Part shown: positions 1 to 64,000 of the stretch, in pieces | Position numbering within the stretch: the stretch's first letter is position 1 | How the letters are laid out: each line of letters begins with the position of its first letter | Source: Patescibacteria group bacterium | Lineage (GTDB): Bacteria > Patescibacteriota > Patescibacteriia > UBA9570 > JAHJKD01 | Length of the DNA: 64,000 nt | Reading direction: 5' to 3' | Assembly (NCBI GenBank): GCA_018822435.1 | Contig: JAHJKD010000003.1 | Coordinates: forward strand, 1,208 to 65,207 | The notes under the pieces: generated by a model | What the model saw: only the letters and a program-made list of their open reading frames with translations | Told to the model about the DNA's origin: nothing | Databases searched by the model: none | Position numbers and translations under genes: made by a program

Positions 1-20
1 ATTTTTTCATGGTGATATTA

Positions 21-974
21 TTAATTGCTTATTGCTTTGAAATTTATTTTTTGAATTTCGTCCGGTTCTTGTTTTTTAGAATTTTTTTTATCATCTAATT
101 GTTCGTCTTCCTTTTCCTTTATTGTTTCAGCTTCTTCAACAACGGCTTCAAGTTCTATGGTATTAGCGATATCATCGAAGGTATTGTACCATTTCTGAAT
201 TTCAATCGGGGCGATGCCTTGTTCGACAAAATTGTAAAACTGGTCTTGGCCAGTGGTTAACCAAACCTTGTCAGTTGGTTCACAATTAACCGGATCATTT
301 TCGAAAAGCTGACGAACCTTGTCCATGAAATTAATTTTAGGGCCAGTTAGAGTGATAATGATCTGATTTTTATTGTTGTAAAAAATTAGATTTCTTTCAA
401 ACGTGACATCACAGAGCGCATCTTTGCTAAGAACCATGAATGATTTAGCCGCTTTATCACCACCGGCAATTTCTTTTACCATGAATGAATTTTCGTGCAT
501 TTCCGGAAAATCTTCGCCTGGTTCGCCGTCGTTTAAGGCATCACGGTCATCCCGGGCAGTTTTTTTATCGTAGCCGAACAGAGATGTTTCTGATTTTAAA
601 TCATCAATTGGGCGGCTGGCAACAGAGAGGGTCACCTTATTGCTTTCAGGATCAGGACTTCCTAGTTCAATGTCAGCGGGATAAAGAAAGCTGAATTCAG
701 CTTTGCCTTCTGAATAAGTCTCCCAATCTTCAGTATTGACTTCTGAATCTGTGGTTGCGTTCGTGCCTGGAGATGCTTGTGTTGAAGCACTGGGATTTGG
801 CACCACCTTTTGGGCAGGTTCTTTGAATTTATTGGCCGAAGAATTGGCAATAAATGAAACGACTAAGCCAAATATAATAACAAGACCCGCTACAATTAAT
901 AAGGTCCGCATGGAATTTAATTTTTTCCCTTTTGTCTTTTGCTTTTTTAGGATTATTCTTTCTTTTTTAGGCAT
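21..974 (-). CDS. Hypothetical membrane-anchored protein; N-terminal TM helix, Lys/Glu-rich C-terminal tail
   Basis: 317-aa ORF. Hydrophobic segment LLIVAGLVIIFGLVVSFI near the N-terminus. No recognisable catalytic motif. Last gene of a minus-strand operon with overlapping start/stop codons. Confidence 0.45.
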   Translation of the reverse strand: MPKKERIILKKQKTKGKKLNSMRTLLIVAGLVIIFGLVVSFIANSSANKFKEPAQKVVPNPSASTQASPGTNATTDSEVNTEDWETYSEGKAEFSFLYPADIELGSPDPESNKVTLSVASRPIDDLKSETSLFGYDKKTARDDRDALNDGEPGEDFPEMHENSFMVKEIAGGDKAAKSFMVLSKDALCDVTFERNLIFYNNKNQIIITLTGPKINFMDKVRQLFENDPVNCEPTDKVWLTTGQDQFYNFVEQGIAPIEIQKWYNTFDDIANTIELEAVVEEAETIKEKEDEQLDDKKNSKKQEPDEIQKINFKAISN

Positions 975-1983
975 AACGTGAAATCATTTTATCTTGAATT
1001 TTTTTATTTTTTAAAAGCAGTAATAGGAAGTTTGGAATTAACCTTCTTATTATACCTGATTTTTCAAATATTTTCATGTCTCTTTCTTGATGTTGTTTAA
1101 TTTCCAGCAATTCTTCAATTTTTTCGGATTTATAGTCTTTATCTAAGATCATGCGGGCTGTTTCCTGGCCAGTCAGCATGGCTGGGTACATACCTTCGCC
1201 CGTGAAACCGGATGTAAAGCCCCCGGCTGCGCCAATCAGAAAAACATTATCAAATTTATAACCTTGATAATCATAATTAATTAGATGAGACTGATATTTT
1301 CCTTTGGATACATCGATTTTCTTTTCTTTTAACCAAGTGCTAAAATTTTCTCTTAATACTTTAGGTTGCATATACCTGATATCGCAGGCACAACCAATAG
1401 AGTCAAACTCTTTATGCGGGAATATCCAGGCATAGCCGGAATGGAATGATTTTGTATTAAAAAATAATTCTAGGGCATTATATTTTTTTGGGACCAAATA
1501 TTGAATGCCCATTAATAATTTTTTTGATTCCAGGCCCAAATAATTCCGGGTAATTGAAGAAGCACCGTCAGCTCCGATCAAATAATCAAAGCCGATCTCT
1601 TCTTTTTTATTTAGAATTACTGATTCTTTTTTGATTTCCGTCACTTGGGCATTTGTGCGGACTTCAATATTTTTTAATTGTGAAAGCATCCATTGGCCGA
1701 GGCGACCCCGATCAACCGTAAATATAAAATTGTTTTTTTCTTCAGCAGTTACTGATTTTGAGGGTGTATGGACAACCACTTTATTAGCGGCGAAATCTAG
1801 AGTTTTTTTGGGAATTTTTAAATACTCGATATCTTTTAAAGTGAGACCGCCAGCACAAACCTTGGGTCCGATTTCAGGTTTTTGTTCTAAAAGTAAAACA
1901 GATTTGCCGGAAGCCATCAGATGGCGAGCGCAGTTCAAGCCGCCAGGGCCGGCCCCGATAATAATTATGTCGTAGGCTTTCAT
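967..1983 (-). CDS. FAD-dependent oxidoreductase, geranylgeranyl reductase family
   Basis: N-terminal dinucleotide-binding motif DIIIIGAGPGGLNCARHL. Overall similarity to the digeranylgeranyl-glycerophospholipid reductase / GGR family, judged by eye. Overlaps neighbouring genes by 4 to 8 nt. Confidence 0.65.
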   Translation of the reverse strand: MKAYDIIIIGAGPGGLNCARHLMASGKSVLLLEQKPEIGPKVCAGGLTLKDIEYLKIPKKTLDFAANKVVVHTPSKSVTAEEKNNFIFTVDRGRLGQWMLSQLKNIEVRTNAQVTEIKKESVILNKKEEIGFDYLIGADGASSITRNYLGLESKKLLMGIQYLVPKKYNALELFFNTKSFHSGYAWIFPHKEFDSIGCACDIRYMQPKVLRENFSTWLKEKKIDVSKGKYQSHLINYDYQGYKFDNVFLIGAAGGFTSGFTGEGMYPAMLTGQETARMILDKDYKSEKIEELLEIKQHQERDMKIFEKSGIIRRLIPNFLLLLLKNKKIQDKMISRYA

Positions 1984-2708
1984 TTGGTGTAAAATTTTAC
2001 GTAATCGAATTTTGCTTCGGTCGGAAGTTCGTCTTCATTTAACAGTCCTGTTTTTGACTTGTCGTCTGATATCCATATGTTCATAATTACCCTCTGGTCT
2101 CCTTGGGGGATGTCTTTTTTTGTTTCGTAAAGCATTTCACCATCCACATACCATTTTATATGTCCCGGCTGCCATTCAATAATGTAATCATGAAAAGCTT
2201 CTGAGGCGTCAAAATTGAGTTTAATTATCTCTGAATTTTCATCTTTTATACTGGTCCAATTATTAAAATGGATTTCGTTTGTGTTATTTCCACGAAATTC
2301 AACATCGATTTCATTAAGGCCGTTTTGATCATCTTCATAAGTAAAAAATGCTGTGATTATACCGTCTCCCTTGGCCACTTTCATTCTAGTTTCGTAGCGG
2401 CCAAATGAATAATTTTCCCGGGAGCGGTATTCCGCTCCGGAATAGTCGCGGCTAGCCTGGGGTTCGCCAGTCAGCTTTAACCTTAAGATACCATCGTCAA
2501 TGATTGCATTTTCAGGATTAAAGCGAGCCAGATTTTTGGCAAAAGTATGATTTGCCTTTTCCCACATATCATAATTTTCAGAATTGAAATTGTCTTCCCA
2601 GATTAAAACCCAGCCATAATCATCACTAGCAATAATAGCAGGATTGTTGCTACTACACCCGGCCAGCAAAAAGGGAATTATAATAAAAAAAATAAAATAT
2701 TTTTTCAT
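1980..2708 (-). CDS. Glycoside hydrolase family 16 (laminarinase/beta-glucanase-like) lipoprotein
   Basis: Lipoprotein signal peptide with lipobox LLAGC. GH16 catalytic motif E-I-D-V-E-F (ExDxxE). About 240 aa, typical of a single GH16 domain. Confidence 0.7.
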   Translation of the reverse strand: MKKYFIFFIIIPFLLAGCSSNNPAIIASDDYGWVLIWEDNFNSENYDMWEKANHTFAKNLARFNPENAIIDDGILRLKLTGEPQASRDYSGAEYRSRENYSFGRYETRMKVAKGDGIITAFFTYEDDQNGLNEIDVEFRGNNTNEIHFNNWTSIKDENSEIIKLNFDASEAFHDYIIEWQPGHIKWYVDGEMLYETKKDIPQGDQRVIMNIWISDDKSKTGLLNEDELPTEAKFDYVKFYTK

Positions 2709-3760
2709 GGCAGTAATTTTAATATTGCATCAATTACGATTTGTGGCTGTTTGAATAAGATATCATGGTCACTTTCTTCAGCTACTAATAATTCAGAATT
2801 TGTTGACATAGCGGCCAGGTCTTCCTGCACGCTTATTTGGGCATCACGATATTCCTGATTTTCTGATTCAGATAGTTGGGGAATTTCAGCGATCTGGCCG
2901 GCCCGAATGATTATCAGGGGCGTGTCGCCAAAGTTTTCAATTTCCCGGGCTTGACGAGCAGAAAGATCCTGGGATTCCAATTCTTGGCGCATTGTTTCCC
3001 AATGTTGGGAACGGGCCAATTCGGCTTCGTATTCCTCTTTTATATCATTAGGAATATCTGCAGAAATAAATGGTGCATATTCTGCAATACTATCAATTCC
3101 AGCCAGCCGGATTAAACCGAATTTTGCAGCGGTTTGAAATAATTGAAAAATAGTATCAAGAGAAGAATTTAACTGAATAACCTGGTCAGGAGAACGGGCA
3201 TCAAGATCTTCATGAGCAGAATCAACTAAAACCATACCCATAACTTCATTACCATGATTTTTTGTAAAAAGCCTGGCATTAAGGCCGCCCAAAGAATAAC
3301 CGGCGATAATAAATGGTCCTTCAGTTTCATTTATTTGATGCATTAAAAGATGAAGTTCATCTGACATTTGTTGGGCAGTGCGCTCGATGCTGGAAGGTTC
3401 TGACCAGCCATAACCGGGCCGGTCAAAAGAGCATACTTTAGAATATTGAGATAATTCTGATTGTATATAGCGCCAGTCAAGTGTACTTCCACCCATACCG
3501 GACTCAAGGAGAATAATAGGAGAGCCTTCGCCAGTGCAGTATAAGTGCATGTCCTGCGAATTCACTTTGTATATTTCACCAGCGGGAGAAAATAATTCTT
3601 GGTCAGCTGCAACATTGCGTGACTCCATGAACCAGCCTATTAGTAATAAAAAAATTATCAAACCAAAAAGTATTGCGAGAATAATTCCAAAAATTTTTCC
3701 AAAACGGGACTTGTTTTTTTGCTTTTCTCTTTTTTTTAAATTTTCACCGCGATGCGACAT
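2705..3760 (-). CDS. Alpha/beta-hydrolase fold protein (membrane-anchored esterase/lipase-like)
   Basis: N-terminal TM segment. Nucleophile elbow G-Y-S-L-G-G (GxSxG). Downstream Asp and His candidates complete a catalytic triad. Confidence 0.65.
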   Translation of the reverse strand: MSHRGENLKKREKQKNKSRFGKIFGIILAILFGLIIFLLLIGWFMESRNVAADQELFSPAGEIYKVNSQDMHLYCTGEGSPIILLESGMGGSTLDWRYIQSELSQYSKVCSFDRPGYGWSEPSSIERTAQQMSDELHLLMHQINETEGPFIIAGYSLGGLNARLFTKNHGNEVMGMVLVDSAHEDLDARSPDQVIQLNSSLDTIFQLFQTAAKFGLIRLAGIDSIAEYAPFISADIPNDIKEEYEAELARSQHWETMRQELESQDLSARQAREIENFGDTPLIIIRAGQIAEIPQLSESENQEYRDAQISVQEDLAAMSTNSELLVAEESDHDILFKQPQIVIDAILKLLP

Positions 3761-3810
3761 ATGATTATGGAGGCGGATTTAGCGAAATCCGCTTTCATTT
3801 TTTTAATTGA

Positions 3811-4143
3811 TTATTTAGCGCAGTCTGCGGGACAGTTTTCCGGAGTTTCCGGACAAGGGCAACCGATGGCCATACAAACTATTTCTTGGCAGACGCCATC
3901 ACCGCATAAGTCTTCACAGCTTTTCCCTTCGGGATTTTCCGGAGGGATGACCGGGGCTTGCTTTTCATTAGTGAAGCTCCGGCCGCTGTCGGTCATGCAT
4001 TGTTCGGGATACGACTCCATGATCGGATATCCGGCCGCGGCGCACTCCTCGAAGCTATTGATATCCGCATCTTTGTCAGGAGCAGCAGCGCAGCCGGCCA
4101 GCACGATCGCTGACACGGCGGCCAGCAGTAATATTTTTTTCAT
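3811..4143 (-). CDS. Small cysteine-rich secreted lipoprotein; compositionally foreign (high G+C)
   Basis: Lipobox VLAGC. Twelve Cys in ~90 mature residues (CAAAG..., CEDLCGDGVCQEIVCMAIGCPCPETPENCPADC). The ORF is visibly G+C-rich compared with its AT-rich neighbours. Confidence 0.5.
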   Translation of the reverse strand: MKKILLLAAVSAIVLAGCAAAPDKDADINSFEECAAAGYPIMESYPEQCMTDSGRSFTNEKQAPVIPPENPEGKSCEDLCGDGVCQEIVCMAIGCPCPETPENCPADCAK

Positions 4144-4148
4144 AGATA

Positions 4149-5096
4149 TTATTTGAAAGTTTTAAAATTTTTCACAAATTTTTTATCCAGCAAGACAATT
4201 CCCAAAGACATAAGTGCCAGGGTAATAATTCCGGCCAAGCCCACCATGCTTCCAAATAAAGGATTGGGATTGATTATAAAATATATGGTCATGCCGGCCA
4301 TGCCATTGAGCATGCCATGAAAAGCGGCTGCGCCTAAAACAGTCCTGGTTTTATAGCGGGCGTAAATAAAAGGCAGGGTCAGGCCCGTGGTAAACAAGAT
4401 CATCATGAGCGCACCCAACCAGGAATATCCGGGATAGTTGTAGCCTTGTAAAATTATGGGTGCGTGCCAGATACCCCAGATCACGCCAATCAATAAAGTT
4501 ACTTTAATTAATCCAAGCTGCCGGAGTTCGTCTAATAATAATCCGCGCCAGCCCAGTTCCTCACCTAATGCAAAAATTAAATTAATTGAGAAACCAACGA
4601 TGATTCCAGAAAAAATACTGCCAAAAAATAATAACAGGGGAGTAAAGGGAAGATTGTTAACATCAGTGGCTGCGTCTTGTCCGATCAGGCTGTTCACATC
4701 AGCCTCGTCGAGCATTTGTTGCATATTGGCTTTCATATCCGAATTTGAAAAACTTACCCGGCCAAATTCTTCCATACCGAGAACATTTCCAAATAAACCG
4801 GCGATATTAAAAGTGAGAAGCACGAGAGTGATCATTAGAATAATAGTCAGTATGATTCCCCAGAGATTAATATTTTTTAAAGTCAGACCATAATCAGACA
4901 GTTTTTTCTTATAAACCAGTTTTTGTAAAATAATTACAGCATAAGCAGGAGCAGGCATGAAAACAACCGCCAATACAACCATATAAACCAAAGACCCGAA
5001 CTGTATATCAAGTAAGTACATGATCAAAGCTATTCCCCAGGAAATAAAAAAAGTAATGCCTAAAAACTGCAGGATTTTTTTCCAATTGATATTCAT
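4149..5096 (-). CDS. CPBP-family (CAAX/Abi) intramembrane metalloprotease
   Basis: Multi-pass membrane protein. Conserved CPBP motifs EELGWRGLL (EExxxR) and FHGMLN (FxxxH ... HxxxN/D). Confidence 0.7.
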   Translation of the reverse strand: MNINWKKILQFLGITFFISWGIALIMYLLDIQFGSLVYMVVLAVVFMPAPAYAVIILQKLVYKKKLSDYGLTLKNINLWGIILTIILMITLVLLTFNIAGLFGNVLGMEEFGRVSFSNSDMKANMQQMLDEADVNSLIGQDAATDVNNLPFTPLLLFFGSIFSGIIVGFSINLIFALGEELGWRGLLLDELRQLGLIKVTLLIGVIWGIWHAPIILQGYNYPGYSWLGALMMILFTTGLTLPFIYARYKTRTVLGAAAFHGMLNGMAGMTIYFIINPNPLFGSMVGLAGIITLALMSLGIVLLDKKFVKNFKTFK

Positions 5097-5175
5097 ATTA
5101 TGTATATTTTACCATTTTTTTAATTATTTGCCGAATTCATGGTAAACTTAAATATATAATTTTAAAAATAATAAA

Positions 5176-5547
5176 ATGCAAAAAAAGAAGGATCTTGTAA
5201 ATTGGGCAAAAGAAATAGACGCTTCGCTTATTGTGATTGATAAAAATAATATTATTATTGAAATGAACGACAAGGCCAAAGAGATTTTTAATGAAAAAAA
5301 GAATAAACTGATCGGAGATAAAGTTTTCAAATGCCACCCGCCTTTTGCCCTTAAAAGAATAAAAGCTCTAATAAAAAAGAGAGAGCCGGACGTTTATACT
5401 ACTCAAACAAAGACGCAAAAAACTCTTGTTTACCATACGCCCTGGTATATAAATGGAAAATATATGGGTTTTATAGAATTGGAAGTTCCTATTCGCAGAG
5501 ATATGCGCAATATTTTGCGTGGTGATTTTGGATATAAAGAATATTAA
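5176..5547 (+). CDS. Small PAS-like domain protein (hypothetical)
   Basis: 123 aa. Alternating beta/alpha pattern typical of a PAS fold (LIVIDKNNIIIEMNDKAKEIF ... WYINGKYMGFIELEVPI). Low G+C like the host. Confidence 0.35.
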   Translation: MQKKKDLVNWAKEIDASLIVIDKNNIIIEMNDKAKEIFNEKKNKLIGDKVFKCHPPFALKRIKALIKKREPDVYTTQTKTQKTLVYHTPWYINGKYMGFIELEVPIRRDMRNILRGDFGYKEY

Positions 5548-5578
5548 CTGCACTTTCATCAACTAGGAGGGACCCACC

Positions 5579-5992
5579 ATGATCCACCGGAGTATTGTAA
5601 TTCTCGCGGCTTGGGCCTGTTTGGTCATAGCCATTCCCGCTCACACCCAGGACGAGGAGCCAGTCACGTTTGAGCGACTGGATAATGCAGGGTCGTTCAA
5701 AAGGAGCGACGGACGGATGTATTACTTCGTGCCGTTTGAAAGAAACGGAGCAATGCCTCTCATGTTCGCTAAGAAGATGCCAGATCTGGCCAACATGTAT
5801 ATGCTGGCGATGAGTGAGGCCTGGGGCTTGGCCAGCCTTGAAGATGTAGACGCGGTCATGGTGATGTGCGTGCAGTTTCCAGAAGTGCAAAAACATGCCG
5901 CCTGCATTTCGTTTTGGCAGCGGGATTCCCTTAAGGAGGGGGAGGAGTCCGCTGGTGTGGTGTTGGTTTCAGAGCCGTTGCCGGTTCTCTGA
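5579..5992 (+). CDS. Secreted hypothetical protein in a high-G+C foreign island
   Basis: Good SD sequence AGGAGG 8 nt upstream of the ATG. Signal peptide IVILAAWACLVIAIPAHTQ. G+C clearly higher than the flanks. Followed by a stem-loop terminator. The long overlapping minus-strand ORFs here were treated as high-G+C artefacts. Confidence 0.5.
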   Translation: MIHRSIVILAAWACLVIAIPAHTQDEEPVTFERLDNAGSFKRSDGRMYYFVPFERNGAMPLMFAKKMPDLANMYMLAMSEAWGLASLEDVDAVMVMCVQFPEVQKHAACISFWQRDSLKEGEESAGVVLVSEPLPVL

Positions 5993-5996
5993 ATCA

Positions 5997-6050
5997 GGGG
6001 TGCCTTGGAGACGTAAAAAACCTCCGAGGCGCCCCTTTGTCTTTTTATTT
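5997..6050 (+). terminator. Rho-independent terminator, probably bidirectional
   Basis: GGGGTGCCTTGGAG-ACGTAAAAAA-CTCCGAGGCGCCCC stem with two G-U wobble pairs, followed by TTTGTCTTTTTATTT. Lies between convergent genes 5579..5992 (+) and 6045..6404 (-). Confidence 0.6.
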
Positions 6051-6404
6051 CTTGTAAAACTGCATCATTTTTCGCTGGGAGACGAGAAGACAGGCCCAAG
6101 CCGGGATCGAGAAGAATATGGAAAGCGCCGCTGACACGGATGCGTATAGGGCATTATGAGTAGCTATATCAGGACTTAAGAGATTTCCGGGCGGGGCGCC
6201 GATGCCGCAGGCGAACCACTGCCCGAAGAACAGGAACATGTACCCGAAAACGCTCCATATGGCGGCCGTGCGCAAAGGCCCGTCAGATAATTTATAGACT
6301 TTCATCCAGTTCCAGATGACCAGGATGAAAAGCACCATGCCGATGATGGCAAAGATCCCGAAATAGAGCCACATCCAGGTAGGATGGCTTAAAGGAAAAT
6401 TCAT
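6045..6404 (-). CDS. Hypothetical integral membrane protein (high-G+C island)
   Basis: 119 aa with about 3 TM helices. Its start overlaps the stop of 6404..6634. G+C composition is foreign. Confidence 0.4.
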   Translation of the reverse strand: MNFPLSHPTWMWLYFGIFAIIGMVLFILVIWNWMKVYKLSDGPLRTAAIWSVFGYMFLFFGQWFACGIGAPPGNLLSPDIATHNALYASVSAALSIFFSIPAWACLLVSQRKMMQFYKK

Positions 6405-6634
6405 TATGTTACCCTCCTTTCTTTATGTCCAAAAATTAAAGCACCAGTTACCATAAGGGCGGCGCCAAGAGGCGGCGTCAATAATTGAAAAAGTCCGAAT
6501 GATTCATTATCCACCGAAAGCGGATAGGGCAAGGGGATCCCGGCCATTGCCCATAAGAAAGAGAAGGCCGTGTAAACGAACATGACAATGATTCCCAGAA
6601 CGAAGATTGTTTTTCCCAATGTTGTTGCTGGCAT
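6404..6634 (-). CDS. Hypothetical small membrane protein (high-G+C island)
   Basis: 76 aa with 2 TM helices. Translationally coupled to the downstream ORF. Confidence 0.35.
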   Translation of the reverse strand: MPATTLGKTIFVLGIIVMFVYTAFSFLWAMAGIPLPYPLSVDNESFGLFQLLTPPLGAALMVTGALIFGHKERRVT

Positions 6635-6691
6635 AATTTTTAGAGTTTTTTATTAAAAAATTTATTTATTACCTATTAATTAAAATATTTC

Positions 6692-6718
6692 ATATAACGT
6701 TCGTGTGTATGCGATGTT
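6692..6718. repeat. attC-like half-site F (end box plus left arm only)
   Basis: ATATAAC-GTTC-GTGTGTATGCG-ATGTT. Abuts the fic stop codon. Its arm can pair (one G-T wobble) with the arm CGCATACACGC of half-site E at 7638..7648. Confidence 0.5.
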
Positions 6719-7357
6719 TTATTTCTTTTTATTTTTTGAAAGATCTTGAGCCGTTTCTTCCAATGCTGATTTAATTATTGATTGTAACTCTTTAAGATCA
6801 CCCTGGTCAGCGTTTTGTAAAGCTTGAATATATTTTTTCCTTCCGGATTTAGTTTCCACTTTTAATTCCATTGGCGGTAAATTCAGATTCAAGAGAATAA
6901 TATTAATTAACAACCGTCCCATACGGCCATTGTAATCCTGAAAAGGATGAATCCATAAAAATCTATGATGCGCCCAGGTAAGCAGTTCAATTAATTCATC
7001 AAGAAATTTTCCATCATCTATTTTGGGAAGATTTTCCATCCTGACTTTAATATCTTCACACAGATCAATCATTAATTGGGGCACTAAAAAAAATTTTGGC
7101 GGAGTGTGATCAGAAATGTTTACCTCAATTTTGCGGAATTTACCGCCAAATTCAGGAAATATCCAACTAAAACCGACTTGATGTACTTTTTTAAGAAAAG
7201 AGGGAGTAATGGGTATTTTGCCTGATTTATATTTTTCTAAAATAAAATCCCAGGCTTTTTTAATGCCTTCAATTTCAAGGGGTATTAATTTAGAGCGGGG
7301 AATAACGCCAAAAGCAGTTTGCTTGTAGCTCGTTTCGTCTTTTTTCTTCCCGGTCAT
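6719..7357 (-). CDS. fic: Fic/Doc family protein (class I Fic toxin, AMPylation-type)
   Basis: Fic active-site motif HPFQDYNGRMGR (HxFx[DE]xNGRxxR, with Tyr in place of the first Gly). About 210 aa. A small upstream ORF carries an inhibitory motif. Confidence 0.75.
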   Translation of the reverse strand: MTGKKKDETSYKQTAFGVIPRSKLIPLEIEGIKKAWDFILEKYKSGKIPITPSFLKKVHQVGFSWIFPEFGGKFRKIEVNISDHTPPKFFLVPQLMIDLCEDIKVRMENLPKIDDGKFLDELIELLTWAHHRFLWIHPFQDYNGRMGRLLINIILLNLNLPPMELKVETKSGRKKYIQALQNADQGDLKELQSIIKSALEETAQDLSKNKKK

Positions 7358-7359
7358 AA

Positions 7360-7575
7360 TTATTTGGATTTGCTAATGACTTTCTGGACCATCTTTCTCG
7401 TGGTAGTGGGGTTTTCTGTTTTAGTGGTTCGGTAAATCATTTTTTCTTCAAATGCACGAAAATTATCTTGCCGTTCCTGGGAGGAAGATTTCCTATATTT
7501 TTTAAGTAATTTAATGATATTTTGCTTGCTCATATATTTAAAGTATAGCAAAAATACTGAAAAAGTCAATTTCAA
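7360..7575 (-). CDS. FicA/VbhA-like antitoxin candidate (true start probably the internal Met at 7533)
   Basis: Small ORF immediately upstream of fic on the same strand. Contains T-T-K-T-E-N, which fits the Fic inhibitory helix motif (S/T)xxxE(G/N) that class I antitoxins supply in trans. Confidence 0.45.
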   Translation of the reverse strand: MKLTFSVFLLYFKYMSKQNIIKLLKKYRKSSSQERQDNFRAFEEKMIYRTTKTENPTTTRKMVQKVISKSK

Positions 7576-7596
7576 AAATTAAAATAAAAAGAAATA

Positions 7597-7658
7597 AAAT
7601 ATGGGTGAAGTGAGGAGGAGGTACGACGACGAACGGAACCGCATACACGCTGTTAAAC
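7597..7658. repeat. attC-like half-site E (conserved core, right arm and end box)
   Basis: AATATGGGTGAAG...GAACCGCATACACGC-T-GTTAAAC. Its terminal box GTTAAAC is the exact reverse complement of box GTTTAAC at 8241..8247, across the def cassette. Confidence 0.5.
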
Positions 7659-7673
7659 GAAGTCAAGAAAAAT

Positions 7674-8219
7674 CTATGTTATATAATTTATTATTTTATG
7701 AATTACATTGAGCTTCTTTTGATCATACAATTCATCTATTGAAATTAAGTTCTTACAATCCTGAATTCTATCAATATATAAAATAGCATCAAGGTGATCA
7801 ATCTCATGTTGAACTAATCCTGCGAGTTTCCCTGAAAAATTGTACATACATTTTTTGCCTTGATTATTATACGCTTTGATAGTGATTTTTTTAAATCTTT
7901 TAACAAAGCTGCGCAAATAGAAAAAACTAAGGCATCCTTCACGGTTATTGATTAATGCTTTAGACTTTTGAATGATTTGCGGATTGATAAAAATATTAAA
8001 CTTTTCTTGATGATATATAATTATTATACGAACAGGATACCCTAATTGTGGCGCACAGAGCCCATTCCCATGGGAAGATGATATTCTTTTTATTGCCTTC
8101 ATTAATCTGATAATTTTACGAGATATCATCTGGACATCTTTTGATTGAATAGACTTAAGAGGTATCCTTTTAGATTTTTTCCGTAGGATAGGATTACCTA
8201 ATTGAAGAATTTTTTTCAT
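7674..8219 (-). CDS. def: Peptide deformylase, second divergent copy carried as a cassette
   Basis: All three PDF motifs are present: GNGLCAPQLG (motif 1, GxGxAAPQ with A changed to C), EGCLS (motif 2), QHEIDHLD (motif 3, HExxH). A canonical def-fmt pair sits at 59.5-60.9 kb. Confidence 0.8.
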   Translation of the reverse strand: MKKILQLGNPILRKKSKRIPLKSIQSKDVQMISRKIIRLMKAIKRISSSHGNGLCAPQLGYPVRIIIIYHQEKFNIFINPQIIQKSKALINNREGCLSFFYLRSFVKRFKKITIKAYNNQGKKCMYNFSGKLAGLVQHEIDHLDAILYIDRIQDCKNLISIDELYDQKKLNVIHKIINYIT

Positions 8220-8240
8220 AGAAAGATTTTTCTCGATTTT

Positions 8241-8334
8241 GTTTAACGTTCCTGGCTATGCGATGTTGCGACCGAAGGGAGCAATATGGGTGAGCTCTCT
8301 CGAAAGAGAGCGAACCGCATAGCCAGTGTTATGT
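8241..8334. repeat. attC-like structured repeat D
   Basis: GTTTAAC-GTTC-CTGGCTATGCG-ATGTT ... AATATGGGTGAG-CTCTCTCGAAAGAGAG-CGAACC-GCATAGCCAG-T-GTTATGT. The 11-bp arms CTGGCTATGCG and CGCATAGCCAG are perfect complements. End boxes fit RYYYAAC and GTTRRRY. Confidence 0.6.
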
Positions 8335-8382
8335 GTTGTAATTAAATTCAGCGAGCGAAGCGAGCTATATTATTGGGGTAAT

Positions 8383-9201
8383 TTATTCTTCGAAAATTTT
8401 TTCAAAGAATTTAACACGAGATTGTTTTGGATTGGGTAATAACATAATTTCTCTTAGATTTTGTATTTTACCATCTCTGATGAGTTCGGATAATATATCT
8501 AATACGGTAGAATTCTGGCCAAATATAACTCCGCCCGGCTTACATACTCTAACCATTTCTTCCATGAGGGCATAGTTATAATCTGATTCCGGTGGAGTAC
8601 CCTGCTTGGGACGAATGATAGTGTCGTCCATTCCATTGATCACCAAATTAGCTGAATCAGACGGTGCCGTGGCAAGAGTTAATAGCACATCGTCATTGAT
8701 GTAGTAACCATTATCTAAATTCGGCATTCTGATGGATTCTGGATTTGCTGGCGGGAGTGTGTGTTTGGCCTTAGCATTTTTTGAATCAATACCGATATAT
8801 TGACTTGCTCCAAATTCTTTGACTATGTTGCCAATAGAAAAATTCGCATCTTGTAAGACTCTTTCACCACAACCTAAGTCAATTAAGATTTGTCCATTTA
8901 GCTTTTGCTGTAGATATTCTTTAATTTTTTGTCGGACTTCTGGCGACGATTCCCCATAGGGACGACTCTCTTCGTCACCCAATCCTGCCCAGTAGTCAGC
9001 GAACTCGGTTTGATAACCTCCAAATTCTGTGTGCTCAATTATCTTGGTATATATAATGAGTCTGAGCTTTTCATCAAAATTTTCATCTTTATTCCAGTCC
9101 TCAGCTTTGCTAAGAGGCGGAATTAGATTTTGGATACGGAAAAAATTTCCGATATCAAATTGACTTTCTTGTTCTCTTCTTGGTCCTCTTTCAATGCTCA
9201 T
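8383..9201 (-). CDS. Class I SAM-dependent methyltransferase (orphan, substrate unknown)
   Basis: Motif I ILIDLGCGE (hh[DE]hGxGxG) and post-I CKPGGVIFG. No adjacent restriction partner. Confidence 0.6.
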   Translation of the reverse strand: MSIERGPRREQESQFDIGNFFRIQNLIPPLSKAEDWNKDENFDEKLRLIIYTKIIEHTEFGGYQTEFADYWAGLGDEESRPYGESSPEVRQKIKEYLQQKLNGQILIDLGCGERVLQDANFSIGNIVKEFGASQYIGIDSKNAKAKHTLPPANPESIRMPNLDNGYYINDDVLLTLATAPSDSANLVINGMDDTIIRPKQGTPPESDYNYALMEEMVRVCKPGGVIFGQNSTVLDILSELIRDGKIQNLREIMLLPNPKQSRVKFFEKIFEE

Positions 9202-9269
9202 ATTTCAAATAATAAATTGCCCCAATAATATACTTTTCTGCGACAGCAGAAAAGGAATTTAATTATTAC

Positions 9270-9396
9270 ACATAACGTTCCTGCGTATGCGATGTTTGCC
9301 AGTGGTATAATTGCACGAAGTGCTTACCACTGGCAAATATGGGTGGAGGCTTGCGGAGGTACGGAGCAAGCCGTAACCGCATACGCAGTGTTAGCT
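9270..9396. repeat. attC-like structured repeat A
   Basis: ACATAAC-GTTC-CTGCGTATGCG-ATGTT-[hairpin GCCAGTGGTA..TACCACTGGC]-AATATGGGTGGAGG-[hairpin GCTTGC..GCAAGC]-CGTAAC-CGCATACGCAG-T-GTTAGCT. Arms are perfectly complementary. The left box is the reverse complement of D's right box. The right box is the reverse complement of B's left box. Confidence 0.65.
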
Positions 9397-9460
9397 GATG
9401 TATTCCTTTTCTTTTCCGACGATAGTCGGTTGTTTTAAAAATTTTCAAATTTCTTTTTCC

Positions 9461-9592
9461 GTTTTGGGTGGTGGGCAGAGGGGAATTAAAGGGGTGAATG
9501 CCCGCCACCCAAAACACCTATTTCTGGTTTGAGGGAGGGGCAAGAGGGGAACAAAAGGGGTGAATTGCCCCGACCGAAAACTCTCTATTCTA
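9461..9592. repeat. Two tandem ~60-bp G-rich hairpin repeat units
   Basis: Unit 1 is GGGTGGTGGGC-AGAGGGGAATTAAAGGGGTGAAT-GCCCGCCACCC-AAAACACCTATTTCT. Unit 2 is GAGGGAGGGGC-AAGAGGGGAACAAAAGGGGTGAATT-GCCCC... The conserved core AGAGGGGAAnnAAAGGGGTGAAT is enclosed by a stem in each unit. Confidence 0.5.
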
Positions 9593-10334
9593 CTTGTCCA
9601 ATCTCTTTTCTGTATAAACAGTAGTCACAATCTTTGTCTGCCTTTGGTATTTTGTCATTTTCCAAGCACTTCTTGATATCTTTTAATGTTTTCTCTACCC
9701 AATCGTCACTTCCGATGTATTCAATAAGGTGAATATCAAATTCTAGTTTTGCATCAAAGGCTTTTTCATCTGGTCGTCCTGTGCAGTATACAAAATAACC
9801 TGTATTTGACATTTTGAGACCGTTTTGGCGTAAGAGCCACTGATATACTTCCATTTGCCTCTTATAGCCGTCCTGCCAGTCTTTATCCAGCTCTGTGACA
9901 GCTTCTGATTTTGCAGTAGCCTTGTAGTCTACAACAATGTATTCCTTTGTTTTTGGATCAAGCCACAAATCATCAATTGCTCCGCTGACGATAAAACCTG
10001 TTGGCTTGTGTGTGCACTCAACGCCTTTAAAGTTTTCTCTCCAAATATCTAGCGATTCGTGGGCTATAGGAATAGCATTAATGCCGTATTGTTTTTGTAT
10101 GGCGTGTTGTTCGCCGTTTGCTCGGTGTGCGTCAAATTCTGTTTTTAGGAGGTTGTCTACCGCGCTATTGAGTGAAAATGGATATCCGGGCGGTCGTTTC
10201 AATCCAAGTTTGTTATCCAAATAAAAACATTTTGGACATTGCTGGAATAAATCTATTTTTGAGCGTGAAAGACGCCAGCGTTTTCCGCCGTAGTTCCAGT
10301 CTGCTTTTCGTGGGATTGAGTAGTAGTCGGACAT
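9585..10334 (-). CDS. PD-(D/E)XK nuclease family protein with four Cys (Cas4/RecB-nuclease-like fold)
   Basis: Motif GAIDDLWLD...EYIVVDYKAT (D ... [D/E]xK). Cys pairs CPKC near the N-terminus and CDYC near the C-terminus suggest a metal or Fe-S site. Confidence 0.5.
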   Translation of the reverse strand: MSDYYSIPRKADWNYGGKRWRLSRSKIDLFQQCPKCFYLDNKLGLKRPPGYPFSLNSAVDNLLKTEFDAHRANGEQHAIQKQYGINAIPIAHESLDIWRENFKGVECTHKPTGFIVSGAIDDLWLDPKTKEYIVVDYKATAKSEAVTELDKDWQDGYKRQMEVYQWLLRQNGLKMSNTGYFVYCTGRPDEKAFDAKLEFDIHLIEYIGSDDWVEKTLKDIKKCLENDKIPKADKDCDYCLYRKEIGQVE

Positions 10335-10364
10335 GAAATTTAATTATTAATTAATATTTATTCA

Positions 10365-11576
10365 TCAAATCAGTTTCTTGGCCTTGCGATACATTTTTTT
10401 ATATGAATTTTCATTCACTTTCCTCAAAAACAATTTAAGGTCATTTTTTGCAATGATTTTATCTCCAAAGTAATACGATAATATCCCACTTCCATAAAGC
10501 AAGGCTGGTTCTTTATTTTTTTGGTATTCATTATTCAAAAATTCTACTACCTCAAGTGGATTAAATCCCAGTCTTTCAACTGGAATTGAAACTAACTTCT
10601 CATAACATTTAAAAGCACTTTTATAATTTTTCTCTAATATCTTAAAAAAGGCTAAATCAACAATTGTAAGCGTAGAGCTGGGGTATTTTTGTTGAAGTTC
10701 AGTTACGACTTTTTGAGCTTCTGCAATTTTTCCTTGTTTATACAAAAATGTAGCTAAATTTGTTAGTGCAAAATGATTATTCACATCGAGTTTCAAAATT
10801 TTATTACAAAATTCAATGCCTTTATTAAAATCTTTTTTATTTAAACCAAATTCAACAACTAAAATTGTATAATCATCAATAAGGTGGATAGCTGTGCTTT
10901 GTATTAAATCATCATTCCTTTTAGCTAGACTGTTATACAAACGTTCTAATAGAGCGATACTCTTACCAATTTTTCCATAAATCTTTAGTGAAAGCGCTAT
11001 TGTATATATTGATAAATCGAAGATATTGTTTGAAACGATTTGAATATCCTCAAATGAGTTATGTTCGATAATGTTCCAGTAATTTTTTCGTGCCATTCTC
11101 GACCTTAAATCTGCCAAAATCATTTTTCCTATTCTCTTTTCCTTATCATCTGGATGACCAAACGTAAAACTTAAATTTAATTTATTTATGTTGTTTCCAT
11201 CTTTTTTTAGGTTATCAACTGTGAAATCTCCCCATATAATCAAATCAATGTCTTTTTTATTTCTAAATTTTTCTGCTTCTTCCTGATTTTTAAATTTTTT
11301 AATATCTGAAAAATCTTGAACAACTACATATTTATCTAAATCTTGTTCTTTTAGGACTTGATTTATGTTTTTCTTTATTTGTTTGAAATAACTTCCAGAG
11401 TTCAAACCTTCATCAAATTCTATAGAAAGAGCGATGTTAAAATTAGCTGGAAACCATTGGAGTTTTCTTGCTCTGAGCCAATTATATAATTGCTTACGAT
11501 AAGTCCAACAGGCAGTCCCCAAGCCCCCTATTATTAGTAATATCAGCCCACTTATTATAGATTCAGTAATTTCCAT
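10365..11576 (-). CDS. Membrane-anchored protein with a C-terminal TPR-like repeat domain (unknown function)
   Basis: N-terminal TM helix (IISGLILLIIGGLGTA). Central domain without known motifs. C-terminal helical repeats of ~34 aa (ALTNLATFLYKQGKIAEAQKVV, AFFKILEKNYKSAFKCYEKLV). Confidence 0.45.
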   Translation of the reverse strand: MEITESIISGLILLIIGGLGTACWTYRKQLYNWLRARKLQWFPANFNIALSIEFDEGLNSGSYFKQIKKNINQVLKEQDLDKYVVVQDFSDIKKFKNQEEAEKFRNKKDIDLIIWGDFTVDNLKKDGNNINKLNLSFTFGHPDDKEKRIGKMILADLRSRMARKNYWNIIEHNSFEDIQIVSNNIFDLSIYTIALSLKIYGKIGKSIALLERLYNSLAKRNDDLIQSTAIHLIDDYTILVVEFGLNKKDFNKGIEFCNKILKLDVNNHFALTNLATFLYKQGKIAEAQKVVTELQQKYPSSTLTIVDLAFFKILEKNYKSAFKCYEKLVSIPVERLGFNPLEVVEFLNNEYQKNKEPALLYGSGILSYYFGDKIIAKNDLKLFLRKVNENSYKKMYRKAKKLI

Positions 11577-11631
11577 AATTTATTTTCATTACATTTTTCG
11601 AATATATTGAATTGTTAAAACCAAAAATATA

Positions 11632-12879
11632 TCATTTTACCAATTCACCACGAAAAGCTTTCCGGAACAGTGATTGTTGAATTTTATCAGTACGACTTTT
11701 AGCTTCTTTATATATATTTCTGGCTTCATTGACTTTACTTTTTATCATAGTTAGACGGTCAACAATCTTTTCTTGCTCCTCAATCGGCGGTAATGCTATT
11801 TGATATGTTTTAATATAATCAGTAGGAACACGAGCTTGACCCGCCGTCCCCGTCATATGTTGTTGCGCAATATGCCTAAAATAATCACTTCTTAAAATTG
11901 AATAAATGAATTTTGCATTTAGTCTGTCTGAGGGTCTAATGACATGAAATTCAGTAGTCCCAAACCCAATTCCATTAACCAAGTTATTAGCAATCGCTGA
12001 TTTACCATTTTCCATACAAGGTGTGATTTTTGCAAACAAGACATCGCCATTCTTGAAATAAGTGTAACCTTTTCGTACTTTTCCAATTTTTCTTATTTCA
12101 GGTGTTTCAATTTTCCCTGTATGCTCGTTTACTGCAGCCATTGGCACAAAACTAACATCTGTATCATCAGAAATATCTTTGACTTCGCTTTTTTTGGGAT
12201 TTATTTCAGCAATATCTTGTAATTCGACCATTTCCCAGCCTTCAGGTAGTACACTTTCATCATCTGGAATAAGCTTATGGAGTGCTGAAGACATTACGTT
12301 GGCTAAACGTATTTCAGCTTCAAAAAGTAATGACGTTGATTTTGTTAAAATACTTTTTGACTCGTTAAGTTTCATTAAAATCTCTTTTTGATTTGGAATT
12401 GGCGGAAGTGGAATTCGAAGATCTTTAATTATCGTTTGGCTTATATTTGATTGCGCCCCACCAAAACCCTTATCAATTAGGTTATCTTTTTCATTTATAA
12501 GATAAATTTTTAAAAAATCCTTTAAGATTTTACTTTCATCTGGAAAGAATGCACAAACGGCTTGGTTTGTTGTAGCTTCTATGCCAAGTTCAGCTGTTTG
12601 ACCAATGTTTGCTCCGTACATAGCCATTAAAAAAGTTCCTTTGGGTAGAATCTTTACGTTACTTGATTTTAAAGCATCTTTTGTGATTTTTTCTTCTGTT
12701 TCAAAAATTATATTTTCTTTTAATTCACCTGATTTTACCCAAGAAATTTTACCATTTTTATAAAATTCTTTATTGTTTCTACTTGGAGTTCCACCACTGG
12801 TTGTCTTACAAACAGTTTTTAGTTCTACCATTTTCCAGCCAGCAGGAAGTTCTATTTCATTATTTTTCATAATATACAT
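11632..12879 (-). CDS. hsdS: Type I restriction-modification specificity subunit HsdS
   Basis: Two target-recognition halves, each ending in the conserved motif LPPIxxQxxI (LPPIPNQKEIL and LPPIEEQEKIV), plus coiled-coil spacers. Confidence 0.8.
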   Translation of the reverse strand: MYIMKNNEIELPAGWKMVELKTVCKTTSGGTPSRNNKEFYKNGKISWVKSGELKENIIFETEEKITKDALKSSNVKILPKGTFLMAMYGANIGQTAELGIEATTNQAVCAFFPDESKILKDFLKIYLINEKDNLIDKGFGGAQSNISQTIIKDLRIPLPPIPNQKEILMKLNESKSILTKSTSLLFEAEIRLANVMSSALHKLIPDDESVLPEGWEMVELQDIAEINPKKSEVKDISDDTDVSFVPMAAVNEHTGKIETPEIRKIGKVRKGYTYFKNGDVLFAKITPCMENGKSAIANNLVNGIGFGTTEFHVIRPSDRLNAKFIYSILRSDYFRHIAQQHMTGTAGQARVPTDYIKTYQIALPPIEEQEKIVDRLTMIKSKVNEARNIYKEAKSRTDKIQQSLFRKAFRGELVK

Positions 12880-12885
12880 AGTTAA

Positions 12886-14244
12886 TTATCCCAATTCCTT
12901 TTGTAAATCTTCTAATTTATCTATCGCTTCTTTTAAAAAGTTTACACTTTCTTCAATTAAAACATTTGGCTCAGGAAGATTTGAGGGGTCATCGAAACTT
13001 TCATCTTTAAGCCATTTTAAATCTAAATTAAAATTTCTTTTTTTCAAATCTTCAAATAGGAATTTCTTCCATCGTTCTGTTTCCTGGTCTCTATTTTGAT
13101 ATTTCTCAAGAAAATCATTAAAGTATTCAGATTTTAGCGGTTTCCTTTTGGAAATTTTTTCTACATTTGTACGCAAGTCGTAAAACCACAAATTTTCTGT
13201 TTTCTCTCCTGTCTTTTCAAAAAAGATAACATTGGTTTTAACCCCAGGCGTATATGGTGTGAATGTTCCGTTTGGTAATCTAATTATGGTATGTAGATTA
13301 AAATTTTCTAAAAGCATTTTTCGTATTTTTGTCCCTGCTCCTCCTTCAAATAGAACGTTGTCTGGCATTACCATCGCACACCGACCACCATTTTTTAAAA
13401 TACTCATACAATGTTGTAGAAAGTTTAGTTGACGACTTTTGGTTACAACAAAAAAATCATCCCTACTATAAGAAACGCTGTTCGTTTTTTTGAAGGGCGG
13501 ATTTGTAAGAATTACATCATACCCATCGCCATACTTTTCTTTCAAAGAATCACCATAGGTAATTTGACCTTCTATTTCATGTAGATAAAGATTCATTATA
13601 CAAAGTCTTCTCGTTTCCCAAACAAATTCACCTCCTGAAATGGCTTCTTTTTGCAAAAAATCATATTCCTCTCTTTTTAAGCTCTTTTTTTCTTTTTCAA
13701 GCTCTTTAAAAATATACTCAAATGCTTCAATTAAGAATCCCCCCGTACCACAGGCAGGGTCATGGATTGTTTCATTGTGTTTAGGGTTTATACATTTAAC
13801 GATTGTTCGAATCAGTTCACGAGGGGTAAAATACTGACCAGCGCCTTTCTGTTCTGCTGCATATTTTGCGAGCAACCCTTCGTAAGCTGCTCCTTTAACA
13901 TCTATATCAATAGAAGACCACTCTTCATCGTCCAAAGCTCCAATTACTTTGTTTAGGCTAACAGGATTTCTAAATTTATTGTTTGATTGAGCAAAAATAT
14001 CTCCAAGCACTCCGGCTTCTTTTCCAAGATTCTTCAAAACTACTTCATAATGCTCAATAAGAGCCATGCCACTATGATTCATTAAAGTTTGCCAACTGTA
14101 TTCACTTGGTATACGAATACCTTTTTCATCAGCCATTTTGAGAAACAGCAAATATGTTAATTGTTCTATATAGTCACCATAATGCATACCTTCATCGTGA
14201 AGATTTCCTGCTAATGACCAAAGTTTTTGTACGATATCTGACAT
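12886..14244 (-). CDS. hsdM: Type I R-M N6-adenine DNA methyltransferase HsdM
   Basis: Motif IV NPPF (ILTNPPFKK). SAM-binding region DPACGTGGFL. N-terminal HsdM helical domain. Confidence 0.85.
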   Translation of the reverse strand: MSDIVQKLWSLAGNLHDEGMHYGDYIEQLTYLLFLKMADEKGIRIPSEYSWQTLMNHSGMALIEHYEVVLKNLGKEAGVLGDIFAQSNNKFRNPVSLNKVIGALDDEEWSSIDIDVKGAAYEGLLAKYAAEQKGAGQYFTPRELIRTIVKCINPKHNETIHDPACGTGGFLIEAFEYIFKELEKEKKSLKREEYDFLQKEAISGGEFVWETRRLCIMNLYLHEIEGQITYGDSLKEKYGDGYDVILTNPPFKKTNSVSYSRDDFFVVTKSRQLNFLQHCMSILKNGGRCAMVMPDNVLFEGGAGTKIRKMLLENFNLHTIIRLPNGTFTPYTPGVKTNVIFFEKTGEKTENLWFYDLRTNVEKISKRKPLKSEYFNDFLEKYQNRDQETERWKKFLFEDLKKRNFNLDLKWLKDESFDDPSNLPEPNVLIEESVNFLKEAIDKLEDLQKELG

Positions 14245-14257
14245 AGTATTTTAGTTA

Positions 14258-16939
14258 TTACATTGGTTGTAAAATATGTTCATTTATACGCTCTAGGGTT
14301 TCATTCAATTTACCTTCAAAATCCCTATTTGCTTTTGAAAAGCCACCCTTTCTACTAAAAGGCAATGAACGAAAATCGCTAGACTCTACAATGATATTTG
14401 TTTCAAGGTGGATTTTTATATCATCAAGCCATTGTTGCTGTGGCTCAGTCTCGCCCTCAAGTAACATTATCTTAAATGCTTTTTCTATACGTTGTCGTGG
14501 TGTATATAATTTTGTATTCCACATGGCGTGTGAAACAAATGCATATAAGTCAGCTGGGGTTTTAGTATGAGTTGCAATTTCATTTGCGCGTCTTAAATTA
14601 TCTTCTGTGAACCGTTCAGGTGTTTTTGCTAATTCATTTTTAAGCTCCTTGAAATGTTTCATTGAAAATTGTCTTGGTGAATTTAAAAGTATTTTAAGTG
14701 CCTCAATTGTCTTAGCATTTTGCTTAATATATTGCTTAAATGTTTCTAAGTAGTCTTTTGGTTTTAATTCTCTTCCGTCTGTAGTTCGAAAAATATATTC
14801 GGAGGTTGCAATTTCTGCCTTTTTTTCTTTAGAAATTATGAAACCTTGCCTGTAACGAGGGTAATTTTGTAAAAATTCAAGAAAATTAGGGTCTGACATT
14901 TGATTTAGAGCTTCTTCTTCTTGCTGAGCAAGCCTATCTTGAATACTTAATGAGAATTCTTGCAAGTTACCATCTGGTACTGCAAAGCGATTTTCAAGTT
15001 CTTTCCTCCCTTCTTCTGTTATATTCTTATCTACTCTTTGCAACTTCCTAGAAAGAGATTTCACGTTATCTTCAATATCTTTTCCATCACGAATTTCTTT
15101 AATGATTTCACCATAAGTCTTTCCAGCTTTCGTAATTGGTTGCATTATATCTCCGCCTTGCTCCTTCATGAAATCTATTACGCCAATAGCATCAAATACT
15201 GTGAAATGAGTTTTGTTAATATCTTTACAAAGCCGTGTGCCTCTACCAATCATTTGTTCGTAAAGAATTCGTGAACGAATAGGTCTTGCAATAAGCAAAT
15301 TTTCAATTGCTGGCACATCAACACCAGTAGAAAGCATATCAACGGTGACAACTATCCGTGGTTTTTTTAGATTTCTAAATTTACGAATTAGCTCATTTGG
15401 CTTATCGACGGTATAAGTTATTTTTTGAACAACATCATCACCTTCACCTAATTCTTTTCTAAATAGCTTTACCAATTGATTTGCATGTCGCTCATTAACA
15501 CTAAAAACTAAAGTTTTCTCATCTTTTCCAATATATTTACAGACTTCTTTAACAATTTTTCGGTTTCTATCTTCAACAGTCACTTTTCTCTCTAATCCGC
15601 TTGTATCAATATGCAAATCATCATCAAGAAGCTCATCTTTATGTTTTTTGGTTTTCCATTCCTCTATTGTAACTCCTTCTCCTTTTGAAAAAGATACTTC
15701 TTCTTTCATATCTATATCTGTTCGTATTCGTACTGCATCGAAATCTACTAAATATCCATCATCTACTGCCTTTAAATAGCCGTAAGAATACAGATCCTTT
15801 TCATCATGAACATCAAAATATGCTGCTGTGTGAGCTGCAGGCGTAGCAGTCAGTCCAAATTGATGTACATCAAAGTAATCCAAGACATATTTCCATTTAT
15901 TATAAATCGATCGATGGCACTCATCAGATATAATTAAATCAAAAGAATCAATTGGAAAATTCTTGTTATATTCAATTGGACTATCATCCCCGTCAGCCCA
16001 TTCATCTTCTGTTTTAACATCTACACCACTATCTCTGCCTTTAAGCATAGAATACAGTCTTTGTATGGTAGATACATAAACAAATGTATTTGATTTCTTT
16101 CTCTTTTTTAATTGTGATGGCTGTAATACCTCAGCATTATAATCAATTTTTTCACCATCTTCAGGCGTTGGTATCTTGTCACAATAGACAGAATATAAAG
16201 TATCAAATTTATTACCTTTTTCAGGTTCAAATGTTGAAAGAGCCGTTACTGTTTGATCTGCTAAACTTCTTCTATCAACCAAGAATAAAATTCTTTTAAA
16301 ATATCCAGACTTCATTAAATGATACATTAAGGCTGAAGCTGCAAATGTTTTTCCCGTACCAGTTGCCATTGCAATAAGCCCCATTCGTTTATTGTTCAGC
16401 AATCTGTTAACAACATATTCTGCGGCTTCTTTTTGATAAAATCTTAAAGCACGGTCGCCGTAAACAGTTTTAATCTCTTCGTTTTGAAGATACTTTATTG
16501 CGTTATTTTTATCTTCGGAAAGTCTTTCTGTTAAACTTTCTGGTGTATGAAAACCTTCAACTGCTCGACTAAAACTAGGTGATTCTCTTAAATTTTGAAA
16601 CCGTATATCTGTACCATTAGAGCTGTATACAAAAGGCACTTTGTAGCTGCCATACTTAGATTCAAAACCTTCTAAATCTTCTGCGTATCGTAAAGACTGG
16701 GTTAATACGCCATCAATTTGAGTTCCTTCCTTTTTTGCTTCAACTACACCTACAGGTTTACCATCAATTGTAAGTAAGTAATCAGCATCACCTGAGCTTG
16801 TAGGATATTCATAAATAGCCTCACAATCACTCCCTTTGATATCCGTTTTTCGCGAGACAACAGACCAGCCTGCTTTTTCAAGCAGTTTATCAATTTTTTC
16901 TGAACGTGTTTTTGATTCTTTAGGCATATTAAATTTCAT
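14258..16939 (-). CDS. hsdR: Type I restriction enzyme HsdR (helicase/nuclease subunit)
   Basis: Walker A MATGTGKTF and DEAH-box DECH (SDECHRS). N-terminal PD-(D/E)XK-type nuclease region. 893 aa. Confidence 0.85.
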   Translation of the reverse strand: MKFNMPKESKTRSEKIDKLLEKAGWSVVSRKTDIKGSDCEAIYEYPTSSGDADYLLTIDGKPVGVVEAKKEGTQIDGVLTQSLRYAEDLEGFESKYGSYKVPFVYSSNGTDIRFQNLRESPSFSRAVEGFHTPESLTERLSEDKNNAIKYLQNEEIKTVYGDRALRFYQKEAAEYVVNRLLNNKRMGLIAMATGTGKTFAASALMYHLMKSGYFKRILFLVDRRSLADQTVTALSTFEPEKGNKFDTLYSVYCDKIPTPEDGEKIDYNAEVLQPSQLKKRKKSNTFVYVSTIQRLYSMLKGRDSGVDVKTEDEWADGDDSPIEYNKNFPIDSFDLIISDECHRSIYNKWKYVLDYFDVHQFGLTATPAAHTAAYFDVHDEKDLYSYGYLKAVDDGYLVDFDAVRIRTDIDMKEEVSFSKGEGVTIEEWKTKKHKDELLDDDLHIDTSGLERKVTVEDRNRKIVKEVCKYIGKDEKTLVFSVNERHANQLVKLFRKELGEGDDVVQKITYTVDKPNELIRKFRNLKKPRIVVTVDMLSTGVDVPAIENLLIARPIRSRILYEQMIGRGTRLCKDINKTHFTVFDAIGVIDFMKEQGGDIMQPITKAGKTYGEIIKEIRDGKDIEDNVKSLSRKLQRVDKNITEEGRKELENRFAVPDGNLQEFSLSIQDRLAQQEEEALNQMSDPNFLEFLQNYPRYRQGFIISKEKKAEIATSEYIFRTTDGRELKPKDYLETFKQYIKQNAKTIEALKILLNSPRQFSMKHFKELKNELAKTPERFTEDNLRRANEIATHTKTPADLYAFVSHAMWNTKLYTPRQRIEKAFKIMLLEGETEPQQQWLDDIKIHLETNIIVESSDFRSLPFSRKGGFSKANRDFEGKLNETLERINEHILQPM

Positions 16940-16957
16940 TACATTGTTCTGATTGTT

Positions 16958-17173
16958 CTAACCCTGATTTTCAGGTGAACTTTTTTTCAAGAATGTTATT
17001 ACGTCTTTCTTGTGATAGCGTCTTGGCTGCGTATCACTTGGACGAAAGGCTTTAAGTAGTCCTTTATCGTCCCAACGTCTTAATGTCATAAGAGAAACTT
17101 GTAGTATATCTGCAACTTCCCGAAGGGATAGTATTTCCGGCATATCCTTTAATTGGTCTACTAGGTTTTTCAT
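16958..17173 (-). CDS. Small HTH DNA-binding protein (MerR/excisionase-type helix-turn-helix)
   Basis: 71 aa. LSLREVADILQVSLMTLRRWDDKGLL is a typical excisionase/MerR-family HTH. Located between the GmrSD-like gene and hsdR. Confidence 0.5.
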   Translation of the reverse strand: MKNLVDQLKDMPEILSLREVADILQVSLMTLRRWDDKGLLKAFRPSDTQPRRYHKKDVITFLKKSSPENQG

Positions 17174-17183
17174 AACAATAAAA

Positions 17184-19250
17184 TTAAGAAGAATGCTTAT
17201 TAAGTGATTGCTGTATTAAGAAAATGGCATAATCAATCTCCTCAGGCTCAGATAAGCTTACTTCTACATCTCCATTTCCCCAGCGTCCTAAATCCGTAAC
17301 ATCTTTTGCCATTCCTTTTGGGTCATCAAGTTCCTCAAATTTCATATTTAGAGAAAGTCTTAATCTGGTTTTTTGAGGGACAACATCTACAAAGTTTGTT
17401 GAAGTTTTGAAAGCTATGTAGAGCTTCATACATTCTTCTCTAATCTCTGGATTTAAAAGCATGATTCGCTCTTTTAATAGCTCGTAGAGAGTGAACATGT
17501 CGCCTTGTAGGTATTCATAATCTTCAATGTTGTAATCAGCTTCTTTTTCTGGTTGTAAGTCTTTTTTGTACTTCTCCAATATCTCATCAGATAAAACTGG
17601 AGCTTTCCAGATTTGCAGGGCTTCTTTGCTTAGAGTTTCGGCTCGTTGTTTAATCGTTTCTTCATTCCAAGTATCAAGGTCTATTAAATCTTTATTTAAA
17701 CGCACAGAGCTTTCTTTAAATCCTTTCTGCATATCTCTTTTTTCTGTGAACGATTTATTACTCATATCAGAGTTGTACCCCGTAAGAGTAAGATTTCCGA
17801 TAGTGTGCAAATACTCACTTTGGATTCTCTGGAAGTCCTCTCCAAGTGCTTCCTTCCATTGAGGGGTTAAGGTTTGAGGCATGATATGCTCAACGCTCAA
17901 ATCATCAAGATTTACTCGCTCTTTATTGTTGTGGTGTTCAATTTTCTCGAAGAGATAACCGCTATTTCTGAAATTGTAAACATCTTTCTTGGCTAGCTCC
18001 TCCTTAAATTCACTATCCTTAGGAAGTCGGTGATAGCTCTCTCGTAGTATGAAATTAGCCATGAGGCTTTCAATGTAATTCTCTGGCTCGATTTCTTTGT
18101 AGAGGTTCGCAAAGGTCTTATTAAGGGAATTGGTAGGAATACCACAAATAGCACGTCTAAAGACGTAGCATTCAACCAGTTTGAGAACTTCAATGAAATC
18201 TTCCTTTGTGATTATGTTGTTTTCGTAATCATCATAAACACTCATCAGGAATGGGTAAGCTACCTCAACCTTTAGAGTTCTGATGTTGTTAATTATCTCG
18301 TTTATTTGATTGTCTTCTTCTTTGTTAAATTCAAGTTTGGCGTAGTACTTTGAAAACTTGTGGACGTCTGCCACTACCTCTTCAATTTCTCTTCCGAAAA
18401 TATACTGCTTGTATGTTGTGTAAACTGAATCTAGGGTTGGGATTGAGCCTGTTTTGATAGTAAGGAAGCCACGCATGAAGTAGTCAAACTTTTCTTCATT
18501 TTGACCTTCGATAAAAAGGCTCTCCATTGGTAGCCAATACTTGGTGTAAATTTCTTTCTGATGGTCTGGCTCAAGCCCCATGAGAACATAATTCCTAATA
18601 AGGTCAGATTGAGACAAATCCAGTCCGGTAGAATTAAGACTTTCAAAAATAAGCTGAGGGTTGTCCTCTCTATCTAATGCAATATCAACAATGATAAGTT
18701 TTCGTATTCCTTTGAATAAATCATCAAGGTTAATGTTGCCTTTTTCTATTTGAGTAACAAAAAATAGGTAATTTTGGTAAATACGTTCGATTTCTTCATC
18801 TTTTGATATTTCTTCACCATCAACCAATTTTCTAAATACTTCTTTGTCATGTCGTGTAAGGCTTAGTTTAATTCGTTTATCATCTTTACTGTACTCATTC
18901 ACAAGGAAAGAGTTCATGATTTGACGTTTTGTAACCTCGTATTTCTCCTCCGATTTCTTCAAGGCATTCACCATTGCCAAGAAAAGCAATGACAGGGTTG
19001 TCAGTCTCTGCTGTCCATCAATTACAAGAGCCTGATTTGTACCTGCGATGTTATACATGCCAGCGGCTACATAAACGACCGAACCTATAAAGTGAGCAGG
19101 AACTGTATCATCAGTCGAAACTCGCAAAATATCATTCCAAAGTTGCTTACATTGGATTAAATTCCAGCTATAGGTACGCTGATAAATGGGAATAATGAAC
19201 TGCTGTTCTTTATTGATGAACGATATAAAATTGGTTTCTAATGCCTTCAT
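17184..19250 (-). CDS. GmrSD-like type IV (modification-dependent) restriction endonuclease, DUF262 plus DUF1524/HNH
   Basis: N-terminal DUF262 motifs YQRTYSW and IDGQQRLTTL (ParB/Srx-like NTPase). C-terminal His-Me finger LSVEHIMPQ (DUF1524). 688 aa. Confidence 0.75.
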   Translation of the reverse strand: MKALETNFISFINKEQQFIIPIYQRTYSWNLIQCKQLWNDILRVSTDDTVPAHFIGSVVYVAAGMYNIAGTNQALVIDGQQRLTTLSLLFLAMVNALKKSEEKYEVTKRQIMNSFLVNEYSKDDKRIKLSLTRHDKEVFRKLVDGEEISKDEEIERIYQNYLFFVTQIEKGNINLDDLFKGIRKLIIVDIALDREDNPQLIFESLNSTGLDLSQSDLIRNYVLMGLEPDHQKEIYTKYWLPMESLFIEGQNEEKFDYFMRGFLTIKTGSIPTLDSVYTTYKQYIFGREIEEVVADVHKFSKYYAKLEFNKEEDNQINEIINNIRTLKVEVAYPFLMSVYDDYENNIITKEDFIEVLKLVECYVFRRAICGIPTNSLNKTFANLYKEIEPENYIESLMANFILRESYHRLPKDSEFKEELAKKDVYNFRNSGYLFEKIEHHNNKERVNLDDLSVEHIMPQTLTPQWKEALGEDFQRIQSEYLHTIGNLTLTGYNSDMSNKSFTEKRDMQKGFKESSVRLNKDLIDLDTWNEETIKQRAETLSKEALQIWKAPVLSDEILEKYKKDLQPEKEADYNIEDYEYLQGDMFTLYELLKERIMLLNPEIREECMKLYIAFKTSTNFVDVVPQKTRLRLSLNMKFEELDDPKGMAKDVTDLGRWGNGDVEVSLSEPEEIDYAIFLIQQSLNKHSS

Positions 19251-19369
19251 AATTGAAATTTAATTAATTTTCTCAGGTTATACAAAGTATTACAAAGTTA
19301 GTATAACAATTCTAGTGTTTTTCACAAGAGAATGAAGGGAAGAGAAGAGCTGTATATTATAAAGAGTTG

Positions 19370-19500
19370 TTCCGCCGATAGGCGGAACTCCATATATTCC
19401 CCTCATTAAAAAAGCGTTTCCGTAGCGTAGCGGAGGAAACACCATATTTCCCCTTATAAATAAATCGTTTTCGGAGCAAAGCGGAGAAAACACCTTATAT
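19370..19500. repeat. Three tandem ~45-bp hairpin repeat units
   Basis: Units are GTTCCGCC-GATA-GGCGGAAC-TCCATATATTCCCCTCATT, GTTTCC-GTAGCGTAGC-GGAGGAAAC-ACCATATTTCCCCTTAT and GTTTTC-GGAGCAAAGCGGAG-AAAAC-ACCTTATATCCACTC. Hairpin stems differ between units but the tail nCCATATnTCCCCT is conserved. Confidence 0.5.
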
Positions 19501-19582
19501 CCACTCTAAAAATAAAGAAAAAGAAATTTGAAAATTTTTTAAAACAATTGGGCGATAGCCCAGAAAAGAAAAGGAATATTTC

Positions 19583-19697
19583 AGCTAACGTTTCGGCATA
19601 TACGATGTTGCACGGGTGTATAATAGCCGACAGGCTACACCCGTGCAATATGGGCGGAGCGACCATCGGGAGCGTAGCCGTATATGCCGTGTTATAT
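19583..19697. repeat. attC-like structured repeat B
   Basis: AGCTAAC-GTTT-CGGCATATACG-ATGTT-[hairpin GCACGGGTGTA..TACACCCGTGC]-AATATGGGCGGAGC-...-CGTATATGCCG-T-GTTATAT. Arms are perfect complements and covary relative to A and D. The left box is the reverse complement of A's right box. The right box is the reverse complement of C's left box. Confidence 0.65.
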
Positions 19698-19721
19698 GAT
19701 GTAATTTATCAAAATTTTTTA

Positions 19722-20870
19722 CTATTCTATTTTTAATATTTTGCAATCCACGAGATATGGCGACTTGAAATCTGTCATTTCGCCTGCTTTTTTGCCTGGA
19801 ACAGGAAATAATCTTGCTGATAATGGCTTATCTAACTTAATTGCTAAAGTCGCCATATCGAGAAGTGTCGCTTCAATCTTTTCTGCTGGCGTGTCGCCTG
19901 GAATTGGAACTGTGTCTAAACCAACACCGCAAACTGCTGAATATAAAAGCAGGTTAGTAATGCCGTAGGTAGCTTCATTTGCTCTCGTTGCAAGTCCAAG
20001 GTCTTCGCATACTGGGAGCATAAGACCAGAATAGCCACATATCTTAACTGACAAACCTTTGAGTACACGAGTGACCAAAGCAGAAATTGTAAGTGTTCCT
20101 TGACTTCCAAATTTGCCAAAGCCGAGTTTTTCAAAAGCAAAAGCAATACTTTCATGCTCCTCAAGTCCTGGATTTAGTGAAGCATCAATACCATTATAGC
20201 CAATGCCAAAGTCTTTTGAAATCTGTTGAGCTAAATCGGCGACTTTCTTAGTTTCTTCTTCAAATATTGCTTTTAGGTTTTGCTCTGCTTCTATGAGATT
20301 GCTTGATTTTGAAAATGCCTTCACGGCTAAGTCTCCGCACTCCAAGCCAATACCGAAAGCGGTTTCTCCCTCGTGAAAACCGGTAGGAAAGAACGGAATA
20401 CCTGGCTTACAATTTGCGGAGGCGCAGAATCTAAAATTGCCGTAACCGTTTTCGGTTTCCTCTGCAATTCGTTTGATAACTTGAGCTGCTATTTTGGCAT
20501 TTTCAAAATCTATTCCACTTTCCTTGTCGCCGATTTTGGCGGAGCATGAAATTTGAGAGGTAACTTTATTAAATTCAGGAATGAGTTTAATTTTATCTGG
20601 CGTTTTTGCGTAGCCCATATTGAAAAAACTTACGTCGAGGCTTTGGCAAATTTGTTCTATTTTTTGAATCGCACTTACAATTTCTGCGTCTGAAAGACTA
20701 CCAAGATATTCTTCCCATGAATTAGTGGCTATTCTGGTCGTCTGCACTTCATAACCTGCTTTTTCAAACACTTCCTTAGCTTTGCGATTGAATTCAGCAG
20801 TTTGTCTTATTTGATCTTCAATATCAGGTGATTGAAGCGACACGCCAGTTGTTATTGTTCTTATTTTCAT
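19722..20870 (-). CDS. DUF711/UPF0210-family protein
   Basis: N-terminus MKIRTITTGVSL resembles the conserved DIRTITMGISL start of UPF0210 proteins. 382 aa, shorter than typical family members. Assignment is from memory of the family signature. Confidence 0.45.
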   Translation of the reverse strand: MKIRTITTGVSLQSPDIEDQIRQTAEFNRKAKEVFEKAGYEVQTTRIATNSWEEYLGSLSDAEIVSAIQKIEQICQSLDVSFFNMGYAKTPDKIKLIPEFNKVTSQISCSAKIGDKESGIDFENAKIAAQVIKRIAEETENGYGNFRFCASANCKPGIPFFPTGFHEGETAFGIGLECGDLAVKAFSKSSNLIEAEQNLKAIFEEETKKVADLAQQISKDFGIGYNGIDASLNPGLEEHESIAFAFEKLGFGKFGSQGTLTISALVTRVLKGLSVKICGYSGLMLPVCEDLGLATRANEATYGITNLLLYSAVCGVGLDTVPIPGDTPAEKIEATLLDMATLAIKLDKPLSARLFPVPGKKAGEMTDFKSPYLVDCKILKIE

Positions 20871-20912
20871 GGTGCGAAATATTAAAAATTAAAAATTTTG
20901 ATAAATTATTTC

Positions 20913-21001
20913 ATATAACGTTTCGGCATAGCCGAAGTTTGACGGGTGTAAAATACGCCGAAGGTGTACACCCGTCAAATTTGGGTGAGCGAGCGTTAAA
21001 A
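20913..21001. repeat. attC-like structured repeat C (variant)
   Basis: ATATAAC-GTTTCGGCATAGCCGAAGTT-[hairpin TGACGGGTGTA..TACACCCGTCA]-AATTTGGGTGAGCGAGC-GTTAAAA. The left arm self-pairs here (TTCGGC-ATA-GCCGAA). Confidence 0.5.
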
Positions 21002-21021
21002 ATAAAATTGTTTTTATTCGT

Positions 21022-21462
21022 TTAGAATAATAACTTGTATGTTACTCCTTCTTTCCATTGTGGATTTTCCCATTCTTTGAAATCAAAATTTTCACATAGA
21101 TTTCGCATAGGAGAATTTTTAAAAGCGGTTTCTGTAACAACTCCTGTAGCTTTTTTGTTTTTTGCGTGTTCAATACATCTACCCATCAGTTTTTTTCCTA
21201 TACCAAGCTTTTGAAAATATGGATCAACGAGTATTTCACGGATGAAAAAGAAATTGTCTTCCCACCAACCTCTGTCTATAGAACAAAAAGCCACAAATTC
21301 AGCTCCTTTCTTTGCGATAAGATAAAGGCTATCTTTTAGCTGAAAGTGTTTTTTTAGTGAATCTATTGTGGCTTTGTCGTAGGTATAATTGAAAGATTTT
21401 TTATTACGTAAAAAATCAATTTCTTTTTCATTTTTCATCTCTGTAATTTTGATTTCATCCAT
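21022..21462 (-). CDS. GNAT-family N-acetyltransferase
   Basis: Acetyl-CoA-binding motif A QKLGIGKKLMGRCIEHAK (Q/RxxGxG/A). About 145 aa, the typical size for a single GNAT domain. Confidence 0.75.
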   Translation of the reverse strand: MDEIKITEMKNEKEIDFLRNKKSFNYTYDKATIDSLKKHFQLKDSLYLIAKKGAEFVAFCSIDRGWWEDNFFFIREILVDPYFQKLGIGKKLMGRCIEHAKNKKATGVVTETAFKNSPMRNLCENFDFKEWENPQWKEGVTYKLLF

Positions 21463-21483
21463 AGAATTAAAACAATTTTATTT

Positions 21484-21513
21484 AGCTCGCGAACCGGCTA
21501 TGCCGTGTTAGCT
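21484..21513. repeat. Truncated attC-like site G (arm plus end box only)
   Basis: AGCTCGCGAACCGGCTATGCCGT-GTTAGCT. Resembles only the right arms of A, D and E. Box GTTAGCT is the reverse complement of AGCTAAC at 21783..21789. Confidence 0.45.
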
Positions 21514-21521
21514 GAAGTTAA

Positions 21522-21752
21522 TTATTTTTCCCATTTTAAGTATGCCCTAATATTTAAGGCAATTAGGATTATGCAAACAATTACTCCAGGCCAGATTTGA
21601 GCCATGTAGTTGACTATGATCCACGCTATATTCGCAGCAATATAGATTATGAACGCATATCTTTTTTTATTGCCAATTAGGTAAACAAAAAGGAGTGAGC
21701 CTGTCATAGCTATCCAGTCTATACCATAGTAATTGCCAATTATATGTTCCAT
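21522..21752 (-). CDS. Small hypothetical membrane protein (2 TM), first cassette next to the attI-like region
   Basis: 76 aa with two hydrophobic helices. No assignable family. Confidence 0.35.
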   Translation of the reverse strand: MEHIIGNYYGIDWIAMTGSLLFVYLIGNKKRYAFIIYIAANIAWIIVNYMAQIWPGVIVCIILIALNIRAYLKWEK

Positions 21753-21917
21753 ATAGAAAAATAATTAATTTCAGCTAACTGGTTATTATACGAAGTGTTT
21801 TCATATAATATGCATGATTTAGGGTGTTATGCGGCTATTGCGGAGAAGGGAAGATTGCTGTAATATTTTAAATAACATCCTAAAAACATCTTCTAATATA
21901 CTTAAAATTCATCAATT
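21753..21917. promoter_or_regulatory. attI-like region and divergent promoter zone between the recombinase gene and the first cassette
   Basis: Contains box AGCTAAC (21783..21789) complementary to the first cassette's GTTAGCT, a TCATATAA element resembling the starts of repeats C and F, and a GTTATGC box (21836..21842). AT-rich with several -10-like hexamers. Promoter positions were not resolved. Confidence 0.4.
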
Positions 21918-22739
21918 ATGCAAGATTACCTCAAAAAGGCAAAGGAAGAGCTTTTGGTTCGGAATTATAGCCAAAAGACTATTAAAAGTTATACTTCTTG
22001 TTTGCGGAACTATTTTGAATATTTAGATTCTGTTGGTTTTGATTTGGGAGTGGTGGACAGGGAAGTGATAAAAAAATTCTTATTAAAGAAAAAGGGGAAA
22101 GGGTATTCACCACAAACTTTGAATCTTTTTCTCAATGCGATTAAATTTTTTTATAGAGAAATTATTAAATCACAGGAGGAAATTGATTTGAAGTTTTCCA
22201 AACGGTCGCAGAAATTGCCGGTGGTGCTATCGCGCAATGAAATCCAGCTCATCCTAGATGAGGTCGCTAATTCCAAACATAAGCTGCTGATCGGGTTGAC
22301 TTATGGGGCAGGCTTAAGGGTGAGTGAAGTCATAAATTTGAAGGTCAGGGACATTGACTTGGAGAGAGGAGTAATTGCTGTCCGAGCCGGGAAAGGGGAT
22401 AAGGATAGGATCACGGTTTTGCCTGAAAAATTATCGTCTGAAATAATGGCTAGGATAAGGGGAAGGAGTGGGCCGGAGTTTGTTTTTGTCAGTGAACGGG
22501 GCGGACGGTTGACAGCAAGAACAGCACAGAAAGTATTTGAAAATGCTTTGCGGAAGGCAGGGATCCAAAAAGATGCCACTTTTCATTCATTGCGCCATAG
22601 TTTTGCGACTCATTTACTAGAGAGCGGGACGGACATCAGATATGTGCAGACATTGTTGGGACATCGCAATATTCGGACCACGCAAATTTATACCCAGGTG
22701 AGCACGGCTAATATCAGGGCCATTGCCAGCCCGCTATAA
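21918..22739 (+). CDS. Site-specific tyrosine recombinase (XerC/XerD/IntI superfamily), the presumptive cassette integrase
   Basis: C-terminal catalytic region with R (LRVSE), K (GKGDKDR), HxxR (HSLRHSFATHLL), R and Y (HRNIRTTQIYTQV). N-terminal core-binding domain. Only 273 aa, and the segment between the KxxR box and HxLRH is ~58 aa, too short for the IntI-specific insertion. Confidence 0.85.
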   Translation: MQDYLKKAKEELLVRNYSQKTIKSYTSCLRNYFEYLDSVGFDLGVVDREVIKKFLLKKKGKGYSPQTLNLFLNAIKFFYREIIKSQEEIDLKFSKRSQKLPVVLSRNEIQLILDEVANSKHKLLIGLTYGAGLRVSEVINLKVRDIDLERGVIAVRAGKGDKDRITVLPEKLSSEIMARIRGRSGPEFVFVSERGGRLTARTAQKVFENALRKAGIQKDATFHSLRHSFATHLLESGTDIRYVQTLLGHRNIRTTQIYTQVSTANIRAIASPL

Positions 22740-22789
22740 AGTTCACTACGTTTGACAGATCATTTATTTAAATTTAAAATAATAGTCCT

Positions 22790-23143
22790 ATGAAAAATGA
22801 AATCACAAAAAAATTAAAAGAACACGACAAGCTGTTTGCTAAAATTGACAAACGGTTTGACGGACATGATAAGCGCTTTGACGAACATGACAGGCAATTA
22901 GAAGCAATAGCGAAGTCAGTAGGAAAAAATACTCAAGACATGGGAGATATAAAACAAGATATTAGCGGCATAAGAAAGGAAATGGCTACAAAAAAGGATA
23001 TTGAGAAGATTTCAAACACTCTTGATAAGTTAGTTGGTTTTGCAAAAAAGAAAGATGAGGAAATGACCTTTATGGGTGAGCGGGTGACTAGGGTAGAAAA
23101 AGATGTCAAACATATTAAGCCGCTTGTGGGCCTGAGTAATTAA
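22790..23143 (+). CDS. Hypothetical coiled-coil protein
   Basis: 117 aa, charged and helical, with internal repeat DKRFDGHDKRFDEHD. Followed by a terminator. Confidence 0.35.
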   Translation: MKNEITKKLKEHDKLFAKIDKRFDGHDKRFDEHDRQLEAIAKSVGKNTQDMGDIKQDISGIRKEMATKKDIEKISNTLDKLVGFAKKKDEEMTFMGERVTRVEKDVKHIKPLVGLSN

Positions 23144-23160
23144 ATAAAACAATTATTTAT

Positions 23161-23197
23161 CCCAAGCCCCGAATTTATTCGGGATATTGGGTTTTTT
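23161..23197 (+). terminator. Rho-independent terminator
   Basis: CCCAAGCCCCGAAT-TTA-TTCGGGATATTGGG nested stem followed by TTTTTT. Confidence 0.6.
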
Positions 23198-23251
23198 GTT
23201 TGCAGTGGATTTATTATTAGAAATTTGGTATGATATAGTCCAAAATATTTT

Positions 23252-23716
23252 ATGAAAAGAGCCTTATTTATAGGAAGATTCCAGCCTTTCCACAACGGCC
23301 ACCTCTCGGTTGTCAAAGCAATTGATAGTGATATTGACGAGGTAATTGTCGGGGTGGGATCCAGCCAATATTCTGATACTGAAGAAAATCCCTGTAGCTT
23401 TGAACAAAGGGAAAAGATGATAAAGAAAGTTCTGGATAAAGAATTGGAAAAACCGTTTCAGATTATTTCCGTGCCAGATATTCATGACGAGAAGAATTGG
23501 GTCAAGCATGTCGTGAATATTGTGCCGGATTTTGATGTTGTTTACACGGGTAATGATTGGGTGAGGGGATTATTTGATCAAGCGGGCCGGGAGACCAGGC
23601 CAGTGCAAGAAGAGATTGAAATTTCTGGGACTGAATTGAGGAAGATGATTAAAGAAGATGATGAGAAGTGGAAGCAGTATGTGCCAAAAGAAATAATTGA
23701 AGATATAAAAAAATGA
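23252..23716 (+). CDS. Nicotinamide-nucleotide adenylyltransferase, archaeal/NadM type (cytidylyltransferase fold)
   Basis: N-terminal signature LFIGRFQPFHNGHL ((H/T)xGH nucleotidyltransferase motif). About 150 aa. Begins an NAD-synthesis cluster. Confidence 0.7.
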   Translation: MKRALFIGRFQPFHNGHLSVVKAIDSDIDEVIVGVGSSQYSDTEENPCSFEQREKMIKKVLDKELEKPFQIISVPDIHDEKNWVKHVVNIVPDFDVVYTGNDWVRGLFDQAGRETRPVQEEIEISGTELRKMIKEDDEKWKQYVPKEIIEDIKK

Positions 23717-24288
23717 AGCGTCCGCTCAAAGTCATATTAGGAACAAATGCCCTGGTTATTTTAGCCGGTGCTTTGCTGACTCCTATTTGGGCAATTTACG
23801 TGGAAGGTATCGGCGGAGATATACTGACGGCCGGTTTTGCTTATGCCATATTTTTAATTGTGGCTGGCGTAGTGATAGTTGTTTTCGGAAAGCTTGAAGA
23901 CAAGATCAAAAGAAAAGATCTTGTTGTAGTGGTTTCATACGCAATCATGGGAGTCGGATTTTTTTGTTATTTATTGGTTAAAAGTCCCTGGCAATTATTT
24001 ATTGTCCAGGCGATTATTGGTTTAGGAGAAGCAATTTATATACCTGCTCTCAATGCATTATATGATAGATTTATTGAAGAAAAAAAAGCCGCTTCCCAAT
24101 GGGGGTCCTGGGATGGCATGATATATATAGTGGCTGGCGTGGCGGCAATTTCCGGGGCGGTAATAGCGGATTATTTGGGTTTTTCTATGCTTTTTATTGC
24201 CATGGGATGCTTTTGCCTTCTAAGTGCTCTTGGTATGCTAATTTTACCAAAAAATAAATTTCAAAAATGGAGCAAGCGGAAGTCATAG
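23713..24288 (+). CDS. Half-size MFS-like membrane protein (6 TM), possible transporter
   Basis: 191 aa with six predicted helices. Start overlaps the NMNAT stop and the end overlaps the nadA start, so it is embedded in the NAD cluster. Confidence 0.4.
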   Translation: MKRPLKVILGTNALVILAGALLTPIWAIYVEGIGGDILTAGFAYAIFLIVAGVVIVVFGKLEDKIKRKDLVVVVSYAIMGVGFFCYLLVKSPWQLFIVQAIIGLGEAIYIPALNALYDRFIEEKKAASQWGSWDGMIYIVAGVAAISGAVIADYLGFSMLFIAMGCFCLLSALGMLILPKNKFQKWSKRKS

Positions 24289-25172
24289 AAAAAATAAATA
24301 AGCTGAAAAAGGAGAAGAACGCGGTCTTGTTAGTGCATAATTATCAGCGGCCGGAAATATATGAGGTGGCTGATTTTATGGGAGATTCTTTGGAGCTGGC
24401 CCGGGAAGCAAGCAAGACTAATGCGGAGATAATAATTTTTTGCGGAGTAGATTTTATGGCGGAGTCAGCCAAGATCCTAAATCCGGATAAATTAGTATTA
24501 TTACCCACGCTTGAGGCAAGATGTCCGATGGCCGCGCAAGTTGATATCCCTACTTTAAAGAAAATGCAGGCGGAATATCCGGACGCAGCTACGGTCGGTT
24601 ATGTAAATACGACCGCAGCTACAAAAGCGCATTGCGATGTGTGCTGTACTTCGGCTAATGCTGTAAAAGTTGTTAAAACTTTACCAAATAAGAAAATCAT
24701 TTTTTTACCAGACGAAAATCTAGCTAATTATGTAGCTTGGCAAGCGCCCGAAAAAAAGATAATTCCCTGGCCCGGTTTTTGTTATGTTCATTCTAAAATA
24801 ATGGTCAAGCAGGTCAGAGAAGCGAAAAAAAATCATCCTCAGGCTAAATTAGTCGTCCATCCAGAATGTCCGATTGAAGTCTGCAAAGAAGCTGATGTGG
24901 TGACAAGCACGACCGGGATGTCAGTTTATGTGGGCGAAGACGACGGAGAAGAATATATTATCGTGACAGAGCAGGGCATGGTTAATCGCCTGAAACGCGA
25001 TTATCCCGGAAAAACTTTTTATTCCGTGGGCGGCATTTGCATCCAAATGAAAAAAAATAATTTAGAAAATATTTTAAACAGCCTGGAAAAAGAAATGCAC
25101 GTGGTGGAAGTTGATGAAAAAATAGCAGAAAAAGCCAAACAGGCTTTAGATAGAATGCTGGCTATCAAATAA
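24267..25172 (+). CDS. nadA: Quinolinate synthase NadA
   Basis: About 300 aa with the threefold-repeat architecture of NadA and conserved Cys ligands. Positioned with nadC and nadB. Confidence 0.8.
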   Translation: MEQAEVIEKINKLKKEKNAVLLVHNYQRPEIYEVADFMGDSLELAREASKTNAEIIIFCGVDFMAESAKILNPDKLVLLPTLEARCPMAAQVDIPTLKKMQAEYPDAATVGYVNTTAATKAHCDVCCTSANAVKVVKTLPNKKIIFLPDENLANYVAWQAPEKKIIPWPGFCYVHSKIMVKQVREAKKNHPQAKLVVHPECPIEVCKEADVVTSTTGMSVYVGEDDGEEYIIVTEQGMVNRLKRDYPGKTFYSVGGICIQMKKNNLENILNSLEKEMHVVEVDEKIAEKAKQALDRMLAIK

Positions 25173-25207
25173 CTACACGAGGGCGCGCATAAATAATTAA
25201 AAAATCT

Positions 25208-26107
25208 ATGGAAAAAAATAAAAAAATTGAAAAAATCTTTATTCAGAAAGAAAAATTGAGCTTAAAAGATAAGGCGTATAAAAAATGTGTGGAACGGTAT
25301 ACAGTTGATGTATTGGATGAAGATGTGGGCAAGAAAGGCGATATTACATCAGCTCATATTTTAAAAGGAGTAAAAAAGAAAAAAGCTGATGCTGTTATAA
25401 AAGCGCATGAAAAGGGAATCGTAGCGGGCGTGGAAGAAATGGAATGGTTTTTAAAGCAGAATAAATTAAAAACTAAAGTTTTTAAGAGAGATGGAGAGAA
25501 GGCTAGTAAAGGGGATAAGATATTGAAAATATCTGGTAAGCCAAAAGACATTTTAAAAACGGAAAGAGTGGTGTTGAATGTGATCAGCCGGATGAGCGGT
25601 ATTGCCACAGAATGCGCTAAATTACGCGTTTACACAAAAGGAAAAGTTGTGCCGTGCCCGACCAGAAAAACATTATGGTCTTTAATGGATAAAAAGGCTT
25701 GTGTGGTGGGCGGCGGCGGTTCGCATCGGCTGGGATTATGGAATTTTATTTTAATAAAAGATAATCATCTTGATTTACTTAATAATGATATGAAAAAGGC
25801 TTTGGCTCCGTTGCAAAAATCAAAGAGAGTAGTTGAAGTTGAAGTTAGCGATAAAGGCCAGGCTTTGGAAGCGGCTGGATATAATCCTGATATTATAATG
25901 TTTGATAATTGGAAGCCAAAGAAAATTAAGAAAATGATAAATAAGATAGACAGGGAATATAAAGAGAATGAGATTATTTTCGAAGCTTCAGGCGGCATAA
26001 CAAGAGATAATATCAAGAAATATGTCCAAGCCGGAGTGGATGTTATTTCTCTGGGATATATTACGCATTCTGCCAAGAGCATGGATTTTAGTTTAGACTT
26101 TATTTAA
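25208..26107 (+). CDS. nadC: Nicotinate-nucleotide pyrophosphorylase (carboxylating) NadC
   Basis: Type II phosphoribosyltransferase fold. Lys-rich N-terminal extension of ~35 aa. Confidence 0.7.
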   Translation: MEKNKKIEKIFIQKEKLSLKDKAYKKCVERYTVDVLDEDVGKKGDITSAHILKGVKKKKADAVIKAHEKGIVAGVEEMEWFLKQNKLKTKVFKRDGEKASKGDKILKISGKPKDILKTERVVLNVISRMSGIATECAKLRVYTKGKVVPCPTRKTLWSLMDKKACVVGGGGSHRLGLWNFILIKDNHLDLLNNDMKKALAPLQKSKRVVEVEVSDKGQALEAAGYNPDIIMFDNWKPKKIKKMINKIDREYKENEIIFEASGGITRDNIKKYVQAGVDVISLGYITHSAKSMDFSLDFI

Positions 26108-26110
26108 TAT

Positions 26111-27580
26111 ATGAAATATAAAACAGATTTTTTAGTAATCGGGTCGGGCATTGCCGGGCTTAATTTTGCCTTAAAAGCGGCCAAGCATGGCAAAGTAGCT
26201 GTAGTCACGAAAAAAGAATTAATGGAAAGTAATTCTAACTATGCCCAAGGCGGGATTGCCGCTGTTTTAGATCCGGTTGATAATTTTAAATCGCATGTGG
26301 AGGACACTTATAATGCCGGCGGAAAAATCGGAGACAAAAAAGCGATCGAGATCATGATCAAAGAGGCGCCGCAAAAAATAGATGAGTTGATCGACTTAGG
26401 CGTTGGCTTTAACAGGATCCAGGGAAAGCTGGACCTGGCCCAGGAAGGCGGGCACTCCAGAAGGCGGATCGTCCACGCCAAGGATGCGACCGGCCGGGAA
26501 ATTGAAAGAGCCTTGGTTTTCAATATCCGCCATAATTCCAATATTGAAGTTTTTGAAGCTAATATCGTGGTTGATCTGATCGTCAAGAACGGAAAGTGCC
26601 TCGGGGCGTATGCTTTGGATACGGATGAAAAAAAAATTAATTCTTTCTTTGCCAAAGCGACTGTTCTGGCCACCGGGGGAGCGGGCCGGGTTTTTAAAAA
26701 CAGCTCTAATCCAAAAATTGCGACCGGCGACGGCCTGGCCATGGCTTATCGGGCCGGGGCTGAACTCCAGGATCTGGAATTCGTCCAGTTCCATCCGACC
26801 GCGCTTAATAAAAAAGGGTATCCCCATTATTTAATATCAGAAGCGATCCGGGGCGAAGGAGGAAAATTATTAAATTCGAAGAGAAAAAGGTTTGTCAAAG
26901 AATTGGCGCCCAGAGATATTGTGAGCCGGGCCATTGTAGAAGAAGAAAAAACCGGACCAGTATATTTGGATGTTCGCCATTTAGGCGAAGATGAAATAAA
27001 AAGAAGATTTCCCGGGATCTATGATCAGCTCTGGTGGTATGGCATTTTTATGGAAAAAGACCTTATCCCGGTGGCGCCGGCCGCGCATTTCAATTGCGGC
27101 GGGGTAGTGACTGATTTGAACGGAAAAACCGGCATTGAAGGGCTTTATGCTTTTGGTGAAGTGGCCCGCACAGGCGTGCATGGCGGCAATCGCCTGGCTT
27201 CAAATGCCTTGCTGGAGTGCATGGTTTTTTCCGGCCGGGCATTGAAAGCTGCTAAAAATTTCATACAAGGGAAAAGAATTATTGAATCAGCTGTTCCTAG
27301 ATTGAAAATAATTAATATTAATGATAGGACCGGAAAATTAAGGAGGCGCATGCAAGCTATTATGTGGGAAAATGTTGGAGTTGTAAGAAATAGGCAGGAT
27401 TTGGCAAAAACTATTGGAAAATTGGAAAAAATTGAGGAAGAAACCGGAACTTTATATAAAAAAGGCGTAAATGCGCAGATAATAGAGCTACGGAACATGA
27501 TTGAAGTGGCAAAATTAATAGCAGAATCAGCTTATTTACGGGAAAAAAGCGTGGGTACGCATCATATTGCTAAAAACTAG
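26111..27580 (+). CDS. nadB: L-aspartate oxidase NadB
   Basis: FAD motif DFLVIGSGIAGL. Conserved succinate-dehydrogenase/fumarate-reductase flavoprotein core (RxxHxxGG-like HAKDATGREI, HYLISEAIRGEGG). Confidence 0.85.
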   Translation: MKYKTDFLVIGSGIAGLNFALKAAKHGKVAVVTKKELMESNSNYAQGGIAAVLDPVDNFKSHVEDTYNAGGKIGDKKAIEIMIKEAPQKIDELIDLGVGFNRIQGKLDLAQEGGHSRRRIVHAKDATGREIERALVFNIRHNSNIEVFEANIVVDLIVKNGKCLGAYALDTDEKKINSFFAKATVLATGGAGRVFKNSSNPKIATGDGLAMAYRAGAELQDLEFVQFHPTALNKKGYPHYLISEAIRGEGGKLLNSKRKRFVKELAPRDIVSRAIVEEEKTGPVYLDVRHLGEDEIKRRFPGIYDQLWWYGIFMEKDLIPVAPAAHFNCGGVVTDLNGKTGIEGLYAFGEVARTGVHGGNRLASNALLECMVFSGRALKAAKNFIQGKRIIESAVPRLKIININDRTGKLRRRMQAIMWENVGVVRNRQDLAKTIGKLEKIEEETGTLYKKGVNAQIIELRNMIEVAKLIAESAYLREKSVGTHHIAKN

Positions 27581-27642
27581 ATATCGTCGTATAATAATAC
27601 TGCTCTTTTTAGGGTAATATTAAGAAAAATTAATAAACACAT

Positions 27643-28764
27643 ATGATTAAAAAGGTCCTATTACTAGGGGGAATTTTTGCATTATTTATAATGCTTGTGC
27701 CAATGGCAGGTGAAGCTATTATTATTAAAGATTATGACTGGCGCACTAAAGCAGCTGAAGGCTTTAATGATGATGAAAATGCTTCTTTAATGAAGATGGC
27801 TAAGAGAAATGATAAGTTATTTGTTTCTACCTATAATGCCACTACAGGCACAGAAATTTGGAGAACAGACGATAATTTCAATTGGGCACAGATTAATACA
27901 GATGGTTTTGGCGACTCTCAAAACACTTATGTTAGTGCCATGATAATCTGGAAAAATCGGTTATGGGTGGCTACTTACAACGAAGACACAGGAACAGAAT
28001 TATGGAAATGGCAAAAAGGTGAATGGAAAAAGAAAAATAAAGATGGATTTGGCAGTACTCATAATGTCGCTGTAACTGCTTTGCTAGGATTTCGGGGAAA
28101 ATTATATGCTTTTGTAAAAAAGGACAATGGAAAAGATGTGGTTGTCTTCCGAGCTAAATATCCAAAAAAATCAACCTGGAAAAGAGCCGGTGGATTTGGA
28201 TTAGTGGAGGGGGAGATGGCTTTAGCTGAGGTGGTAACCACGAATAAAGTAAATAAAGAAATGTATGCAGGCGGAGACGGCAGTTATGTTTATAAGAGTG
28301 CGAATGGAAAAGACTGGGAAGTAATTAATTCTAATACTCCGGATGAAACCGGCTGGGGCGCTGTTGGCAATGTCCAGATCAGCTCTATGGCTGCGAAAAA
28401 TGGGAAAATGTTTGTAGGAACTAAAAATCCGACTAAAGGTGTTCAGCTTTGGAGATATGACAACGGTGTTTGGCAGCAAAGAGGCGGTAATGGCCTTGGT
28501 GACCCGGAAAATTCAGATATTACTGATATGTACGTAAAAAAAGGGAAAAAATCAGGTAAATATTATTTATATGCTGGCATTGAAAATGACAATGGTTTGA
28601 AAGTTTTTCGAACCAAAGGCGGTAAGAAATGGTATCAGCTCAATTCTAATGATGGATTTGGCAATATGAGCAATACTACTCCTCATGATCTACAGTTTTA
28701 TAGTAAAATGTTGTTTGTGACTGTAAATAATCTTATTTACGCGACAGATTTTTCTACTAATTAA
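27643..28764 (+). CDS. Secreted repeat protein (beta-propeller-like, recurring DGFG/W motifs)
   Basis: Signal peptide. At least five repeats containing DGFG(D/S/N) followed by Trp-rich strands. Confidence 0.45.
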   Translation: MIKKVLLLGGIFALFIMLVPMAGEAIIIKDYDWRTKAAEGFNDDENASLMKMAKRNDKLFVSTYNATTGTEIWRTDDNFNWAQINTDGFGDSQNTYVSAMIIWKNRLWVATYNEDTGTELWKWQKGEWKKKNKDGFGSTHNVAVTALLGFRGKLYAFVKKDNGKDVVVFRAKYPKKSTWKRAGGFGLVEGEMALAEVVTTNKVNKEMYAGGDGSYVYKSANGKDWEVINSNTPDETGWGAVGNVQISSMAAKNGKMFVGTKNPTKGVQLWRYDNGVWQQRGGNGLGDPENSDITDMYVKKGKKSGKYYLYAGIENDNGLKVFRTKGGKKWYQLNSNDGFGNMSNTTPHDLQFYSKMLFVTVNNLIYATDFSTN

Positions 28765-28789
28765 TTACTCGGGAAAAAATTATTGAATA

Positions 28790-30301
28790 ATGGCTAAAAC
28801 CGAATACGAAGCAGTTATTGGCCTGGAAATCCATATCCAGATCAATACGAAATCAAAAATGTTCTGCGGCTCTGATAATGCAGAAGTAGAAGAGCCGAAT
28901 GTTAATGTTTGCCCGATTTGCATGGGGCATCCCGGAACATTGCCGGTTGTTAATGACGAAGCCATAAAAAAGGGCCTGGCCATGGCCCTTGCTTTGAATT
29001 GTAAGATTAATCAGGACAGTAAATTTGATAGAAAGCAATATTTTTACCCTGATTTGCCCAAAGGTTATCAGATTTCCCAATATGATTTACCTTTGGCAGA
29101 AAAGGGCTATTTAGAAATATATCCGGACAATATTACGCCTATGCAGGTGAAGATTGAGAGACTGCACTTGGAGGAAGATACAGCTAAGATTTTTCACACT
29201 AAAGACGGCGTGCAACTTGATTTTAACAGAGCGGGCAGTCCGCTCATGGAAATAGTTACTGAACCTGATTTTGATGACCCGGCTGAAGCTAAATTGTTTT
29301 TACAAGATTTACAAATCATTGCCCGATATCTGGATGTTTCAGATGCGGACATGGAAAAAGGCCATTTACGTTGTGATGCCAATATTTCTATACGCGAAAA
29401 AGGGGATAAAGCACTATACCCAAAGACGGAAATTAAAAATTTGAATTCTTTTCGGGCAGTTGAAAATGCTTTGAATTTTGAGATTAAAAGACAAACCCGG
29501 CTTTGGGAGGATAATGAAGCGCCAGACAAACAGGAAACCAGAGGTTGGAATGATAAAAAGAAAGAGACCGTTCCGCAAAGAGCAAAAGAAGGTTTAGCTG
29601 ACTATCGATATTTTCCAGAGCCAGACATACCCCCACTGGTATTTGAAAAGAAAGATATTCAGAAAATAGAAGATTACATGCCTGCCCTGCCTCATGTGAG
29701 GCGAGAAAGATTTATGCAGGAGTATGGATTATCATATGTTAATGCCAGAATTGTGACTAACAATCCCAAAATTGCGGATTACTTTGAAGATTCCATGTCT
29801 GAATTGCAAGCGTGGCTATATTCTTTGGATAATACCGAAGGTTCAGATGAAGAAATTTGGACGAAATACGGTGACAAAGTGACAAAAATGCTATTAAGCA
29901 CTTTAACTACTGAAGTTTTTGGATTATTAAAGGAAAATAATCAAGATTTTATAGATTTAAAGATAACCCCAGAGAACATTGCTGAACTCATAACTTTAAA
30001 ATGGGAAAATAAACTTAATAGCGCCAATGCAAAGAAGGTCCTACGAGTAATGTTTGATAAAGGCAGCGATCCTTCCCAAGTCATGGAAGAGGAAGATTTA
30101 GAACAAGTGCAGGATGTTGGAGAAATTGATGCTATTTGCGATCGAATTATCAAAAATAATCCGGATCCAGCGGAAGATTTTAAAAATGGCAAGGAAAAAT
30201 CACTCATGTTTTTAGTAGGGCAAGCCATGAAAGAATCTAAGGGCAAAGCAAATCCACAAATGCTCATGGATATTTTCCACAAAAAGCTTGACAATAAATG
30301 A
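28790..30301 (+). CDS. gatB: Asp/Glu-tRNA amidotransferase subunit B
   Basis: N-terminus KTEYEAVIGLEIHIQINTKSKMFCG is typical of GatB. C-terminal YqeY-like tail. Confidence 0.85.
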   Translation: MAKTEYEAVIGLEIHIQINTKSKMFCGSDNAEVEEPNVNVCPICMGHPGTLPVVNDEAIKKGLAMALALNCKINQDSKFDRKQYFYPDLPKGYQISQYDLPLAEKGYLEIYPDNITPMQVKIERLHLEEDTAKIFHTKDGVQLDFNRAGSPLMEIVTEPDFDDPAEAKLFLQDLQIIARYLDVSDADMEKGHLRCDANISIREKGDKALYPKTEIKNLNSFRAVENALNFEIKRQTRLWEDNEAPDKQETRGWNDKKKETVPQRAKEGLADYRYFPEPDIPPLVFEKKDIQKIEDYMPALPHVRRERFMQEYGLSYVNARIVTNNPKIADYFEDSMSELQAWLYSLDNTEGSDEEIWTKYGDKVTKMLLSTLTTEVFGLLKENNQDFIDLKITPENIAELITLKWENKLNSANAKKVLRVMFDKGSDPSQVMEEEDLEQVQDVGEIDAICDRIIKNNPDPAEDFKNGKEKSLMFLVGQAMKESKGKANPQMLMDIFHKKLDNK

Positions 30302-30405
30302 AAAAAGCGCTAATATTATCTTTAATATGCGCAAGATACGATATGTAGACAACAAATTACCAATATCTTTTAAGGTCCCTCACTTAATCCATGGGGGATT
30401 TTTTT

Positions 30406-31464
30406 ATGCTTATGAAAAATCATAAATCTGCCAAACTAGTTCTTGAAGATGGGTCCGAATTTGAAGGGAAGTCATTTGGTTGCAATATTAGCAATGATGG
30501 AGAAGTGGTTTTTAACACCGGCATGGTCGGATATCCAGAAAGCCTGACCGATCCTTCTTATGCCGGGCAAATATTAGTCTGTACATATCCTCTGATCGGG
30601 AATTATGGCGTGCCTAAAGGGAAAGACAAATTTGAATCAGATGGAATTAAAGTCAGGGGATTAATTGTATCTGAATATATTGATGAATATAGCCATTGGC
30701 AAGCAGAAAAATCATTGGGAGAGTGGCTTAAAGAAGAAAAGATTCCCGCGATTTTTGGGATAGATACAAGAGCGTTGACGAAAAAGTTGAGAACAAAAGG
30801 GGTTATGTTAGGCCAGATTGTGATTAATGGAAAAAAGATGGAAAAGATAGAAGATCCAAATTTAAGAAATCTAGCCGCTGAAGTCTGCATAAAAAAACCA
30901 AAAATAAACGGCAGAGGAAAAAAGACAGTATTACTGCTTGATTGCGGAGTTAAAGAGAATATTATTAGGTCTCTTGTTAAAAGAGGAGTCAAAGTAAAAC
31001 AAGTGCCCTGGAATTATGATTTTTCTCAAGAAAAATATGATGGCATTCTTTTATCTAACGGACCAGGCGATCCCATGATGTGTACCACCACTATTCTAAA
31101 CATAAAAAAAGCTTTAACAGAAAATAAGCCAATATTTGGAATTTGTTTAGGTAATCAGATAATGGCTCTGGCCTCTGGAGCAAAGACGTACAAGCTTAAA
31201 TTCGGGCACAGAGCACAAAATCAGCCTTGCCTGATGGAAGGCACGCAAAGATGTTATCTGACTACGCAAAATCATGGATTTGCGGTTAGGGAGAAGACCT
31301 TAGGAAATGAGTGGAAGATCTGGTTCCGGAATGCTAATGACAATACAGTTGAGGGCATCAGACATAAGAAAAAACCTTTTATGGCCGTCCAGTTCCATCC
31401 GGAATCAACGCCAGGCCCGGAAGATACAGAATTTTTATTTGATGAATTTGTAAAACAACTATGA
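30406..31464 (+). CDS. carA: Carbamoyl-phosphate synthase small (glutaminase) subunit CarA
   Basis: Class I glutamine amidotransferase triad region (GICLGNQ, HNH). The ORF track begins at 30391 but the Met at 30406 follows a GGGGGA SD. The stop overlaps the carB start. Confidence 0.85.
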   Translation: MLMKNHKSAKLVLEDGSEFEGKSFGCNISNDGEVVFNTGMVGYPESLTDPSYAGQILVCTYPLIGNYGVPKGKDKFESDGIKVRGLIVSEYIDEYSHWQAEKSLGEWLKEEKIPAIFGIDTRALTKKLRTKGVMLGQIVINGKKMEKIEDPNLRNLAAEVCIKKPKINGRGKKTVLLLDCGVKENIIRSLVKRGVKVKQVPWNYDFSQEKYDGILLSNGPGDPMMCTTTILNIKKALTENKPIFGICLGNQIMALASGAKTYKLKFGHRAQNQPCLMEGTQRCYLTTQNHGFAVREKTLGNEWKIWFRNANDNTVEGIRHKKKPFMAVQFHPESTPGPEDTEFLFDEFVKQL

Positions 31465-34400
31465 GCAAAGAGATGAAAAAAGTAATCATCTTAGGATCAG
31501 GCGGCCTTAAAATTGGCCAGGCCGGAGAATTTGATTATTCTGGGAGCCAGGCAATTAAATCTTTGAAAGAGGATGGGATTAAGACGGTTTTAGTTAATCC
31601 AAATATTGCTACAGTCCAGACTAGCGAAAACATGGCTGATAAAGTTTATTTTTTACCAGTTGAATTTAGTTTTGTAGAAAGGATTATTAAGAAAGAAAAA
31701 CCAGATGGAATTTTACTGGGCTTTGGCGGGCAAACAGCTTTGAATGTTGGTCTGGAGCTGGATGAGAAAGGAGTCCTGCATCGAAATAATGTAAAAGTAT
31801 TAGGCACATCCTGCGATACAATTCGGGCAACTGAAGACAGGGAAATATTTATAAAGAAGTTGAATGAAATTGATGTGAAGGTGGCTCGGAGTCAGGCTGT
31901 TAAATCAACTGAAGAAGGCCTGGAAGCCGGTGAAAAAATTGGTTTTCCTCTCATGATCCGGGCAGCATATTCTTTGGGAGGACTGGGCTCGGGAATTATT
32001 AAAAATAAGACAGAGCTAAAGAAGAGATTGAATGAATTATTTAAACAAGCACCTCAAGTACTACTAGAAGAAAGTTTATTAGGATGGAAAGAAGTTGAAT
32101 ACGAAGTAGTGAGGGATAAAGAAAACAATTGCGTGACTGTTTGTAATATGGAAAATCTGGACCCAATGGGAATCCATACGGGCGAGAGCATTGTGGTAGC
32201 ACCTTCTCAAACGTTAAATAATGCTGAATATCATGGTTTAAGAACAGTCGCCCAAAAAGTAGTCAGGCATTTAGAAATAATAGGTGAGTGTAATATTCAA
32301 TATGCAACTAAAGGTGGGGATTACAGAGTAATCGAAGTAAATGCACGGCTTTCAAGGAGTTCGGCCTTAGCATCAAAGGCAACCGGGTATCCGCTGGCTT
32401 GGGTGGCAGCCAAGCTTTCACTAGGCAAATCGCTGCCTGAAGTGGTTAATTCAGTCACTAAATCAACGCAAGCTTGCTTTGAGCCGGCGCTTGATTATGT
32501 GGCCTTAAAGATTCCCAGATGGGATCTGAAAAAATTTAAAAGAGTAGAAAATAGAATATCTTCAGAAATGAAAAGCGTGGGAGAAGTCATGGCTCTGGGG
32601 CGCAGTTTTGAAGAAGTTCTGCAAAAAGCTTTGCGCATGCTTAATGTAAACGCGGCTGGCCTGACTGGAGACGTTCCCCAAGTGGACGACCTAAAAAAGG
32701 AAATTAAATTTGCCACGGATAAGCGGATCTTTGCTTTAGCAAAAGCTTTTCAAGCGAACATGTCTGTAAATGACGTAAATAAGCTATCACAGATTGACCC
32801 TTGGTTTTTAGATAGGATTAAAAATATCGCTAAATTTAAAATAAAGCTTGATAAAGGAACTTTACTGGAAGCTAAGAAATTGGGATTTTCTGATGAACAA
32901 ATTGCCAGACAAACTGGGAAAACTTCAGATGCTGTGAGAAAATTAAGAAAAAATTTCAAAATAATACCTGTAGTAAAACAAATAGATACGCTGGCCGGCG
33001 AGTTTCCGGCGAAGACAAATTATTTATATATGACTTATCATGGTACGGAGAATGATATTAAAAGAGGGAAAAATGAAGTAATGGTTTTAGGCAGCGGGCC
33101 ATATCATATTGGGTCTAGCGTTGAATTTGATTGGTCTTGCGTCCAAGCTGTTCAGGCCAGTGCAGAGCTAGGATATAAAACCGTTATGATAAATTGCAAT
33201 CCAGAAACTGTGTCCACGGATTATGATATTTGCGATCGCTTGTATTTTGAAGAGCTGACTTTAGAAAGAGTTTTAGATATTCATGATGTGGAAAAACCCG
33301 AGGGAGTGATTATTTCCATGGGCGGCCAAGTGCCTAATAATCTGGCTAGTGATTTAGATAAAAACAGGGTTAGAATTTTTGGAACTTCTGCCAGAGATAT
33401 TGACCGGGCGGAAAATAGGCATAAATTTTCACAATTGTTAGATGACATGGGCCTTGATCAGCCAGAGTGGCGGGAACTTACATCGAAAGCAGAAGCAAAG
33501 AAATTTGCCGATAAGGTAGGCTACCCGGTCTTAATCAGGCCGTCTTATGTTCTTTCCGGGGCAGCCATGAACGTCGCTTTTGACGGGGTGAATCTGGATG
33601 ATTATCTGGAAAAGGCGGCTGAAGTGTCTAAAAAATATCCAGTGGTTATTTCTAAATTCGTTGAAGGGGCCAGAGAAATCGAAATAGATGGTGTAGCCCA
33701 GGACGGCGATTTAAAAATATATGCTTTATCAGAGCATATCGAAAAAGCAGGTGTTCATTCTGGTGATGCCCATGTCGTCCTGCCTCCACAGAAAACTTAT
33801 CTAGAAACTATCCGCCGGGCAAAAAAGAGGACAAAGGCAGTGATCAGCGCTTTAAATATCACGGGTCCGTTTAATATTCAGTTTTTGGCAAAAAATAATC
33901 AGATCAGGATAATAGAATTAAATTTAAGAGCCTCAAGAAGCCTGCCTTTTGTTTCTAAGGTGACAAAATATAATTTTGCCAAACTGGCGACCAAAGCCAT
34001 GCTTGGCGAGGATATTTCCGGAGACTACAATACCTTGGATTTAAACTATGTCGGGGTGAAGTCACCGCAGTTTTCATATAGCCGCTTAAAAGGAGCTGAT
34101 CCGGTTCTTTACGTAGAAATGGGGTCGACCGGAGAAGTGGCGGCTTTTGGAGAGGGTTATCAGGAAGCAGTCATGAAATCTATATTAGCGACCGGATTCA
34201 AGCTTCCGGAAAAAAATATTTTACTTAGCATTGGAAAACAGGAAAATAAAGAGGATTTATTGAAATTTATCAAGAGGTTGGAAGATAAAAGATATAAGAT
34301 ATATGCGACAGAGCACACTTCAGACTTTTTAACAGAAAATAAAGTACATAACCAAAAAGTTTATAAGATACAGACAAATAAAAAACCCAATGTTCAGGAA

Positions 34401-34622
34401 TTACTTGAAAAGGGTAAGATTGATCTGATAATCAATATTCCGACTAAATATAACAGGGCAGAAATTAGTGATGGTTATCTGATTAGAAGGTTGGCAACTG
34501 ACCATAACATTTCATTGATAAATGACCAACAAATAGCCAAGATTTTCATAAATGGACTTTGTAATCTGGACTTAAAAAATATGCCCATAAAAAGTTGGGA
34601 TGAATACGAAAATCTGGTATAA
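31461..34622 (+). CDS. carB: Carbamoyl-phosphate synthase large subunit CarB
   Basis: 1053 aa with duplicated ATP-grasp halves, oligomerisation domain and MGS-like C-terminal domain. Confidence 0.9.
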   Translation: MSKEMKKVIILGSGGLKIGQAGEFDYSGSQAIKSLKEDGIKTVLVNPNIATVQTSENMADKVYFLPVEFSFVERIIKKEKPDGILLGFGGQTALNVGLELDEKGVLHRNNVKVLGTSCDTIRATEDREIFIKKLNEIDVKVARSQAVKSTEEGLEAGEKIGFPLMIRAAYSLGGLGSGIIKNKTELKKRLNELFKQAPQVLLEESLLGWKEVEYEVVRDKENNCVTVCNMENLDPMGIHTGESIVVAPSQTLNNAEYHGLRTVAQKVVRHLEIIGECNIQYATKGGDYRVIEVNARLSRSSALASKATGYPLAWVAAKLSLGKSLPEVVNSVTKSTQACFEPALDYVALKIPRWDLKKFKRVENRISSEMKSVGEVMALGRSFEEVLQKALRMLNVNAAGLTGDVPQVDDLKKEIKFATDKRIFALAKAFQANMSVNDVNKLSQIDPWFLDRIKNIAKFKIKLDKGTLLEAKKLGFSDEQIARQTGKTSDAVRKLRKNFKIIPVVKQIDTLAGEFPAKTNYLYMTYHGTENDIKRGKNEVMVLGSGPYHIGSSVEFDWSCVQAVQASAELGYKTVMINCNPETVSTDYDICDRLYFEELTLERVLDIHDVEKPEGVIISMGGQVPNNLASDLDKNRVRIFGTSARDIDRAENRHKFSQLLDDMGLDQPEWRELTSKAEAKKFADKVGYPVLIRPSYVLSGAAMNVAFDGVNLDDYLEKAAEVSKKYPVVISKFVEGAREIEIDGVAQDGDLKIYALSEHIEKAGVHSGDAHVVLPPQKTYLETIRRAKKRTKAVISALNITGPFNIQFLAKNNQIRIIELNLRASRSLPFVSKVTKYNFAKLATKAMLGEDISGDYNTLDLNYVGVKSPQFSYSRLKGADPVLYVEMGSTGEVAAFGEGYQEAVMKSILATGFKLPEKNILLSIGKQENKEDLLKFIKRLEDKRYKIYATEHTSDFLTENKVHNQKVYKIQTNKKPNVQELLEKGKIDLIINIPTKYNRAEISDGYLIRRLATDHNISLINDQQIAKIFINGLCNLDLKNMPIKSWDEYENLV

Positions 34623-34649
34623 TAAGGATATAAAAACTAAAAAAATAAT

Positions 34650-35570
34650 ATGGATTTTAAAGGAAAAGACATCATCTCTATCCCGGATATTTCCAAGCAG
34701 GAAATAGACCATGTTTTGGCTATAGCTGCCAAAATGAAGAAAAAGCCAAACCCGAGTTTATTAAAAGACAAAGTATTGGCCAGTTTGTTTTATGAACCAT
34801 CTACCCGGACAAGATTAAGTTTTGAAACAGCCGCAGAAAGACTGGGTATGCGTGTTATCGGATTTGCTGAAGCAGGCGTATCTTCTTCAGGCAAGAAAGG
34901 GGAATCCCTTCATGATTCAATTAAGAATATCGGCTTATATGCCGATGTAATCGCCATGCGGCATCCGGCTGAAGGAAGCGCCCGCCTGGCTTCTGAAGCA
35001 ACTGATAAACCAATTCTTAACGGCGGTGACGGAGCTAATCAGCATCCTACCCAAACATTATTGGATCTTTTCACAATTAAGGAAACTCAGAAAAAACTAT
35101 CTGGTTTGGATATTGCCATTGTAGGAGATCTGAAATTCGGACGGACAACCCACTCGCTGGCCCAAGCCCTGGCATATTATAATCCGCGTCTTTACTTTGT
35201 AGCGCCGGAAGCTCTGCAAATGCCGGATCATATTCTGAAGTTTTTAAAGAAAAATAAAGTAAAATTCTCCCAACATGAGAAAATTGAAAATGTTATTAAT
35301 AAAGTAGATATTCTTTATATGACCAGGATCCAGAAAGAAAGATTTCCTGATCCTTTGGAATATGAAAGGGTAAAGAATGTGTATGTATTGACCGAGGATA
35401 TGTTGGAAGGTGTAAAGCCAAATATGAAAGTCATGCATCCCTTACCTCGCGTTGATGAAATTGAACCAAGCGTAGATAAAACCAAACATGCTTATTACTT
35501 CCAACAAGCAGAAAATGGTTTGTATGTGCGTCAAGGTTTACTCGGCTTAGTATTAGGAAAATTAAAATAA
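34650..35570 (+). CDS. pyrB: Aspartate carbamoyltransferase catalytic subunit PyrB
   Basis: Motifs STRTR, HPTQ and HPLPR. Followed by pyrI. Confidence 0.85.
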
Positions 35571-35605
35571 TTCTTCGATAAAATCAGAATAAATAATATA
35601 AATAT

Positions 35606-36082
35606 ATGGCAAATAAACAACCAGAAAGACCATTTAAGGTCTACACAATTAAAGAAGGTACGGTCATTGACCACATTCCGCGCGGCCGGGCAATTGAAAT
35701 TCTCAGGATGTTAAAATTAGTTGATAGCGGAAATTTCGTGACCATGGGATCAAATTTTAAATCTAAGAAAAAAGGATATAAAGACATAATTAAAATTGAA
35801 GGAAAAGAGCTAACTCCGGAAGAAGTAAATCAAGTAGCTTTGCTCGCACCAAAAGCGACCATTAATATTATCAGGGACTATAAGATCGTTGATAAATTTG
35901 TCGTGGAATTACCCGAAGTTTTTGAAGACATGGTGAAATGTCCGAATCCGAAGTGCATAACCAATATGGATCCGCAAAATGCCAAATTTATTCCTACTTT
36001 TGAAGGCAAGGAAATGCTTTTACAATGCGTTTACTGTGAAAAATTATTTAAACCAGAAGAATTAAATGAATACGTTAAGTGA
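35606..36082 (+). CDS. pyrI: Aspartate carbamoyltransferase regulatory subunit PyrI
   Basis: 158 aa with a C-terminal Zn-binding CxxC...CxxC (CPNPKC...CVYCEK). Confidence 0.8.
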   Translation: MANKQPERPFKVYTIKEGTVIDHIPRGRAIEILRMLKLVDSGNFVTMGSNFKSKKKGYKDIIKIEGKELTPEEVNQVALLAPKATINIIRDYKIVDKFVVELPEVFEDMVKCPNPKCITNMDPQNAKFIPTFEGKEMLLQCVYCEKLFKPEELNEYVK

Positions 36083-37280
36083 GAAAGATCTGCAGGAATG
36101 GTTAGAAACTGAATCCTGGGATAAGGTAAAAAATAAAGTAGAAAAAGCTGGCCATATTTTATTGCCGGCCATGATTGATTCTCATGTGCATTTTCGCATT
36201 CCTGGCGGAGATTATAAAGAAGACTGGGAATGGGGGAGTAAAGCGGCTATTGCCGGCGGTATTTGCGGTGTTTGCGATATGCCGAATACAAATCCGCCCA
36301 TTATTACCAAAGAAGTCCTGGATAAGAAAATAGACCGGGTAAAAAAAGAAGAAGTCGATGGTTTTAAAGACTTTCATTATTTAGGCGTTTATGGCAATCG
36401 TGAGCCTGATTTGAGAGCTAAAGATGAAGTCGTGGCCCTGAAAGTTTATACTGGTTCGTCTACTGGAGATTTATTAGTAGAAACCGAAAAAGGACTGGAA
36501 AAAGTTTTTAAAGAATGGCCAGGCGTAATTGCTGTACATGCAGAAGATGAGAAAATTATTCAGGAAAATATAGCCCGATATGCCGATCTTAACGAACCGA
36601 TCAAACATTCCAAAATTCGCAGCCCGGAAGCGGCTGTCAGCGGCATCAAAAAAGTTTTAAAGTTTGTTAAAAAATTTAATCGGGCGACATATTTTTGCCA
36701 TGTTTCTACAGAAACCGAGCTAGAAGTTTTAGTTGCGGCCAAAGAACAAGGTCTGCCGATATATATTGAAGTAACTCCGCATCACTTATATTTGGATGAA
36801 AGCGCTTACGATGAGTGGGGAAATTTTGTGAAAATAAATCCGCCTTTACGGACAAAGAAAGACAATGAAGCATTATGGCTGGCAGTTTCCAGCGGAATTG
36901 TGGATGTGATCGCGTCTGATCATGCTCCGCATCTACCTGAAGAAAAAGCACTTGATTATGCCAATGCTCCGGCCGGCGTACCTGGTGTGGGCCAAATATT
37001 GCCTCTTATGCTCAATGCTGTGAGTGAAGGCAGATTAAGTCTAGAAAGATTAATTGAATGCATGCATGACAACCCCAAGAAAATATTCGGCTTAAAGGGC
37101 TTGAAAAATTGCGGAGTTGTTGTCGACCTAAAGCAAGAAAATAAAATTTTAAAAGAAGGTCTTGGCACAAAATGCGGATGGAGTCCTTACGAAGGCATGA
37201 CCTTAAAAGGCTGGCCTGAATGGACAATCATTGACGGCCAAGCCATGGATATGAAAGTAAATCAATTAAAAGATATATAA
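36066..37280 (+). CDS. pyrC: Dihydroorotase PyrC (amidohydrolase)
   Basis: Metal-binding DSHVHFR near the N-terminus and amidohydrolase-fold motifs. Overlaps the pyrI end by 17 nt. Confidence 0.75.
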   Translation: MNTLSEKDLQEWLETESWDKVKNKVEKAGHILLPAMIDSHVHFRIPGGDYKEDWEWGSKAAIAGGICGVCDMPNTNPPIITKEVLDKKIDRVKKEEVDGFKDFHYLGVYGNREPDLRAKDEVVALKVYTGSSTGDLLVETEKGLEKVFKEWPGVIAVHAEDEKIIQENIARYADLNEPIKHSKIRSPEAAVSGIKKVLKFVKKFNRATYFCHVSTETELEVLVAAKEQGLPIYIEVTPHHLYLDESAYDEWGNFVKINPPLRTKKDNEALWLAVSSGIVDVIASDHAPHLPEEKALDYANAPAGVPGVGQILPLMLNAVSEGRLSLERLIECMHDNPKKIFGLKGLKNCGVVVDLKQENKILKEGLGTKCGWSPYEGMTLKGWPEWTIIDGQAMDMKVNQLKDI

Positions 37281-37283
37281 ACA

Positions 37284-38222
37284 ATGAGACATTTAATTTC
37301 ACTCAAAGATTACACAGCAGGCGAGATTACAGAAATAATCGAGCTGGCTGAAAAAATCAAAGCCAACCAAAAAGATTATTGGCAAGCATTAGACCACATG
37401 ACTTTGATCATGCTTTTTCAAAAATCATCAACCCGCACGCGCCTTTCTTTTGAGGAAGGCATGACCCAACTAGGAGGCCATGGAATTTTTCTAGATCAAA
37501 AGACTTCGCAATTTGCCCTGACTGATTTTAGGGATGAGATCCAGGCAGTGATGCGGTTTGGCGACATGTTGATGTTCCGGGCCATGAAAGTAGAAGATGT
37601 GGAAAAAGCCGCTTCTTTGAATGCGGTTCCAGTTATTGATGCGTGTTCAGAGAAATATCATCCTTGTCAGGCTTTATCTGACTTGCTGACAATGTCGGAA
37701 AAATCCGGAGGTTTGGGCAATATCAAAAAGGTTGCCTGGTTAGGCATTGAAAACAATGTTTCAAATACGCTCATGCTGGCTTGCGCTAAGCTGGGAATAG
37801 AAGTATCGATAATAGCTCCAAAAGTTAATGAACCGAGCATAGATGAAGAACTAAATAAAATGGCTGAAGACACAGGTAAGGTCACAAGAACTCTTGATTT
37901 AGAAGAAGGCTTAAAAGATGCGGATTTTGTCCATACTGACACCTGGATGGATATGGAGTTTTTTGAAGAAGGAAGGGTGAAACCAGATTTTAAAGAAGAA
38001 TATGAAGTCAGGATTGATTTGTTTAAGCCATATCAGTTGTCCGGAGAATTAATAGATAAATATTGTCCAGAGGCCAAGATCATGCATTGCATGCCTTGTC
38101 ATATTGGATATGAAATATCAAGATCAGCCATGGACCATGGAAACGCGGTAATAATTGATCAGGCCGAAAACAGACTGCATGCCCAAAAAGCTATAATGCT
38201 ATGGTTAAATGACCACCGTTAA
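37284..38222 (+). CDS. Ornithine-carbamoyltransferase-like transcarbamylase paralog with an altered substrate loop
   Basis: STRTR, HPCQ and an HCLP-like HCMPCH motif, plus the OTCase-type N-terminus (ISLKDYTAGEITEIIELAEKIK). The canonical ornithine-binding DxWxSMG is replaced by DTWMDME. Confidence 0.6.
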   Translation: MRHLISLKDYTAGEITEIIELAEKIKANQKDYWQALDHMTLIMLFQKSSTRTRLSFEEGMTQLGGHGIFLDQKTSQFALTDFRDEIQAVMRFGDMLMFRAMKVEDVEKAASLNAVPVIDACSEKYHPCQALSDLLTMSEKSGGLGNIKKVAWLGIENNVSNTLMLACAKLGIEVSIIAPKVNEPSIDEELNKMAEDTGKVTRTLDLEEGLKDADFVHTDTWMDMEFFEEGRVKPDFKEEYEVRIDLFKPYQLSGELIDKYCPEAKIMHCMPCHIGYEISRSAMDHGNAVIIDQAENRLHAQKAIMLWLNDHR

Positions 38223-39117
38223 ATTTTTAAACAAACAATTCAACGGCCCACTGGTTTTAGCATCAGGCGTTTTAGGCGTGAACGCTTCTTCTTGGGGCAA
38301 TGTGAATAAGCACGGAGCTGGAGGGATTACAATTAAGTCTTGCTCACTACAACCAAGAGAGGGCCATCCCAATCCGACCATGACAGGCACAAAGCATTAT
38401 TTTATTAATGCGGTTGGTCTTTCTAATCCTGGTGTGGAAGAGGTTGTAAAAGAAGTTGAGGTTTTTAGAAAAACTAATAAGACGCCTTTAATAGGCAGTG
38501 TGTTTGCCGGATGCGTGGAAGATTTTGGGAAATGCGCTAAAGCTTTGGCAGAATCTGCAGTCGATTTTATTGAAATAGATATTTCATGCCCCAATGTAAA
38601 ACATGAGTTTGGTGAGCCGTATGCTTTTTCTCCGGATGCCACAAAAAAAATTACTGCTGAAGTAAGAAAGCAAGTAAAAAAGCCAATCATCATAAAATTA
38701 TCAGCTGATGCGCCCGATATAGTAGCTGTGGGCAAAGCGGCTGAAAAAGCCGGAGCTGACGCCTTGTGTGCCATCAACACGATGTCTGGCATGGCTATTA
38801 ACGCGGAAATGGCCGCCCCTGTGCTCTCTAATGTCCAGGGCGGCGTATCTGGACCGGCGATCAAGCCCATGGCCCTGAAAGCAGTCTGGGACCTTTATGA
38901 AAATGTAAAAATTCCGATTATTGGAACGGGCGGAGTAACCTATGGGGTTGATGCAATAGAAATGCTCATGGCCGGCGCAAGTTTAGTTGGAGTTGGTTCG
39001 GCCGTGTATTTTAGAAAAATTGATGCTTTTAAACTGATCAATGAAGAGATCGAAGACTTTATGAAGAAAAATAATTACAAGACCATTAAGTCAATGATTG
39101 GGGCGGCGCATAAATGA
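38209..39117 (+). CDS. pyrD: Dihydroorotate dehydrogenase catalytic subunit (class 1B) PyrD
   Basis: FMN-binding TIM-barrel family with conserved N-terminal NPLVLASG-like VLASG and active-site Cys region. Confidence 0.8.
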   Translation: MTTVKFLNKQFNGPLVLASGVLGVNASSWGNVNKHGAGGITIKSCSLQPREGHPNPTMTGTKHYFINAVGLSNPGVEEVVKEVEVFRKTNKTPLIGSVFAGCVEDFGKCAKALAESAVDFIEIDISCPNVKHEFGEPYAFSPDATKKITAEVRKQVKKPIIIKLSADAPDIVAVGKAAEKAGADALCAINTMSGMAINAEMAAPVLSNVQGGVSGPAIKPMALKAVWDLYENVKIPIIGTGGVTYGVDAIEMLMAGASLVGVGSAVYFRKIDAFKLINEEIEDFMKKNNYKTIKSMIGAAHK

Positions 39118-39893
39118 GTGAAATAAAAGTATATAAAATAAGGAAAGTCAAAGATGAAACACCTTTCATGAAGACTTTTACGTTTGTTGGAGACCTAGGA
39201 GCAAAACCTGGCCAGTTTGTAATGGTTTGGATCCCGGGTGTTGATCAGAAGCCGTTTGGAATTTCCCGGCAAACTAAAAATGAATTTGATGTGTCTGTTT
39301 TAGTGCGGGGTAAGTTTACTAAAGCGATGTTCAAACTTGAAGCAGGGGATAAATGCGGAATATCCGGACCATTTGGAACAAGTTTCAGTTTAGTTAAGAA
39401 TAAAAAAGTAGCAGTAGTCGGTGGTGGATGTGGCATGGCGCCCCTTGGTTTCTTAATTGATGAGCTTAAAAAAAATAAATGTAAAGTGACCATTTATAAC
39501 GGTGCTCGGTCAATTGATAATGTCATGTTTGTAAATAGGTTTAAGGATTCACAATTTTGCACAGGTGATGCTACTCTTGGGCATGAAGGCTATGCGACTG
39601 ATTTATTGGAAGGACAAATTGGCAAACTTAATCCGGTTATGGTTTATTCCTGCGGTCCGGAAATGATGATGCAGGTGGTTTGTGAAATTTGTTCGGAAAA
39701 TAAGGTGCCATGTGAAGTTTCCATGGAAAGATACATGAAATGCGGATTTGGTGTTTGCGGTCAATGCGTAATGGATCCATTAGGGATTCGTATGTGCACA
39801 GAAGGTCCGGTGATATCTTGCGAACTTACTAAAAAATTGGCTGAGTTTGGAAATTACTACCGGGATAAATCAGGTAAAAAAGTAAATTTTTAA
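39114..39893 (+). CDS. pyrK: Dihydroorotate dehydrogenase electron-transfer subunit PyrK
   Basis: Ferredoxin-reductase-like FAD/NAD domain and C-terminal [2Fe-2S] Cys cluster CGFGVCGQCVMD...C. Gene order is pyrD-pyrK, the reverse of the usual pyrK-pyrD. Confidence 0.75.
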   Translation: MSEIKVYKIRKVKDETPFMKTFTFVGDLGAKPGQFVMVWIPGVDQKPFGISRQTKNEFDVSVLVRGKFTKAMFKLEAGDKCGISGPFGTSFSLVKNKKVAVVGGGCGMAPLGFLIDELKKNKCKVTIYNGARSIDNVMFVNRFKDSQFCTGDATLGHEGYATDLLEGQIGKLNPVMVYSCGPEMMMQVVCEICSENKVPCEVSMERYMKCGFGVCGQCVMDPLGIRMCTEGPVISCELTKKLAEFGNYYRDKSGKKVNF

Positions 39894-39901
39894 TTTAAAA
39901 T

Positions 39902-40501
39902 ATGGATAAAAAAGAATTGATTTTAAAACTGGCAGATATTAATGCCATTAAATTTGGAGAGTTCACATTAAAATCAGGCATTCAGTCGCCGATTTATATT
40001 GATCTGCGCGTGATCGTATCTTTCCCTGAAGTTTTAAGGGCAGTATCTGATGAGATGTGGAAGAAAGTTGAAGACCTGGATTTTGACATGGTTTGCGGCG
40101 TGCCTTATACGGCCTTGCCTATTGCTACGGCTATTTCCTTAGATCATGATATACCTATGGTAATGCGAAGAAAAGAAGTGAAGAAATATGGCACGAAGCA
40201 GGCTATAGAAGGAATATTTGAACCAGGCCAGACTTGCCTGATTGTGGAAGACTTGGTAACTTCAGGTTCAAGCGTGTTTGAGACAATAGAACCGCTTGAG
40301 GCGCAAGACATCAAAGTGAGAGATGTCGTTGTGCTATTAGACCGCGAACAAGGCGGCCGGCAGAATTTGGCGGAAAAAAATTATAATTTGCATTCTGTAA
40401 TCACTATGCAGGAATTGCTGGATACGCTTTTAGAAGCCAATAAGATCGGGGAGGCCATGCATGATAAAGTCATGGAATTTATTAAACAAAGTCAAACGTA
40501 A
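39902..40501 (+). CDS. pyrE: Orotate phosphoribosyltransferase PyrE
   Basis: PRPP-binding motif LIVEDLVTSGSS. About 200 aa. Confidence 0.8.
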   Translation: MDKKELILKLADINAIKFGEFTLKSGIQSPIYIDLRVIVSFPEVLRAVSDEMWKKVEDLDFDMVCGVPYTALPIATAISLDHDIPMVMRRKEVKKYGTKQAIEGIFEPGQTCLIVEDLVTSGSSVFETIEPLEAQDIKVRDVVVLLDREQGGRQNLAEKNYNLHSVITMQELLDTLLEANKIGEAMHDKVMEFIKQSQT

Positions 40502-40514
40502 TAATAATTCAAAA

Positions 40515-40550
40515 TTTTGTAGAGACGCGATTAATCGCGTCTCTACAAAA
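40515..40550. repeat. Perfect 15-bp-stem palindrome of the TTTTGTAG...CTACAAAA family
   Basis: TTTTGTAGAGACGCG-ATTAAT-CGCGTCTCTACAAAA. Lies between pyrE and pyrF inside the operon. Terminator-like on both strands. Confidence 0.6.
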
Positions 40551-40566
40551 TTTAAAAATAATAAAT

Positions 40567-41328
40567 ATGAAGTACGAAGATAGAATTACAACCACAACAA
40601 ACCCAACAGCGAAAAGATTATTTGAATTGATGGTAGAAAAAGAAACAAATTTATCTGTGGCAGCGGATTTGACATCAAGCCGGGAGATTCTGGATTTGCT
40701 GGATAAAATCGGACCGGAAATTTGCGTGGCTAAATTACACGTGGATATTATTACTGATTTTACCCCGGAATTTATTGATAAGCTGATGGCGCTAAAAGAG
40801 AAACATAACTTTTTAATATTTGAAGATCGCAAGTTTGCTGATATTGGCAATACTGTGAAAATGCAATACAGTGGCGGTGTTTATCATATAGTAGACTGGG
40901 CGGATATTACTAATGCTCATACCGTGCCTGGTCCGGGAATAATAGAAGGCATGAAAGAGGTGGGATTGCCAAAAGGCCGAGGTTTATTATTACTGGCAGA
41001 AATGACACCAGAAGGTACGTTAGCTAAGGGCAAATACACAAAAGAGTCTATTAAAATGGCGCAAGAGAACGAAGATTTTGTAATTGGATTCATTACCACC
41101 AAGAAACTGATTAATGATCCGAAATTCATTAATTTTACTCCTGGAGTTAAGTTTGGCGGTGGCGGAGACGCCCTTAAACAGCAGTATAATACCCCGGAAA
41201 AGGCCATAAAAGGCGGTTCTGACGTGTTAATTGTAGGAAGGGGCATATATCAAGCTGATAACCCTCAAGAAGAGGCTAAGAAATATAAGGAAGAAGCCTG
41301 GAAAGCTTATTTAGATTCTACCAGCTAG
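40567..41328 (+). CDS. pyrF: Orotidine-5'-phosphate decarboxylase PyrF
   Basis: Motifs DLTSSREILDLLDKIGPEICVAKLHVDIITDF (Asp-x-Lys-x-x-Asp catalytic array) and the FEDRKFADIGNT region. Confidence 0.8.
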   Translation: MKYEDRITTTTNPTAKRLFELMVEKETNLSVAADLTSSREILDLLDKIGPEICVAKLHVDIITDFTPEFIDKLMALKEKHNFLIFEDRKFADIGNTVKMQYSGGVYHIVDWADITNAHTVPGPGIIEGMKEVGLPKGRGLLLLAEMTPEGTLAKGKYTKESIKMAQENEDFVIGFITTKKLINDPKFINFTPGVKFGGGGDALKQQYNTPEKAIKGGSDVLIVGRGIYQADNPQEEAKKYKEEAWKAYLDSTS

Positions 41329-42588
41329 AGAAAATGATTCAGCTTTAGTAATTTTAATGTCAATAAACCGGCCGGCCAAGCGTCGGTTTTTTGGTGCTTT
41401 AAACCGCACAGTGACCATGCCTTCAGTGCGGCCGAGCCAATGGTCTTTGGAATATTTTTCCACTAATATTTTTTGGATCGTGCCGACTAATTTTTTGTTA
41501 TGATCCAGGGCGGTTTTCATGAGGATTGAAGTTAGCTGTTTTTCTCTGCGTTTTTTTTCTAGCTGGGAAACATTATCTTTAAGTTGAGAGGCGGCCGTGC
41601 CGGGACGGACGGAAAATTGGGCTGTGAAAGCCATATTGAATTTTAATTCTTTGAATAACTTAGCTGTGTCTTCAAATTGTTTTTTAGTTTCACCGGGAAA
41701 ACCTACTATGACATCAGTAGATATGGATACATCAGGAATTTCTTGCCTAATTTTTTTATATAGATTTTTATATTGAGCCACAGTATAAGGCCGGTTCATT
41801 TTTTTTAAAACAGCATTGCTACCAGACTGGACTGGTAAATTTATTTGATTACAAACGTTTGGATATTTAGCAATCACTTCAATTAGTTCGTCAGAGAAAT
41901 CTTTTGGATGCGGAGAAGTAAATCTGATCCAGGGGCGGGAATAGGGATTACCGCTTTCAGTTAATTTTGCGATTTTTTCAAGCAGGGTAGGGAAGTCTAT
42001 TTCTGTTTTTTTATCCAAACCGTAAGAATTCACATTTTCTCCTAAAAGTGTAATTTCTTTATAGCCTTTTTTAATCAAGTTTTTCACTTCTGCGATAATG
42101 TCTTTTGATGGCCGTGATTTTTCTCGTCCACGTGTATAAGGAACGGCACAATAAGTGCAGTAATTATTACACCCAGTAGAAATAGGCACATAAGCCTGAT
42201 ATTTAGAGATATAATCAGGATCGATTTTTAAATAGTTTTTTGGAAATTTAATATCAGTTTGTTCAAGAAATTTTGGAATTTTATTAATTTCCTGAAGATC
42301 GATAATAAGATCGAATTTTGGCTTGAATTTTTGGATATCATGATCCAAAACGCAGCCGGTCAATATGGCAATAAGTTCGCCTTTTTTTTGTCGCTTAGCC
42401 CACCAGCGGAATTTTCCGTAAACCCGGTCTATGGCAGATTGACGCACCGAGCAGGCAACCACGACGATCAGGTCGGCTAATTTATCGTCATCAGTTTTTT
42501 TATATCCTAAGGACTTAAGAATTTTTTCAATTCTTTCTGCATCGGATTTGTTCATTTGGCAGCCTAAAGGCCATATCCAATATTTCAT
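41311..42588 (-). CDS. Radical-SAM methylthiotransferase, MiaB/RimO family
   Basis: MTTase N-domain cysteines, radical-SAM CNNYCTYCAVP (CxxxCxxC) and C-terminal TRAM domain. Confidence 0.75.
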   Translation of the reverse strand: MKYWIWPLGCQMNKSDAERIEKILKSLGYKKTDDDKLADLIVVVACSVRQSAIDRVYGKFRWWAKRQKKGELIAILTGCVLDHDIQKFKPKFDLIIDLQEINKIPKFLEQTDIKFPKNYLKIDPDYISKYQAYVPISTGCNNYCTYCAVPYTRGREKSRPSKDIIAEVKNLIKKGYKEITLLGENVNSYGLDKKTEIDFPTLLEKIAKLTESGNPYSRPWIRFTSPHPKDFSDELIEVIAKYPNVCNQINLPVQSGSNAVLKKMNRPYTVAQYKNLYKKIRQEIPDVSISTDVIVGFPGETKKQFEDTAKLFKELKFNMAFTAQFSVRPGTAASQLKDNVSQLEKKRREKQLTSILMKTALDHNKKLVGTIQKILVEKYSKDHWLGRTEGMVTVRFKAPKNRRLAGRFIDIKITKAESFSLAGRI

Positions 42589-43724
42589 GGCTTCAAGTAT
42601 TTGAGAATATTGGATAGTAGTTTTTTATCAAATATTGAGGGAATAATATTTGCAGCCGAGGGATTCTGGACAGTGGCGGAAATGGCCTCAGCGCATTTTA
42701 ATTTATGCTGGGTCGTGATTTTTTTGAATTTATATTCAAGGGCGGCCCGGAACATGCCGGGAAAGACGAGGGCATTATTTATCTGGTTGGGAAAGTCGGA
42801 ACGGCCCGTAGCGATAATATACGCGCCAGCTTTTTTGGCTAAATCTGGCATGATTTCCGGCACCGGATTGGCCATGGCAAAAATGATCGGCTTGTCAGCC
42901 ATGGTTTTAATATGATGCGGCTTTAATATTCCTGGTGCAGATACGCCGATAAAGACATCAGCATTTTGAATGGCGTCATCCAGCTTACCTTTAATTCCAG
43001 ATTTATTTGATTTTTTGACAGCTAATTTTTGATATTTATTCATATGGTGGGCGACTGATGTTTCCAGAATGCCGAATTTATCAATTAATATGATATCGGC
43101 AGGTTTTTTTAGTGAAAGCAAGTTAAAAATTGCCAGTCCGGCCGCACCAGCGCCGTTTATCACTATTTTTACCTCACTCCATTTTTTACCGGTTAATTTG
43201 AGGGCATTGATAAGACCGGCCAGGGCAGCAATAGCTGTGCCGTGCTGGTCGTCGTGGAATACGGGAATATCAATCAATTTTTCCAAAGCATTTTCAACTT
43301 CAATGCATCTTGGCGCAGAAATGTCTTCTATGTTGATGCCAGCAAAAGTAGGTGATATATGGACTATTGTATCAATTATTTCTTTTACGTTCTGTGTGTT
43401 TAGAAGAATAGGATACGCATCGATATTAGCAAACTTTTTAAACAAATTCGCTTTGCCCTCCATTACTGGCAAGCCGGCTTCTGCGCCAATGTTTCCCAGG
43501 CCGAGAACGGCGGATCCGTCTGTGACAATGGCAATAGTATTAGGACGGTTAGTATAATCGTCTATTTTATTTTTATTTTTTTTAATCTCTTTACACGGAG
43601 CAGCCACACCAGGCGTGTAATACAAGGAAAGGTCCTCTTTTGTGCGTAAGGGGACCTTGTTTTTTATCTCAATTTTTCCTTGATATTTTTTATGCAAGCT
43701 TAGAGCTTTTTGATCCAATTTCAT
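42585..43724 (-). CDS. NAD(P)-dependent malic enzyme (short form)
   Basis: Malic-enzyme signature region TDGSAVLGLGNIGAEAGLPVMEGKANLFKKFANID and Rossmann motif GAGAAG. Confidence 0.8.
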   Translation of the reverse strand: MKLDQKALSLHKKYQGKIEIKNKVPLRTKEDLSLYYTPGVAAPCKEIKKNKNKIDDYTNRPNTIAIVTDGSAVLGLGNIGAEAGLPVMEGKANLFKKFANIDAYPILLNTQNVKEIIDTIVHISPTFAGINIEDISAPRCIEVENALEKLIDIPVFHDDQHGTAIAALAGLINALKLTGKKWSEVKIVINGAGAAGLAIFNLLSLKKPADIILIDKFGILETSVAHHMNKYQKLAVKKSNKSGIKGKLDDAIQNADVFIGVSAPGILKPHHIKTMADKPIIFAMANPVPEIMPDLAKKAGAYIIATGRSDFPNQINNALVFPGMFRAALEYKFKKITTQHKLKCAEAISATVQNPSAANIIPSIFDKKLLSNILKYLKP

Positions 43725-45435
43725 CTTTTAATCTTTTTATAAATTTGGCTTTTGACATTTTAACAACTTCTTTTTTCCCACGGATACGGACATGCAGATC
43801 TTTTGACTCCATTTCTTTGTCACCAATTACCAACATATAAGGAATTTTTTGTTTTTCCGCCAGCCTGATTTTATTGCCGACAGTTTCGTTTTCCAATTGC
43901 AATTCAACTCTCAAGCCGTCCGCTTCAAATTCTTTGGCTAGTTTTTCACAGAATTTATTATGATCAGATCCGACTGAGGCGATGGAAATATGCACTGGCG
44001 CCAGCCAAAGCGGGAAGTCACCGGCATAATTTTCAATTAAAATGCCCAAGAACCTTTCTATGCCTCCAAGGACAGTACGATGGATCATTAATGGCCGTTC
44101 TTTTTTGCCTTTTTTGTTTATATATTCTATGTCGAATCTTTCTGTCAAATTGAAGTCAACCTGGATGGTGCCTGTCTGCCATGTGCGCCCGAGGGCATCG
44201 GCATTATGAAAATCTATTTTAGGGCCATAAAAAGCGCCGTCACCCGCATTGATTTTATAATCAACTTTTAATTCTTTCAGAACTTCTTCCATTTGTTTTT
44301 CCATTTTTTCCCAGGCTAATTTTTCACCAATGAATTTTTTTGGCCGAGTGGAAAGCTCTACATGATATTCTAGCTCAAAAACTTCATATATCTCTTTATA
44401 TAATTTAAACATGGATTTTAATTCAGCCTTTAATTGAGATGGTTCCAGATAAATATGAGCGTCATCTTGAGTGAATTGCCTGACTCGAAATAATCCGGCC
44501 AGGACCCCGGATTTTTCATGGCGATGGACTAACCCTAGTTCAGCAATGCGCAAAGGAAATTCTCGGTAAGAATGGGATTTTTCTTTATAAAATAATAAAC
44601 CACCGGGACAGTTCATGGGTTTGATGCCCCAAGTCTGGCCTTCCACTTCAGTGAAATACATATTTTCTTTATAGTTATCAAGATGGCCGGAAATTTTCCA
44701 AAGTTCTGACGTTAAAATTTGTGGGGTACGAATTTCTTTGTAACCAGCTCCATGATGCACTTGACGCCAATATTTGATTATTTCTTCCCAGATAGTCATG
44801 CCTTTGGGATGTATAAAGACCATGCCTGGGGCTTCTGGATGAAAAGAGAATAAATCCAGTTCTTTGCCGATTTTGCGATGGTCTCTTTTTTCCGCTTCTT
44901 CTATTTTTTCTAAATAATCATCTAGTTGTTCTTTGTTTTCAAAACCGACACCGTAAATGCGTTGGAGCATTTTATTCTTTTCATCACCGCGCCAATAAGC
45001 GCCGGCAATTTTGGTGAGCTTAAATGCTTTAAAAGGGATTTCTTTAGAAGATCTTACATGAGGACCGGCACATAGATCAATAAATTCTCCTGATGCATAA
45101 AAAGTGACTTTTTTTTCACCATCTTTTTTCAAGCCTTCTATCAGTTCTTTCTTATAAGGCTGGCCTTTAACTTTCTTCAATGCATCAGTAATGGTTGCTT
45201 CTTCTTTTTTGAATTCAATGTTCCGGGCAATCGATTTTTTCATCTGTTTTTCTATTTTTTTGAGGTCCTGAGGGACAAGAGGGCGATCCAGTTCAAAATC
45301 ATAATAAAAGCCATTTTCAATAGTAGGACCAATACCGAGCTTGGCTTCTGGAAACTGTTTTAAAACAGCGTCAGCCATTACATGGGATAAGGAATGGCGT
45401 ATTTTTTCCAGTTGTTTTTCGTTATTGTCTTTCAT
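43690..45435 (-). CDS. thrS: Threonyl-tRNA synthetase (lacks the N-terminal TGS domain)
   Basis: Second additional (editing-like) domain HSLSHVMA. Class II motifs FRVRQFTQDDAHIY and GxER (GGIERF). C-terminal anticodon-binding domain. Confidence 0.85.
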   Translation of the reverse strand: MKDNNEKQLEKIRHSLSHVMADAVLKQFPEAKLGIGPTIENGFYYDFELDRPLVPQDLKKIEKQMKKSIARNIEFKKEEATITDALKKVKGQPYKKELIEGLKKDGEKKVTFYASGEFIDLCAGPHVRSSKEIPFKAFKLTKIAGAYWRGDEKNKMLQRIYGVGFENKEQLDDYLEKIEEAEKRDHRKIGKELDLFSFHPEAPGMVFIHPKGMTIWEEIIKYWRQVHHGAGYKEIRTPQILTSELWKISGHLDNYKENMYFTEVEGQTWGIKPMNCPGGLLFYKEKSHSYREFPLRIAELGLVHRHEKSGVLAGLFRVRQFTQDDAHIYLEPSQLKAELKSMFKLYKEIYEVFELEYHVELSTRPKKFIGEKLAWEKMEKQMEEVLKELKVDYKINAGDGAFYGPKIDFHNADALGRTWQTGTIQVDFNLTERFDIEYINKKGKKERPLMIHRTVLGGIERFLGILIENYAGDFPLWLAPVHISIASVGSDHNKFCEKLAKEFEADGLRVELQLENETVGNKIRLAEKQKIPYMLVIGDKEMESKDLHVRIRGKKEVVKMSKAKFIKRLKDEIGSKSSKLA

Positions 45436-45446
45436 ATATTTTTAGA

Positions 45447-45482
45447 TTTTGTAGTGGCACAGCGTGCTGTGCCACTACAAAA
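45447..45482. repeat. Palindrome of the TTTTGTAG...CTACAAAA family (terminator-like)
   Basis: TTTTGTAGTGGCACAGC-GT-GCTGTGCCACTACAAAA at the 3' end of gene 45494..46621. Confidence 0.55.
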
Positions 45483-45493
45483 TAATAATTTGA

Positions 45494-46621
45494 TTAAGTT
45501 TGGAGATCTCGAATTTCAAAATCAATCTGGTTTTCCATGAGTGGTGATGTCTGTACCCAGAAAGGAGAGAAGTCAACTTCCACCTGATCGATTTCAGCAA
45601 AGTTGTTAAAATATTTTTTTATGGAATTTTTTGTTTTATTGGTGATATTGCTTTTATCTAAAATTGAATTTTTTCCATTAATTTGTTTGGTGCCGTGGAC
45701 TGTAATTTTAATAACAGCATTTTTACCATCTTCGTCTATGCTTAAGACGGCATATTCGATGTTGTCCATGGCTGGAGATGTTACAAGGGTAGTACCAAGG
45801 TCTAAATTTTCTTCTAATTTTTTCGTGGCTACTTCCAGGAATTTTTTTTCATTGAAACTTATATTGGAGACTTTAATTTTTTCATAAACTTCTAATGAAC
45901 TGACTTCATCACCAACTTCATGGCTGACATCTGACTCTACTATTCTTTTTTCAACAGTATTTTCTTTTATATTATCTGGATGTTCCGCTTCAGCCTTTAA
46001 ATTTTCAATGGCTTCATCAGCTAGCTGCTTAGATAATTCTTCGGATGCTTTTTTAATATCATCTTCAGTAACAATAGCAACTTCCGTCGTGCCGCCTGTC
46101 ATGGCTTGAGTGCTTTCTCCATAAATAGATTGTTTTTTTGCGGCGTTAAGAGCGACTACTTCGAATGTGGACGGGCCAATATCTCCTTCAGTGCCTGTGA
46201 CGTCAGCCAAGACATTAACATCAACACTGCCGCCAGCCGGAGCATTTATATTTTCCTGAGTTCGGAAAAGGACGCCCTCCTTGGAAAGTAGGCGAGTGGT
46301 GGCCACCATAGGCTGATCAGCGGAATAGTTATTGAAAATCGTTACAATTCCACTTGCTCTGCCCTCACCCTCTATAATAGTAGTTTCTTTGAAGCCGGTA
46401 TAAATTTTTGTGCCTTCTACTTCAGTTTCTGATATTTCACCATCCAGATCGTTAAGAGTGACCTGAAAAGAGGCGGTTTCTTCAATTTGAGCCGGGTAAA
46501 TAATAATTTTAGTCTGAGCAAAGGCAAAATAGCCGACAAAAAGCACAAGAACAATACTGAGGCTGATAAAACCCCAGACTATTTTATTGTATTTTTTACT
46601 AATTTTACCCTTTTTTAACAT
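45494..46621 (-). CDS. Hypothetical membrane-anchored extracytoplasmic protein
   Basis: N-terminal TM helix (IVWGFISLSIVLVLFVGYFAFA). Ser/Thr/Glu-rich ectodomain with no known motif. Confidence 0.4.
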   Translation of the reverse strand: MLKKGKISKKYNKIVWGFISLSIVLVLFVGYFAFAQTKIIIYPAQIEETASFQVTLNDLDGEISETEVEGTKIYTGFKETTIIEGEGRASGIVTIFNNYSADQPMVATTRLLSKEGVLFRTQENINAPAGGSVDVNVLADVTGTEGDIGPSTFEVVALNAAKKQSIYGESTQAMTGGTTEVAIVTEDDIKKASEELSKQLADEAIENLKAEAEHPDNIKENTVEKRIVESDVSHEVGDEVSSLEVYEKIKVSNISFNEKKFLEVATKKLEENLDLGTTLVTSPAMDNIEYAVLSIDEDGKNAVIKITVHGTKQINGKNSILDKSNITNKTKNSIKKYFNNFAEIDQVEVDFSPFWVQTSPLMENQIDFEIRDLQT

Positions 46622-46628
46622 ATGAAAA

Positions 46629-49600
46629 TTATACCAGAATTACCGAATCTTGGCCAAGCAAACGATTTATGTCAGAAATTACGTCCTGGGATGATCTAAT
46701 ATTTGTATTTATCTCTTTTCCATCAACATTTAAATATACGGCGTAATTCCCCTTATTTTTAATAAGTAAATTGCGTATTTCGTTAAAAAGCTGTTTTTTT
46801 ACTCGGCTAGGCATAGTAATAAGTAATTTTGTGGCCATGGCCTGATCAGGATTAAATATGTCAGCCTGTTCCACAATTAGTTTAAGATCTCCTTCTTTGG
46901 CATCTAATTTGCCTTTTAGTTCGAGAATATTACCACTTTCCCAATAAGCCGGATATTCTTCTAAAGTCTTTGGGAAAACTATGGCTTCTATTTCTTTATA
47001 CTGATCCTCAATTGTAACAAATAACATAGGATCGCCTTTGCGCGTAAATATTTTTTTACTGGTGGTAACGACCGCGATAATATTAATGGACTCGTCGCCC
47101 AGATATTTAGGCAATTCAGAAAAAGGTATGGATCGATCTGCCAATATTTCCTTGTACTCGTTAAGGGGATGGTCAGAAATATAAAGGCCAAGTAATTCTT
47201 TTTCCCAGCCTAATTTAATTTTTGACTCAACTTCAGGCGCCTCTGCTAATCGAAGTTTAGGCAGATTATCAACCGGGAACTGGCCAAATAAATTTGTCTG
47301 GCCAGAAGCAGCTTCGTCTTTGGCGTTTTTAGAAAAGGCCAGTAAAGATTCGATATTCGATAACATCATATTTCTTTCGCCGAATTCGTCCAGGGCGCCG
47401 GTTTTTATTAATGATTCTAAAGATTTTTTATTCAAATCTTTGTCTTGTACCCTGGTAAGAAAGTCTTCTAAGTTATTGTAGGGGCCATTTTCTCTTCTTT
47501 CTGCAATTATAACTGATATTACATTGGCACCGACATTTTTAATGGCTGATAATCCAAAACGGATGCGGGGATTTTTTTCCTGCAGGCTTTCTTTAACAAC
47601 CGTGAATGTAGAGAAAGATTCATTGATAGAGGGCGGCATTACATTAATGCCCATATCTTCAGTCTCTGAAACTTCAATCGCGATACGATCTGTATCACCA
47701 TGATCACTGGTGAGTAAGGCAGCCATGAATTGGGCGGGATAATTTGCTTTTAGATAAGCGGTCTGGTAAGCGATCATGGCATAGCAGGCACCATGAGAAC
47801 GGTTAAAGCCGTAGCCGGCAAATGGTTCAATAAATTCAAAAACTTTTTCTGCGACTTTTTTTGAAACACCGTTCTTGACTGAGCCAGCAATAAATTTTTC
47901 TTTTTGTTCGGCCAGCAGTTTTGGAATTTTTTTAGCCACCGCTTTTCTAAGTACGTCAGCCTCACCCAAAGAGTAACCAGCCAGATCCTGCGCAATTTTC
48001 ATGACCTGTTCCTGATAAATGGCGACGCCAAAGGTTTTTTCCAAAATTGGTTTTAAGGAGGGATGCAGATAATAAGTTTGTTTCAGACCTTTTTTGCCTT
48101 TGATGTAATCAGGGATCCATTCCATAGGACCAGGACGATAAAGGGAAACCATCGCAATAATATCTTCGAAATCGGTCGGTTTGAGGTCTCTTAAATATCT
48201 TTTCATGCCAGATGATTCCAACTGAAATACTCCGGTAGTAGCCGCTTTTTGAAGCAACTCAAAGGTCAATTTATCCTCAAGTGGAATTTGATCTATGTCG
48301 ATTTTTTCACCAATAGTTTTTTCCACGATGCTCAAAGTGTTTTCAATGATAGTTAGGTTTTTTAAACCTAAAAAGTCCATCTTGAGAAGACCAAGGTCTT
48401 CAACCGGATGAAGTGAGTACTGGGTAGTAATAGCCTGATCATCCTGAGAAGGGTATTGCAGAGGGACTAGTTTAGTCAGGGGTTCTTTTGTAATAACAAC
48501 TCCGCAAGCGTGGGTGGAAGAATGCCTGGCTACGCCCTCTAATTTTTTAGATAAATCTAAAAGTCTGGTGGCGTCTGGATCGTCTCTATATATTTCTTTT
48601 AATTCAGGGACTTTTTTTAAGGCTTGATCAAGGGTGGTGAACATCGGAATTAATTTGGCAATCTGGTCACAATAGCTATAGGAAACGCCAAGGACACGGC
48701 CAACATCTCTTACGGCTGCGCGGGCAGCCATGGTTCCGAATGTTATTATCTGGGCGACTTTGTCTTTGCCATATTTTGATTCTACATAACGGATAACTTC
48801 GTCGCGCCGGGTATCAGCAAAATCAAGATCGATATCAGGCATGGAAACTCTTTCCGGATTCAAGAACCTCTCAAATAAAAGCTCATATTTTATCGGATCA
48901 ATATTAGTGATACCGGTTAGGAAAGCAACAATAGAGCCGGCGGCTGAGCCACGGCCCGGCCCGACCACAATGCCTTGTTCTTTGGCCCAGTTTACAAAGT
49001 CAGCGACGATCAGAAAGTAAGAAGCAAAGCCTGTATTTTTAATAACATCAAGTTCATAGTCCATCCTTTTTTTTATTTCATCCGTGATATTTTGGCCGTA
49101 TCTTTTTTCCAAGCCCTTAAAACAAATATTACGAAGTTGTTCATCCGGGGTAATGCCTTCAGGTAATTCAAAGTGGGGGAGCTGGATCTTGCCAAGTTCG
49201 ATTTCCAGATTGCATTTGTCGGCAACCTCCTCCGTGTTTTTAACAGCGTCAGGCATATCCTTGAACCATTCTTCCATTTCTTTTTTAGTCTTCATGGAAA
49301 AATCTTCACCCACCATTGACAGACGATCCTTGTCGTCCAGTTTTTTCTTGGTCTGGATGCAGACAAGGGCATCCTGGGCAGCGTCATCTTCTGGATCAAG
49401 ATAATGGACATCGTTGGTAGCAATAAGTTTCAGATCCATTTCTTCGGCTAGTTCTTTTAAGATTGAATTTACTTTTTCTTGCTTATCAATTGATGGGTTA
49501 TGCTGAACTTCCAAATAGAAATCTTCTTTAGGAAAAACTTCTAAATATTTATTGATTGCTTCCCTGGCTTTTTCTTTGCCATGAGCAATAATAGTTTTTG

Positions 49601-50081
49601 GTATTTCACCTTGAAGACAAGCCGTGGATGCAATTAGTCCTTCAGAGTGTTCTTTTAATATTTCCAGGTCAATACGCGGTTTATAATAAAACCCCTCAAG
49701 GTGCGCAATCGTGCTTAGTTTAAGGAGGTTTTCATAACCAGTTTGATTTTTGGCAAGGAGAATTAGATGAAACGGTCCTTCATCGACTTTCGGACGTTTG
49801 TTATGAAGCCCGTTCGGAGCCACATAAGCTTCTATGCCGATGATAGGTTTTATGCCGGCATCTTTACAGGCTTCATAAAATTCAATGATGCCGTACATGA
49901 CGCCATGGTCAGTCAGGGCTAAAGACTTCATGCGGTTTTTTTTGGCACGCTTGACCAGCTCGTCTATCTTGGACAGGCCGTCCAATAAACTGTAGTGGCT
50001 ATGGGTGTGAAGATGGGTAAAATTCATGAAAAAATAATTTGAGTGTTTAAATATTTTACTAGATTTACTGGTTTTTGGCAA
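46629..50081 (-). CDS. dnaE: DNA polymerase III alpha subunit DnaE
   Basis: N-terminal PHP domain (HLHTHSHYSLLDG), polymerase core, fingers and OB domain. 1150 aa. Confidence 0.9.
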   Translation of the reverse strand: MPKTSKSSKIFKHSNYFFMNFTHLHTHSHYSLLDGLSKIDELVKRAKKNRMKSLALTDHGVMYGIIEFYEACKDAGIKPIIGIEAYVAPNGLHNKRPKVDEGPFHLILLAKNQTGYENLLKLSTIAHLEGFYYKPRIDLEILKEHSEGLIASTACLQGEIPKTIIAHGKEKAREAINKYLEVFPKEDFYLEVQHNPSIDKQEKVNSILKELAEEMDLKLIATNDVHYLDPEDDAAQDALVCIQTKKKLDDKDRLSMVGEDFSMKTKKEMEEWFKDMPDAVKNTEEVADKCNLEIELGKIQLPHFELPEGITPDEQLRNICFKGLEKRYGQNITDEIKKRMDYELDVIKNTGFASYFLIVADFVNWAKEQGIVVGPGRGSAAGSIVAFLTGITNIDPIKYELLFERFLNPERVSMPDIDLDFADTRRDEVIRYVESKYGKDKVAQIITFGTMAARAAVRDVGRVLGVSYSYCDQIAKLIPMFTTLDQALKKVPELKEIYRDDPDATRLLDLSKKLEGVARHSSTHACGVVITKEPLTKLVPLQYPSQDDQAITTQYSLHPVEDLGLLKMDFLGLKNLTIIENTLSIVEKTIGEKIDIDQIPLEDKLTFELLQKAATTGVFQLESSGMKRYLRDLKPTDFEDIIAMVSLYRPGPMEWIPDYIKGKKGLKQTYYLHPSLKPILEKTFGVAIYQEQVMKIAQDLAGYSLGEADVLRKAVAKKIPKLLAEQKEKFIAGSVKNGVSKKVAEKVFEFIEPFAGYGFNRSHGACYAMIAYQTAYLKANYPAQFMAALLTSDHGDTDRIAIEVSETEDMGINVMPPSINESFSTFTVVKESLQEKNPRIRFGLSAIKNVGANVISVIIAERRENGPYNNLEDFLTRVQDKDLNKKSLESLIKTGALDEFGERNMMLSNIESLLAFSKNAKDEAASGQTNLFGQFPVDNLPKLRLAEAPEVESKIKLGWEKELLGLYISDHPLNEYKEILADRSIPFSELPKYLGDESINIIAVVTTSKKIFTRKGDPMLFVTIEDQYKEIEAIVFPKTLEEYPAYWESGNILELKGKLDAKEGDLKLIVEQADIFNPDQAMATKLLITMPSRVKKQLFNEIRNLLIKNKGNYAVYLNVDGKEINTNIRSSQDVISDINRLLGQDSVILV

Positions 50082-50135
50082 GATGAAAAAAGCATGATAT
50101 AATGAGGTAAATTAAAAAAAATTAAATTACTAATT

Positions 50136-50585
50136 ATGCCTCCAACAAAACCGAGAAAGCCAGTCGAACCAAAAAAATGCGGACACAATTGGGTCTGGAT
50201 TGTTCTCTATATGGTAATTGTTTTGGCCATTATTTTAGGCGGAACAAAAATTGCCTTGGTACAGTACAATTATGACAAAGCCATGGACGACGGCACCTAT
50301 CAAGCCGTATTCCTGACAAACGGCCAAGTTTACTTTGGTCAGCTAGAAAGTTTAGGTTTTGGCACTATGCAGCTTAAAGACGTTTATTACTTGCAGGTTA
50401 GTGAAGATGAAGAAGCAGAAGCAGAAGCAGAAGCAGCCAACCAAAATTTTACGTTAGTAAAATTGGGCGATGAATTGCATGGACCGACCTCTGATATGGT
50501 GATAAATAAGAAACAGATCTTATTCTGGGAAAATTTAAGGCAAGACTCTCCTGTATTAGAGACTATTCAAGGCGGAGGACAATAA
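50136..50585 (+). CDS. Hypothetical membrane-anchored protein with acidic EAEAEAEA tract
   Basis: One TM helix. No known motifs. Confidence 0.35.
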   Translation: MPPTKPRKPVEPKKCGHNWVWIVLYMVIVLAIILGGTKIALVQYNYDKAMDDGTYQAVFLTNGQVYFGQLESLGFGTMQLKDVYYLQVSEDEEAEAEAEAANQNFTLVKLGDELHGPTSDMVINKKQILFWENLRQDSPVLETIQGGGQ

Positions 50586-50599
50586 AATATTAGATTAAT

Positions 50600-50637
50600 A
50601 AAAAGTAGAGACGTAAAATTTTACGTCTCTACTTTTT
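50600..50637. repeat. Perfect 19-bp-stem palindrome of the same family, acting as a bidirectional terminator
   Basis: AAAAAGTAGAGACGTAAAA / TTTTACGTCTCTACTTTTT. Shares the GTAGAGACG core with 40515..40550. Lies between convergent genes. Confidence 0.6.
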
Positions 50638-50653
50638 GATTTAAAGAAAGAAT

Positions 50654-50926
50654 TTATTTTTCTTTTTTATCCTGAACAAATTCAACGATGCTTTTAACTT
50701 CTTTGGCCACAAAAGCAATGGAATTTGCAGAAGAAGAAACTTTGTCCTTAATACTGTTGATGGCTTCTTCGAGTTCGGCTAGTTTTTCCCGAACTTCAGT
50801 GAGAATCTCATTGGACTGTTTCATTACTTGGGCCAAATAGTACATAATCCAGACTAGAAAACCCGTAAATACTAAGGCGCAAATAGAAACAGTCAGATAC
50901 AAAATGTTATGAGCTTGATCAAGCAT
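50654..50926 (-). CDS. Small membrane-anchored coiled-coil protein (DUF948-like)
   Basis: 90 aa with an N-terminal TM helix and a C-terminal amphipathic helix. Confidence 0.35.
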   Translation of the reverse strand: MLDQAHNILYLTVSICALVFTGFLVWIMYYLAQVMKQSNEILTEVREKLAELEEAINSIKDKVSSSANSIAFVAKEVKSIVEFVQDKKEK

Positions 50927-51004
50927 ATATTTATTTTAATTTTAACTCCTGGGAAAATTATACCATAGTTTACTTCAAAGGCCAAATATTGTATTATATA
51001 GAAT

Positions 51005-51835
51005 ATGGCTGATAAAATGGGTAATACACAATTTAAATTTGGTTATTGGTGGGTTAACAATAAGACCAAAATTCAAAAATATATTAAATATTTACTATTT
51101 GTAATTGTCGGGATTTTAAGTGTGATTTTTCTTTTATATCTACTTCAGTATATTGTTAATTTCAATCAAGCAAACCAGTATATGTCACAAATATCCGGCC
51201 AGGAGGTTAATTACGGGGGAACTTCTCAGCCTTCTGCGATTGAACAGGGAAATTCATATAGCTTTTCTGCTGGTAAGGATAAAGCCGATTTAATGGGATT
51301 CATAACAAACCCGAATCCGGATTGGTCGGCTAAAACTCTCTTTTATACCTTTACAGGCAGTGGCGGAACGACCCAACCAGTCGAATCATTCATTTTACCC
51401 GGAGAAACGAAAACATTAACTGATTTAGGAGTCCCAAATTCAGGTACAGGGACAAGTAAACCAAAAATAGTTATTTCAGATATAAAATGGCTAAAAGCAA
51501 AAACTGACATGCCGGAATTGATTTTTGAATTCAATGACCTTAAATATCAAACTGCAGAACCTGTCTCCGGTGATGATTCAGCCGGATCAATCGTGTCTGG
51601 AACAGTAATAAATAAAAGTGCTTTCGGATTCTATGAAACAAAAGTTACAGTAGTGTTAACTTATAGCAATGCTCCGGTTGGCGTGGGAGTTACCAGAATT
51701 AATGATTTCAAATCTTTTGAAGAAAGACCCATCGAATTAAGGTTCCCTGACCGTTATCCCATCGGTGTTGACATGGAACCTGAAATTGAGGTAAACATAT
51801 TGGACGAGGATAACCTCATTTATCCCGGCCAATAA
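51005..51835 (+). CDS. Hypothetical membrane-anchored protein
   Basis: N-terminal TM helix and extracytoplasmic beta-rich domain. Confidence 0.35.
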   Translation: MADKMGNTQFKFGYWWVNNKTKIQKYIKYLLFVIVGILSVIFLLYLLQYIVNFNQANQYMSQISGQEVNYGGTSQPSAIEQGNSYSFSAGKDKADLMGFITNPNPDWSAKTLFYTFTGSGGTTQPVESFILPGETKTLTDLGVPNSGTGTSKPKIVISDIKWLKAKTDMPELIFEFNDLKYQTAEPVSGDDSAGSIVSGTVINKSAFGFYETKVTVVLTYSNAPVGVGVTRINDFKSFEERPIELRFPDRYPIGVDMEPEIEVNILDEDNLIYPGQ

Positions 51836-51838
51836 ATT

Positions 51839-52945
51839 ATGGGTTTAAAACAATATTTTAGCTTAATTAAGCAATATGATTGGTGGATTTTCGGCCTTGT
51901 TTTGTTATTGATTACTTTTGGCTTAGTTATCATATATTCTATTGGCACAAACGCTGAAATTCCCGATTTGAGCCGTTTTAATAAACAGCTTATTTTTTTT
52001 GGCATTGGTTTCATTGCCATGATTTTGTTTAGTCTGGTTGATTATCGGATGTTGTCTTCTTATGCTTATGTTTTTTATATAGTCGGGTTTATTATATTAG
52101 TTTTATTATTAATTTTTGGAACGACTATTCGCGGAACAACAGGTTGGTTCGTACTCGGAGGAATCAGCATACAGCCGGTGGAATTTGTGAAGTTATTGTT
52201 TGTAATATTTATGGCGCGATTTTTTTCAGACAAAGCCCTGCAAATGGATCAATGGAAAAATATCGGCCTGTCCGCCGTATTTACAGGTAGTATGGTTGGT
52301 TTGGTTATGCTGCAACCTGATTTAGGTTCGGCGTTAATATTTATTGCGATTTGGCTGGGCTTATTATTGATGCAGAAAGTCAAGTGGTATAAATTAGTGA
52401 TTATATTTTTAATTCTTATAATGATTGCGACTTCAGGCTGGCTTTTTTTCTTGGAAGATTATCAAAAGCAAAGGATCATGACTTTTATTGATCCGGCCCT
52501 AGATCCATTGGGAACTGGTTATAATGTAACCCAGTCAATTATTGCAGTTGGATCCGGCCGATTACTGGGCAGAGGTCTTGGATTGGGGCCGCAAAGCCAA
52601 TTGGAATTTTTACCAGAAAGTGAAGCTGATTTTATTTTTGCGGTAATTGCGGAAGAACTGGGATTTTTAGGAGCTGGTTTTGTTTTACTCTTGTTTTGTT
52701 TCTTATTTTATAGGATTTGGCGCATAATCAGAGGAACAACTGATGATTTTGCGGTTATGTTAGGATCCGGTATTTTTATTATATTTTTAACGCAAACTCT
52801 TATCAATATAGGTATGAATTTAGGTTTGATGCCGGTTACAGGTCTGCCTCTTCCCTTTATTTCAGCGGGTGGTTCATCTCTTATTGTTTCTTTATCTTTA
52901 ATCGGAATATTACAAAGTATTCGAATCCGGGAGAATTTGACATAA
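51839..52945 (+). CDS. SEDS-family peptidoglycan polymerase (FtsW/RodA/SpoVE)
   Basis: About 10 TM helices with conserved SEDS motifs, including the PLPFISAGGSSL region. Confidence 0.8.
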   Translation: MGLKQYFSLIKQYDWWIFGLVLLLITFGLVIIYSIGTNAEIPDLSRFNKQLIFFGIGFIAMILFSLVDYRMLSSYAYVFYIVGFIILVLLLIFGTTIRGTTGWFVLGGISIQPVEFVKLLFVIFMARFFSDKALQMDQWKNIGLSAVFTGSMVGLVMLQPDLGSALIFIAIWLGLLLMQKVKWYKLVIIFLILIMIATSGWLFFLEDYQKQRIMTFIDPALDPLGTGYNVTQSIIAVGSGRLLGRGLGLGPQSQLEFLPESEADFIFAVIAEELGFLGAGFVLLLFCFLFYRIWRIIRGTTDDFAVMLGSGIFIIFLTQTLINIGMNLGLMPVTGLPLPFISAGGSSLIVSLSLIGILQSIRIRENLT

Positions 52946-52977
52946 AAAAGGTTTTAAACTATAATAATCCTTGAATT

Positions 52978-53307
52978 ATGCAAAAAAAATCGGGAAAATT
53001 CATACCATTTATTAGGCAGGAAGCACTGAGAAAGCTGATTTCTCAGTGTCCGATTTGTAACGCTAAAAATTCAACCTTTAATATCAAAGTGCTTGATGAA
53101 AAAGAAGACGCACAACTTACCTATATAAGATGTAGGCAGTGCGGTGGCCGTTTAATGGCTTTAATAATGGCTAATGGACCAATAGTAAGCTCGATCGGGT
53201 TGATTACTGACTTGAATGAGGACGATATTATAAGATTTAGAGATTCCGGACCAGTGACTGAAGACGATCTTTTGAAACTGCATGAAAATTTAAAAGGGAG
53301 GATTTAA
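52978..53307 (+). CDS. Small zinc-ribbon protein (hypothetical)
   Basis: CPICNAK...CRQCGG forms a CxxC...CxxC zinc ribbon. Confidence 0.35.
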   Translation: MQKKSGKFIPFIRQEALRKLISQCPICNAKNSTFNIKVLDEKEDAQLTYIRCRQCGGRLMALIMANGPIVSSIGLITDLNEDDIIRFRDSGPVTEDDLLKLHENLKGRI

Positions 53308-53350
53308 TAATTATTTCCTAGTTTTTAATAATTAATCGGGAATTTTTTTT

Positions 53351-54070
53351 ATGGAAGAGAAATTTGAACTTAAAGCTGAAAGCAGGGAGGGTAAACGCGA
53401 AGATGGCTTTATTCCAGGAGTTTATTACGGACCTGGCGTAGAAAATAAAAATATTAGGGTGGATGAAAAAGCTTTTAAAGCGATATTAGTGGATGCTACG
53501 AGAAGTACTTTGATTGATTTTTTTGTCGATGGCAAACAGACCGGTAAAGTATTGATAAAAGAGGTGCAACGTAATCCGCTTACAACTGAACCAACGCATG
53601 TTGATTTTTACCAAGTTAACATGGATAATCCGATTAATGCGGAAATGGAACTCATTTTTATCGGCGAATCACCAGCCGAAAAAGAGATGGGCGGTATTTT
53701 AGTTACTAATAAAGACAAACTGAACATCAAATGTTTGCCAGCTGATCTTATTTCAAAAGCGGAAGTTGACATTACTCCTTTAAAAACTTTTGATGATTCT
53801 ATTAAAGTAAAGGATATATCCATCCCGGAAAAGATTGAAGTCTTAGATGGAATGGATGATATCGTAGCCTTAGTGTCTCCTCCAAGGACAGAAGAAGAGT
53901 TAAAAGCTCTGGAAGAAGCACCAGAAGAAGAAGCGGCTGATGTTGAAGTTGTTGGTGAAAAAGAAAAAGAAGATGCTGCCGAAGGAGAAGATTCTGCTAC
54001 GCCAGAGGCTTCGCAGGAATCTTCTGAAGAAGGCAAAAAACAAGAAGAGAAAAAAGAAGAAAAGAAATAA
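53351..54070 (+). CDS. rplY: 50S ribosomal protein L25 / general stress protein Ctc form, with acidic C-terminal extension
   Basis: N-terminal L25 beta-barrel domain (REGKREDGFIPGVYYG). Ctc-type C-terminal domain with an EEK-rich tail. Confidence 0.7.
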   Translation: MEEKFELKAESREGKREDGFIPGVYYGPGVENKNIRVDEKAFKAILVDATRSTLIDFFVDGKQTGKVLIKEVQRNPLTTEPTHVDFYQVNMDNPINAEMELIFIGESPAEKEMGGILVTNKDKLNIKCLPADLISKAEVDITPLKTFDDSIKVKDISIPEKIEVLDGMDDIVALVSPPRTEEELKALEEAPEEEAADVEVVGEKEKEDAAEGEDSATPEASQESSEEGKKQEEKKEEKK

Positions 54071-54083
54071 TCCTTCGATACAA

Positions 54084-54163
54084 TTTTGCTCTACTTTGCC
54101 CTTCGGGCTTCGTAGGAGCAAAATCACTCAGGATTAATCAATAAAGCGAAGCCCTGAGTGATT
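54084..54163. other. Cluster of two stable hairpins downstream of rplY (terminator or small RNA candidate)
   Basis: ATTTTGCTCTAC-[GCCCTTCGGGC]-GTAGGAGCAAAAT and AATCACTCAGG-(20-nt loop)-CCTGAGTGATT. Followed by CGAGCGAAGCGAG, a 13-mer that also occurs at 8352..8364. Confidence 0.4.
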
Positions 54164-54230
54164 TCGAGCGAAGCGAGAAATTGTACCGAAGGGCGAATTA
54201 AAGTAATTATTAAAAATTAAATATAAAAAA

Positions 54231-55325
54231 ATGGGAGAATCTTCTAATAATAAGATTAAAGATTTCTTTTGGAAACTTAAAAAGAATCCGAAAGCGCAAG
54301 TAATTATATTAGTAATTTTTTTAGTTATAGTGGCAGCTGTGGCAGGACTACTGATTTTTTATCCTGGCAGCGCTAATCGCATTACTGAATTAGTTGGAAA
54401 TAGGAATTTAAATGGCACCGGTGATGTTCGATTAATTGATGGTGTTAAGACAAATCCTGGTATGGAGAATTTATTTCCTCAGACCATCGTGATTGAAAAT
54501 TTAGCCACAGTCAGGCCTCAGGCCGGACTGGGTGAGGCAAATTTGGTATATGAATTTTTAGCCGAAGGCGGCATTACCAGGTTTTTAGCTGTGTATGCTA
54601 GTGGCGATAATATTGAATTGATCGGCCCAGTTCGATCTGCCCGTCATTATATTGTTGATTTATCAGAAGAATATCATGGTTTATTTGCCCATATCGGCGG
54701 CAGTCCGCAAGCTTTAGGCGTATTAAACGTAAATGATTACCTGGTGGATCTGAATCAATTTGGTAACCCTGGTTATTATTGGCGGGATGTGAACATCGGA
54801 GCGCCCCATAATTTATTTACTTCTTCTGACCTGATGTTTTTCGCTCAGCGGGATAAAGTTGGTGAGGAAGCTCAAGGCGACTACACTCCCTGGAAATTCA
54901 AGAAAGAAACCAGTAAAGATGAAAGGCCGACTGAGGAAAAATCTGTAAAAATTAATTTTTCATCAGGCTCATATGAAGTGGAATGGAAATATAATCCTGA
55001 CACCAATATATATGCCCGTTTTAACGGTGGTCTTGAACACACTGATAAAAACACAGAAGAACAGTTAACTGCTAAAAATATTGTTGTGCAATATGCAGAA
55101 ACTTCTTTATTAGAAGAAGGAACTGGCCGGCTTGATATTAAAACTCAGGGCGAAGGCAATGCGGTCGTGTTTATGGACGGGGTTGGGACAGAAGGTACCT
55201 GGAAAAAAGATGAAAGAGGGGACAGGACATTATTTTATGATGCCAACGGAGACGAGATTGAATTTAATCCGGGTAAATCTTGGATAGAAATTGTACCAAC
55301 AGACAAGACAATCGAATACAACTAA
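54231..55325 (+). CDS. DUF3048 (YerB-like) domain lipoprotein or membrane-anchored protein
   Basis: N-terminal TM helix. Conserved block QAGLGEANLVYEFLAEGGITRFLAVY...GPVRSARHYIVD...HIGGSP. Confidence 0.55.
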   Translation: MGESSNNKIKDFFWKLKKNPKAQVIILVIFLVIVAAVAGLLIFYPGSANRITELVGNRNLNGTGDVRLIDGVKTNPGMENLFPQTIVIENLATVRPQAGLGEANLVYEFLAEGGITRFLAVYASGDNIELIGPVRSARHYIVDLSEEYHGLFAHIGGSPQALGVLNVNDYLVDLNQFGNPGYYWRDVNIGAPHNLFTSSDLMFFAQRDKVGEEAQGDYTPWKFKKETSKDERPTEEKSVKINFSSGSYEVEWKYNPDTNIYARFNGGLEHTDKNTEEQLTAKNIVVQYAETSLLEEGTGRLDIKTQGEGNAVVFMDGVGTEGTWKKDERGDRTLFYDANGDEIEFNPGKSWIEIVPTDKTIEYN

Positions 55326-55341
55326 TATAAAAATAAAAAAA

Positions 55342-56442
55342 ATGGGGGCTTGGGACAGAATTCGATATGATCGAAATGTGCAATTAGGCATTGTTATTAG
55401 TGCCCTAGTTGTAATTAGTTTGCTTATTTGGGGCGGTATCGGATATACCATGTGGAAAGATAATCAGGGACCCAGAGTACAGAAAAACTTTTTGCCTGAA
55501 GTCCAGAACGGGGAAGTTAAAACCAAGGGAGGCACTGAACCAAGAAAGTTAGATGGCATAATCGTATCAGTTGAAGACGCAAATAAATATCCTGTAGGTG
55601 TAATGATTGAAAATTTAGCCGGAGACGGAGTCAGGCCGCAATTCGGGTTAAGCCGGGCATTAGTTGTCTATGAAGTAATTGTAGAAGGCGGCATAACACG
55701 TTTTATGGCTCTTTTTGGCGGAGAAGAGTCCACCCAAATTGGACCGGTCCGATCAGCCCGTCCGACATTTCTGGAGTTTGCGTCTGAATATGATGTGGTT
55801 TATACCCATGCCGGCGGATCCCCTGAAGCCTTAGGAGCAATTGACGGGTTAAAAATAAAAGATATAAATGCTTTGACCGGCGGCAGTAAATATTTTTGGA
55901 GAGATACAGGCCGCTTTGCCCCGCATAATTTATTTACTTCTTCTGAATTATTAGAATATGCCCTGCGAGACAAAGGTTTGGAAAATAAGGAAGTCGATTT
56001 TGAATCCTGGGATTTTCGGGACGGGAGGCCAATTAAAGACAGGGCAGAAGGGGATAAATTTATTAAGTTATTCTTTTCATCACCGGGCTATGATGTAGAG
56101 TGGAAGTACAATCGAGAAAATAATAATTATGAACGGCTCAATGGCGGGGTATTGCAAAATGACGCCGTAAATGGGGAAACGATCACAGCAAAAAATATCG
56201 TTGTACAGATAGTGCCTCCGGAAATTCCAGCGGGAGAAAAAGGCAGAATTAATTTTATTGTAACAGGCCAAGGCAAGGCCATGATTTTCCATGAGGGCCA
56301 GGCTATAGAAGGCATCTGGAAGAAAAAAGATCGCTTGGCCAGAACAAAGTATTATGATGAAGAAGGAAAAGAAATTCAGTTGATTCGAGGAAATACTTGG
56401 GTGGAAATATTACCAGAAGACAAGATTTTAGAATATAACTAG
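55342..56442 (+). CDS. DUF3048 domain protein, tandem paralog
   Basis: Same conserved blocks (VVYEVIVEGGITRFMALF...GPVRSARPTFLEF...HAGGSP). The ORF track starts at 55291 and overlaps the upstream gene, so the Met at 55342 is preferred. Confidence 0.55.
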   Translation: MGAWDRIRYDRNVQLGIVISALVVISLLIWGGIGYTMWKDNQGPRVQKNFLPEVQNGEVKTKGGTEPRKLDGIIVSVEDANKYPVGVMIENLAGDGVRPQFGLSRALVVYEVIVEGGITRFMALFGGEESTQIGPVRSARPTFLEFASEYDVVYTHAGGSPEALGAIDGLKIKDINALTGGSKYFWRDTGRFAPHNLFTSSELLEYALRDKGLENKEVDFESWDFRDGRPIKDRAEGDKFIKLFFSSPGYDVEWKYNRENNNYERLNGGVLQNDAVNGETITAKNIVVQIVPPEIPAGEKGRINFIVTGQGKAMIFHEGQAIEGIWKKKDRLARTKYYDEEGKEIQLIRGNTWVEILPEDKILEYN

Positions 56443-56449
56443 ATGTCTC

Positions 56450-56935
56450 ATGAAAAAATATGGAGCCCTAATAGTCCTGGTTTTGTTGTGGATATTCATA
56501 CCTATTACTTATGTCGTATTTGCTCTTAGATATTCTTTCTTTACAGCGGAAACAGTTGAAATAATAACGACGCTAGAACCATATTTTCATTATTTGAATA
56601 TAGGATTAATAATTTTACTGGCAATATTAGCCATATTACTCCTATCGCTTGCCCTTTTAATAAAAAGAAATGTCGTTTCAGTTTGTCGCTGGCTAGGAAA
56701 TGCTTTTTTAATATCCGGCCTTGTTGGTAGCGTGGCTTTATTAATTCAAAGATTACTATTCAGCGATAATCTGGAAAGATTTCAGCAATATTCGGATTTA
56801 TTGACACAAATAACATTTGAAGTGATTAATTCGTTTCTGGATATATTATTCTGGCCTTTTATTATTACATTAGGGGCCGGATTAATTTTATTATCGATTG
56901 CGGCAATAATCACTGGTAAAAAGAAAAAGAAGTAA
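56450..56935 (+). CDS. Hypothetical integral membrane protein (4-5 TM)
   Basis: Hydrophobic helices throughout. No motif recognised. Confidence 0.35.
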   Translation: MKKYGALIVLVLLWIFIPITYVVFALRYSFFTAETVEIITTLEPYFHYLNIGLIILLAILAILLLSLALLIKRNVVSVCRWLGNAFLISGLVGSVALLIQRLLFSDNLERFQQYSDLLTQITFEVINSFLDILFWPFIITLGAGLILLSIAAIITGKKKKK

Positions 56936-56936
56936 T

Positions 56937-58091
56937 ATGAAAATAGACAAGTCATTTTGGAGCGGAGTCGCATTAATGATCGGAACAGCCATAGGAGCGG
57001 GTATCTTTGGTATTCCTTACGTGATTGCAAAAGTTGGATTTATTCCCGGTATTTTATATATTTTGGTTTTAGGGGCGGTAATTCTGTTAACAACTCTATG
57101 CTACGGGGAAGTTGTATTAAGGACAAAAGAAAAACATCAATTACCTGGATATGCGAATAAATATTTAGGCGTGTGGGGCAAACGGATTTCTTTAGTTGCG
57201 ATTGTATTCAGTATCTTTGGGGCAATGCTCGCTTATACGATTGAAATTGGCGTATTTTTAAATGCTTTGTTTAGTCCTGTGTTCGGGGGCAGTCCGAGAA
57301 TTTATAGTTTAATTTTTTATGCCCTGGCAGCCATGGCCATATATGTTGGTTTGAAAACAGTGGCAAATATTGAAAAAATCATGGTGGCTATATTGTTATT
57401 GATTATCGCCGGATTATTTATATTTGGAATTAGTGAAGTTAATTTAAGTAATTTTACTGAATTTAACGCGGCTCATCTGCTTCTGCCATATGGCGTGATA
57501 CTATTTGCCTTAGGTGCAGGCACAGCCGTACCAGACGCCCGATTTTTATTGGGCAAGAATCCAAAAAAACTTTTAAATGTTATTAGCATAGGCGTAATCG
57601 TACCGTTGATCGTTTATCTTATTTTCACTTTTTTAGTGGTTGGCATTACAGGTACAGAAACGACCGAATCAGCCATCATTGGGTTGGGATTGGCATTAGG
57701 ACCAATTATGCTATTAGTCGGGGCAATATTTGGCGTTTTATCCATGTCGACTTCTTTCTTGGCTCTGGGAAATGTATTAAAGGAAACTTTCATGTTTGAT
57801 TTTAAAGTGAAGAAATTACTGGCCTGGCTCATTGTGATGGTGGTTCCTTTGATTATATATTTATTTGATGTTTTATCTTTTATAGAAGCAATCGGATTTG
57901 CTGGTGGAGTTGTTGGCGGAGTAGAGGGGATTATTATGGTCTGGATGTTTCATCGGGCCAAGAAGAAGGGGGATCGAAAACCGGAATATGATCTTAAAAT
58001 TCCACAGCCGGTCTTATGGTTTATGTATGTGATCTTTTTTGGAGGCATCATTTATGTTCTTTGGGAGGGGTTAACCAAGTGGTTCGTATAA
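56937..58091 (+). CDS. Aromatic/hydroxy amino-acid permease (HAAAP/APC-superfamily) transporter
   Basis: Conserved N-terminal MIGTAIGAGIFGIPY (GTAIGAGM/FxLP signature of the HAAAP family). About 11 TM helices. Confidence 0.55.
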   Translation: MKIDKSFWSGVALMIGTAIGAGIFGIPYVIAKVGFIPGILYILVLGAVILLTTLCYGEVVLRTKEKHQLPGYANKYLGVWGKRISLVAIVFSIFGAMLAYTIEIGVFLNALFSPVFGGSPRIYSLIFYALAAMAIYVGLKTVANIEKIMVAILLLIIAGLFIFGISEVNLSNFTEFNAAHLLLPYGVILFALGAGTAVPDARFLLGKNPKKLLNVISIGVIVPLIVYLIFTFLVVGITGTETTESAIIGLGLALGPIMLLVGAIFGVLSMSTSFLALGNVLKETFMFDFKVKKLLAWLIVMVVPLIIYLFDVLSFIEAIGFAGGVVGGVEGIIMVWMFHRAKKKGDRKPEYDLKIPQPVLWFMYVIFFGGIIYVLWEGLTKWFV

Positions 58092-58092
58092 A

Positions 58093-59580
58093 ATGGCAAT
58101 ATCTGATTATTACAAATATAGGCTCTTAGAAATCATTCCCGGATTTTTGGTTTGGGGTACTTTAATTGGAATGGTTGTTTTTTCTTTTATTAAGCCGTTG
58201 TGGATGATAATTTTTATTATCATTTTTGATTTTTATTGGTTATCAAGAATTTTATATTTATTAGTATTTTTATTCATATCCTTTAGCCGTTATAAAAAAT
58301 CAATTAAAATTGATTGGCTGAAAAAATGTGAAGACGTGCCAGAGTGGAAAAATATGTATCATGCAATCTTTTTACCAACTTACAAAGAAGATTGGGATAT
58401 TGTAGATGGGACATTTGACAGCTTGATAAATTCTGATTATCCTTTGGATAAAATGATTGTTGTGTTTGCGGCGGAAGAAAGGGACAAAGAAGATGTTGAG
58501 AAAATAGCAGAGCAAGTTCGGGAAAAATATGAGAAATATTTCAATAAATTAATTGTTACTTTTCATCCAGATAATATTCCCGGCGAAGTAAAAGGCAAGG
58601 GCGCAAATATTCATTATGCGGGCAAGATAGTAAAAAATTATGTGGATGAGCAGAATATACCATATCAAAACGTAATTGTGTCTTCTTTTGATATTGATAC
58701 TTGCGTGCATCCGCAATATTTTTCATACCTGACATATCATTACCTCAAACATCCGAATCCGACACATGCAAGTTTTCAGCCAATTCCGCTATTTAATAAT
58801 AATATCTGGGATTCACCGGCATTCATGCGAATTGCCTCATTTGGTACCACTTTCTGGCTCATGACAGAGCAATTGAGGCCGGAAAGGCTATTTACCTTCT
58901 CATCACACAGTATGAGCTTTAAAGCCCTGGTAGACGTCGGTTTTTGGCAGAATGATATTGTAACTGAAGACTCCCGTATTTTTTTACAATGTTTTTTACA
59001 TTATAATGGGGATTACGAGGTATATCCTATGTATATTCCGGTTTCTATGGATACAGTCATGGGCAAGAGCTGGTGGTCTTCCTTGGAAAATTTATATAAA
59101 CAACAAAGACGCTGGGCATTTGGGGTGGAACACTTTCCCTATATGCTTTGGCATTTTAGGAAAAATAAAAAAATTCCCTGGGGCAAGAAATTTCGTTATG
59201 TCCTGAACCTGACAGAAGGATTTTATTCCTGGGCAACTGCGCCAATCATGATTTTCATACTAGGCCGATTGCCTTTAATGGTGGCTTCACCGGAAGTCAG
59301 CTCTTTAGTTGTCGTTCAGAATGCACCATATATTTTGCAATGGTTGATGACAGCGGCCATGATCGGTTTATTGGTTTCAGCCGTCCTGTCTTTTATGTTA
59401 TTACCACCGCCGCCGAAACGGACGCATAAAGGGAAATATTTTGTCATGGTTCTGCAATGGCTGCTATTCCCGATTTCTATGATTGTATTTGGTTCTGTGC
59501 CAGCCATCGACGCGCAAACGCGCATGATGACGGGAAAATATTTGGGCTTTCATGTTACTGAGAAAGCTCGGAAAAAGTAG
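58093..59580 (+). CDS. Membrane-embedded family-2 glycosyltransferase (processive, cellulose-synthase-like)
   Basis: Motifs D,D,D (DKMIV, SSFDIDT, TED) and QxxRW (YKQQRRWAFG). Flanking TM helices. Confidence 0.65.
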   Translation: MAISDYYKYRLLEIIPGFLVWGTLIGMVVFSFIKPLWMIIFIIIFDFYWLSRILYLLVFLFISFSRYKKSIKIDWLKKCEDVPEWKNMYHAIFLPTYKEDWDIVDGTFDSLINSDYPLDKMIVVFAAEERDKEDVEKIAEQVREKYEKYFNKLIVTFHPDNIPGEVKGKGANIHYAGKIVKNYVDEQNIPYQNVIVSSFDIDTCVHPQYFSYLTYHYLKHPNPTHASFQPIPLFNNNIWDSPAFMRIASFGTTFWLMTEQLRPERLFTFSSHSMSFKALVDVGFWQNDIVTEDSRIFLQCFLHYNGDYEVYPMYIPVSMDTVMGKSWWSSLENLYKQQRRWAFGVEHFPYMLWHFRKNKKIPWGKKFRYVLNLTEGFYSWATAPIMIFILGRLPLMVASPEVSSLVVVQNAPYILQWLMTAAMIGLLVSAVLSFMLLPPPPKRTHKGKYFVMVLQWLLFPISMIVFGSVPAIDAQTRMMTGKYLGFHVTEKARKK

Positions 59581-60415
59581 GGTGACCTTTTAAAAATTCT
59601 GCATAGGACATTGATTGTTTGCCTTCTGGTTGAATTTCAGCAATCACTAATTCCTCGCCCTTAAGATGGGCTTTTTTTATTTTATATCTTTTATCTTTCC
59701 ATTTGAAAAATATGCCCGGCCATGGGGTATAAGCTCGAAGTTTATTCATTATTTCAACTGGTTCGTCTTTTTTTATATCAATTTCACCATCTTCTCTTTT
59801 AATCATTTTGGAAAAAGTGGCCTTAGACCCATCCTGAGGTTGGGGTTTAATAGAATTTTTCAGATATAGTTTTATTGTTTTTACTAACAATTCTGCGCCT
59901 TCTTGTGCACAAATATTGCTCAAGGCCGGATAATCAGTATTTTGAGGTATTTTTATTATTTGCTGAGAGAGGATAGGACCGGAATCCATGCCTTTATCCA
60001 GCTCCATGATTGTAATTCCGGTTTCAGGGTATCCGTTTAATAAAGCGGACTGCATGGGTGAGGGGCCGCGCAGGTCAGGCAGCAGGGAAGGATGTAAGTT
60101 AATAAAACCGCATGTAGGAATGCCTAGGATTTCCTGGGGAATTATTTTTCCATAAGCAACTACGATTCCTAAATCTGGTTTTAAGTTTTTAATGAAGTCA
60201 GAAGAAAGTTTTTCGGGTTGATGAAGCTCAAGATTTTTTTCTTTAGCCAGCAGAGCTACTGGTGGAGGGGTAAGAATTTTTTTACGACCAACTGGCTTAT
60301 CTGGCTGGGTAATAACTGTAATTAAAAAATCCCCTTCATCAAGCAATGATTTCAAAGAAGGAATAGCGAAGTCGGGCGTACCGAAAAATAATATATTAGT
60401 CATTGATCCGATCAA
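59555..60415 (-). CDS. fmt: Methionyl-tRNA formyltransferase
   Basis: N-terminal formyltransferase domain (ILFFGTPDFAIPSL...HPSLLP, SLLPxxRG motif). Adjacent to def. Confidence 0.8.
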   Translation of the reverse strand: MIGSMTNILFFGTPDFAIPSLKSLLDEGDFLITVITQPDKPVGRKKILTPPPVALLAKEKNLELHQPEKLSSDFIKNLKPDLGIVVAYGKIIPQEILGIPTCGFINLHPSLLPDLRGPSPMQSALLNGYPETGITIMELDKGMDSGPILSQQIIKIPQNTDYPALSNICAQEGAELLVKTIKLYLKNSIKPQPQDGSKATFSKMIKREDGEIDIKKDEPVEIMNKLRAYTPWPGIFFKWKDKRYKIKKAHLKGEELVIAEIQPEGKQSMSYAEFLKGHPTFSELSQ

Positions 60416-60863
60416 TAAATAAAATGCCGTCTAAGTGGTCAACTTCATGCTGGATAACGCGGGCAAACAAACCTTTGGCTTTGAATTCTATTTTTTCTCC
60501 GTTTTCATTTAGGGCTTTGAATCTGATCTTATTAGGACGGGAAATATCAGCAAATTCACCAGGCAGAGACAGGCAGCCCTCTTCTGCCGTATTTATTTTT
60601 GTAGATAAAAAAGTAATTTTAGGATTAATTAAAATTAGATCTTCATTAGTGGGGGAGGCAGCCTTTCCAATTACGACAAAACGAAGATTTGTGCCAACTT
60701 GGGGAGCGGCCAGGCCGATGCCATCGTCTTCATACATGACTTTTTTCATGGCATCAAAAAAACCTTGATTATATTGGATAATCTGTTCACCTGAAATTTC
60801 ATCAGACTTTTTTCTTAGGATTGGGTTCTTTGCCCCGGTTTGAATTGATAAATTATTGTTCAT
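60396..60863 (-). CDS. def: Peptide deformylase (canonical copy)
   Basis: GIGLAAPQVG, EGCLSLPG and QHEVDHLDG. Translationally coupled to fmt. Confidence 0.85.
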   Translation of the reverse strand: MNNNLSIQTGAKNPILRKKSDEISGEQIIQYNQGFFDAMKKVMYEDDGIGLAAPQVGTNLRFVVIGKAASPTNEDLILINPKITFLSTKINTAEEGCLSLPGEFADISRPNKIRFKALNENGEKIEFKAKGLFARVIQHEVDHLDGILFIDRIND

Positions 60864-60886
60864 GACTAAATATACTAACAGATATT

Positions 60887-62494
60887 TTACAATCTGTCAA
60901 TAATGAAGTTGTCCGGATTTTTTATGTTTTTTAGTTCTTCAGGGTTTTTAATATATGATTCTTGCCTATTTTTTTTATTTATTATTTTAATTAAATTGCC
61001 GTAGGGAGGATATTTTAATTTTTTACGGATATCTTTTTCTTCTTCGTAAAAAGCTTTGAAATTTAAGTGAGCGGCCATATTAATGGCCGGATGCAGAGGG
61101 GAATGGGTCTGGATAACGGTTTTTTTATTTAAGTTGATTATTCTGACTAGTTTTTCAAATACTCGTGAAGAAGCATTGAATTCTGGTATGGCCAGCTCGT
61201 GGTCGACTGAAATTACGCCAATTAAATCAATATTTTTTATATCAATATAATTCAGGGCAAAGTCTGTTCCAATTATAATATCAGCATCGTAAATATTATC
61301 TGGGAGCTCGTCTTTAGTCAATTCAATAATATTTTTAGTAGGAAATACATTTTGAATTTCTGATAATAATTTTTTAATTCCATACACAGCTTGCTTTAAA
61401 TCAAGCGACTGGCATTTGGGGCAGGCGGTTAAATTTTCATCAAGTTTAATAATATGTCCGCATTTTCGGCATACGTATAATTTGAATTCACCTTTGCGGT
61501 TAAATAATAAAAAAGATTTTTTTGATTCTGATAATTCTTTTTTTAATGGATCACTGAAATAAGAGTAATTTCCGGATATTTTTTCATCTGACATATTAAT
61601 AACTTTTGCAATATCAATTTTCCGTAATAATTCAATTTTCTCCAAATCAAAATAATGTTCAATAAGCGGAGCCTGAGAGGTGTATAAAATTTTTATACGA
61701 GGGTTTAATTTAACAATTTCTTCGGCCACTTTTACAACATTGTACCTGGGATTCTGGTCATAGTTTTTATGCGATTTATTCTCTTCATCATCAATGACAA
61801 GCAGTTCAACATTTTCCGTAGGAAAGAAAATTCCTTTTTTTGTGCCAATAATAATTTTTCTTTTGCCAGATTTAAAATCAGCCCATTCATTATATATGGA
61901 ATTTTTAGAGAGCCCGGAATGTATATAGCCAATATCTAGGCCTGGTATCACGAGCATATCATTTAATTCCGGTACAATAATAAGGGCCTGGCCTTTTAGA
62001 TTTTTTAACAAACCTATTATAAAAGCATTTTTTTCATTTCTATTTGAATAAAAGAGAAGTTGTTCTTGTTTATTGATTTTTTTTATGGCTTGTTTAATAT
62101 CTGGAATTCTATTTTTTGAAATTGTTGTTCCAGAGGGAATGAGTTGGTTTTGTTTGACTTTATGTTTAGCTTTAGGAATATCAGGCAAGAGTGTTTTAAA
62201 AGCCAGGGTAGGGGAGATAAAATAATATTTTTCTAGCCAGTCAAGAAGCTTAGTTTGCTCTTGAGATAGTGATAAATCACCTAGTTTTTTTATAATTGGC
62301 TTAATATTTTTAAAAGCAGTTGTTTTTTTTAATTCATAAACAAGGCCTGTAATTTTTGTTTTACGGAATTCAACTTGCACTATATCTCCAGGAGTTATGG
62401 CAAGATCTTCAGGAATGGAATAGTCAAAAGCTTGGATAGAGCGAGGAGCCTTTATTTGTGGTATAATAGCTGCGTACATAAATATATTATACAT
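60887..62494 (-). CDS. priA: Primosomal protein N' (PriA)-like, reduced form that appears to lack the Walker A motif
   Basis: N-terminal 3'-DNA-binding domain (IIPQIKAPRSIQAFDYSIP) and Zn-binding CxxC...CxxC (CRKCGH...CPKC). No GxGKT/S P-loop was found where PriA has one. 535 aa. Confidence 0.55.
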   Translation of the reverse strand: MYNIFMYAAIIPQIKAPRSIQAFDYSIPEDLAITPGDIVQVEFRKTKITGLVYELKKTTAFKNIKPIIKKLGDLSLSQEQTKLLDWLEKYYFISPTLAFKTLLPDIPKAKHKVKQNQLIPSGTTISKNRIPDIKQAIKKINKQEQLLFYSNRNEKNAFIIGLLKNLKGQALIIVPELNDMLVIPGLDIGYIHSGLSKNSIYNEWADFKSGKRKIIIGTKKGIFFPTENVELLVIDDEENKSHKNYDQNPRYNVVKVAEEIVKLNPRIKILYTSQAPLIEHYFDLEKIELLRKIDIAKVINMSDEKISGNYSYFSDPLKKELSESKKSFLLFNRKGEFKLYVCRKCGHIIKLDENLTACPKCQSLDLKQAVYGIKKLLSEIQNVFPTKNIIELTKDELPDNIYDADIIIGTDFALNYIDIKNIDLIGVISVDHELAIPEFNASSRVFEKLVRIINLNKKTVIQTHSPLHPAINMAAHLNFKAFYEEEKDIRKKLKYPPYGNLIKIINKKNRQESYIKNPEELKNIKNPDNFIIDRL

Positions 62495-62499
62495 GATAT

Positions 62500-63207
62500 A
62501 TGGAAATTGAGGAGCTTATAAAAAAACATAATATTATTATTGAAAATCATGCGCTTGAGCTGTATGAAGAGGGTTTAAGACGCATGAAAAATAGTGAGGA
62601 TCCGCTTCATGCGGATGAACATGTTGGTGATATATTTGGAAATCTGGATGAATTCTTAAGGAAAGAAAAAAGTATTAGAAATAGCGAAATTAATTTTTCC
62701 GTACTGCTTCCCGCTATTGCGTGGCATGATACGTGGAAAGCGACCCGACCGCAAACAAAGAATTTGGTAAAATATCGATACGAACAAATATGGGACGGGA
62801 TCGGATCAGCCCGGGTGCTGACTGAATTTGTCCAGGACAAAAAAATTGACAAACAACTGACTGACAGGATAGTGCGAAGCGTATATTATCATACGCAAGT
62901 GCCAGACCAACTAAGAAGGAAATCTGAGGATTATTATGAAAATGATCTGGATCTGGAAACTAAGATCTTGCGTGATATGGATGGACTGGATATGTGGAGC
63001 ATGAAAAGGATACACTTAGCTGAAGCAGAGCATTGTGATGAAGAGGGCGTATTTCGTGACAGAAAAATGTTTTTTATTGCCCGGTGGGTTTATAATGCGA
63101 TGGATAAAAAGACCATGATTTTTCATTTTGACTGGCCGAAACAGGAATATCTTAAGCGAAAAAAAATCCTGCTGGATTACAGCCGGGATATTCTAGACGC
63201 GAATTAG
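62500..63207 (+). CDS. HD-domain phosphohydrolase-like protein
   Basis: H...HD motif (HADEHVGD ... IAWHDTWK). Confidence 0.45.
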   Translation: MEIEELIKKHNIIIENHALELYEEGLRRMKNSEDPLHADEHVGDIFGNLDEFLRKEKSIRNSEINFSVLLPAIAWHDTWKATRPQTKNLVKYRYEQIWDGIGSARVLTEFVQDKKIDKQLTDRIVRSVYYHTQVPDQLRRKSEDYYENDLDLETKILRDMDGLDMWSMKRIHLAEAEHCDEEGVFRDRKMFFIARWVYNAMDKKTMIFHFDWPKQEYLKRKKILLDYSRDILDAN

Positions 63208-63209
63208 AA

Positions 63210-63788
63210 CTACTGTTTTTTAAGTTTGTATTTATAGAATAAATTGACAGCTGCAAAAACGATTATGCCCCCCAAAAAGCAGAGCATAAGGTCGTTGGCT
63301 GTGTCCCGGCCGTCACCAAGCCGGTTAGAGCCGAAAATCAGGTCTTCAAAATATTCCTCCCATTCATACAGCACTCCGAACATGACACTGACGCAGAGAG
63401 TTAAAGTAGTTGTGCCCACCAAGCCCATCTTAAAGACTTTGGCTTTTTGCAATTCCCAGAAAACATAGAGAAGATTAGCCGCAATGGCAATGCCCGAAGC
63501 AAAGTGGAGGAATTGATCATACCAAGAAAAAGCGCTGTAGAAATGAAACATATCTGCCAGGGCGTCAAGATAGAGCAGGACTATTATTATAAGCAGCCCC
63601 CAGAGCGGAAGCTGTTTTTTTGTAATTTTACGGAACCAGGAGTTCAAGAGCTCTATTATGAGCCAGGTAACGCAAGAAGTTATGACTAAACCGAGCCAGG
63701 TAAACTCTAATTCAAAATTAAGAATTTTAAAGAAATTTAAAAGTTCAAATAATATTAAGATTGAAATTAGTATACGGAAAATAATCAT
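63210..63788 (-). CDS. Hypothetical polytopic membrane protein
   Basis: Several TM helices. Conserved C-terminal block YEWEEYFEDLIFGSNRLGDGRDTANDL, shared with the next ORF. Confidence 0.4.
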   Translation of the reverse strand: MIIFRILISILILFELLNFFKILNFELEFTWLGLVITSCVTWLIIELLNSWFRKITKKQLPLWGLLIIIVLLYLDALADMFHFYSAFSWYDQFLHFASGIAIAANLLYVFWELQKAKVFKMGLVGTTTLTLCVSVMFGVLYEWEEYFEDLIFGSNRLGDGRDTANDLMLCFLGGIIVFAAVNLFYKYKLKKQ

Positions 63789-64000
63789 GCTTTATTTTCT
63801 TTATTTTTTATTCCTTGCTTAAAAATAACTTCTAAGACAATTAATGTCAGGATGCATCCCATGCCCGCCATAACCAAATCATTGGCTGTATCCATTCCAT
63901 CACCGAGCCGGTTTGAACCAGTAAAGACATCTTCCAGATATTCTTCAATTTCATAAACTACGCCCAAAGTGAGGGCAGCAGAAAAAATAAAAAGGTTTTT
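63785..64000 (-). CDS. Paralog of the preceding membrane protein (5' end beyond the window)
   Basis: Shares the block YEIEEYLEDVFTGSNRLGDGMDTANDL. The ORF runs off the window edge. Confidence 0.35.
   Translation of the reverse strand, partial: KNLFIFSAALTLGVVYEIEEYLEDVFTGSNRLGDGMDTANDLVMAGMGCILTLIVLEVIFKQGIKNKENKA

Follow-up and report, generated by a model that had tools for sequence, protein, structure and literature searches.

The window, 64,000 nucleotides of a contig from a Patescibacteria group bacterium, contains a gene for a 273-aa tyrosine recombinase facing about 15 kb of minus-strand genes, amongst which are interspersed five copies of a structured repeat that I will call E (Table 1). 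In the ORF listing of the window, every sizeable ORF from 6045 to 21752 lies on the minus strand. The genes of the array encode Fic and GNAT proteins, type I restriction-modification and GmrSD systems, a PD-(D/E)XK nuclease, and small membrane proteins, and the flanks consist of housekeeping genes (NadA/B/C, GatB, CarAB, DnaE, ThrS). A preliminary description of this DNA had noted the recombinase, the common strand of the leftward ORFs, the content of accessory and phage-defense type genes, and the nature of the flanks, and had proposed that the locus is an integron. Those observations all hold, the proposal only in part.

Table 1. Features of the recombinase locus, with positions in the window.
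Feature	Position	Strand	Remarks
Distal flank	6045..6698	-	Two small membrane-protein ORFs (6404-6634, 6045-6404)
E1	6692..7658	+	Last site of the array; P2 hairpin replaced by nested genes
Peptide deformylase cassette	7652..8247	-	ORF 7674-8219; PF01327, 136.7 bits
E2	8241..8334	+	Intact, 94 nt; R1 83.5 bits; DNA fold z = -5.4
Putative methyltransferase cassette	8328..9276	-	272-aa ORF (8383-9201); borders GTTATGT...ACATAAC
E3	9270..9396	+	Intact, 127 nt; R1 111.2 bits
Large AGCT-type cassette	9390..19589	-	About 10 kb, seven genes (Pfam), between two E copies
PD-(D/E)XK nuclease	9585-10334	-	AGCT-type cassette
TPR protein	10365-11576	-	AGCT-type cassette
HsdS	11632-12879	-	AGCT-type cassette
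HsdM	12886-14244	-	AGCT-type cassette
HsdR	14258-16939	-	AGCT-type cassette
HTH	16958-17173	-	AGCT-type cassette
GmrSD	17184-19250	-	AGCT-type cassette
E4	19583..19697	+	Intact, 115 nt; R1 120.5 bits; DNA fold -34.3 kcal/mol, z = -6.9
DUF711 cassette	19691..20919	-	ORF 19722-20870; PF05167, 355.7 bits
E5	20913..21513	+	P3 hairpin split: left part 20913-20994, right part 21485-21513
Cassette 1	21507..21780	-	attI-proximal; 76-aa pnuC-like C-terminal fragment (ORF 21522-21752)
attI-like site and recombinase promoter region	21774..21917	+	Junction of AGCTAAC with TGGTTATTATACGAAGTGTTTTCATATAAT, then second TTATGCG repeat
Recombinase	21918..22739	+	Tyrosine recombinase of 273 aa, IntI-like but short; Pfam PF00589, PF13495, PF02899

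The E sites

The repeats constitute a real family, with ends of the form ...TAAC and GTTA..., but there are only five copies, and they do not follow every gene, as the seven-gene block of the large cassette sits between two of them. The preliminary description gave a size of 30-130 bp; the intact copies measure 94-127 nt, and E1 and E5 are split by genes inside hairpin loops. Of the ends it gave, RYYYAAC/GTTRRRY, only TAAC/GTTA stands, since GTTATGT, GTTAGCT, and GTTATAT each break one position. The genes nested in E1 are Fic (6719-7357; PF02661, 58 bits) and a 71-aa ORF (7360-7575), a block with an inverted repeat of its own at the borders, TTATTTCTTTTTATTTT.../...AAAATAAAAAGAAATAA. That in E5 is GNAT (21022-21462, minus strand), in whose place a homologous E core at L131, a locus from another genome, holds a different nested gene (252 aa). 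The core of E3 is 100% identical to one at L114, from a Saccharibacteria MAG.

The preliminary description had suggested folding the bottom strand of each repeat. When this is done with DNA parameters, all five copies share one fold on the plus strand, more stable than on the minus strand, with z-scores of -5.4 to -6.9 relative to shuffled sequences. The fold consists of an R-box-like helix, TAACG/TGTTA, which forms on the plus strand only, a bulge of 3 nt, a stem of 10 bp, and a three-way junction whose joints (AWGTT and AAWWTGGG) are conserved; its loops are GNRA-like and UUCG-like. The sequence TAACGTT occurs five times on the plus strand of the window, each time as the left end of an E, and a covariance model trained on these copies found nothing else in the window above 17 bits. 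Within the window, then, E is found only in the array, which goes against the generic, genome-wide repeat that the preliminary description had considered. A search of Rfam gave no family matching E, and no promoter enrichment was found at E.

Sites of the E type turn up in a wide range of ultra-small bacteria and also in some archaea. In an alignment of 115 copies from other genomes (64 sources), 95.2% of cells pair in the E fold, as compared to 31-47% in slid controls, and compensatory changes are seen at 27 of the 34 pairs. There are also two conserved G.U pairs (in 109 and 112 of the 115 copies), making the fold strand-specific. Taken with the strand-specific G.T pairs, the extensive compensatory covariation of all three helices (P1, P2, and P3) shows selection for an intramolecular fold. 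The first genome scan required every locus to have at least one copy with TAACGTT, GTT, and TGGG, and the conservation of these motifs in L003-L122 is therefore partly by construction.

The placement of E relative to the recombinase gene is also conserved. With loci oriented by the recombinase gene, R1 gives 34 hits, every one of them upstream of that gene and on its strand; R2 gives 47, of which 46 are placed likewise, the sole exception lying beside a canonical IntI (L174). Of the 27 loci that encode related short recombinases and have enough upstream sequence, 24 by my tally have E upstream of the recombinase gene and on its strand, and none has E downstream or on the opposite strand. The same geometry is repeated in L021, L044, L115, L122, and L013, and in four out of four independently chosen long contigs. 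Single copies of E are also present on archaeal contigs that have no recombinase in the 8-kb slice.

The recombinase and the attI-like site

The recombinase matches the Phage_integrase family of Pfam at 152.7 bits, along with a SAM-like N domain. It narrowly passes the cut-off of NCBIfam XerA_Arch (NF040815; 229 bits against 220) and falls under that of TIGR02249, integrase_gron (216.7 bits, in two stretches, against 265). The six E-linked recombinases that were scored reach 193-229 on TIGR02249, while relatives of 308-313 aa reach 354-463; E-linked recombinases are 268-273 aa in length. Alignment to VchIntIA (2A3V) comes in two pieces, with about 43 residues of IntI absent from the window recombinase, whereas alignment to XerA (4A8E) is contiguous. 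By these alignments, the window recombinase is without the additional domain specific to IntI, which, as Messier and Roy are cited (reference 33 in PMC9668308), IntI requires for attC activity. A crude neighbor-joining tree places its clade as sister to true IntI, grouping with IntI and not with XerA, and NCBI names members of the family "site-specific tyrosine recombinase/integron integrase". The family is very large in Patescibacteria (>5300 clusters), and so, with its narrow pass of XerA_Arch, the recombinase might be, or might also be, a housekeeping Xer recombinase.

The attI-like site, abutting the last TAAC, is conserved in 19 of 21 related loci, with the consensus nnnTAAC/TsGTTwTTATrCGAAG (the stroke marks the junction). 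Homology between the window and L131 breaks exactly at this TAAC junction. Similarly, L205 and L206 share 82% identity through the recombinase and attI and are unrelated leftward of the AAC at the junction.

Cassettes and their exchange

Blocks of cargo open with GTTAnnn and close with nnnTAAC, which is the integron cassette rule. In 28 of 59 intervals, the triplet following GTTA is the complement of that preceding the next TAAC, as compared to 8.6% of controls, and the inverted flanks are often 20-70 nt long. The median interval between E sites is 933 bp, and the cargo ORFs are antisense to the E strand in 54 of 58 intervals. In all, 93 cargo ORFs match 54 Pfam families, including NUDIX, deaminases, methyltransferases, and AbiEii-type toxin; type I restriction-modification and GmrSD are present in the window's own array.

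In the window, direct reading of the sequence gives cassette 1 the borders GTTAGCT...AGCTAAC with inverted flanks; its ORF matches PF04973 at 23.8 bits, under the cut-off, over profile positions 109-175 of 175. The DUF711 cassette has borders GTTATAT...ATATAAC and 36-nt inverted flanks (inverted repeat I3, 86% complementary), that of the putative methyltransferase has 49-nt inverted flanks (I1), and that of peptide deformylase has borders GTTAAAC...GTTTAAC with complementarity at 19 of 26 flank positions. The putative methyltransferase ORF had no Pfam or NCBIfam match. The AGCT-type cassette is bordered by GTTAGCTGATGTATTCC...GGAATATTTCAGCTAAC, with additional small hairpin repeats close to either end and inverted repeats (I11, I13, I17) that are 76-96% complementary; its end sequences border other multi-gene cargo in L021, L152, and L029, and are also found at cassette ends in L058 and beside attI in L126 and L147. 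The distal flank possesses a cassette-type right end, ATTTCATATAAC, and a search there for a matching left end found none.

Related genomes carry different cassettes, contrary to the fixed gene order that the preliminary description had weighed against an integron. Amongst the same-species contigs compared, cassette content showed no variation, two assemblies simply breaking inside or beside the array. Neither an excised circle nor an alternative junction was seen. The clearest case of exchange is the DUF711 cassette, which matches L131 (8654-9886) at 96% nucleotide identity over 1237 bp, with proteins 98.7% identical, while the recombinases of the two loci are 58% identical and dnaE and thrS about 68%. 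One homology breakpoint is exactly TAAC, and the other is at or near GTTA. These identities show that this one cassette was transferred between distant genomes with breakpoints at TAAC/GTTA, and the cargo moved without the adjoining E core. E cores can be 100% identical between phyla despite unrelated flanks. Cargo modules and E cores appear to be separately exchangeable, and genes can lie in E loops, so that the rules are unlike those of canonical integrons. The single-crossover attC model predicts neither transfer of cargo without E, nor identical cores across phyla, nor genes nested in loops.

Nature of the system

The best explanation of the locus, with a probability of roughly two in three, is a non-canonical platform for gene capture, chromosomal and built like an integron. 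The short tyrosine recombinase would recombine folded, single-stranded E sites, formed on the strand opposite to that of the cargo genes and composed of an R-box duplex (..ATTTCnnnTAACG paired with TGTTAnnnGATGT..), the 3-nt bulge, P1 as a second box of 10 bp, and the three-way junction. The attI-like site would be the entry point of new cassettes, which would stack in a single orientation with transcription pointing away from the recombinase. I infer that the window recombinase catalyzes the exchange, that its substrate is single-stranded DNA and not RNA or duplex DNA, and at which positions the strands would be cut. Points that weigh against this explanation are the missing IntI domain, the narrow pass of XerA_Arch in so large a family, the patterns of exchange and nesting that the single-crossover attC model does not predict, G.U pairs that would suit RNA too, and the uniform cassettes of same-species contigs.

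Of known systems, integrons come close, both the sedentary chromosomal ones of bacteria and those of archaea (Ghaly et al., 2022; PMC9668308). The system shares with these a recombinase divergent from a cassette array of one orientation, a conserved insertion site adjoining the recombinase gene, sites between cassettes whose fold forms on the strand opposite the ORFs, complementarity of the cassette start to the inverse core at the cassette end, diverse accessory cargo (including toxin, defense, and GNAT genes), and exchange of cassettes between genomes. The AAC/GTT core is shared as well, and the bottom-strand R box, TAACG...TGTTA with its G.T pair, is the same in E and canonical archaeal attCs. 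On these grounds, and with the naming used by NCBI, the locus might be an ordinary sedentary chromosomal integron with IntI, attI, and attC-bounded cassettes. I consider that very improbable. The architecture proposed in the preliminary description stands, but membership in the family is unsupported, given the length of the recombinase, its missing domain, its TIGR02249 score, and repeats that are not canonical attC. A proxy canonical attC model, which picks up arrays beside true IntI genes, detected no E copy in the window, nor any at 12 further loci with E arrays, a result that, for the canonical model, goes against the integron reading on the preliminary description's own terms. E has a 3-nt bulge where attC has a 5/5-nt unpaired spacer, the window copies are without extrahelical bases in the second box, and the three-way junction has conserved sequences of its own. 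Also unlike integrons are the recurrence of identical E cores in different genomes, the long inverted flanks ringing the cargo, genes nested in hairpins, multi-gene cassettes of up to 10 kb, and cargo seen moving without its site.

Two further readings are each unlikely, though less so than a canonical integron. E might be RNA (3'-end or processing structures, or antisense RNAs) or a passive, REP- or MITE-like repeat accumulating in an island of accessory genes, the adjoining recombinase being an unrelated housekeeping Xer. The loops and multi-stem fold are typical of RNA, the conserved G.U pairs suit RNA no less than single-stranded DNA, the recombinase belongs to a family found throughout Patescibacteria that passes the XerA model, and lone copies of E occur on archaeal contigs. 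Against this, the stable strand is antisense to nearly all cargo, neither an Rfam family nor promoter enrichment was found, E keeps to one side and one strand of the recombinase gene without variation in 24 loci, the window has E nowhere but in the array, and there is a conserved attI-like site and homology breaks exactly at TAAC. The window recombinase does resemble XerA, XerC, and XerD in size and domain make-up. In CTX phage, a Xer-exploiting element (IMEX), the single-stranded genome forms a dif-like site by folding, so that the use of a folded single strand by a Xer-type enzyme has a precedent. Here, however, structured sites are arrayed with cargo in place of one 28-bp dif site, a dedicated attI-like site lies beside the gene, and the recombinase groups with IntI in the crude tree.

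In the pdif modules of Acinetobacter plasmids, alternating short recombinase sites bound interchangeable gene modules, with cargo that includes toxin-antitoxin and resistance-type genes; pdif sites are duplex XerC/XerD sites with no conserved fold. By analogy, a Xer-type recombinase might act on short double-stranded sites, ..ATTTCnnnTAAC.. and the inverse ..GTTAnnnGATGT.., with cargo blocks and E cores both exchangeable modules and the E fold secondary. The alternating orientation of the sites (TAAC at the left end of E, GTTA at the right), the seemingly independent exchange of cargo and E cores, and the Xer-like recombinase are in accord with this. The covariation and strand-specific G.T pairs would be unneeded by a duplex site, however, and an unsystematic look recognized no 28-bp, two-arm dif-like core; E sites, moreover, are folded elements of 94-127 nt in a chromosomal array with a dedicated recombinase.

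A search of the literature found no paper on this system, and folded DNA sites of the E type, different from canonical attC, are apparently undescribed. If the reading of the locus as a non-canonical gene-capture platform is correct, then a bacterium of the candidate phyla radiation (Patescibacteria) would possess a platform built like an integron but with a recombinase that is without the IntI-specific domain and with another type of site.

Layout of the array and fold of its repeat

From 6045 to 21752 in the window all sizeable ORFs lie on the minus strand, and the gene for a 273-aa tyrosine recombinase is encoded divergently from them. Read leftward from that gene, the array holds a pnuC-like fragment and genes for a GNAT acetyltransferase, a DUF711 protein, GmrSD, an HTH protein, HsdR, HsdM, HsdS, a TPR protein and a PD-(D/E)XK nuclease, followed at the distal end by a 272-aa putative methyltransferase without a family match, peptide deformylase, a 71-aa ORF with Fic, and two small membrane proteins. 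Housekeeping genes flank the array (NAD and pyrimidine synthesis, GatB, DnaE, ThrS, PriA), in an organism whose NCBI label is "Patescibacteria group bacterium". The pnuC-like ORF, which matches a PnuC-type NMN transporter in the C-terminal third only (positions 109-175 of the 175 in the profile, with a score under the Pfam cut-off), is probably a gene fragment. A def homologue was also seen directly downstream of the recombinase gene, outside the array, in three other loci (L129, L127, L158).

Positions of features in the window and in loci fetched from other genomes and metagenomes (L numbers)
Locus	Feature	Position	Strand	Remark
Window	137-aa ORF	5579-5992	+	Signal-peptide-like start; just left of array
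Window	E1, split	6692-7658		P2 replaced by Fic and 71-aa ORF
Window	Peptide deformylase	7674-8219	-	Complete gene inside cassette
Window	E, intact	8241-8334	+	
Window	Purine-rich element	8347-8366		
Window	E, intact	9270-9396	+	
Window	Small hairpins, left end of 10-kb cassette	9461-9515; 9527-9581		Two 55-nt units
Window	Small hairpins, right end of 10-kb cassette	19363-19491		Three units
Window	E, intact	19583-19697	+	
Window	DUF711 block	19691-20919		
Window	E5, split	20913-21513		GNAT inside P3 loop
Window	pnuC-like ORF	21522-21752	-	Cassette nearest attI-like site
Window	attI-like site	21774-21917		
Window	Recombinase	21918-22739	+	273 aa
Window	Palindrome	40502-40563		31-nt arms, no spacer
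L205	Purine-rich element	8975-9045		
L206	Purine-rich element	227-300		
L127	E core	5557-5656		Kerfeldbacteria, 822-kb contig
L051	E core	4423-4522		Methanosarcinales bin
L083	E core	37-136		Metagenome contig
L114	E core	430-556		Saccharibacteria
L174	Weak canonical attC match	2734-2792		20 bits
L174	Canonical IntI	3422-4363		314 aa
L174	E-like element	4428-4518		41 bits

The structured repeat of the array, E, is present in five copies, found by repeat search and direct reading. Its consensus on the plus strand is nnnTAAC-G-TTY-(P1 5' strand, 10 nt)-G-AWGTT-(P2 hairpin)-AAWWT-GGGTG-(P3 hairpin)-AACC-(P1 3' strand)-T-GTTAnnn, where P1 to P3 are helices of the fold. Two copies are split by genes nested within them, and both nested blocks carry at their edges an inverted repeat of their own that prolongs the stem. 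The sequence TAACGTT occurs five times on the plus strand of the 64 kb, each time at the left end of an E, and two covariance models of E (R1 and R2) found nothing else of note in the window outside the five copies. Within the window, then, E is confined to the array and is not dispersed in the manner of a REP or MITE family.

All five copies take the same plus-strand fold with RNA or DNA parameters (z-scores -5.4 to -6.9). This fold is always more stable than that of the minus strand, and the outer helix TAACG/TGTTA forms only on the plus strand, since the fold relies on G.T pairs, whose counterparts on the minus strand are A.C. The plus strand of E is antisense to the cargo genes and is therefore the "bottom strand" in integron terms. 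In the same terms, E has an R box (TAACG/TGTTA) and a bottom-strand bias, its spacer is a one-sided bulge of 3 nt, its second box pairs perfectly over 10 bp in the window copies, and its variable part is a three-way junction. At gathering scores, the window and four array loci matched nothing in Rfam 15 but tRNAs, and one copy (E4) examined below threshold, like permissive searches, gave nothing meaningful or relevant.

Several other elements were seen. The ends of the 10-kb cassette carry tandem small hairpins of the form GTTnnn...nnnAAC with conserved linkers, which may be degenerate or empty sites; at the right end the plus strand reads ..CCATATWTCCCC.., the reverse complement of GGGGAWATATGG, a sequence that resembles the E junction AATATGGG in opposite orientation. 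The palindrome between convergent genes is near-perfect over 62 nt (87% complementary, 17 bits with the first E model) and is probably a bidirectional terminator. The stretch with the 137-aa ORF looks more G+C-rich than its surroundings, and Rfam gave no match from 5050 to 6150. A search for a cassette-type left end to the distal segment, 6045-6698, found none. The scan of the array for promoters and terminators showed no enrichment against shuffled sequences and is uninformative on a cassette promoter.

The repeat and the recombinase in other genomes

A genome collection was scanned for E with a loose pattern, about half of whose 120 loci were chance matches; the covariance model then sorted out the real copies, giving strong matches of 30-110 bits in about half of the loci. 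Copies within a locus are always on one strand, often in arrays of 4-8 at 0.4-4 kb spacing, and in other genomes these co-oriented arrays lie upstream of the recombinase gene. The genomes bear the labels Peregrini-, Falkow-, Uhr-, Magasanik-, Kerfeld-, Gracili- and Saccharibacteria, Woese-, Pace-, Nano- and Aenigmarchaeota, methanogens, KSB1, Omnitrophota, Bacillota and Dehalococcoidia, labels in which binning errors are possible for the short contigs. Single copies also lie on contigs that encode archaeal RFC, MCM or archaeal topoisomerase I.

When 115 copies are aligned, 27 of 34 pairs show compensatory changes and 95.2% of cells are paired, as against 31-47% in slid controls; these figures are to be read with the knowledge that the alignment was fitted to the model and that in loci L003-L122 the scan pattern required certain motifs of one copy in each locus. 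Two G.U pairs hardly vary (present in 109 and 112 of the 115 copies); the first is the G.T pair of the R box.

A metagenome scan with the recombinase protein gave 80 loci, oriented on the protein. In this set E lies upstream of the recombinase gene on the same strand in 34 of 34 matches to R1 and 46 of 47 to R2; the sole exception, L174, lies beside a canonical IntI. The same layout was found in five genome loci and in all four further homologues chosen only for their long contigs. By my tally it holds in 24 of the 27 loci with enough upstream sequence, and in two of the three that lack an E match (L126, L147) a cassette end still abuts the attI-like site.

That site, conserved in 19 of 21 loci, takes up the 100-150 nt that precede the start codon of the recombinase gene and follows the pattern ...ATTTCnnnTAAC|TsGTTwTTATrCGAAGTG, about 25 nt, TTGTATGTTATaCGAA, TATAAT, ATG. 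The motif TTATrCGAA occurs in it twice, the second copy lying, to judge by the alignment, within what looks like the recombinase promoter. Two loci, L205 and L206, are 82% identical through the recombinase gene and the site, become unrelated exactly from AAC|TCG, and differ in their first cassettes. The window has the layout of an integron: the recombinase gene sits next to a co-oriented array that points the other way, with an attI-like site between.

The recombinase itself aligns with VchIntIA (2A3V) in two pieces (query 4-176 to 5-177 and 200-273 to 244-317), separated by 23 aa as against 66 aa in VchIntIA, so that about 43 residues of the IntI-specific region, the additional domain around patch III, are absent. 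The alignment with XerA (4A8E) is contiguous. On the NCBIfam profile for integron integrases, TIGR02249, the recombinase scores 216.7 bits, under the cut-off of 265, and on NF040815 (recomb_XerA_Arch) it scores 229 bits, a borderline pass of the cut-off of 220. With five other E-linked recombinases the ranges are 193-229 on TIGR02249 and 212-241 on the XerA_Arch profile, straddling its cut-off, whereas relatives of 308-313 aa from the same search are true IntIs, with 354-463 on TIGR02249. A neighbor-joining tree, crude, midpoint-rooted, without support values and drawn from a sample biased by the mode of collection, places the short E-linked proteins in a clade sister to true IntIs, apart from XerA and other Xer-like proteins. 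Thousands of proteins belong to this family, and databases call them XerD, site-specific integrase or "tyrosine recombinase/integron integrase".

Cassette ends, cargo and exchange

Each block between E copies in the window starts with GTTAnnn and ends with the complementary nnnTAAC; the pairs are GTTAAAC/GTTTAAC, GTTATGT/ACATAAC, GTTAGCT/AGCTAAC and GTTATAT/ATATAAC. The inverted flanks are 25-70 nt long and share a consensus sequence (...ATTtcnnaTAAC and GTTAtnnGatgt). Of 59 intervals in other arrays, some of which probably span undetected sites, 28 have complementary bases at the three variable positions, against 8.6% in mismatched controls. An integron cassette likewise starts with a core site complementary to the inverse core of its own attC; in E cassettes the relation reaches about 13 bp or beyond. 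In 54 of 58 intervals the cargo ORFs lie on the strand opposite to E; the median length of an interval is 933 bp, and the 93 ORFs match 54 Pfam families. Many cassettes also have, directly after GTTAnnnG and interrupting the inverted flank, a purine-rich element (..GAGCGAAGCG.., ..CCCCGAnnGnnGAAAG..), a second recurrent module.

The DUF711 block and the first cassette of L131 are 96% identical over 1237 bp, and their proteins 98.7%; the recombinase of L131 is 58% identical to that of the window, and its dnaE and thrS show about 68% nucleotide identity. On the right the homology stops exactly at TAAC, from where the window runs on into E5 and L131 into its attI-like site; on the left it stops at or a few bases before GTTA. 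The preliminary description expected cassette content to vary among related genomes, and so it does: in the transfer of DUF711 between window and L131, and in the first cassettes of L205 and L206. DUF711 was the only window cargo found in common with the fetched loci.

Within the species, look-ups by exact protein returned the same arrangement only. One assembly, a MAG, is interrupted twice, with a contig end next to the methyltransferase cassette and a contig start within DUF711, and neither of these contigs holds the 10-kb defence block; a further contig starts 143 bp upstream of the recombinase gene. Assembly breaks tend to fall inside the array, at the recombinase gene or a short way upstream of it (L001 and L203, GCA_018825215.1; L002, SRR2540949; L130, L132, L146), which fits population heterogeneity or repeat-induced breaks.

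E cores of about 100 nt are 100% identical across MAGs of different phyla (L127, L051 and L083), and the core of the second intact copy in the window is 100% identical to that in L114, their genomes being Patescibacteria and Saccharibacteria, respectively. The flanks of such cores are unrelated or only about 77% alike; where cores are at least 90% identical, the flank conserved with them is usually that on the GTTA side (7 cases against 1). The cores adjoining DUF711 differ between window and L131, a core of the E5 type occurs in both with different nested genes in the same loop, and "AGCT-type" cassette ends recur with different multi-gene cargo. I cannot account for these combinations by one crossover per site; cargo may move independently of the site cores, or similar sites may also undergo homologous exchange.

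Proposed place of the system among gene-capture platforms

Published archaeal attCs are simple hairpins, xxTAAC-AAnTC-L''...L'-TnGGn-CGTTAGGC (PMC9668308, Data S9). They share with E the bottom-strand TAACG...TGTTA box and lack its one-sided bulge, perfect second helix and three-way junction. A proxy canonical model, built from 7 of these attCs (PMC9668308), finds arrays beside true IntI genes (L199, L201, L169, L190; 20-45 bits); neither the window nor any of 12 other E-array loci gives a match to it at E<=1. Conversely, beside true IntIs the E models detect a single copy, in L174. There, the only place where the two types were seen together, a weak canonical attC match lies upstream of the IntI gene and an E-like element, with CAACGTT in place of TAACGTT, just downstream.

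The best-supported reading makes the window array a non-canonical, integron-like capture platform. In it the recombinase would bind the folded bottom-strand site, with the TAAC/GTTA duplex and its flanks of about 13 bp as the first box and P1 as the second, and the bulge and three-way junction would stand in for the extrahelical bases recognised by the additional domain of IntI. Less well supported is a role for E as an RNA or passive repeat beside a housekeeping Xer; the XerA_Arch score speaks for it, the constant placement of E upstream of the recombinase against it. Also less well supported is a system of pdif-like modules with duplex sites, against which the strand-specific, compensated fold speaks. 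A group I or II intron or ribozyme was rejected (no Rfam match, cargo not of intron type), as were a CRISPR-like array, which spacing and content do not fit, and hairpin ends of the IS200/IS605 type, there being no HUH transposase or TnpB nearby.

Returning to the integron-like platform, I give a probability of roughly 40% to a joint reading: that it is a second ancient lineage of integron-type gene capture, consisting of a three-way-junction site and a sister group of IntI in which the additional domain was either lost or never present; that it is the main cassette-exchange platform of bacteria of the candidate phyla radiation (CPR) and is present also in DPANN (ultra-small) and other archaea, so that cassettes and site cores are traded across phyla, perhaps domains; and that it may keep a near-ancestral state of canonical integrons.

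The IntI-specific domain and the canonical attC model serve both to define integrons and to survey for them. A system built on the integron plan that fails both tests is invisible to such surveys. That of Ghaly et al. 2022 (PMC9668308) required an IntI domain and canonical attCs and so would not have reported the E system; in the literature outside subscription journals I found no description of integrons or cassette systems in CPR/Patescibacteria or of an attC with a three-way junction. If its function is confirmed, the system would offer a new kind of structure-specific recombination site and a natural comparison for the recognition of folded DNA by tyrosine recombinases without the IntI domain, and the origin of integrons would become testable. 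For ultra-small, host-dependent microbes it would be a dedicated route to accessory genes, here including those for restriction-modification, Fic toxin and nucleotide modification.

Follow-up and report, generated by a model that had tools for sequence, protein, structure and literature searches.

A putative Fic toxin–antitoxin pair in the hairpin loop of an attC-like repeat of a patescibacterial cassette array

In integron biology, a cassette is taken to consist of an ORF and a short attC site, toxin–antitoxin (TA) modules are taken to act as stabilisers of arrays in the form of ordinary cassettes, and the recombination of attC sites is taken to require the IntI-specific domain of the recombinase. 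Chromosomal integrons are stabilised by TA cassettes that carry promoters of their own (PMC13108822, Richard et al. 2024; PMC5371416). In sedentary chromosomal integrons such as the superintegron of Vibrio cholerae, each TA module forms a cassette of the usual kind, flanked on both sides by an attC site, and such cassettes are scattered through the array (PMC13108822). The attC sites are about 57–141 bp long and show little primary-sequence conservation (PMC5371416). The IntI-specific domain is described as necessary for integron recombination in PMC9668308, which cites Messier and Roy on this point.

The locus described here departs from all three assumptions, in that genes lie in the hairpins of the site, the TA pair is inseparable from the site, and the recombinase is without the domain. 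Positions 6692–22739 of the window (the whole stretch of 64,000 nucleotides that was analysed) probably form an integron-like platform, in which five minus-strand cassettes lie beside a divergent tyrosine recombinase gene; this reading stands as part of the overall explanation given below. The repeats that separate the cassettes fold as a three-way junction, in which an outer stem is followed by hairpins H1 and H2. The features of the locus are as follows:

6692..6718, + strand: F, the left half of repeat #5, with 31/35 identities to the corresponding side of the uninterrupted element at locus L023; consists of the end box ATATAAC (TAAC at 6695-6698), a GTTC bulge (6699-6702), the arm GTGTGTATGCG (6703-6713) and the conserved ATGTT (6714-6718) at the base of H1
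6714..6735, + strand: 5′ arm of an inverted repeat (H1 stem), 22 nt, 95% complementary to 7581-7602
6719..7357, minus strand: fic, encoding a 212-aa Fic-domain protein whose motif HPFxDYNGRxxR is invariant in the family
7360..7533, minus strand: putative antitoxin ORF of 57 aa, 2 nt upstream of fic
7542..7569, minus strand: sigma-70-like promoter match in the H1 loop (TTGACT, 16 nt, TATACT, TG-extended)
7581..7602, + strand: 3′ arm of the inverted repeat (H1 stem)
7597..7658, + strand: right half E of repeat #5, 59/59 identical to L023; consists of the core AATATGGGTGA (7598-7608), a variable segment at the H2 position (7609-7636) followed by GAAC, the arm CGCATACACGC (7640-7650) and the end box GTTAAAC (7652-7658)
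7652-7675 / 8224-8247: inverted repeat of the def cassette ends
7674..8219, minus strand: peptide deformylase ORF (def) of the cassette with the TA-bearing site
8241..8334, + strand: complete repeat #4 (covariance model 89 bits, E=4e-28; fold -22.9 kcal/mol)
9270..9396, + strand: complete repeat #3 (covariance model 79 bits; folded)
19583..19697, + strand: complete repeat #2 (covariance model 75 bits; folded)
20913..21513, + strand: split repeat #1, with a GNAT acetyltransferase gene in the H2 loop
20924-20934 / 21495-21505: arms of repeat #1, 100% complementary
21000-21019 / 21464-21483: 20-nt inverted repeat around the GNAT gene
21022-21462, minus strand: GNAT acetyltransferase gene, within hairpin H2 of repeat #1
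21772-21779: last end box, CAGCTAAC
21780..21917: spacer between the last end box and the recombinase start, a candidate attI-like primary insertion site
21918..22739, + strand: tyrosine recombinase of 273 aa, XerA/IntI-like, divergent from the cassettes

The five repeats (6692–21513) have identical polarity and all lie 5′ of the recombinase gene, and the cassette ORFs are all on the minus strand, divergent from that gene, which is the layout of an integron array. The two interrupted repeats extend over 967 nt (#5) and 601 nt (#1); the covariance model detects no further array members in the 6.7 kb to the left of 6692. The same platform layout is found in 19 of 22 other loci that have a recombinase homologue (38–61% identity). 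As in sedentary chromosomal integrons, a TA operon with its own putative promoter is part of an array beside a tyrosine recombinase gene, and the killing of excising cells would be expected to stabilise the array; in contrast to those integrons, the TA operon here lies inside the hairpin loop of a recombination site, at the distal end of the array, and has no site of its own.

The recombinase shares its fold and catalytic residues with IntI (VchIntIA, PDB 2A3V) and with archaeal XerA (PDB 4A8E, 5HXY), and, with VchIntIA, also the SPL tail and the divergent orientation beside the array. The alignment with VchIntIA extends over residues 4–176 and 200–273, whereas residues 177–199 replace residues 178–243 of IntIA, so that the IntI-specific insertion of about 43 residues is missing. 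Among NCBIfam models, only XerA_Arch scores above its cut-off (229 vs 220), and TIGR02249 is matched in two stretches with a score of 217, under its cut-off of 265. The absence of this domain from the predicted protein would count against integron-type recombination here, and because of it the labels "attC" and "integron" need qualification. By analogy, attP(+) of CTX-phi may provide a precedent for the use of such sites by a short Xer-like enzyme, as XerCD, which is of the Xer type without an IntI domain, acts there on a folded single-stranded hairpin; that system, however, consists of a single phage attachment site and has no cassette array. Exact-protein look-ups of the recombinase and of Fic returned the same organism only.

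The repeats belong to a family of at least 259 elements across 100 other loci, and in the loci checked from the match table all elements of a locus are on a single strand (e.g., 13 in L053). The outer stem consists of TAAC/GTTA boxes, a 3–4-nt bulge and an 11-bp arm. Paired cells amount to 92–93%, compared with 68–70% in shuffles and 28–46% in slid controls, and compensatory changes are present at 22 of 31 pairs among 37 sequences and at 26 of 31 pairs among 150 sequences, the latter alignment being one fitted to the model. The TAAC and GTTA boxes, which agree with the RYYYAAC ... GTTRRRY boxes of attC sites and their invariant AAC and GTT, are paired in 97–99% of the 150 elements. The three outer box positions are variable; they find their pairing partner not in their own element but at the opposite end of the cassette to which they belong. 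The fold of the + strand, which is the non-coding strand, is 2–4 kcal/mol more stable than that of the minus strand, and an invariant G–T pair, workable on the + strand only, favours folding of the non-coding strand.

Branched attC sites (VCRs; PMC5371416) resemble these repeats in their AAC/GTT boxes, imperfect palindrome, paired arm, unpaired asymmetry between box and arm, and variable, sometimes branched apical part, and in the better folding of the non-coding (bottom) strand. Unlike those sites, the repeats have about 35 conserved nucleotides, including the single-stranded junction motifs GATGTT, AATWTGGGYG and GAAC, and the asymmetry between box and arm is a conserved 3–4-nt bulge (GTTy) instead of single extrahelical bases, the canonical extrahelical G and T being absent. 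In addition, the cassette ends carry inverted-repeat extensions of 15–30 nt beyond the boxes, and the apical loops can hold whole genes (0.4–0.9 kb). Complete copies are 78–213 nt long (median 119), but some 35 of their positions are near-invariant, in contrast to the low sequence conservation of attC sites. The adjacency of a tyrosine recombinase, the fixed polarity, the AAC/GTT end boxes and the covarying arms nevertheless support, at the level of sequence, the view that the repeats behave as attC-type sites of an integron-like array. Ribozymes (hammerhead, twister and others) were also compared and were rejected as candidates because their core motifs were unmatched.

Repeat #5 is interrupted. 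A preliminary description of this DNA had read F and E as the two halves of one attC-like site, with arms that pair with a single wobble and with only fic and its small upstream ORF in between, and the coordinates and sequences agree with it throughout: on the + strand, the arms form 10 Watson–Crick pairs and one T–G pair, and the interval holds fic and the 57-aa ORF only. This arrangement is not attributable to chance, since each half matches the family of at least 259 elements and both halves match a single element, that of L023. The L023 element, from another class-level lineage, is also the uninterrupted version of the site that the same description had proposed looking for in related genomes. 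When F and E are joined with the inverted-repeat stem, the fold has a free energy of -24.1 kcal/mol (z = -7.3) and the geometry of complete copies, and the covariance model is blank inside 6719–7596, so that fic has no complete attC of its own. The segment of E at 7609–7636, which had been described as a hairpin, proved to have no stem; it is a conserved variant common to L023, L034, L046 and L073.

The TA operon substitutes only for the tip of H1, leaving the boxes, bulge, arms and junction nucleotides intact. The fic stop codon abuts the ATGTT of F, and the two arms of the 22-nt inverted repeat (6714–6735 and 7581–7602), which are 845 nt apart, bracket the insert and recreate the H1 stem, the 5′ arm overlapping the last five codons and the stop codon of fic (K N K K K stop). 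When the whole 973-nt strand is folded in silico, the MFE and centroid structures alike retain the arms and the H1 stem, with pair probabilities of 0.89–0.99 for the nine inner pairs of the arm. Of the two origins that had been offered for this arrangement, insertion of the TA pair into the attC-like site of the def cassette is supported, as the insert lies inside one site with cognate halves, and recombination between two neighbouring sites is not supported. Foreign DNA is also found at a defined place in an attC-type site in the case of group IIC-attC introns and IS1111-attC insertion sequences, but those elements have their own mobility enzymes and characteristic ends, whereas the insert here holds a TA pair only, and the inverted repeat at its borders also serves as the hairpin stem.

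The canonical Fic motif is HxFx(D/E)GNGRxxR. The fic product matches the Pfam Fic family (E=1.7e-15), and its motif is HPFQDYNGRMGR, in which Tyr replaces the first Gly, a replacement that is invariant in 20 homologues; owing to this departure from the canonical motif, Fic activity and toxicity are uncertain. The start codon of the small ORF (ATG at 7533) is backed by 78 homologues, and of the 87 homologous Fic loci 78 have the ORF conserved. Its product has an invariant Y-R-T-x-K-x-E-x-P and near-invariant T37 and N41. The sequence T-T-K-T-E-N, to which an inhibitory role had been assigned, is present, and T36-x-x-x-E40-N41 fits the class I pattern (S/T)xxxE(G/N), embedded in a near-invariant YRTTK(T/S)ENP. 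The name FicA has no backing in sequence homology to the VbhA/FicA (YhfG) families, with which the product has only the motif in common: searches of Pfam and NCBIfam gave no match, and a profile of 28 sequences found nothing in the PDB below E=0.23. A gap of 2 nt separates the two ORFs here, whereas their homologues share 4 nt, and the promoter-like site lies 9 nt upstream of the antitoxin ATG, a consensus match only, in an AT-rich region.

As in class I Fic systems (VbhT/VbhA, FicT/FicA), a small, translationally coupled upstream ORF carries (S/T)xxxE(G/N), and within the aligned region Fic itself has no internal counterpart of this motif. The present pair differs from those systems in that its antitoxin has no detectable similarity to a known antitoxin family or PDB chain, and in that Fic carries HPFxDYNGRxxR and has its closest solved relatives among FICD-type (class II) proteins. 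Judged by these sequence features, fic and its small neighbour resemble a Fic toxin/antitoxin pair of the class I style that is served by a promoter-like site of its own. The pair is independent of the site, as about 65 of the 87 Fic-TA homologues are not beside such elements.

The explanation judged likelier than its rivals together is that repeat #5 is a structurally intact folded site with a TA pair in its H1 loop, in an integron-like platform. The cassettes would be separated by a sequence-conserved, single-strand-folding recombination site, on which the recombinase would act in single-stranded form, and the apical H1 loop of the def-cassette site would house a self-promoted Fic toxin/antitoxin operon. 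Once single-stranded, the boxes, bulge, arms and junction nucleotides of repeat #5 could still meet, the parts relevant to recombination being intact because the 22-nt inverted repeat keeps the H1 stem. The preliminary description had the TA pair locked into the array, and its position inside the site of the def cassette, from which it is unable to leave alone, agrees with this: having no boxes of its own, it would share any movement or loss with the site and the def cassette. Given an active toxin, excision via the terminal site would remove the antitoxin gene and would be counter-selected, and the distal end of the array would be held in place by such counter-selection. Site and TA pair together would make up an ancient, inherited unit whose spread has taken in various Patescibacteria.

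A somewhat unlikely alternative is that the last cassette lost the function of its attC-like site when the TA pair inserted there, the decaying array end being kept by selection for the addiction module only. The 845-nt insert is far above the attC range given above (PMC5371416), and folding around such a loop requires about 1 kb of single-stranded DNA; the pairing probability of the end boxes is low (0.12–0.27, vs 0.5–0.6 in repeat #4), the outer arm includes a T–G pair, and the H2 position is stemless. For these reasons repeat #5 could be slow or dead, and as it is terminal, loss of its function costs little. However, the conserved nucleotides of the family are all intact in F and E, the right half is without a single difference from L023, the H1 stem is kept, and the stemless H2 variant is also conserved in complete elements of other genomes. 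Nesting with cognate arms is found, moreover, in at least six other contigs, and has persisted in those lineages through divergence to 61–67% Fic identity, whereas arm complementarity is not expected to survive in a dead site. The earlier claim that one recombination site is disrupted is therefore doubtful, the insert being confined to the H1 tip, with the stem rebuilt and every conserved position retained.

The family could also be a palindromic element that is mobile or regulatory (MITE/REP-like, or a structured antisense RNA), in which case F to E would be a cargo-carrying or full-length copy with the arms as terminal inverted repeats; this is clearly unlikely. Conservation is unusually high for attC and extends to junction nucleotides, elements are distributed over many phyla, and long H1 hairpins contain TGnTATAAT-like boxes on the + strand, all of which would suit such an element. 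A search of positions 6000–23000 against Rfam (E<=1) gave zero matches, so that the repeat does not belong to an RNA family catalogued there. Against such an element stand the consistent association with one recombinase family at fixed position and polarity, and the partitioning of arrays into single, co-oriented, functionally unrelated ORFs. Identity between alleles stops exactly at the TAAC/GTTA boxes (repeat #3 of the window vs L029, L088 and L096), the cargo includes no transposase, and the inverted repeats are the two ends of one cassette rather than the flanks of one element, as expected from exchange at the boxes.

The nesting of genes in hairpins is recurrent. The same array has a second case, the GNAT gene in H2 of repeat #1, and ORFs are found in H2 in five other genomes (L016, L055, L078, L100, L108). 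Fic-TA pairs lie in H1 in six more independent contigs (L124/L143, L145/L149, L140, L164, L150, L158), where Fic identity is 61–67% and the arms are cognate yet different from those here; the genome scan used a pattern that demanded an intact H1, which biases the frequency of H1 nesting downward in that sample. No members distal to the TA-bearing site were detected here (6.7 kb) or in L124, L149, L150, L158 and L164. The H1-nested Fic copies group into two Fic clades, and differ in clade from those in ordinary cassettes, in which a complete element lies 60–210 nt downstream (L163, L172/L173, L179, L180, L206, L155). The same nesting in unrelated genomes looks like an inherited design rather than accidental breakage. 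That two complete sites beside an ordinary fic-TA cassette were deleted or recombined to leave a left part and a right part is highly improbable: although Fic-TA does occur as an ordinary cassette, as just listed, the copies in question belong to separate clades, the F and E arms are cognate in a family with 61 arm sequences (a selection-biased count, as are the arm statistics of complete copies generally), a single uninterrupted allele is matched by both halves, one on each side, the nesting recurs with other arms, the breaks coincide precisely with the base of a single hairpin, with the insert bracketed by its own inverted repeat, and two precise deletions would be demanded.

Beyond this locus, it is tentatively proposed as a possibility that Patescibacteria, DPANN archaea and some other lineages possess a hitherto undescribed integron-like system with a short XerA-like integrase that has no IntI-specific domain, a sequence-conserved three-way-junction site and hairpins whose tips serve as extra cargo bays. 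In this system one Fic-TA lineage would have become resident in H1, giving a self-addictive recombination site that would mark and anchor the distal ends of arrays. The array family itself is widespread and cross-domain. If the sites are active, they would provide a natural test of the distance tolerated between the halves of a folded site and a new hitch-hiking route for addiction modules. They would also open a way to follow gene flow in Patescibacteria and DPANN, two groups in which little is known of mobile elements.

Nested units were also considered as cassettes inserted at secondary GTT sites, but none carries its own site. Some H2 inserts begin with GTTAAAA and finish with TTTTAAC. One family member is present in a cultured isolate, Paramaledivibacter caminithermalis DSM 15212 (L070), which could make experiments feasible. 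In the literature searched on integrons, CALINs and integron-like systems in Patescibacteria, CPR, DPANN and Saccharibacteria, this system was not found described.

The array in the window comprises five repeats of one polarity, all on the + strand and numbered from the recombinase gene outward. Each repeat is a putative integron-like recombination site built as a three-way junction with two hairpins, H1 and H2.

Repeats and associated features of the array
21918–22739, + strand, tyrosine recombinase (273 aa), directly beyond repeat #1 and divergently transcribed
20913..21513, + strand, repeat #1, split, GNAT gene in H2
19583–19697, + strand, repeat #2, complete
9390–19589, 10-kb single "cassette" bounded by inverted repeats 9390–9416/19563–19589 and 9430–9463/19514–19547
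9270–9396, + strand, repeat #3, complete
8241–8334, + strand, repeat #4, complete
6692..7658, + strand, repeat #5 (left half F, right half E), split, fic and a small ORF in H1
7533, start ATG of the small ORF (57 aa; start set by alignment of 78 homologues)
6719–7357, minus strand, fic (212 aa; Pfam Fic, E=1.7e-15)
7652–7675/8224–8247, 8328–8349/9255–9276, 19691–19726/20884–20919 and 21507–21530/21756–21779, cassette-end inverted repeats

The repeats separate minus-strand ORFs of unrelated function: a PnuC-like fragment, DUF711, the 10-kb block, a 272-aa protein without assigned function, and def. A covariance-model search of the window found no further repeat left of 6692, and repeat #5 is therefore the distal end of the array. 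The def cassette carries a complete peptide deformylase gene (7674–8219) with EGCLS and HEIDH motifs as mobile cargo. The 10-kb cassette is a defence island (GmrSD, an HTH protein, type I HsdR/M/S, a TPR protein and a Cas4-like PD-(D/E)XK nuclease) with two tandem 55-nt G-rich palindromes (GTTTTGGGTGG...CCACCCAAAAC; 9461–9515 and 9527–9581; see also 19400–19500) at its 3′ end; the ends of other cassettes have short repeats of the GCGnAGCG type.

In repeat #5, F (6692–6718) reads ATATAAC-GTTC-GTGTGTATGCG-ATGTT and E (7597–7658) reads AAATATGGGTGA, 28 nt, GAAC-CGCATACACGC-T-GTTAAAC. In agreement with the preliminary description, the 11-nt arms form 10 Watson–Crick pairs and one T–G pair on the + strand, and only fic and the small ORF, a putative antitoxin, lie between the halves. 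The insert replaces the H1 tip alone. A 22-nt, 95% complementary inverted repeat (6714–6735/7581–7602, 845 nt apart) lengthens the conserved ATGTT/AATAT pairing and overlaps the last five codons and stop codon of fic. An uninterrupted allele was found in locus L023 of a Magasanikbacteria MAG, with the same arms, an ordinary 38-nt H1 hairpin and a fold of −26.2 kcal/mol; its right half equals E at 59/59 positions and its left half equals F at 31/35. Of the two origins proposed at first, insertion into one site is supported, and recombination between two neighbouring sites is not: L023 carries both halves in one element. Repeat #5 is most economically read as the recombination site of the def cassette with the fic operon carried as cargo in the loop at the tip of one of its hairpins. 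The H2 position of E is occupied by a stemless segment, a conserved variant found too in L034, L046 and L073 and not a product of decay.

The earlier view that the site is disrupted is doubtful. Without any H1, the joined halves F and E fold weakly (−9.2 kcal/mol, z = −1.7); adding the inverted-repeat stem gives the family geometry (−24.1 kcal/mol, z = −7.3). When the whole 973-nt + strand is folded, the arms and H1 stem are kept in both the MFE and centroid structures, with equilibrium pair probabilities of 0.89–0.99 for the nine inner arm pairs, yet those of the boxes are 0.12–0.27, compared with 0.5–0.6 in repeat #4. With about 1 kb in single-stranded form, repeat #5 may still be able to recombine, probably at a lower frequency; the recombinogenic fold is known to become less probable with large apical structures (PMC5371416).

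Nesting of this kind recurs. Repeat #1 holds a GNAT acetyltransferase gene in its H2 loop (21022–21462, minus strand), with a 20-nt H2-stem inverted repeat of 95% complementarity, fully (100%) complementary arms and a box pairing probability of about 0.9. H2 also houses an ORF in at least five more elements (L016, L055, L078, L100, L108) out of 212 unique left halves from the genome sample, each ORF flanked tightly by a 20–33-nt AT-rich inverted repeat. Four of these five, like both window inserts, have the ORF on the cassette-coding strand; L078 is ambiguous in orientation, its longest ORF being on the opposite strand. Several H2-nested units (window 20989–21000/21483–21494; L108, L100) start with GTTAAAA and end with TTTTAAC or TTTTAGC; they have these box-like ends but no recombination site of their own.

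The Fic homologues form a large Patescibacteria family (583 matches at E<1e-10, 206–212 aa). Among 87 homologous loci whose neighbourhoods were compared, fic and the small ORF lie in H1 in six further distinct contigs (L124/L125/L126/L143, L145/L149, L140, L164, L150, L158) and form an ordinary cassette, closely followed downstream by a complete element, in seven other loci; about 65 loci have no element near the module. In each of the six contigs the left half ends 5–25 nt past the end of the Fic match, and the AATWTGGG core lies about 35–45 nt upstream of the antitoxin start in the five with an intact upstream flank; the L140 sequence stops before the core, and the right half of L158 is degenerate. 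Their arms and H2 are unlike those of the window. The arms are cognate to each other in L124/L143, L145/L149 and L150, and in L164 the inner arm positions match and the outer do not. The nested Fic copies share 61–67% identity with the window copy and fall into two clades of a neighbour-joining tree, a distribution consistent with co-inheritance after one or two old captures.

The repeat family was sampled by a pattern scan of one genome per species (at least 120 loci), and a covariance model built from 37 copies found at least 259 elements in 100 loci among the matches listed. Most of these matches are from Patescibacteria; others are from Woese-/Pacearchaeota, Altarchaeum, Omnitrophota, KSB1, WOR-3, Bacillota and the isolate Paramaledivibacter caminithermalis. 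In loci checked in the hit table, elements form single-strand arrays (e.g., 13 in L053). An Rfam search with the repeats gave no match. The + strand consensus is nnnTAAC, GTTy, an 11-nt arm, GA(T/A)GTT, H1, AAT(A/T)TGGGYG(A/G), H2, G(A/T)AAC, the partner arm, (g)T and GTTAnnn. With DNA parameters, complete copies reach −23 to −35 kcal/mol (z = −5 to −8), folding into a short TAAC/GTTA stem, a 3-nt bulge, an 11-bp arm, H1 stacked on the arm via ATGTT/AATAT, and then H2; the + strand is more stable than the minus strand by 2–4 kcal/mol.

In a MAFFT alignment of 37 sequences, made independently of the model, 92% of cells are paired (shuffles, about 70%; slid controls, 28–44%) and 22/31 pairs show compensatory changes. 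The corresponding values for 150 sequences, which lean towards structure because that alignment was fitted to the model, are 93% (68%; 29–46%) and 26/31. A T–A pair between GA(T/A)GTT and AAT(A/T)TGG switches to A–T, and the neighbouring G–T pair, which is workable solely on the + strand (non-coding for the cassettes), is invariant (149/150). Patescibacteria, DPANN/other archaea and several other bacterial phyla have near-identical modules in common, in arms, H1 and H2 types and flanks such as GTTAGCTGATGTATTCCTTTTCTTTTCCGACGATAG (e.g., L013, L028, L044, L052, L078, L070, within L004–L123; one cultured isolate, P. caminithermalis DSM 15212), which suggests cross-domain cassette traffic, part of which could be MAG mis-binning.

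The sequences give evidence for exchange at the boxes. Between genomes, alleles of a given repeat are identical over precisely the TAAC–GTTA stretch and differ beyond it (window repeat #3 vs. L029, L088, L096). Also, the two ends of one cassette, formed by the right flank of an element and the left flank of the following one, are inverted repeats (22–36 nt, 86–96% complementarity in the window) that extend 15–30 nt past the AAC/GTT boxes at every window cassette. Family-wide, 12/40 cassette-end pairs have at least 18 matches over 24 nt beyond the boxes, compared with 0/135 for the two flanks of one element and 0.5% of random pairs. Within an element, the three outer box positions are unpaired (32–47% Watson–Crick). 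The inverted repeats could zip flanking sites together in single-stranded DNA or form a longer stem of the excised cassette.

The recombinase aligns with VchIntIA (2A3V) over residues 4–176 and 200–273, and lacks the IntI-specific additional domain: 23 residues stand where IntIA has 66. It aligns end to end with the Pyrococcus XerA-like protein 4A8E and, among NCBIfam models, exceeds the cut-off for XerA_Arch only. Homologues (38–61% identity, all ~270 aa) occur in at least 22 of the element loci, and in 19/22 the elements lie 5′ of the recombinase gene with the polarity seen in the window. Array-associated recombinases in related loci (L105, L034, L048, L062 and others) are likewise about 270 aa without this domain. 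The IntIs of archaeal integrons described so far carry it (PMC9668308). The array-associated recombinases may correspond to the "Cand" group of Xer-related recombinases from candidate phyla, currently assumed to be housekeeping Xer, which Smyshlyaev et al. did not link to cassettes (PMC8138268). Judged from its sequence, the host system is integron-like and departs from integrons in one defining criterion, the additional domain. No description of this cassette system was found within the literature searched, and it appears to be undescribed until now. At ~21800, the boundary between array and recombinase gene, coding strand and GC skew both flip; if this switch is due to the direction of replication, the + strand on which the sites fold would be the leading-strand template. 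In Vibrio integrons this orientation is one that limits site folding.

As a rule, an ORF in this system lies between long inverted repeats. Having no boxes of its own, the fic operon would move or be lost solely with its site. If active, the module would penalise any excision using the terminal site, in line with the stabilising role of this type shown for toxin–antitoxin cassettes in Vibrio (PMC13108822). L124, L149, L150, L158 and L164 have a downstream sequence of at least 0.85 kb; in these five loci, as in the window, no further element follows the module-bearing site. Whether it is nested or an ordinary cassette, the module is usually the last array unit (window 6692–7658 and these five loci, L163 and L206), a position that fits an unexcisable addictive cassette drifting distally while other cassettes turn over.

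The start codon of fic is 2 nt past the end of the small ORF. FICD-type proteins are the closest solved relatives, and the Fic motif HPFxDYNGRxxR, found in 20/20 aligned homologues, replaces the first Gly of the canonical motif with Tyr. The small ORF occurs in 78/87 loci, and the antitoxin motif initially noted in it is conserved: Y34, R35, T36, K38, E40 and P42 are invariant, T37 and N41 near-invariant, and these residues fit (S/T)xxxE(G/N). Family and structure searches detected no homology of the small ORF to any family or solved chain. Fic is predicted to be toxic and to be neutralised by the small ORF product. The loop also contains a promoter-like TTGACT, 16 nt, TATACT, by consensus match only, 9 nt upstream of the antitoxin ATG.

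In many long H2 hairpins (L040, L045, L057, L098), the loop contains a TATAAT-like box, TAAGGA and ATG on the cassette-coding strand, which could be an internal promoter, RBS or mini-ORF that drives or couples the next cassette, or what is left of a nested ORF since lost. A conserved TGnTA(T/A)AAT, unpaired and antisense to the cassettes (+ strand), recurs in long H1 hairpins (window 9300–9312, 19610–19622, 20945–20957; many loci). It resembles an extended −10 box and could just as well be a loop contacted by protein in single-stranded DNA.

Follow-up and report, generated by a model that had tools for sequence, protein, structure and literature searches.

Layout of the locus

The window, by which we mean the whole 64,000-nucleotide stretch of DNA analysed here, comes from a Patescibacteria (CPR) bacterium and carries the gene of a 273-aa, Xer/IntI-like tyrosine recombinase (21918-22739, + strand; Pfam PF00589 and PF13495), an attI-type site and, beyond attI, five cassettes. 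Each cassette is composed of a structured core (~95-130 nt), the equivalent of attC, and the gene or genes on the core's right, and the cassette ORFs all lie on the - strand with transcription pointing away from the recombinase gene. The attI-like site (21763-21834, +) is located 142 nt upstream of the recombinase gene. Its R arm, ...ATTTCAGCTAA, extends up to 21778, the predicted exchange point TAA|C falls at 21778/21779, and a 6-nt central region, CTGGTT (21779-21784), is followed by the L arm ATTATACGAAG (21785-21795) and by further arm-like copies at 21798-21809 (inverted) and 21827-21834 (direct). An attI core of the form YAAC-TCGTT/TGGTT-nTATRCGAA was found 105-150 nt upstream of the recombinase gene in 34+ loci, and at locus L003 the attI arms are near-perfect inverted copies (TGTCGCATAA / TTATGCGAAA).

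The core is a conserved, covarying three-way junction. Its R-arm duplex pairs tATTTC-nnn-TAAC with GTTA-nnn-GATGT, its centre is asymmetric and unpaired (GTTyy opposite T), its L-arm duplex, P1, carries a conserved TAT, and the junction bears hairpins P2 and P3 together with the conserved bases GAWGTT / AAWWTGGGTGA / GAACC. Folded in this way, the core mimics a recombinase core site.

Cassette 1 (20919-21778) comprises core C/G and, next to attI, a 76-aa ORF (21522-21752, -, in the region 21507-21779) that weakly matches the C-terminal portion of the NMN transporter family; its stem arms (21507-21530 / 21756-21779) are 24 nt long and 96% matched. What had been described as a truncated repeat G forms with repeat C a single site holding a gene: core C/G (20913-21513, +) has a left part at 20913-20995 and a right part at 21486-21513, its outer stem CGGCATAGCCG/CGGCTATGCCG pairs perfectly, and 10/10 positions of P1 are paired. 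An inverted repeat (20996-21015 / 21469-21485) closes the insert nested in its P3 (20996-21485), which contains a GNAT acetyltransferase ORF (21022-21462, -), and similar P3 inserts are present at L038, L064 and L067. Cassette 2 (19589-20918) joins core B (19583-19697, +), an intact three-way junction (cmsearch 122.6 bits) with a DNA fold of -34.3 kcal/mol on the + strand versus -30.8 on the -, to a DUF711 ORF (19722-20870, -, in the region 19691-20919). Its stem arms lie at ~19691-19745 / 20873-20919, and its predicted circle junction folds into the core and an unbroken ~47-bp stem, with an energy of -64.1 kcal/mol as against -42.6 in the array context. Cassette 3 (9276-19588) couples the intact core A (9270-9396, +; 139.8 bits) to a large block of genes (9390-19589, -) identified by Pfam as encoding a PD-(D/E)XK nuclease, a TPR protein, HsdS, HsdM, HsdR, an HTH protein and GmrSD. 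Besides its stem arms (9390-9416/19563-19589 and 9433-9459/19517-19543), this cassette has conserved end modules (9390-9590 and 19440-19589), which recur in ~17 other loci at 76-96% identity, where they flank unrelated cargo.

Cassette 4 (8247-9275) consists of core D (8241-8334, +), which is intact but short (94.1 bits), and a 272-aa ORF (8383-9201, -, in the region 8328-9276) that had been called a methyltransferase, an assignment left unconfirmed by Pfam and NCBIfam, neither of which gave a match; its stem arms (8328-8395 / 9203-9276) each contain a local hairpin, including GCGAAGC. Cassette 5 (6698-8246) contains a peptide deformylase ORF (7674-8219, -, in the region 7652-8247), stem arms of 24 nt (7652-7675 / 8224-8247; 88%) and core E, a split site (6686-7658, +) whose left part (6692-6735) was missed when core E was previously delimited and whose right part spans 7581-7658. 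P1 of core E has 10/10 pairs when G.T is allowed, and its hairpin P2, with a 22-nt stem (6714-6735 / 7581-7602; 95%), encloses an insert with two ORFs, one of the Fic family (6719-7357, -) and one of 71 aa (7360-7575, -). Core E marks the distal end of the array, its left box ATATAAC (6692-6698) being without a partner further left. The classical integron model does not accommodate genes nested in P2 and P3, nor the conserved end modules that large cassettes carry.

Complementarity of neighbouring cores

An earlier note on this DNA had read the repeats as marks of integron recombination, and its core logic holds: they are very probably the recombination sites of an integron-type cassette array adjoining a tyrosine recombinase gene. 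It reported that the facing boxes at five junctions between neighbours are exact reverse complements, and all ten 7-mers are indeed present. Exact complements are formed by the right box of E and the left box of D (GTTAAAC, 7652-7658 / GTTTAAC, 8241-8247), of D and A (GTTATGT, 8328-8334 / ACATAAC, 9270-9276), of A and B (GTTAGCT, 9390-9396 / AGCTAAC, 19583-19589) and of B and C (GTTATAT, 19691-19697 / ATATAAC, 20913-20919); the fifth pair, the right box of G (GTTAGCT, 21507-21513) and the attI-side AGCTAAC, is likewise complementary, although the latter lies at 21773-21779 rather than 21783-21789. Box variation is confined to the three outer bases (GTTA-nnn / nnn-TAAC). In a shuffle control such as the earlier note had proposed, permuted partners gave 5/5 matches in 2/120 orders, and with a family-wide background triplet match of 8.2% the probability of 5/5 by chance is ~4e-6. 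Over the next 23 nt, with the box itself excluded, true neighbours matched at 14-20 positions and non-neighbours at 4-11. The 7-nt boxes, although real, were thus delimited too narrowly: they are the inner ends of cassette-specific stems 24-74 nt long, the complementarity at the five junctions spanning 24, ~74, ~73, ~55 and 24 nt, respectively. Neighbour matching is, as had been argued, what crossover at a conserved AAC/GTT predicts, but such a crossover accounts for 6-7 nt only, and classical integron biology predicts neither stems of 24-74 nt, nor genes nested in hairpins, nor a site sequence so strongly conserved.

The matching is a family-wide rule. Triplets matched at 53/77 adjacent junctions (background 8.2%), flank identity reached at least 17/28 at 38/77 junctions (background 1%), and 17/22 junctions between the last core and attI matched. 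Non-matching adjacent junctions numbered 16/40 in one count and 24/77 in another, part of which may hide undetected cores in between.

The polarity of the exchange differs from the one first proposed, in which R' and R'' had been interchanged: the cassette genes occupy the - strand, folding involves the +, and a mobile unit comprises a core plus its right-hand gene. Exchange had been placed at G|TT in the right box, whereas the exchange point indicated here is TAA|C in the left box of the repeat, on the + strand; because the complementarity is symmetric, the earlier test was unable to tell left-box from right-box exchange. Where genomes have recombinase and attI in common, their divergence sets in exactly at TAA|C: loci L003 and L004 are identical rightwards from TAAC and unrelated leftwards, with different cassettes behind an identical attI. 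Contigs L014, L061 and L075 begin at TAAC. Loci L010 and L085 have a core, cassette and attI in common, their divergence starting at the left box of that core; since the shared unit is a core with its right-hand gene, the site lies 3' of the gene. We suggest that the recombinase most likely cuts the folded strand at TAA|C, separating A from C, that the cut single strand would be exchanged with attI or another core, and that replication would then resolve the resulting junction, as it does in integrons and CTX-phage integration. The exchange point would fall inside the R arm, so that the outer half of a core's R arm would stay behind at the other end of that core's cassette, which would make the right box and the DNA that follows it complementary to the next left box.

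Folded strand and spread of the cores

The platform is widespread in CPR bacteria. Cores were present in 40/48 species-level loci with at least 1 kb of upstream sequence, and all cmsearch hits (105/105) were on the + strand, upstream of the recombinase gene. Eighty cores lay upstream of the recombinase gene on the same strand, with 0 on the - strand and 0 downstream of the gene in 713 kb. Cassettes across the loci have a median length of 764 bp, some reaching 2.5-10 kb with conserved end modules; their ORFs are co-oriented in 42/44, and the cargo is accessory (GNATs, methyltransferases, R-M, Fic and membrane proteins). Conserved ORF-less mini-cassettes also occur.

Among 85 cores from ~45 genomes, 94% of positions expected to pair did so, compared with 73% for shuffled sequences and 29-47% for slid controls, and 23/31 pairs were altered on both sides. 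TAAC occurred in 60 and CAAC in 13 of the 83 left boxes, and GTTA in 63 and GTTG in 14 of the 83 right boxes. Hairpin tips are variable and a pattern of extrahelical bases was not evident, while junction and arm sequences are strongly conserved across CPR. A search of the repeats against Rfam gave no match. GNRA-like loops occur in the cores.

Sequence features suggest + strand folding of the core, the + strand being the one that serves the cassette genes as template ('bottom') strand. It has conserved G.T pairs in the cores (P2, 78/85; R arm, 65/85), its fold energy is better by 2.7-3.5 kcal/mol, and C-GAA-G (CGAAG) loop motifs numbered 18 on the + strand versus 2 on the -. An excess of G:T pairs on the bottom strand and a GAA loop have been described for attC sites (PMC5027507), and the CPR cores parallel this signature at the level of sequence. 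Stem mismatches beyond the ~12-nt arm were without + strand bias (26 G.T vs 23 A.C), and the long stems are therefore not accounted for by bottom-strand folding alone.

The recombinase and the nature of the platform

The catalytic residues of the recombinase (R134, K159, H223, R226, H249 and Y258) are invariant across its family, which is huge, well conserved and ~270 aa long in CPR genomes. It passed the XerA-type NCBIfam model NF040815 (score 229, cutoff 220), whereas the integron integrase model TIGR02249 matched in two stretches at 216.7 bits, below its cutoff of 265. Residues 177-199 align opposite residues 178-243 of VchIntIA, skipping the I2 region, and the AlphaFold model (pLDDT 85.5) shows no helix at 181-199, where only short strands are present; ~43 residues including I2 are thus missing in both sequence and model. 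The best PDB match of this model by Foldseek was 2a3v, with ~40 extra columns in the alignment, so that among solved structures the modelled recombinase is structurally nearest to VchIntIA, yet without I2. The canonical integron integrase implied by the earlier reading therefore does not stand. The I2 helix of integron integrases has been held necessary for cassette capture and for blocking a lethal second strand exchange (PMC7790495), and its absence here weighs against the integron-like reading.

We consider that the window very probably holds an integron-like cassette platform, one apparently built around a Xer-type recombinase simpler than IntI, yet integron in look and behaviour, whose recombination we infer from sequence. 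No description of an integron-like platform of this type was found in the searchable literature. Integron integrases are thought to have gained the recombination of folded single-stranded sites through the I2 helix. The platform is a natural and widespread candidate for the missing state, in which an I2-less recombinase is tied to arrays with attC bottom-strand signatures; if the recombinase is active, cassette capture would have routes other than I2, and experiments could then address how integrons originated. Standard integron finders, which need the I2 signature and known attC models, would miss such a gene-capture system, which in many CPR genomes appears to be the principal location of accessory and defence genes. 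The platform would also account for the frequent breaks of CPR assemblies just upstream of the recombinase gene. The hairpin-nested genes, together with the long stems, may shed light on how cassettes originate. Tentatively, and as an unlikely rather than a favoured possibility, CPR could harbour an ancient lineage of integrons able to recombine folded single-stranded sites with no I2, either as an ancestral Xer-to-integron intermediate or as an independent invention, and the anatomy (long arm-matched stems abutting ORF ends, ORFs nested in P2/P3 and ORF-less mini-cassettes) may record the making of cassettes by ORF capture into the loops of pre-existing site hairpins.

With the sedentary chromosomal integrons (the V. 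cholerae superintegron with IntIA, attIA and VCR-type attC), the integron-like platform has in common a recombinase gene adjoining attI; a divergent array in which mostly single ORFs share one orientation and a structured site follows each of them; AAC/GTT site ends, with the cassette start supplying the outer half of the R box; bottom-strand signals (G:T excess, GAA loops); long sites that are similar in sequence within an array; and accessory cargo such as GNATs and toxin-like genes. It differs in that the recombinase lacks the I2 helix and falls below the integron-integrase cutoff, the site is a three-way junction kept in sequence across a superphylum rather than one species, R-arm pairing extends 24-74 nt into the cassette, genes lie inside site hairpins, and some cassettes reach 2.5-10 kb with conserved end modules.

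A doubtful but still credible alternative is that the recombinase is a housekeeping Xer, the CPR chromosome-dimer resolvase, with attI as its dif and the array a stack of single-stranded, Xer-hijacking elements (IMEX-like); it overlaps the best explanation in mechanism and differs in the purpose of the platform. The passing XerA-type model and the absence of I2, as from Xer, fit this idea, as do the size and conservation of the family, which one classification places among the Xer-related 'Cand' recombinases, possible substitutes for Xer (PMC8138268). Xer/dif and IMEX (CTX phage, with its folded ssDNA hairpin and XerC) share with the CPR platform a Xer-type recombinase without I2, the arm-6 nt-arm site (the L003 arms being inverted copies), a single strand that folds into the likeness of a duplex core site and whose mismatched centre would permit only one strand exchange, and the stacking of successive elements at one site. 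However, no replication-type GC skew switch occurs at attI to place the site at a terminus, and the genes there diverge rather than converge; attI always lies 105-150 nt upstream of the recombinase gene, one such gene standing beside the site, unlike in IMEX; and the units are minimal gene cassettes rather than phages or islands, mostly single co-oriented ORFs in uniform orientation, each with a three-way-junction site 3' of the gene in integron fashion. Archaeal XerA (PDB 4a8e, 5hxy) is the best sequence-model match (NF040815) and is similar in length, domain layout and single-recombinase organization, but it acts on duplex dif for chromosome resolution and has no associated cassette arrays, and by fold the best solved match of the CPR recombinase is the integron integrase 2a3v, not XerA.

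It is very improbable that the repeats instead serve a long operon as structured RNA elements (processing sites, insulators or small RNAs), with stems pairing the 5' and 3' ends of mRNAs. The strong covariation, the GNRA-like loops, the stem-extension mismatches without strand bias and the stems abutting ORF ends, by which the ends of each mRNA could pair, are all compatible with RNA; the favoured strand, however, is antisense to every cassette gene, Rfam gave no match, and the exclusive position upstream of the recombinase gene, the TAAC breakpoints and the different cassettes behind an identical attI are left unexplained. Slightly less probable again is a canonical integron with an ordinary IntI and ordinary attC sites. 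Such an integron would share the layout, AAC/GTT ends, bottom-strand signals and cassette-end complementarity, and NCBI labels some members of the recombinase family 'integron integrase', but the I2 test contradicts it (~43 residues missing; two-piece TIGR02249 match at 216.7 < 265), as do the sequence-conserved three-way junction with no evident extrahelical-base pattern, the 24-74 nt stems and the genes nested in hairpins.

The pdif modules of Acinetobacter bear a likeness in their Xer-type sites bracketing genes and in the modular exchange of accessory and resistance genes, but they use 28-bp duplex sites in alternating orientation, whereas the CPR sites are directly oriented, ~100 nt long and folded. 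That the repeats are pdif modules of this kind or a selfish MITE/REP-like family scattered between genes can be given almost no credence, short, structured, repeated and intergenic though they are, since pdif modules require alternating orientation, the neighbour-to-neighbour matching, not expected of MITEs and already cited against MITEs and transposons in the earlier note, runs across the gene rather than within a copy, and every copy is in one orientation and solely upstream of the recombinase gene (80 upstream on one strand, 0 downstream, 0 on the other strand).

Box complementarity and a conserved fold in the window repeats

The boxes, the 7-mers at the repeat ends, had been described in the earlier note as exact reverse complements between neighbouring repeats, and this was borne out for all five pairs, with all ten 7-mers present, the attI-side AGCTAAC lying at 21773-21779 rather than at 21783-21789. 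The variable part of each box comprises three bases (GTTA-nnn / nnn-TAAC). When the five partners were permuted as a check against shuffled pairing, a full match arose in 2 of 120 orders, and the chance of 5/5 was ~4e-6 given a family-wide background triplet match of 8.2%. The match extends past the boxes: in gapped alignment the complementary stretches measure 24, ~74, ~73, ~55, and 24 nt, and with the box excluded 14-20 of the next 23 positions matched in true neighbours versus 4-11 in non-neighbours.

Two repeats needed to be parsed again. C (20913-20995) and G (21486-21513), previously read as separate sites, together make up one repeat, with a perfectly matching outer stem and a GNAT ORF in its second hairpin. 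For site E, the right half had been placed correctly and the left half (6692-6735) overlooked; a 22-nt stem closes the first hairpin of the site, which holds a Fic-family ORF and a 71-aa ORF. Because C/G and E are each one split site, the window contains five sites and five cassettes (a core plus the gene or genes to its right), with E as the most distal. Nested in core E (6719-7575) are a Fic-family protein, which matches 'mobile mystery protein B' weakly and below the cutoff, and the 71-aa ORF upstream of it; the two are possibly a toxin-antitoxin-like module. The label 'methyltransferase' for the ORF at 8383-9201 found no support from Pfam or NCBIfam. Directly past the distal array end, G+C is visibly higher across a stretch with ORFs for small membrane proteins (5560-6640); this DNA may be of foreign origin, or it may be a degraded cassette that lacks a recognisable site.

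A common fold of the structured repeat (the core, equivalent to attC) was aligned from the five window copies and one copy from a related genome. It consists, in order, of an outer arm in which tATTTC-nnn-TAAC pairs with GTTA-nnn-GATGT, an unpaired, asymmetric centre with GTTyy opposite a single T, a stem P1 of 10-11 bp with a conserved TAT, and a three-way junction that bears hairpins P2 and P3 and whose own bases are conserved. The six sequences were used to train a covariance model, which returned 105 matches in 1.14 Mb of loci obtained via recombinase homologues, all of them upstream of the recombinase gene and on its strand. The fold is strongly supported: in the 85 best matches, 94% of cells were paired versus 73% in shuffles and 29-47% with slid partners, and both-side changes occurred in 23 of 31 pairs. 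Rfam at gathering thresholds gave zero matches over the whole window. Several G.T pairs were conserved on the + strand alone (e.g., one P2 position in 78 of 85 copies), the + strand of the core folded better than its complement by 2.7-3.5 kcal/mol, and variable hairpin interiors contained CGAAG 18 times and its reverse complement twice. For every cassette gene the + strand is the template, i.e., the 'bottom' strand in integron terms; integron attC sites show a bottom-strand G:T excess, and their terminal loop carries a conserved GAA (PMC5027507).

Breakpoints and the mobile unit

Among species-level loci whose upstream DNA extends to 1 kb or more, 40 of 48 carried cores. Upstream of the recombinase gene 80 cores were counted (323 kb searched), whereas the 713 kb downstream of it contained none and the opposite strand likewise none. 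Box triplets matched at 53 of 77 adjacent junctions across genomes (background 8.2%), flank identity exceeded the 99th percentile of background at 38 of 77, and 17 of 22 last-core-to-attI junctions matched.

The limits of the exchanged DNA were visible where related loci diverge. Loci L003 and L004 have an identical recombinase and are 100% identical from TAAC rightwards, with unrelated sequence on the left. Several contigs start exactly at TAAC (L014, L061, and L075), and 23 of 80 genome loci have <300 nt of DNA upstream of the recombinase gene; thus, assemblies branch there. CPR assemblies very often break just upstream of the recombinase gene, sometimes right at the attI TAAC, and such breaks are consistent with strain-level cassette variation. 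L010 and L085 have a core, cassette, and attI in common and diverge at that core's left box, this being the sole block of >=300 nt at >=80% in an all-against-all BLAST of species representatives. Taken together, the L003/L004, contig-start, and L010/L085 breakpoints define the mobile unit as a core together with the gene on its right, so that each site lies 3' of its gene; on the + strand, the unit is bounded at TAA|C of the left box. The assignment of sides in the earlier note is the mirror image of that given by the breakpoints, although its test, being symmetric, could not tell the two assignments apart.

The cassettes look like integron cassettes, with a median size of 764 bp, a co-oriented longest ORF in 42 of 44, and accessory cargo (GNATs, DNA methyltransferases, type I R-M and GmrSD, Fic, membrane proteins, and unknowns). 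An ORF-less mini-cassette of ~83 nt is conserved across several genomes (L070 7978-8061 and 9307-9389; L077 711-793 and 1939-2021; L080 1611-1696; L068 4053-4140), and it is perfectly palindromic in its 3' part, TTATGCAAAATGCGC-G-GCGCATTTTGCATAA, where both strands present the R arm. Scanning of viral contigs with a core motif of 15 specified bases gave 42 matches, among which only the array of L121 was clear; single, weaker matches came from L092, L118, and L129, and the remainder looked like chance. L121 (IMGVR_UViG_3300031565_000157) is a 37-kb phage-like contig encoding a DnaB-type helicase, a methyltransferase, a transglycosylase, and an endolysin; its array (9380-10510, - strand) has four cores, short cassettes, and an attI-like end, without a recombinase gene alongside.

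Recombinase, attI, and proposed mechanism

The tyrosine recombinase (ORF 21918-22739, 273 aa) retains its full catalytic set and has an N-terminal domain of the IntI type (PF13495). It scored 229 bits against the 'XerA / integron integrase' NCBIfam model (above the cutoff of 220) and 216.7 bits, in two pieces, against the integron-integrase model (below the cutoff of 265). Approximately 43 residues are absent relative to VchIntIA (IntIA 178-243 opposite query 177-199), and the AlphaFold model (pLDDT 85.5) shows nothing but short strands in the I2-equivalent region. The integron integrase 2a3v was the top solved-structure match (E = 4e-17, 31% identity), with archaeal XerA behind it. The CPR recombinase family numbers >7,700 homologues at E < 1e-30, each of ~270 aa, and corresponds to the Xer-related 'Cand' subgroup of one classification (PMC8138268). 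Upstream of the recombinase gene, the attI core site reads R arm - TAA|C - TGGTT - ATTATACGAAG, with further arm-like copies after it, and at least 34 loci carry a conserved attI at a distance of 105-150 nt upstream of the gene. A sigma-70 promoter and terminator scan around attI found 3 sites versus 2.9 expected and was therefore uninformative.

A small coiled-coil ORF lies just after the recombinase gene (window 22790-23143; L003 4655-4969); it was rejected as a universal accessory factor, being 59% identical in the close relative L003 and absent from the more distant L006. The genes past the recombinase (23252-27580) are for NAD biosynthesis (a nucleotidyltransferase, NadA, quinolinate phosphoribosyltransferase, and a NadB-like flavoprotein). 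The sole product of the cassette closest to attI (21522-21752) is a 76-aa fragment similar to the C-terminal portion of an NMN transporter, and the proximity of this cassette to the NAD genes may be coincidence.

The anatomy and the population evidence come from the data above; the chemistry is inferred, most likely as follows. The recombinase would bind two kinds of substrate, double-stranded attI and a core whose folded + strand imitates a duplex core site. It would cleave between A and C of TAA|C and exchange that single strand; the unpaired, non-homologous centre would block a second exchange, and replication would resolve the junction. Single-strand exchange followed by replication is the integron and CTX-phage paradigm (PMC5027507, PMC7790495). 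Excision between successive cores would yield a circle, where pairing of the two cassette ends would rebuild the R arm; because these ends flank the gene in the array, the neighbour-matching pattern of the boxes would follow. For the DUF711 cassette (that of core B), the predicted excision junction is ...GATAAATTATTTCATATAA|CGTTTCGGCATATACGATG; a single continuous ~47-bp stem plus core forms at this predicted circle junction (-64.1 kcal/mol, z = -14), whereas in the array context the core alone forms (-42.6 kcal/mol).

The most serious rival, though less likely, holds that the recombinase is a housekeeping Xer with attI as its dif, and that the array is a stack of single-stranded IMEX-like elements. 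Its mechanism is the one just described. In the window, GC skew tracks gene orientation without a replication-type switch at attI, and neither skew nor gene orientation there supports this reading; one window is too little to refute it. A canonical integron is contradicted by the absence of the I2 segment, which is deemed necessary for cassette capture, and in contrast to the classical integron model the sequence of the CPR site stays conserved throughout the superphylum. Against an RNA element stand a strand preference that is antisense and recombination-type breakpoints, and MITE/REP or pdif elements are contradicted by core orientation and distribution. The system would work like an integron yet fails the defining integrase feature, and we speculate that the protruding conserved P3 branch and the junction may stand in for extrahelical bases. 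The system bears directly on whether I2 is needed when cassettes recombine as single strands, and on how integrons arose. In a partial coverage of the literature on integrons or attC-like arrays in CPR, Patescibacteria, Parcubacteria, and Saccharibacteria we found no such system, so that an earlier description is possible; integron surveys that included CPR genomes with standard tools did not describe these arrays, sites, or role of the recombinase.

Long stems, nested genes, and end modules

Long stems, hairpin-nested genes, ORF-less mini-cassettes, and end modules all depart from the classical integron model. Across loci, R-arm pairing runs on for 24-100 nt (median 33) and abuts ORF ends. 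Retention of these long stems by + strand folding found no support, mismatches past position 12 showing no strand bias (26 G.T versus 23 A.C), and decaying relics are unlikely since the two arms co-vary between homologous cassettes. The arms also hold local hairpins with covarying stems; both kinds of covariation indicate that something, either selection or a copying mechanism, preserves the long stems. Hairpin-nested genes recur as P3 inserts in L038, L064, and L067, each with a 19-26-bp perfect stem and a perfectly matched P1 outside the insert. The nested-insert end motif GCGTTAARAATAAAA was dismissed as a widespread element, being present only in the window/L001 and L064.

Large cassettes of 2.5-10 kb have in common conserved end modules around unrelated defence cargo, at 9390-9590 and 19440-19589 for the 10-kb defence cassette of the window, at 4286-4471/9569-9719 in L084, at 6561-6692/9740-9883 in L051, and in L047, L063, L086, L023, and others. 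The window modules recur at 76-96% nucleotide identity in ~17 other CPR loci, where they bracket other large cassettes, and at least two subfamilies (GCT-type and TAC-type) can be distinguished. An end-module identity of 96% despite a recombinase identity of ~56% suggests recent horizontal spread. Tandem hairpins occur at both large-cassette ends (window 9461-9515, 9527-9581, and 19415-19500; L003 ~3495-3545). The 5'-side pair has covarying stems (GTTTTC/GAAAAC and GTTTCC/GGAAAC) and a recurring loop motif, GGAGCnnAGCGGAG, which is also found in the hairpin tips of some cores.
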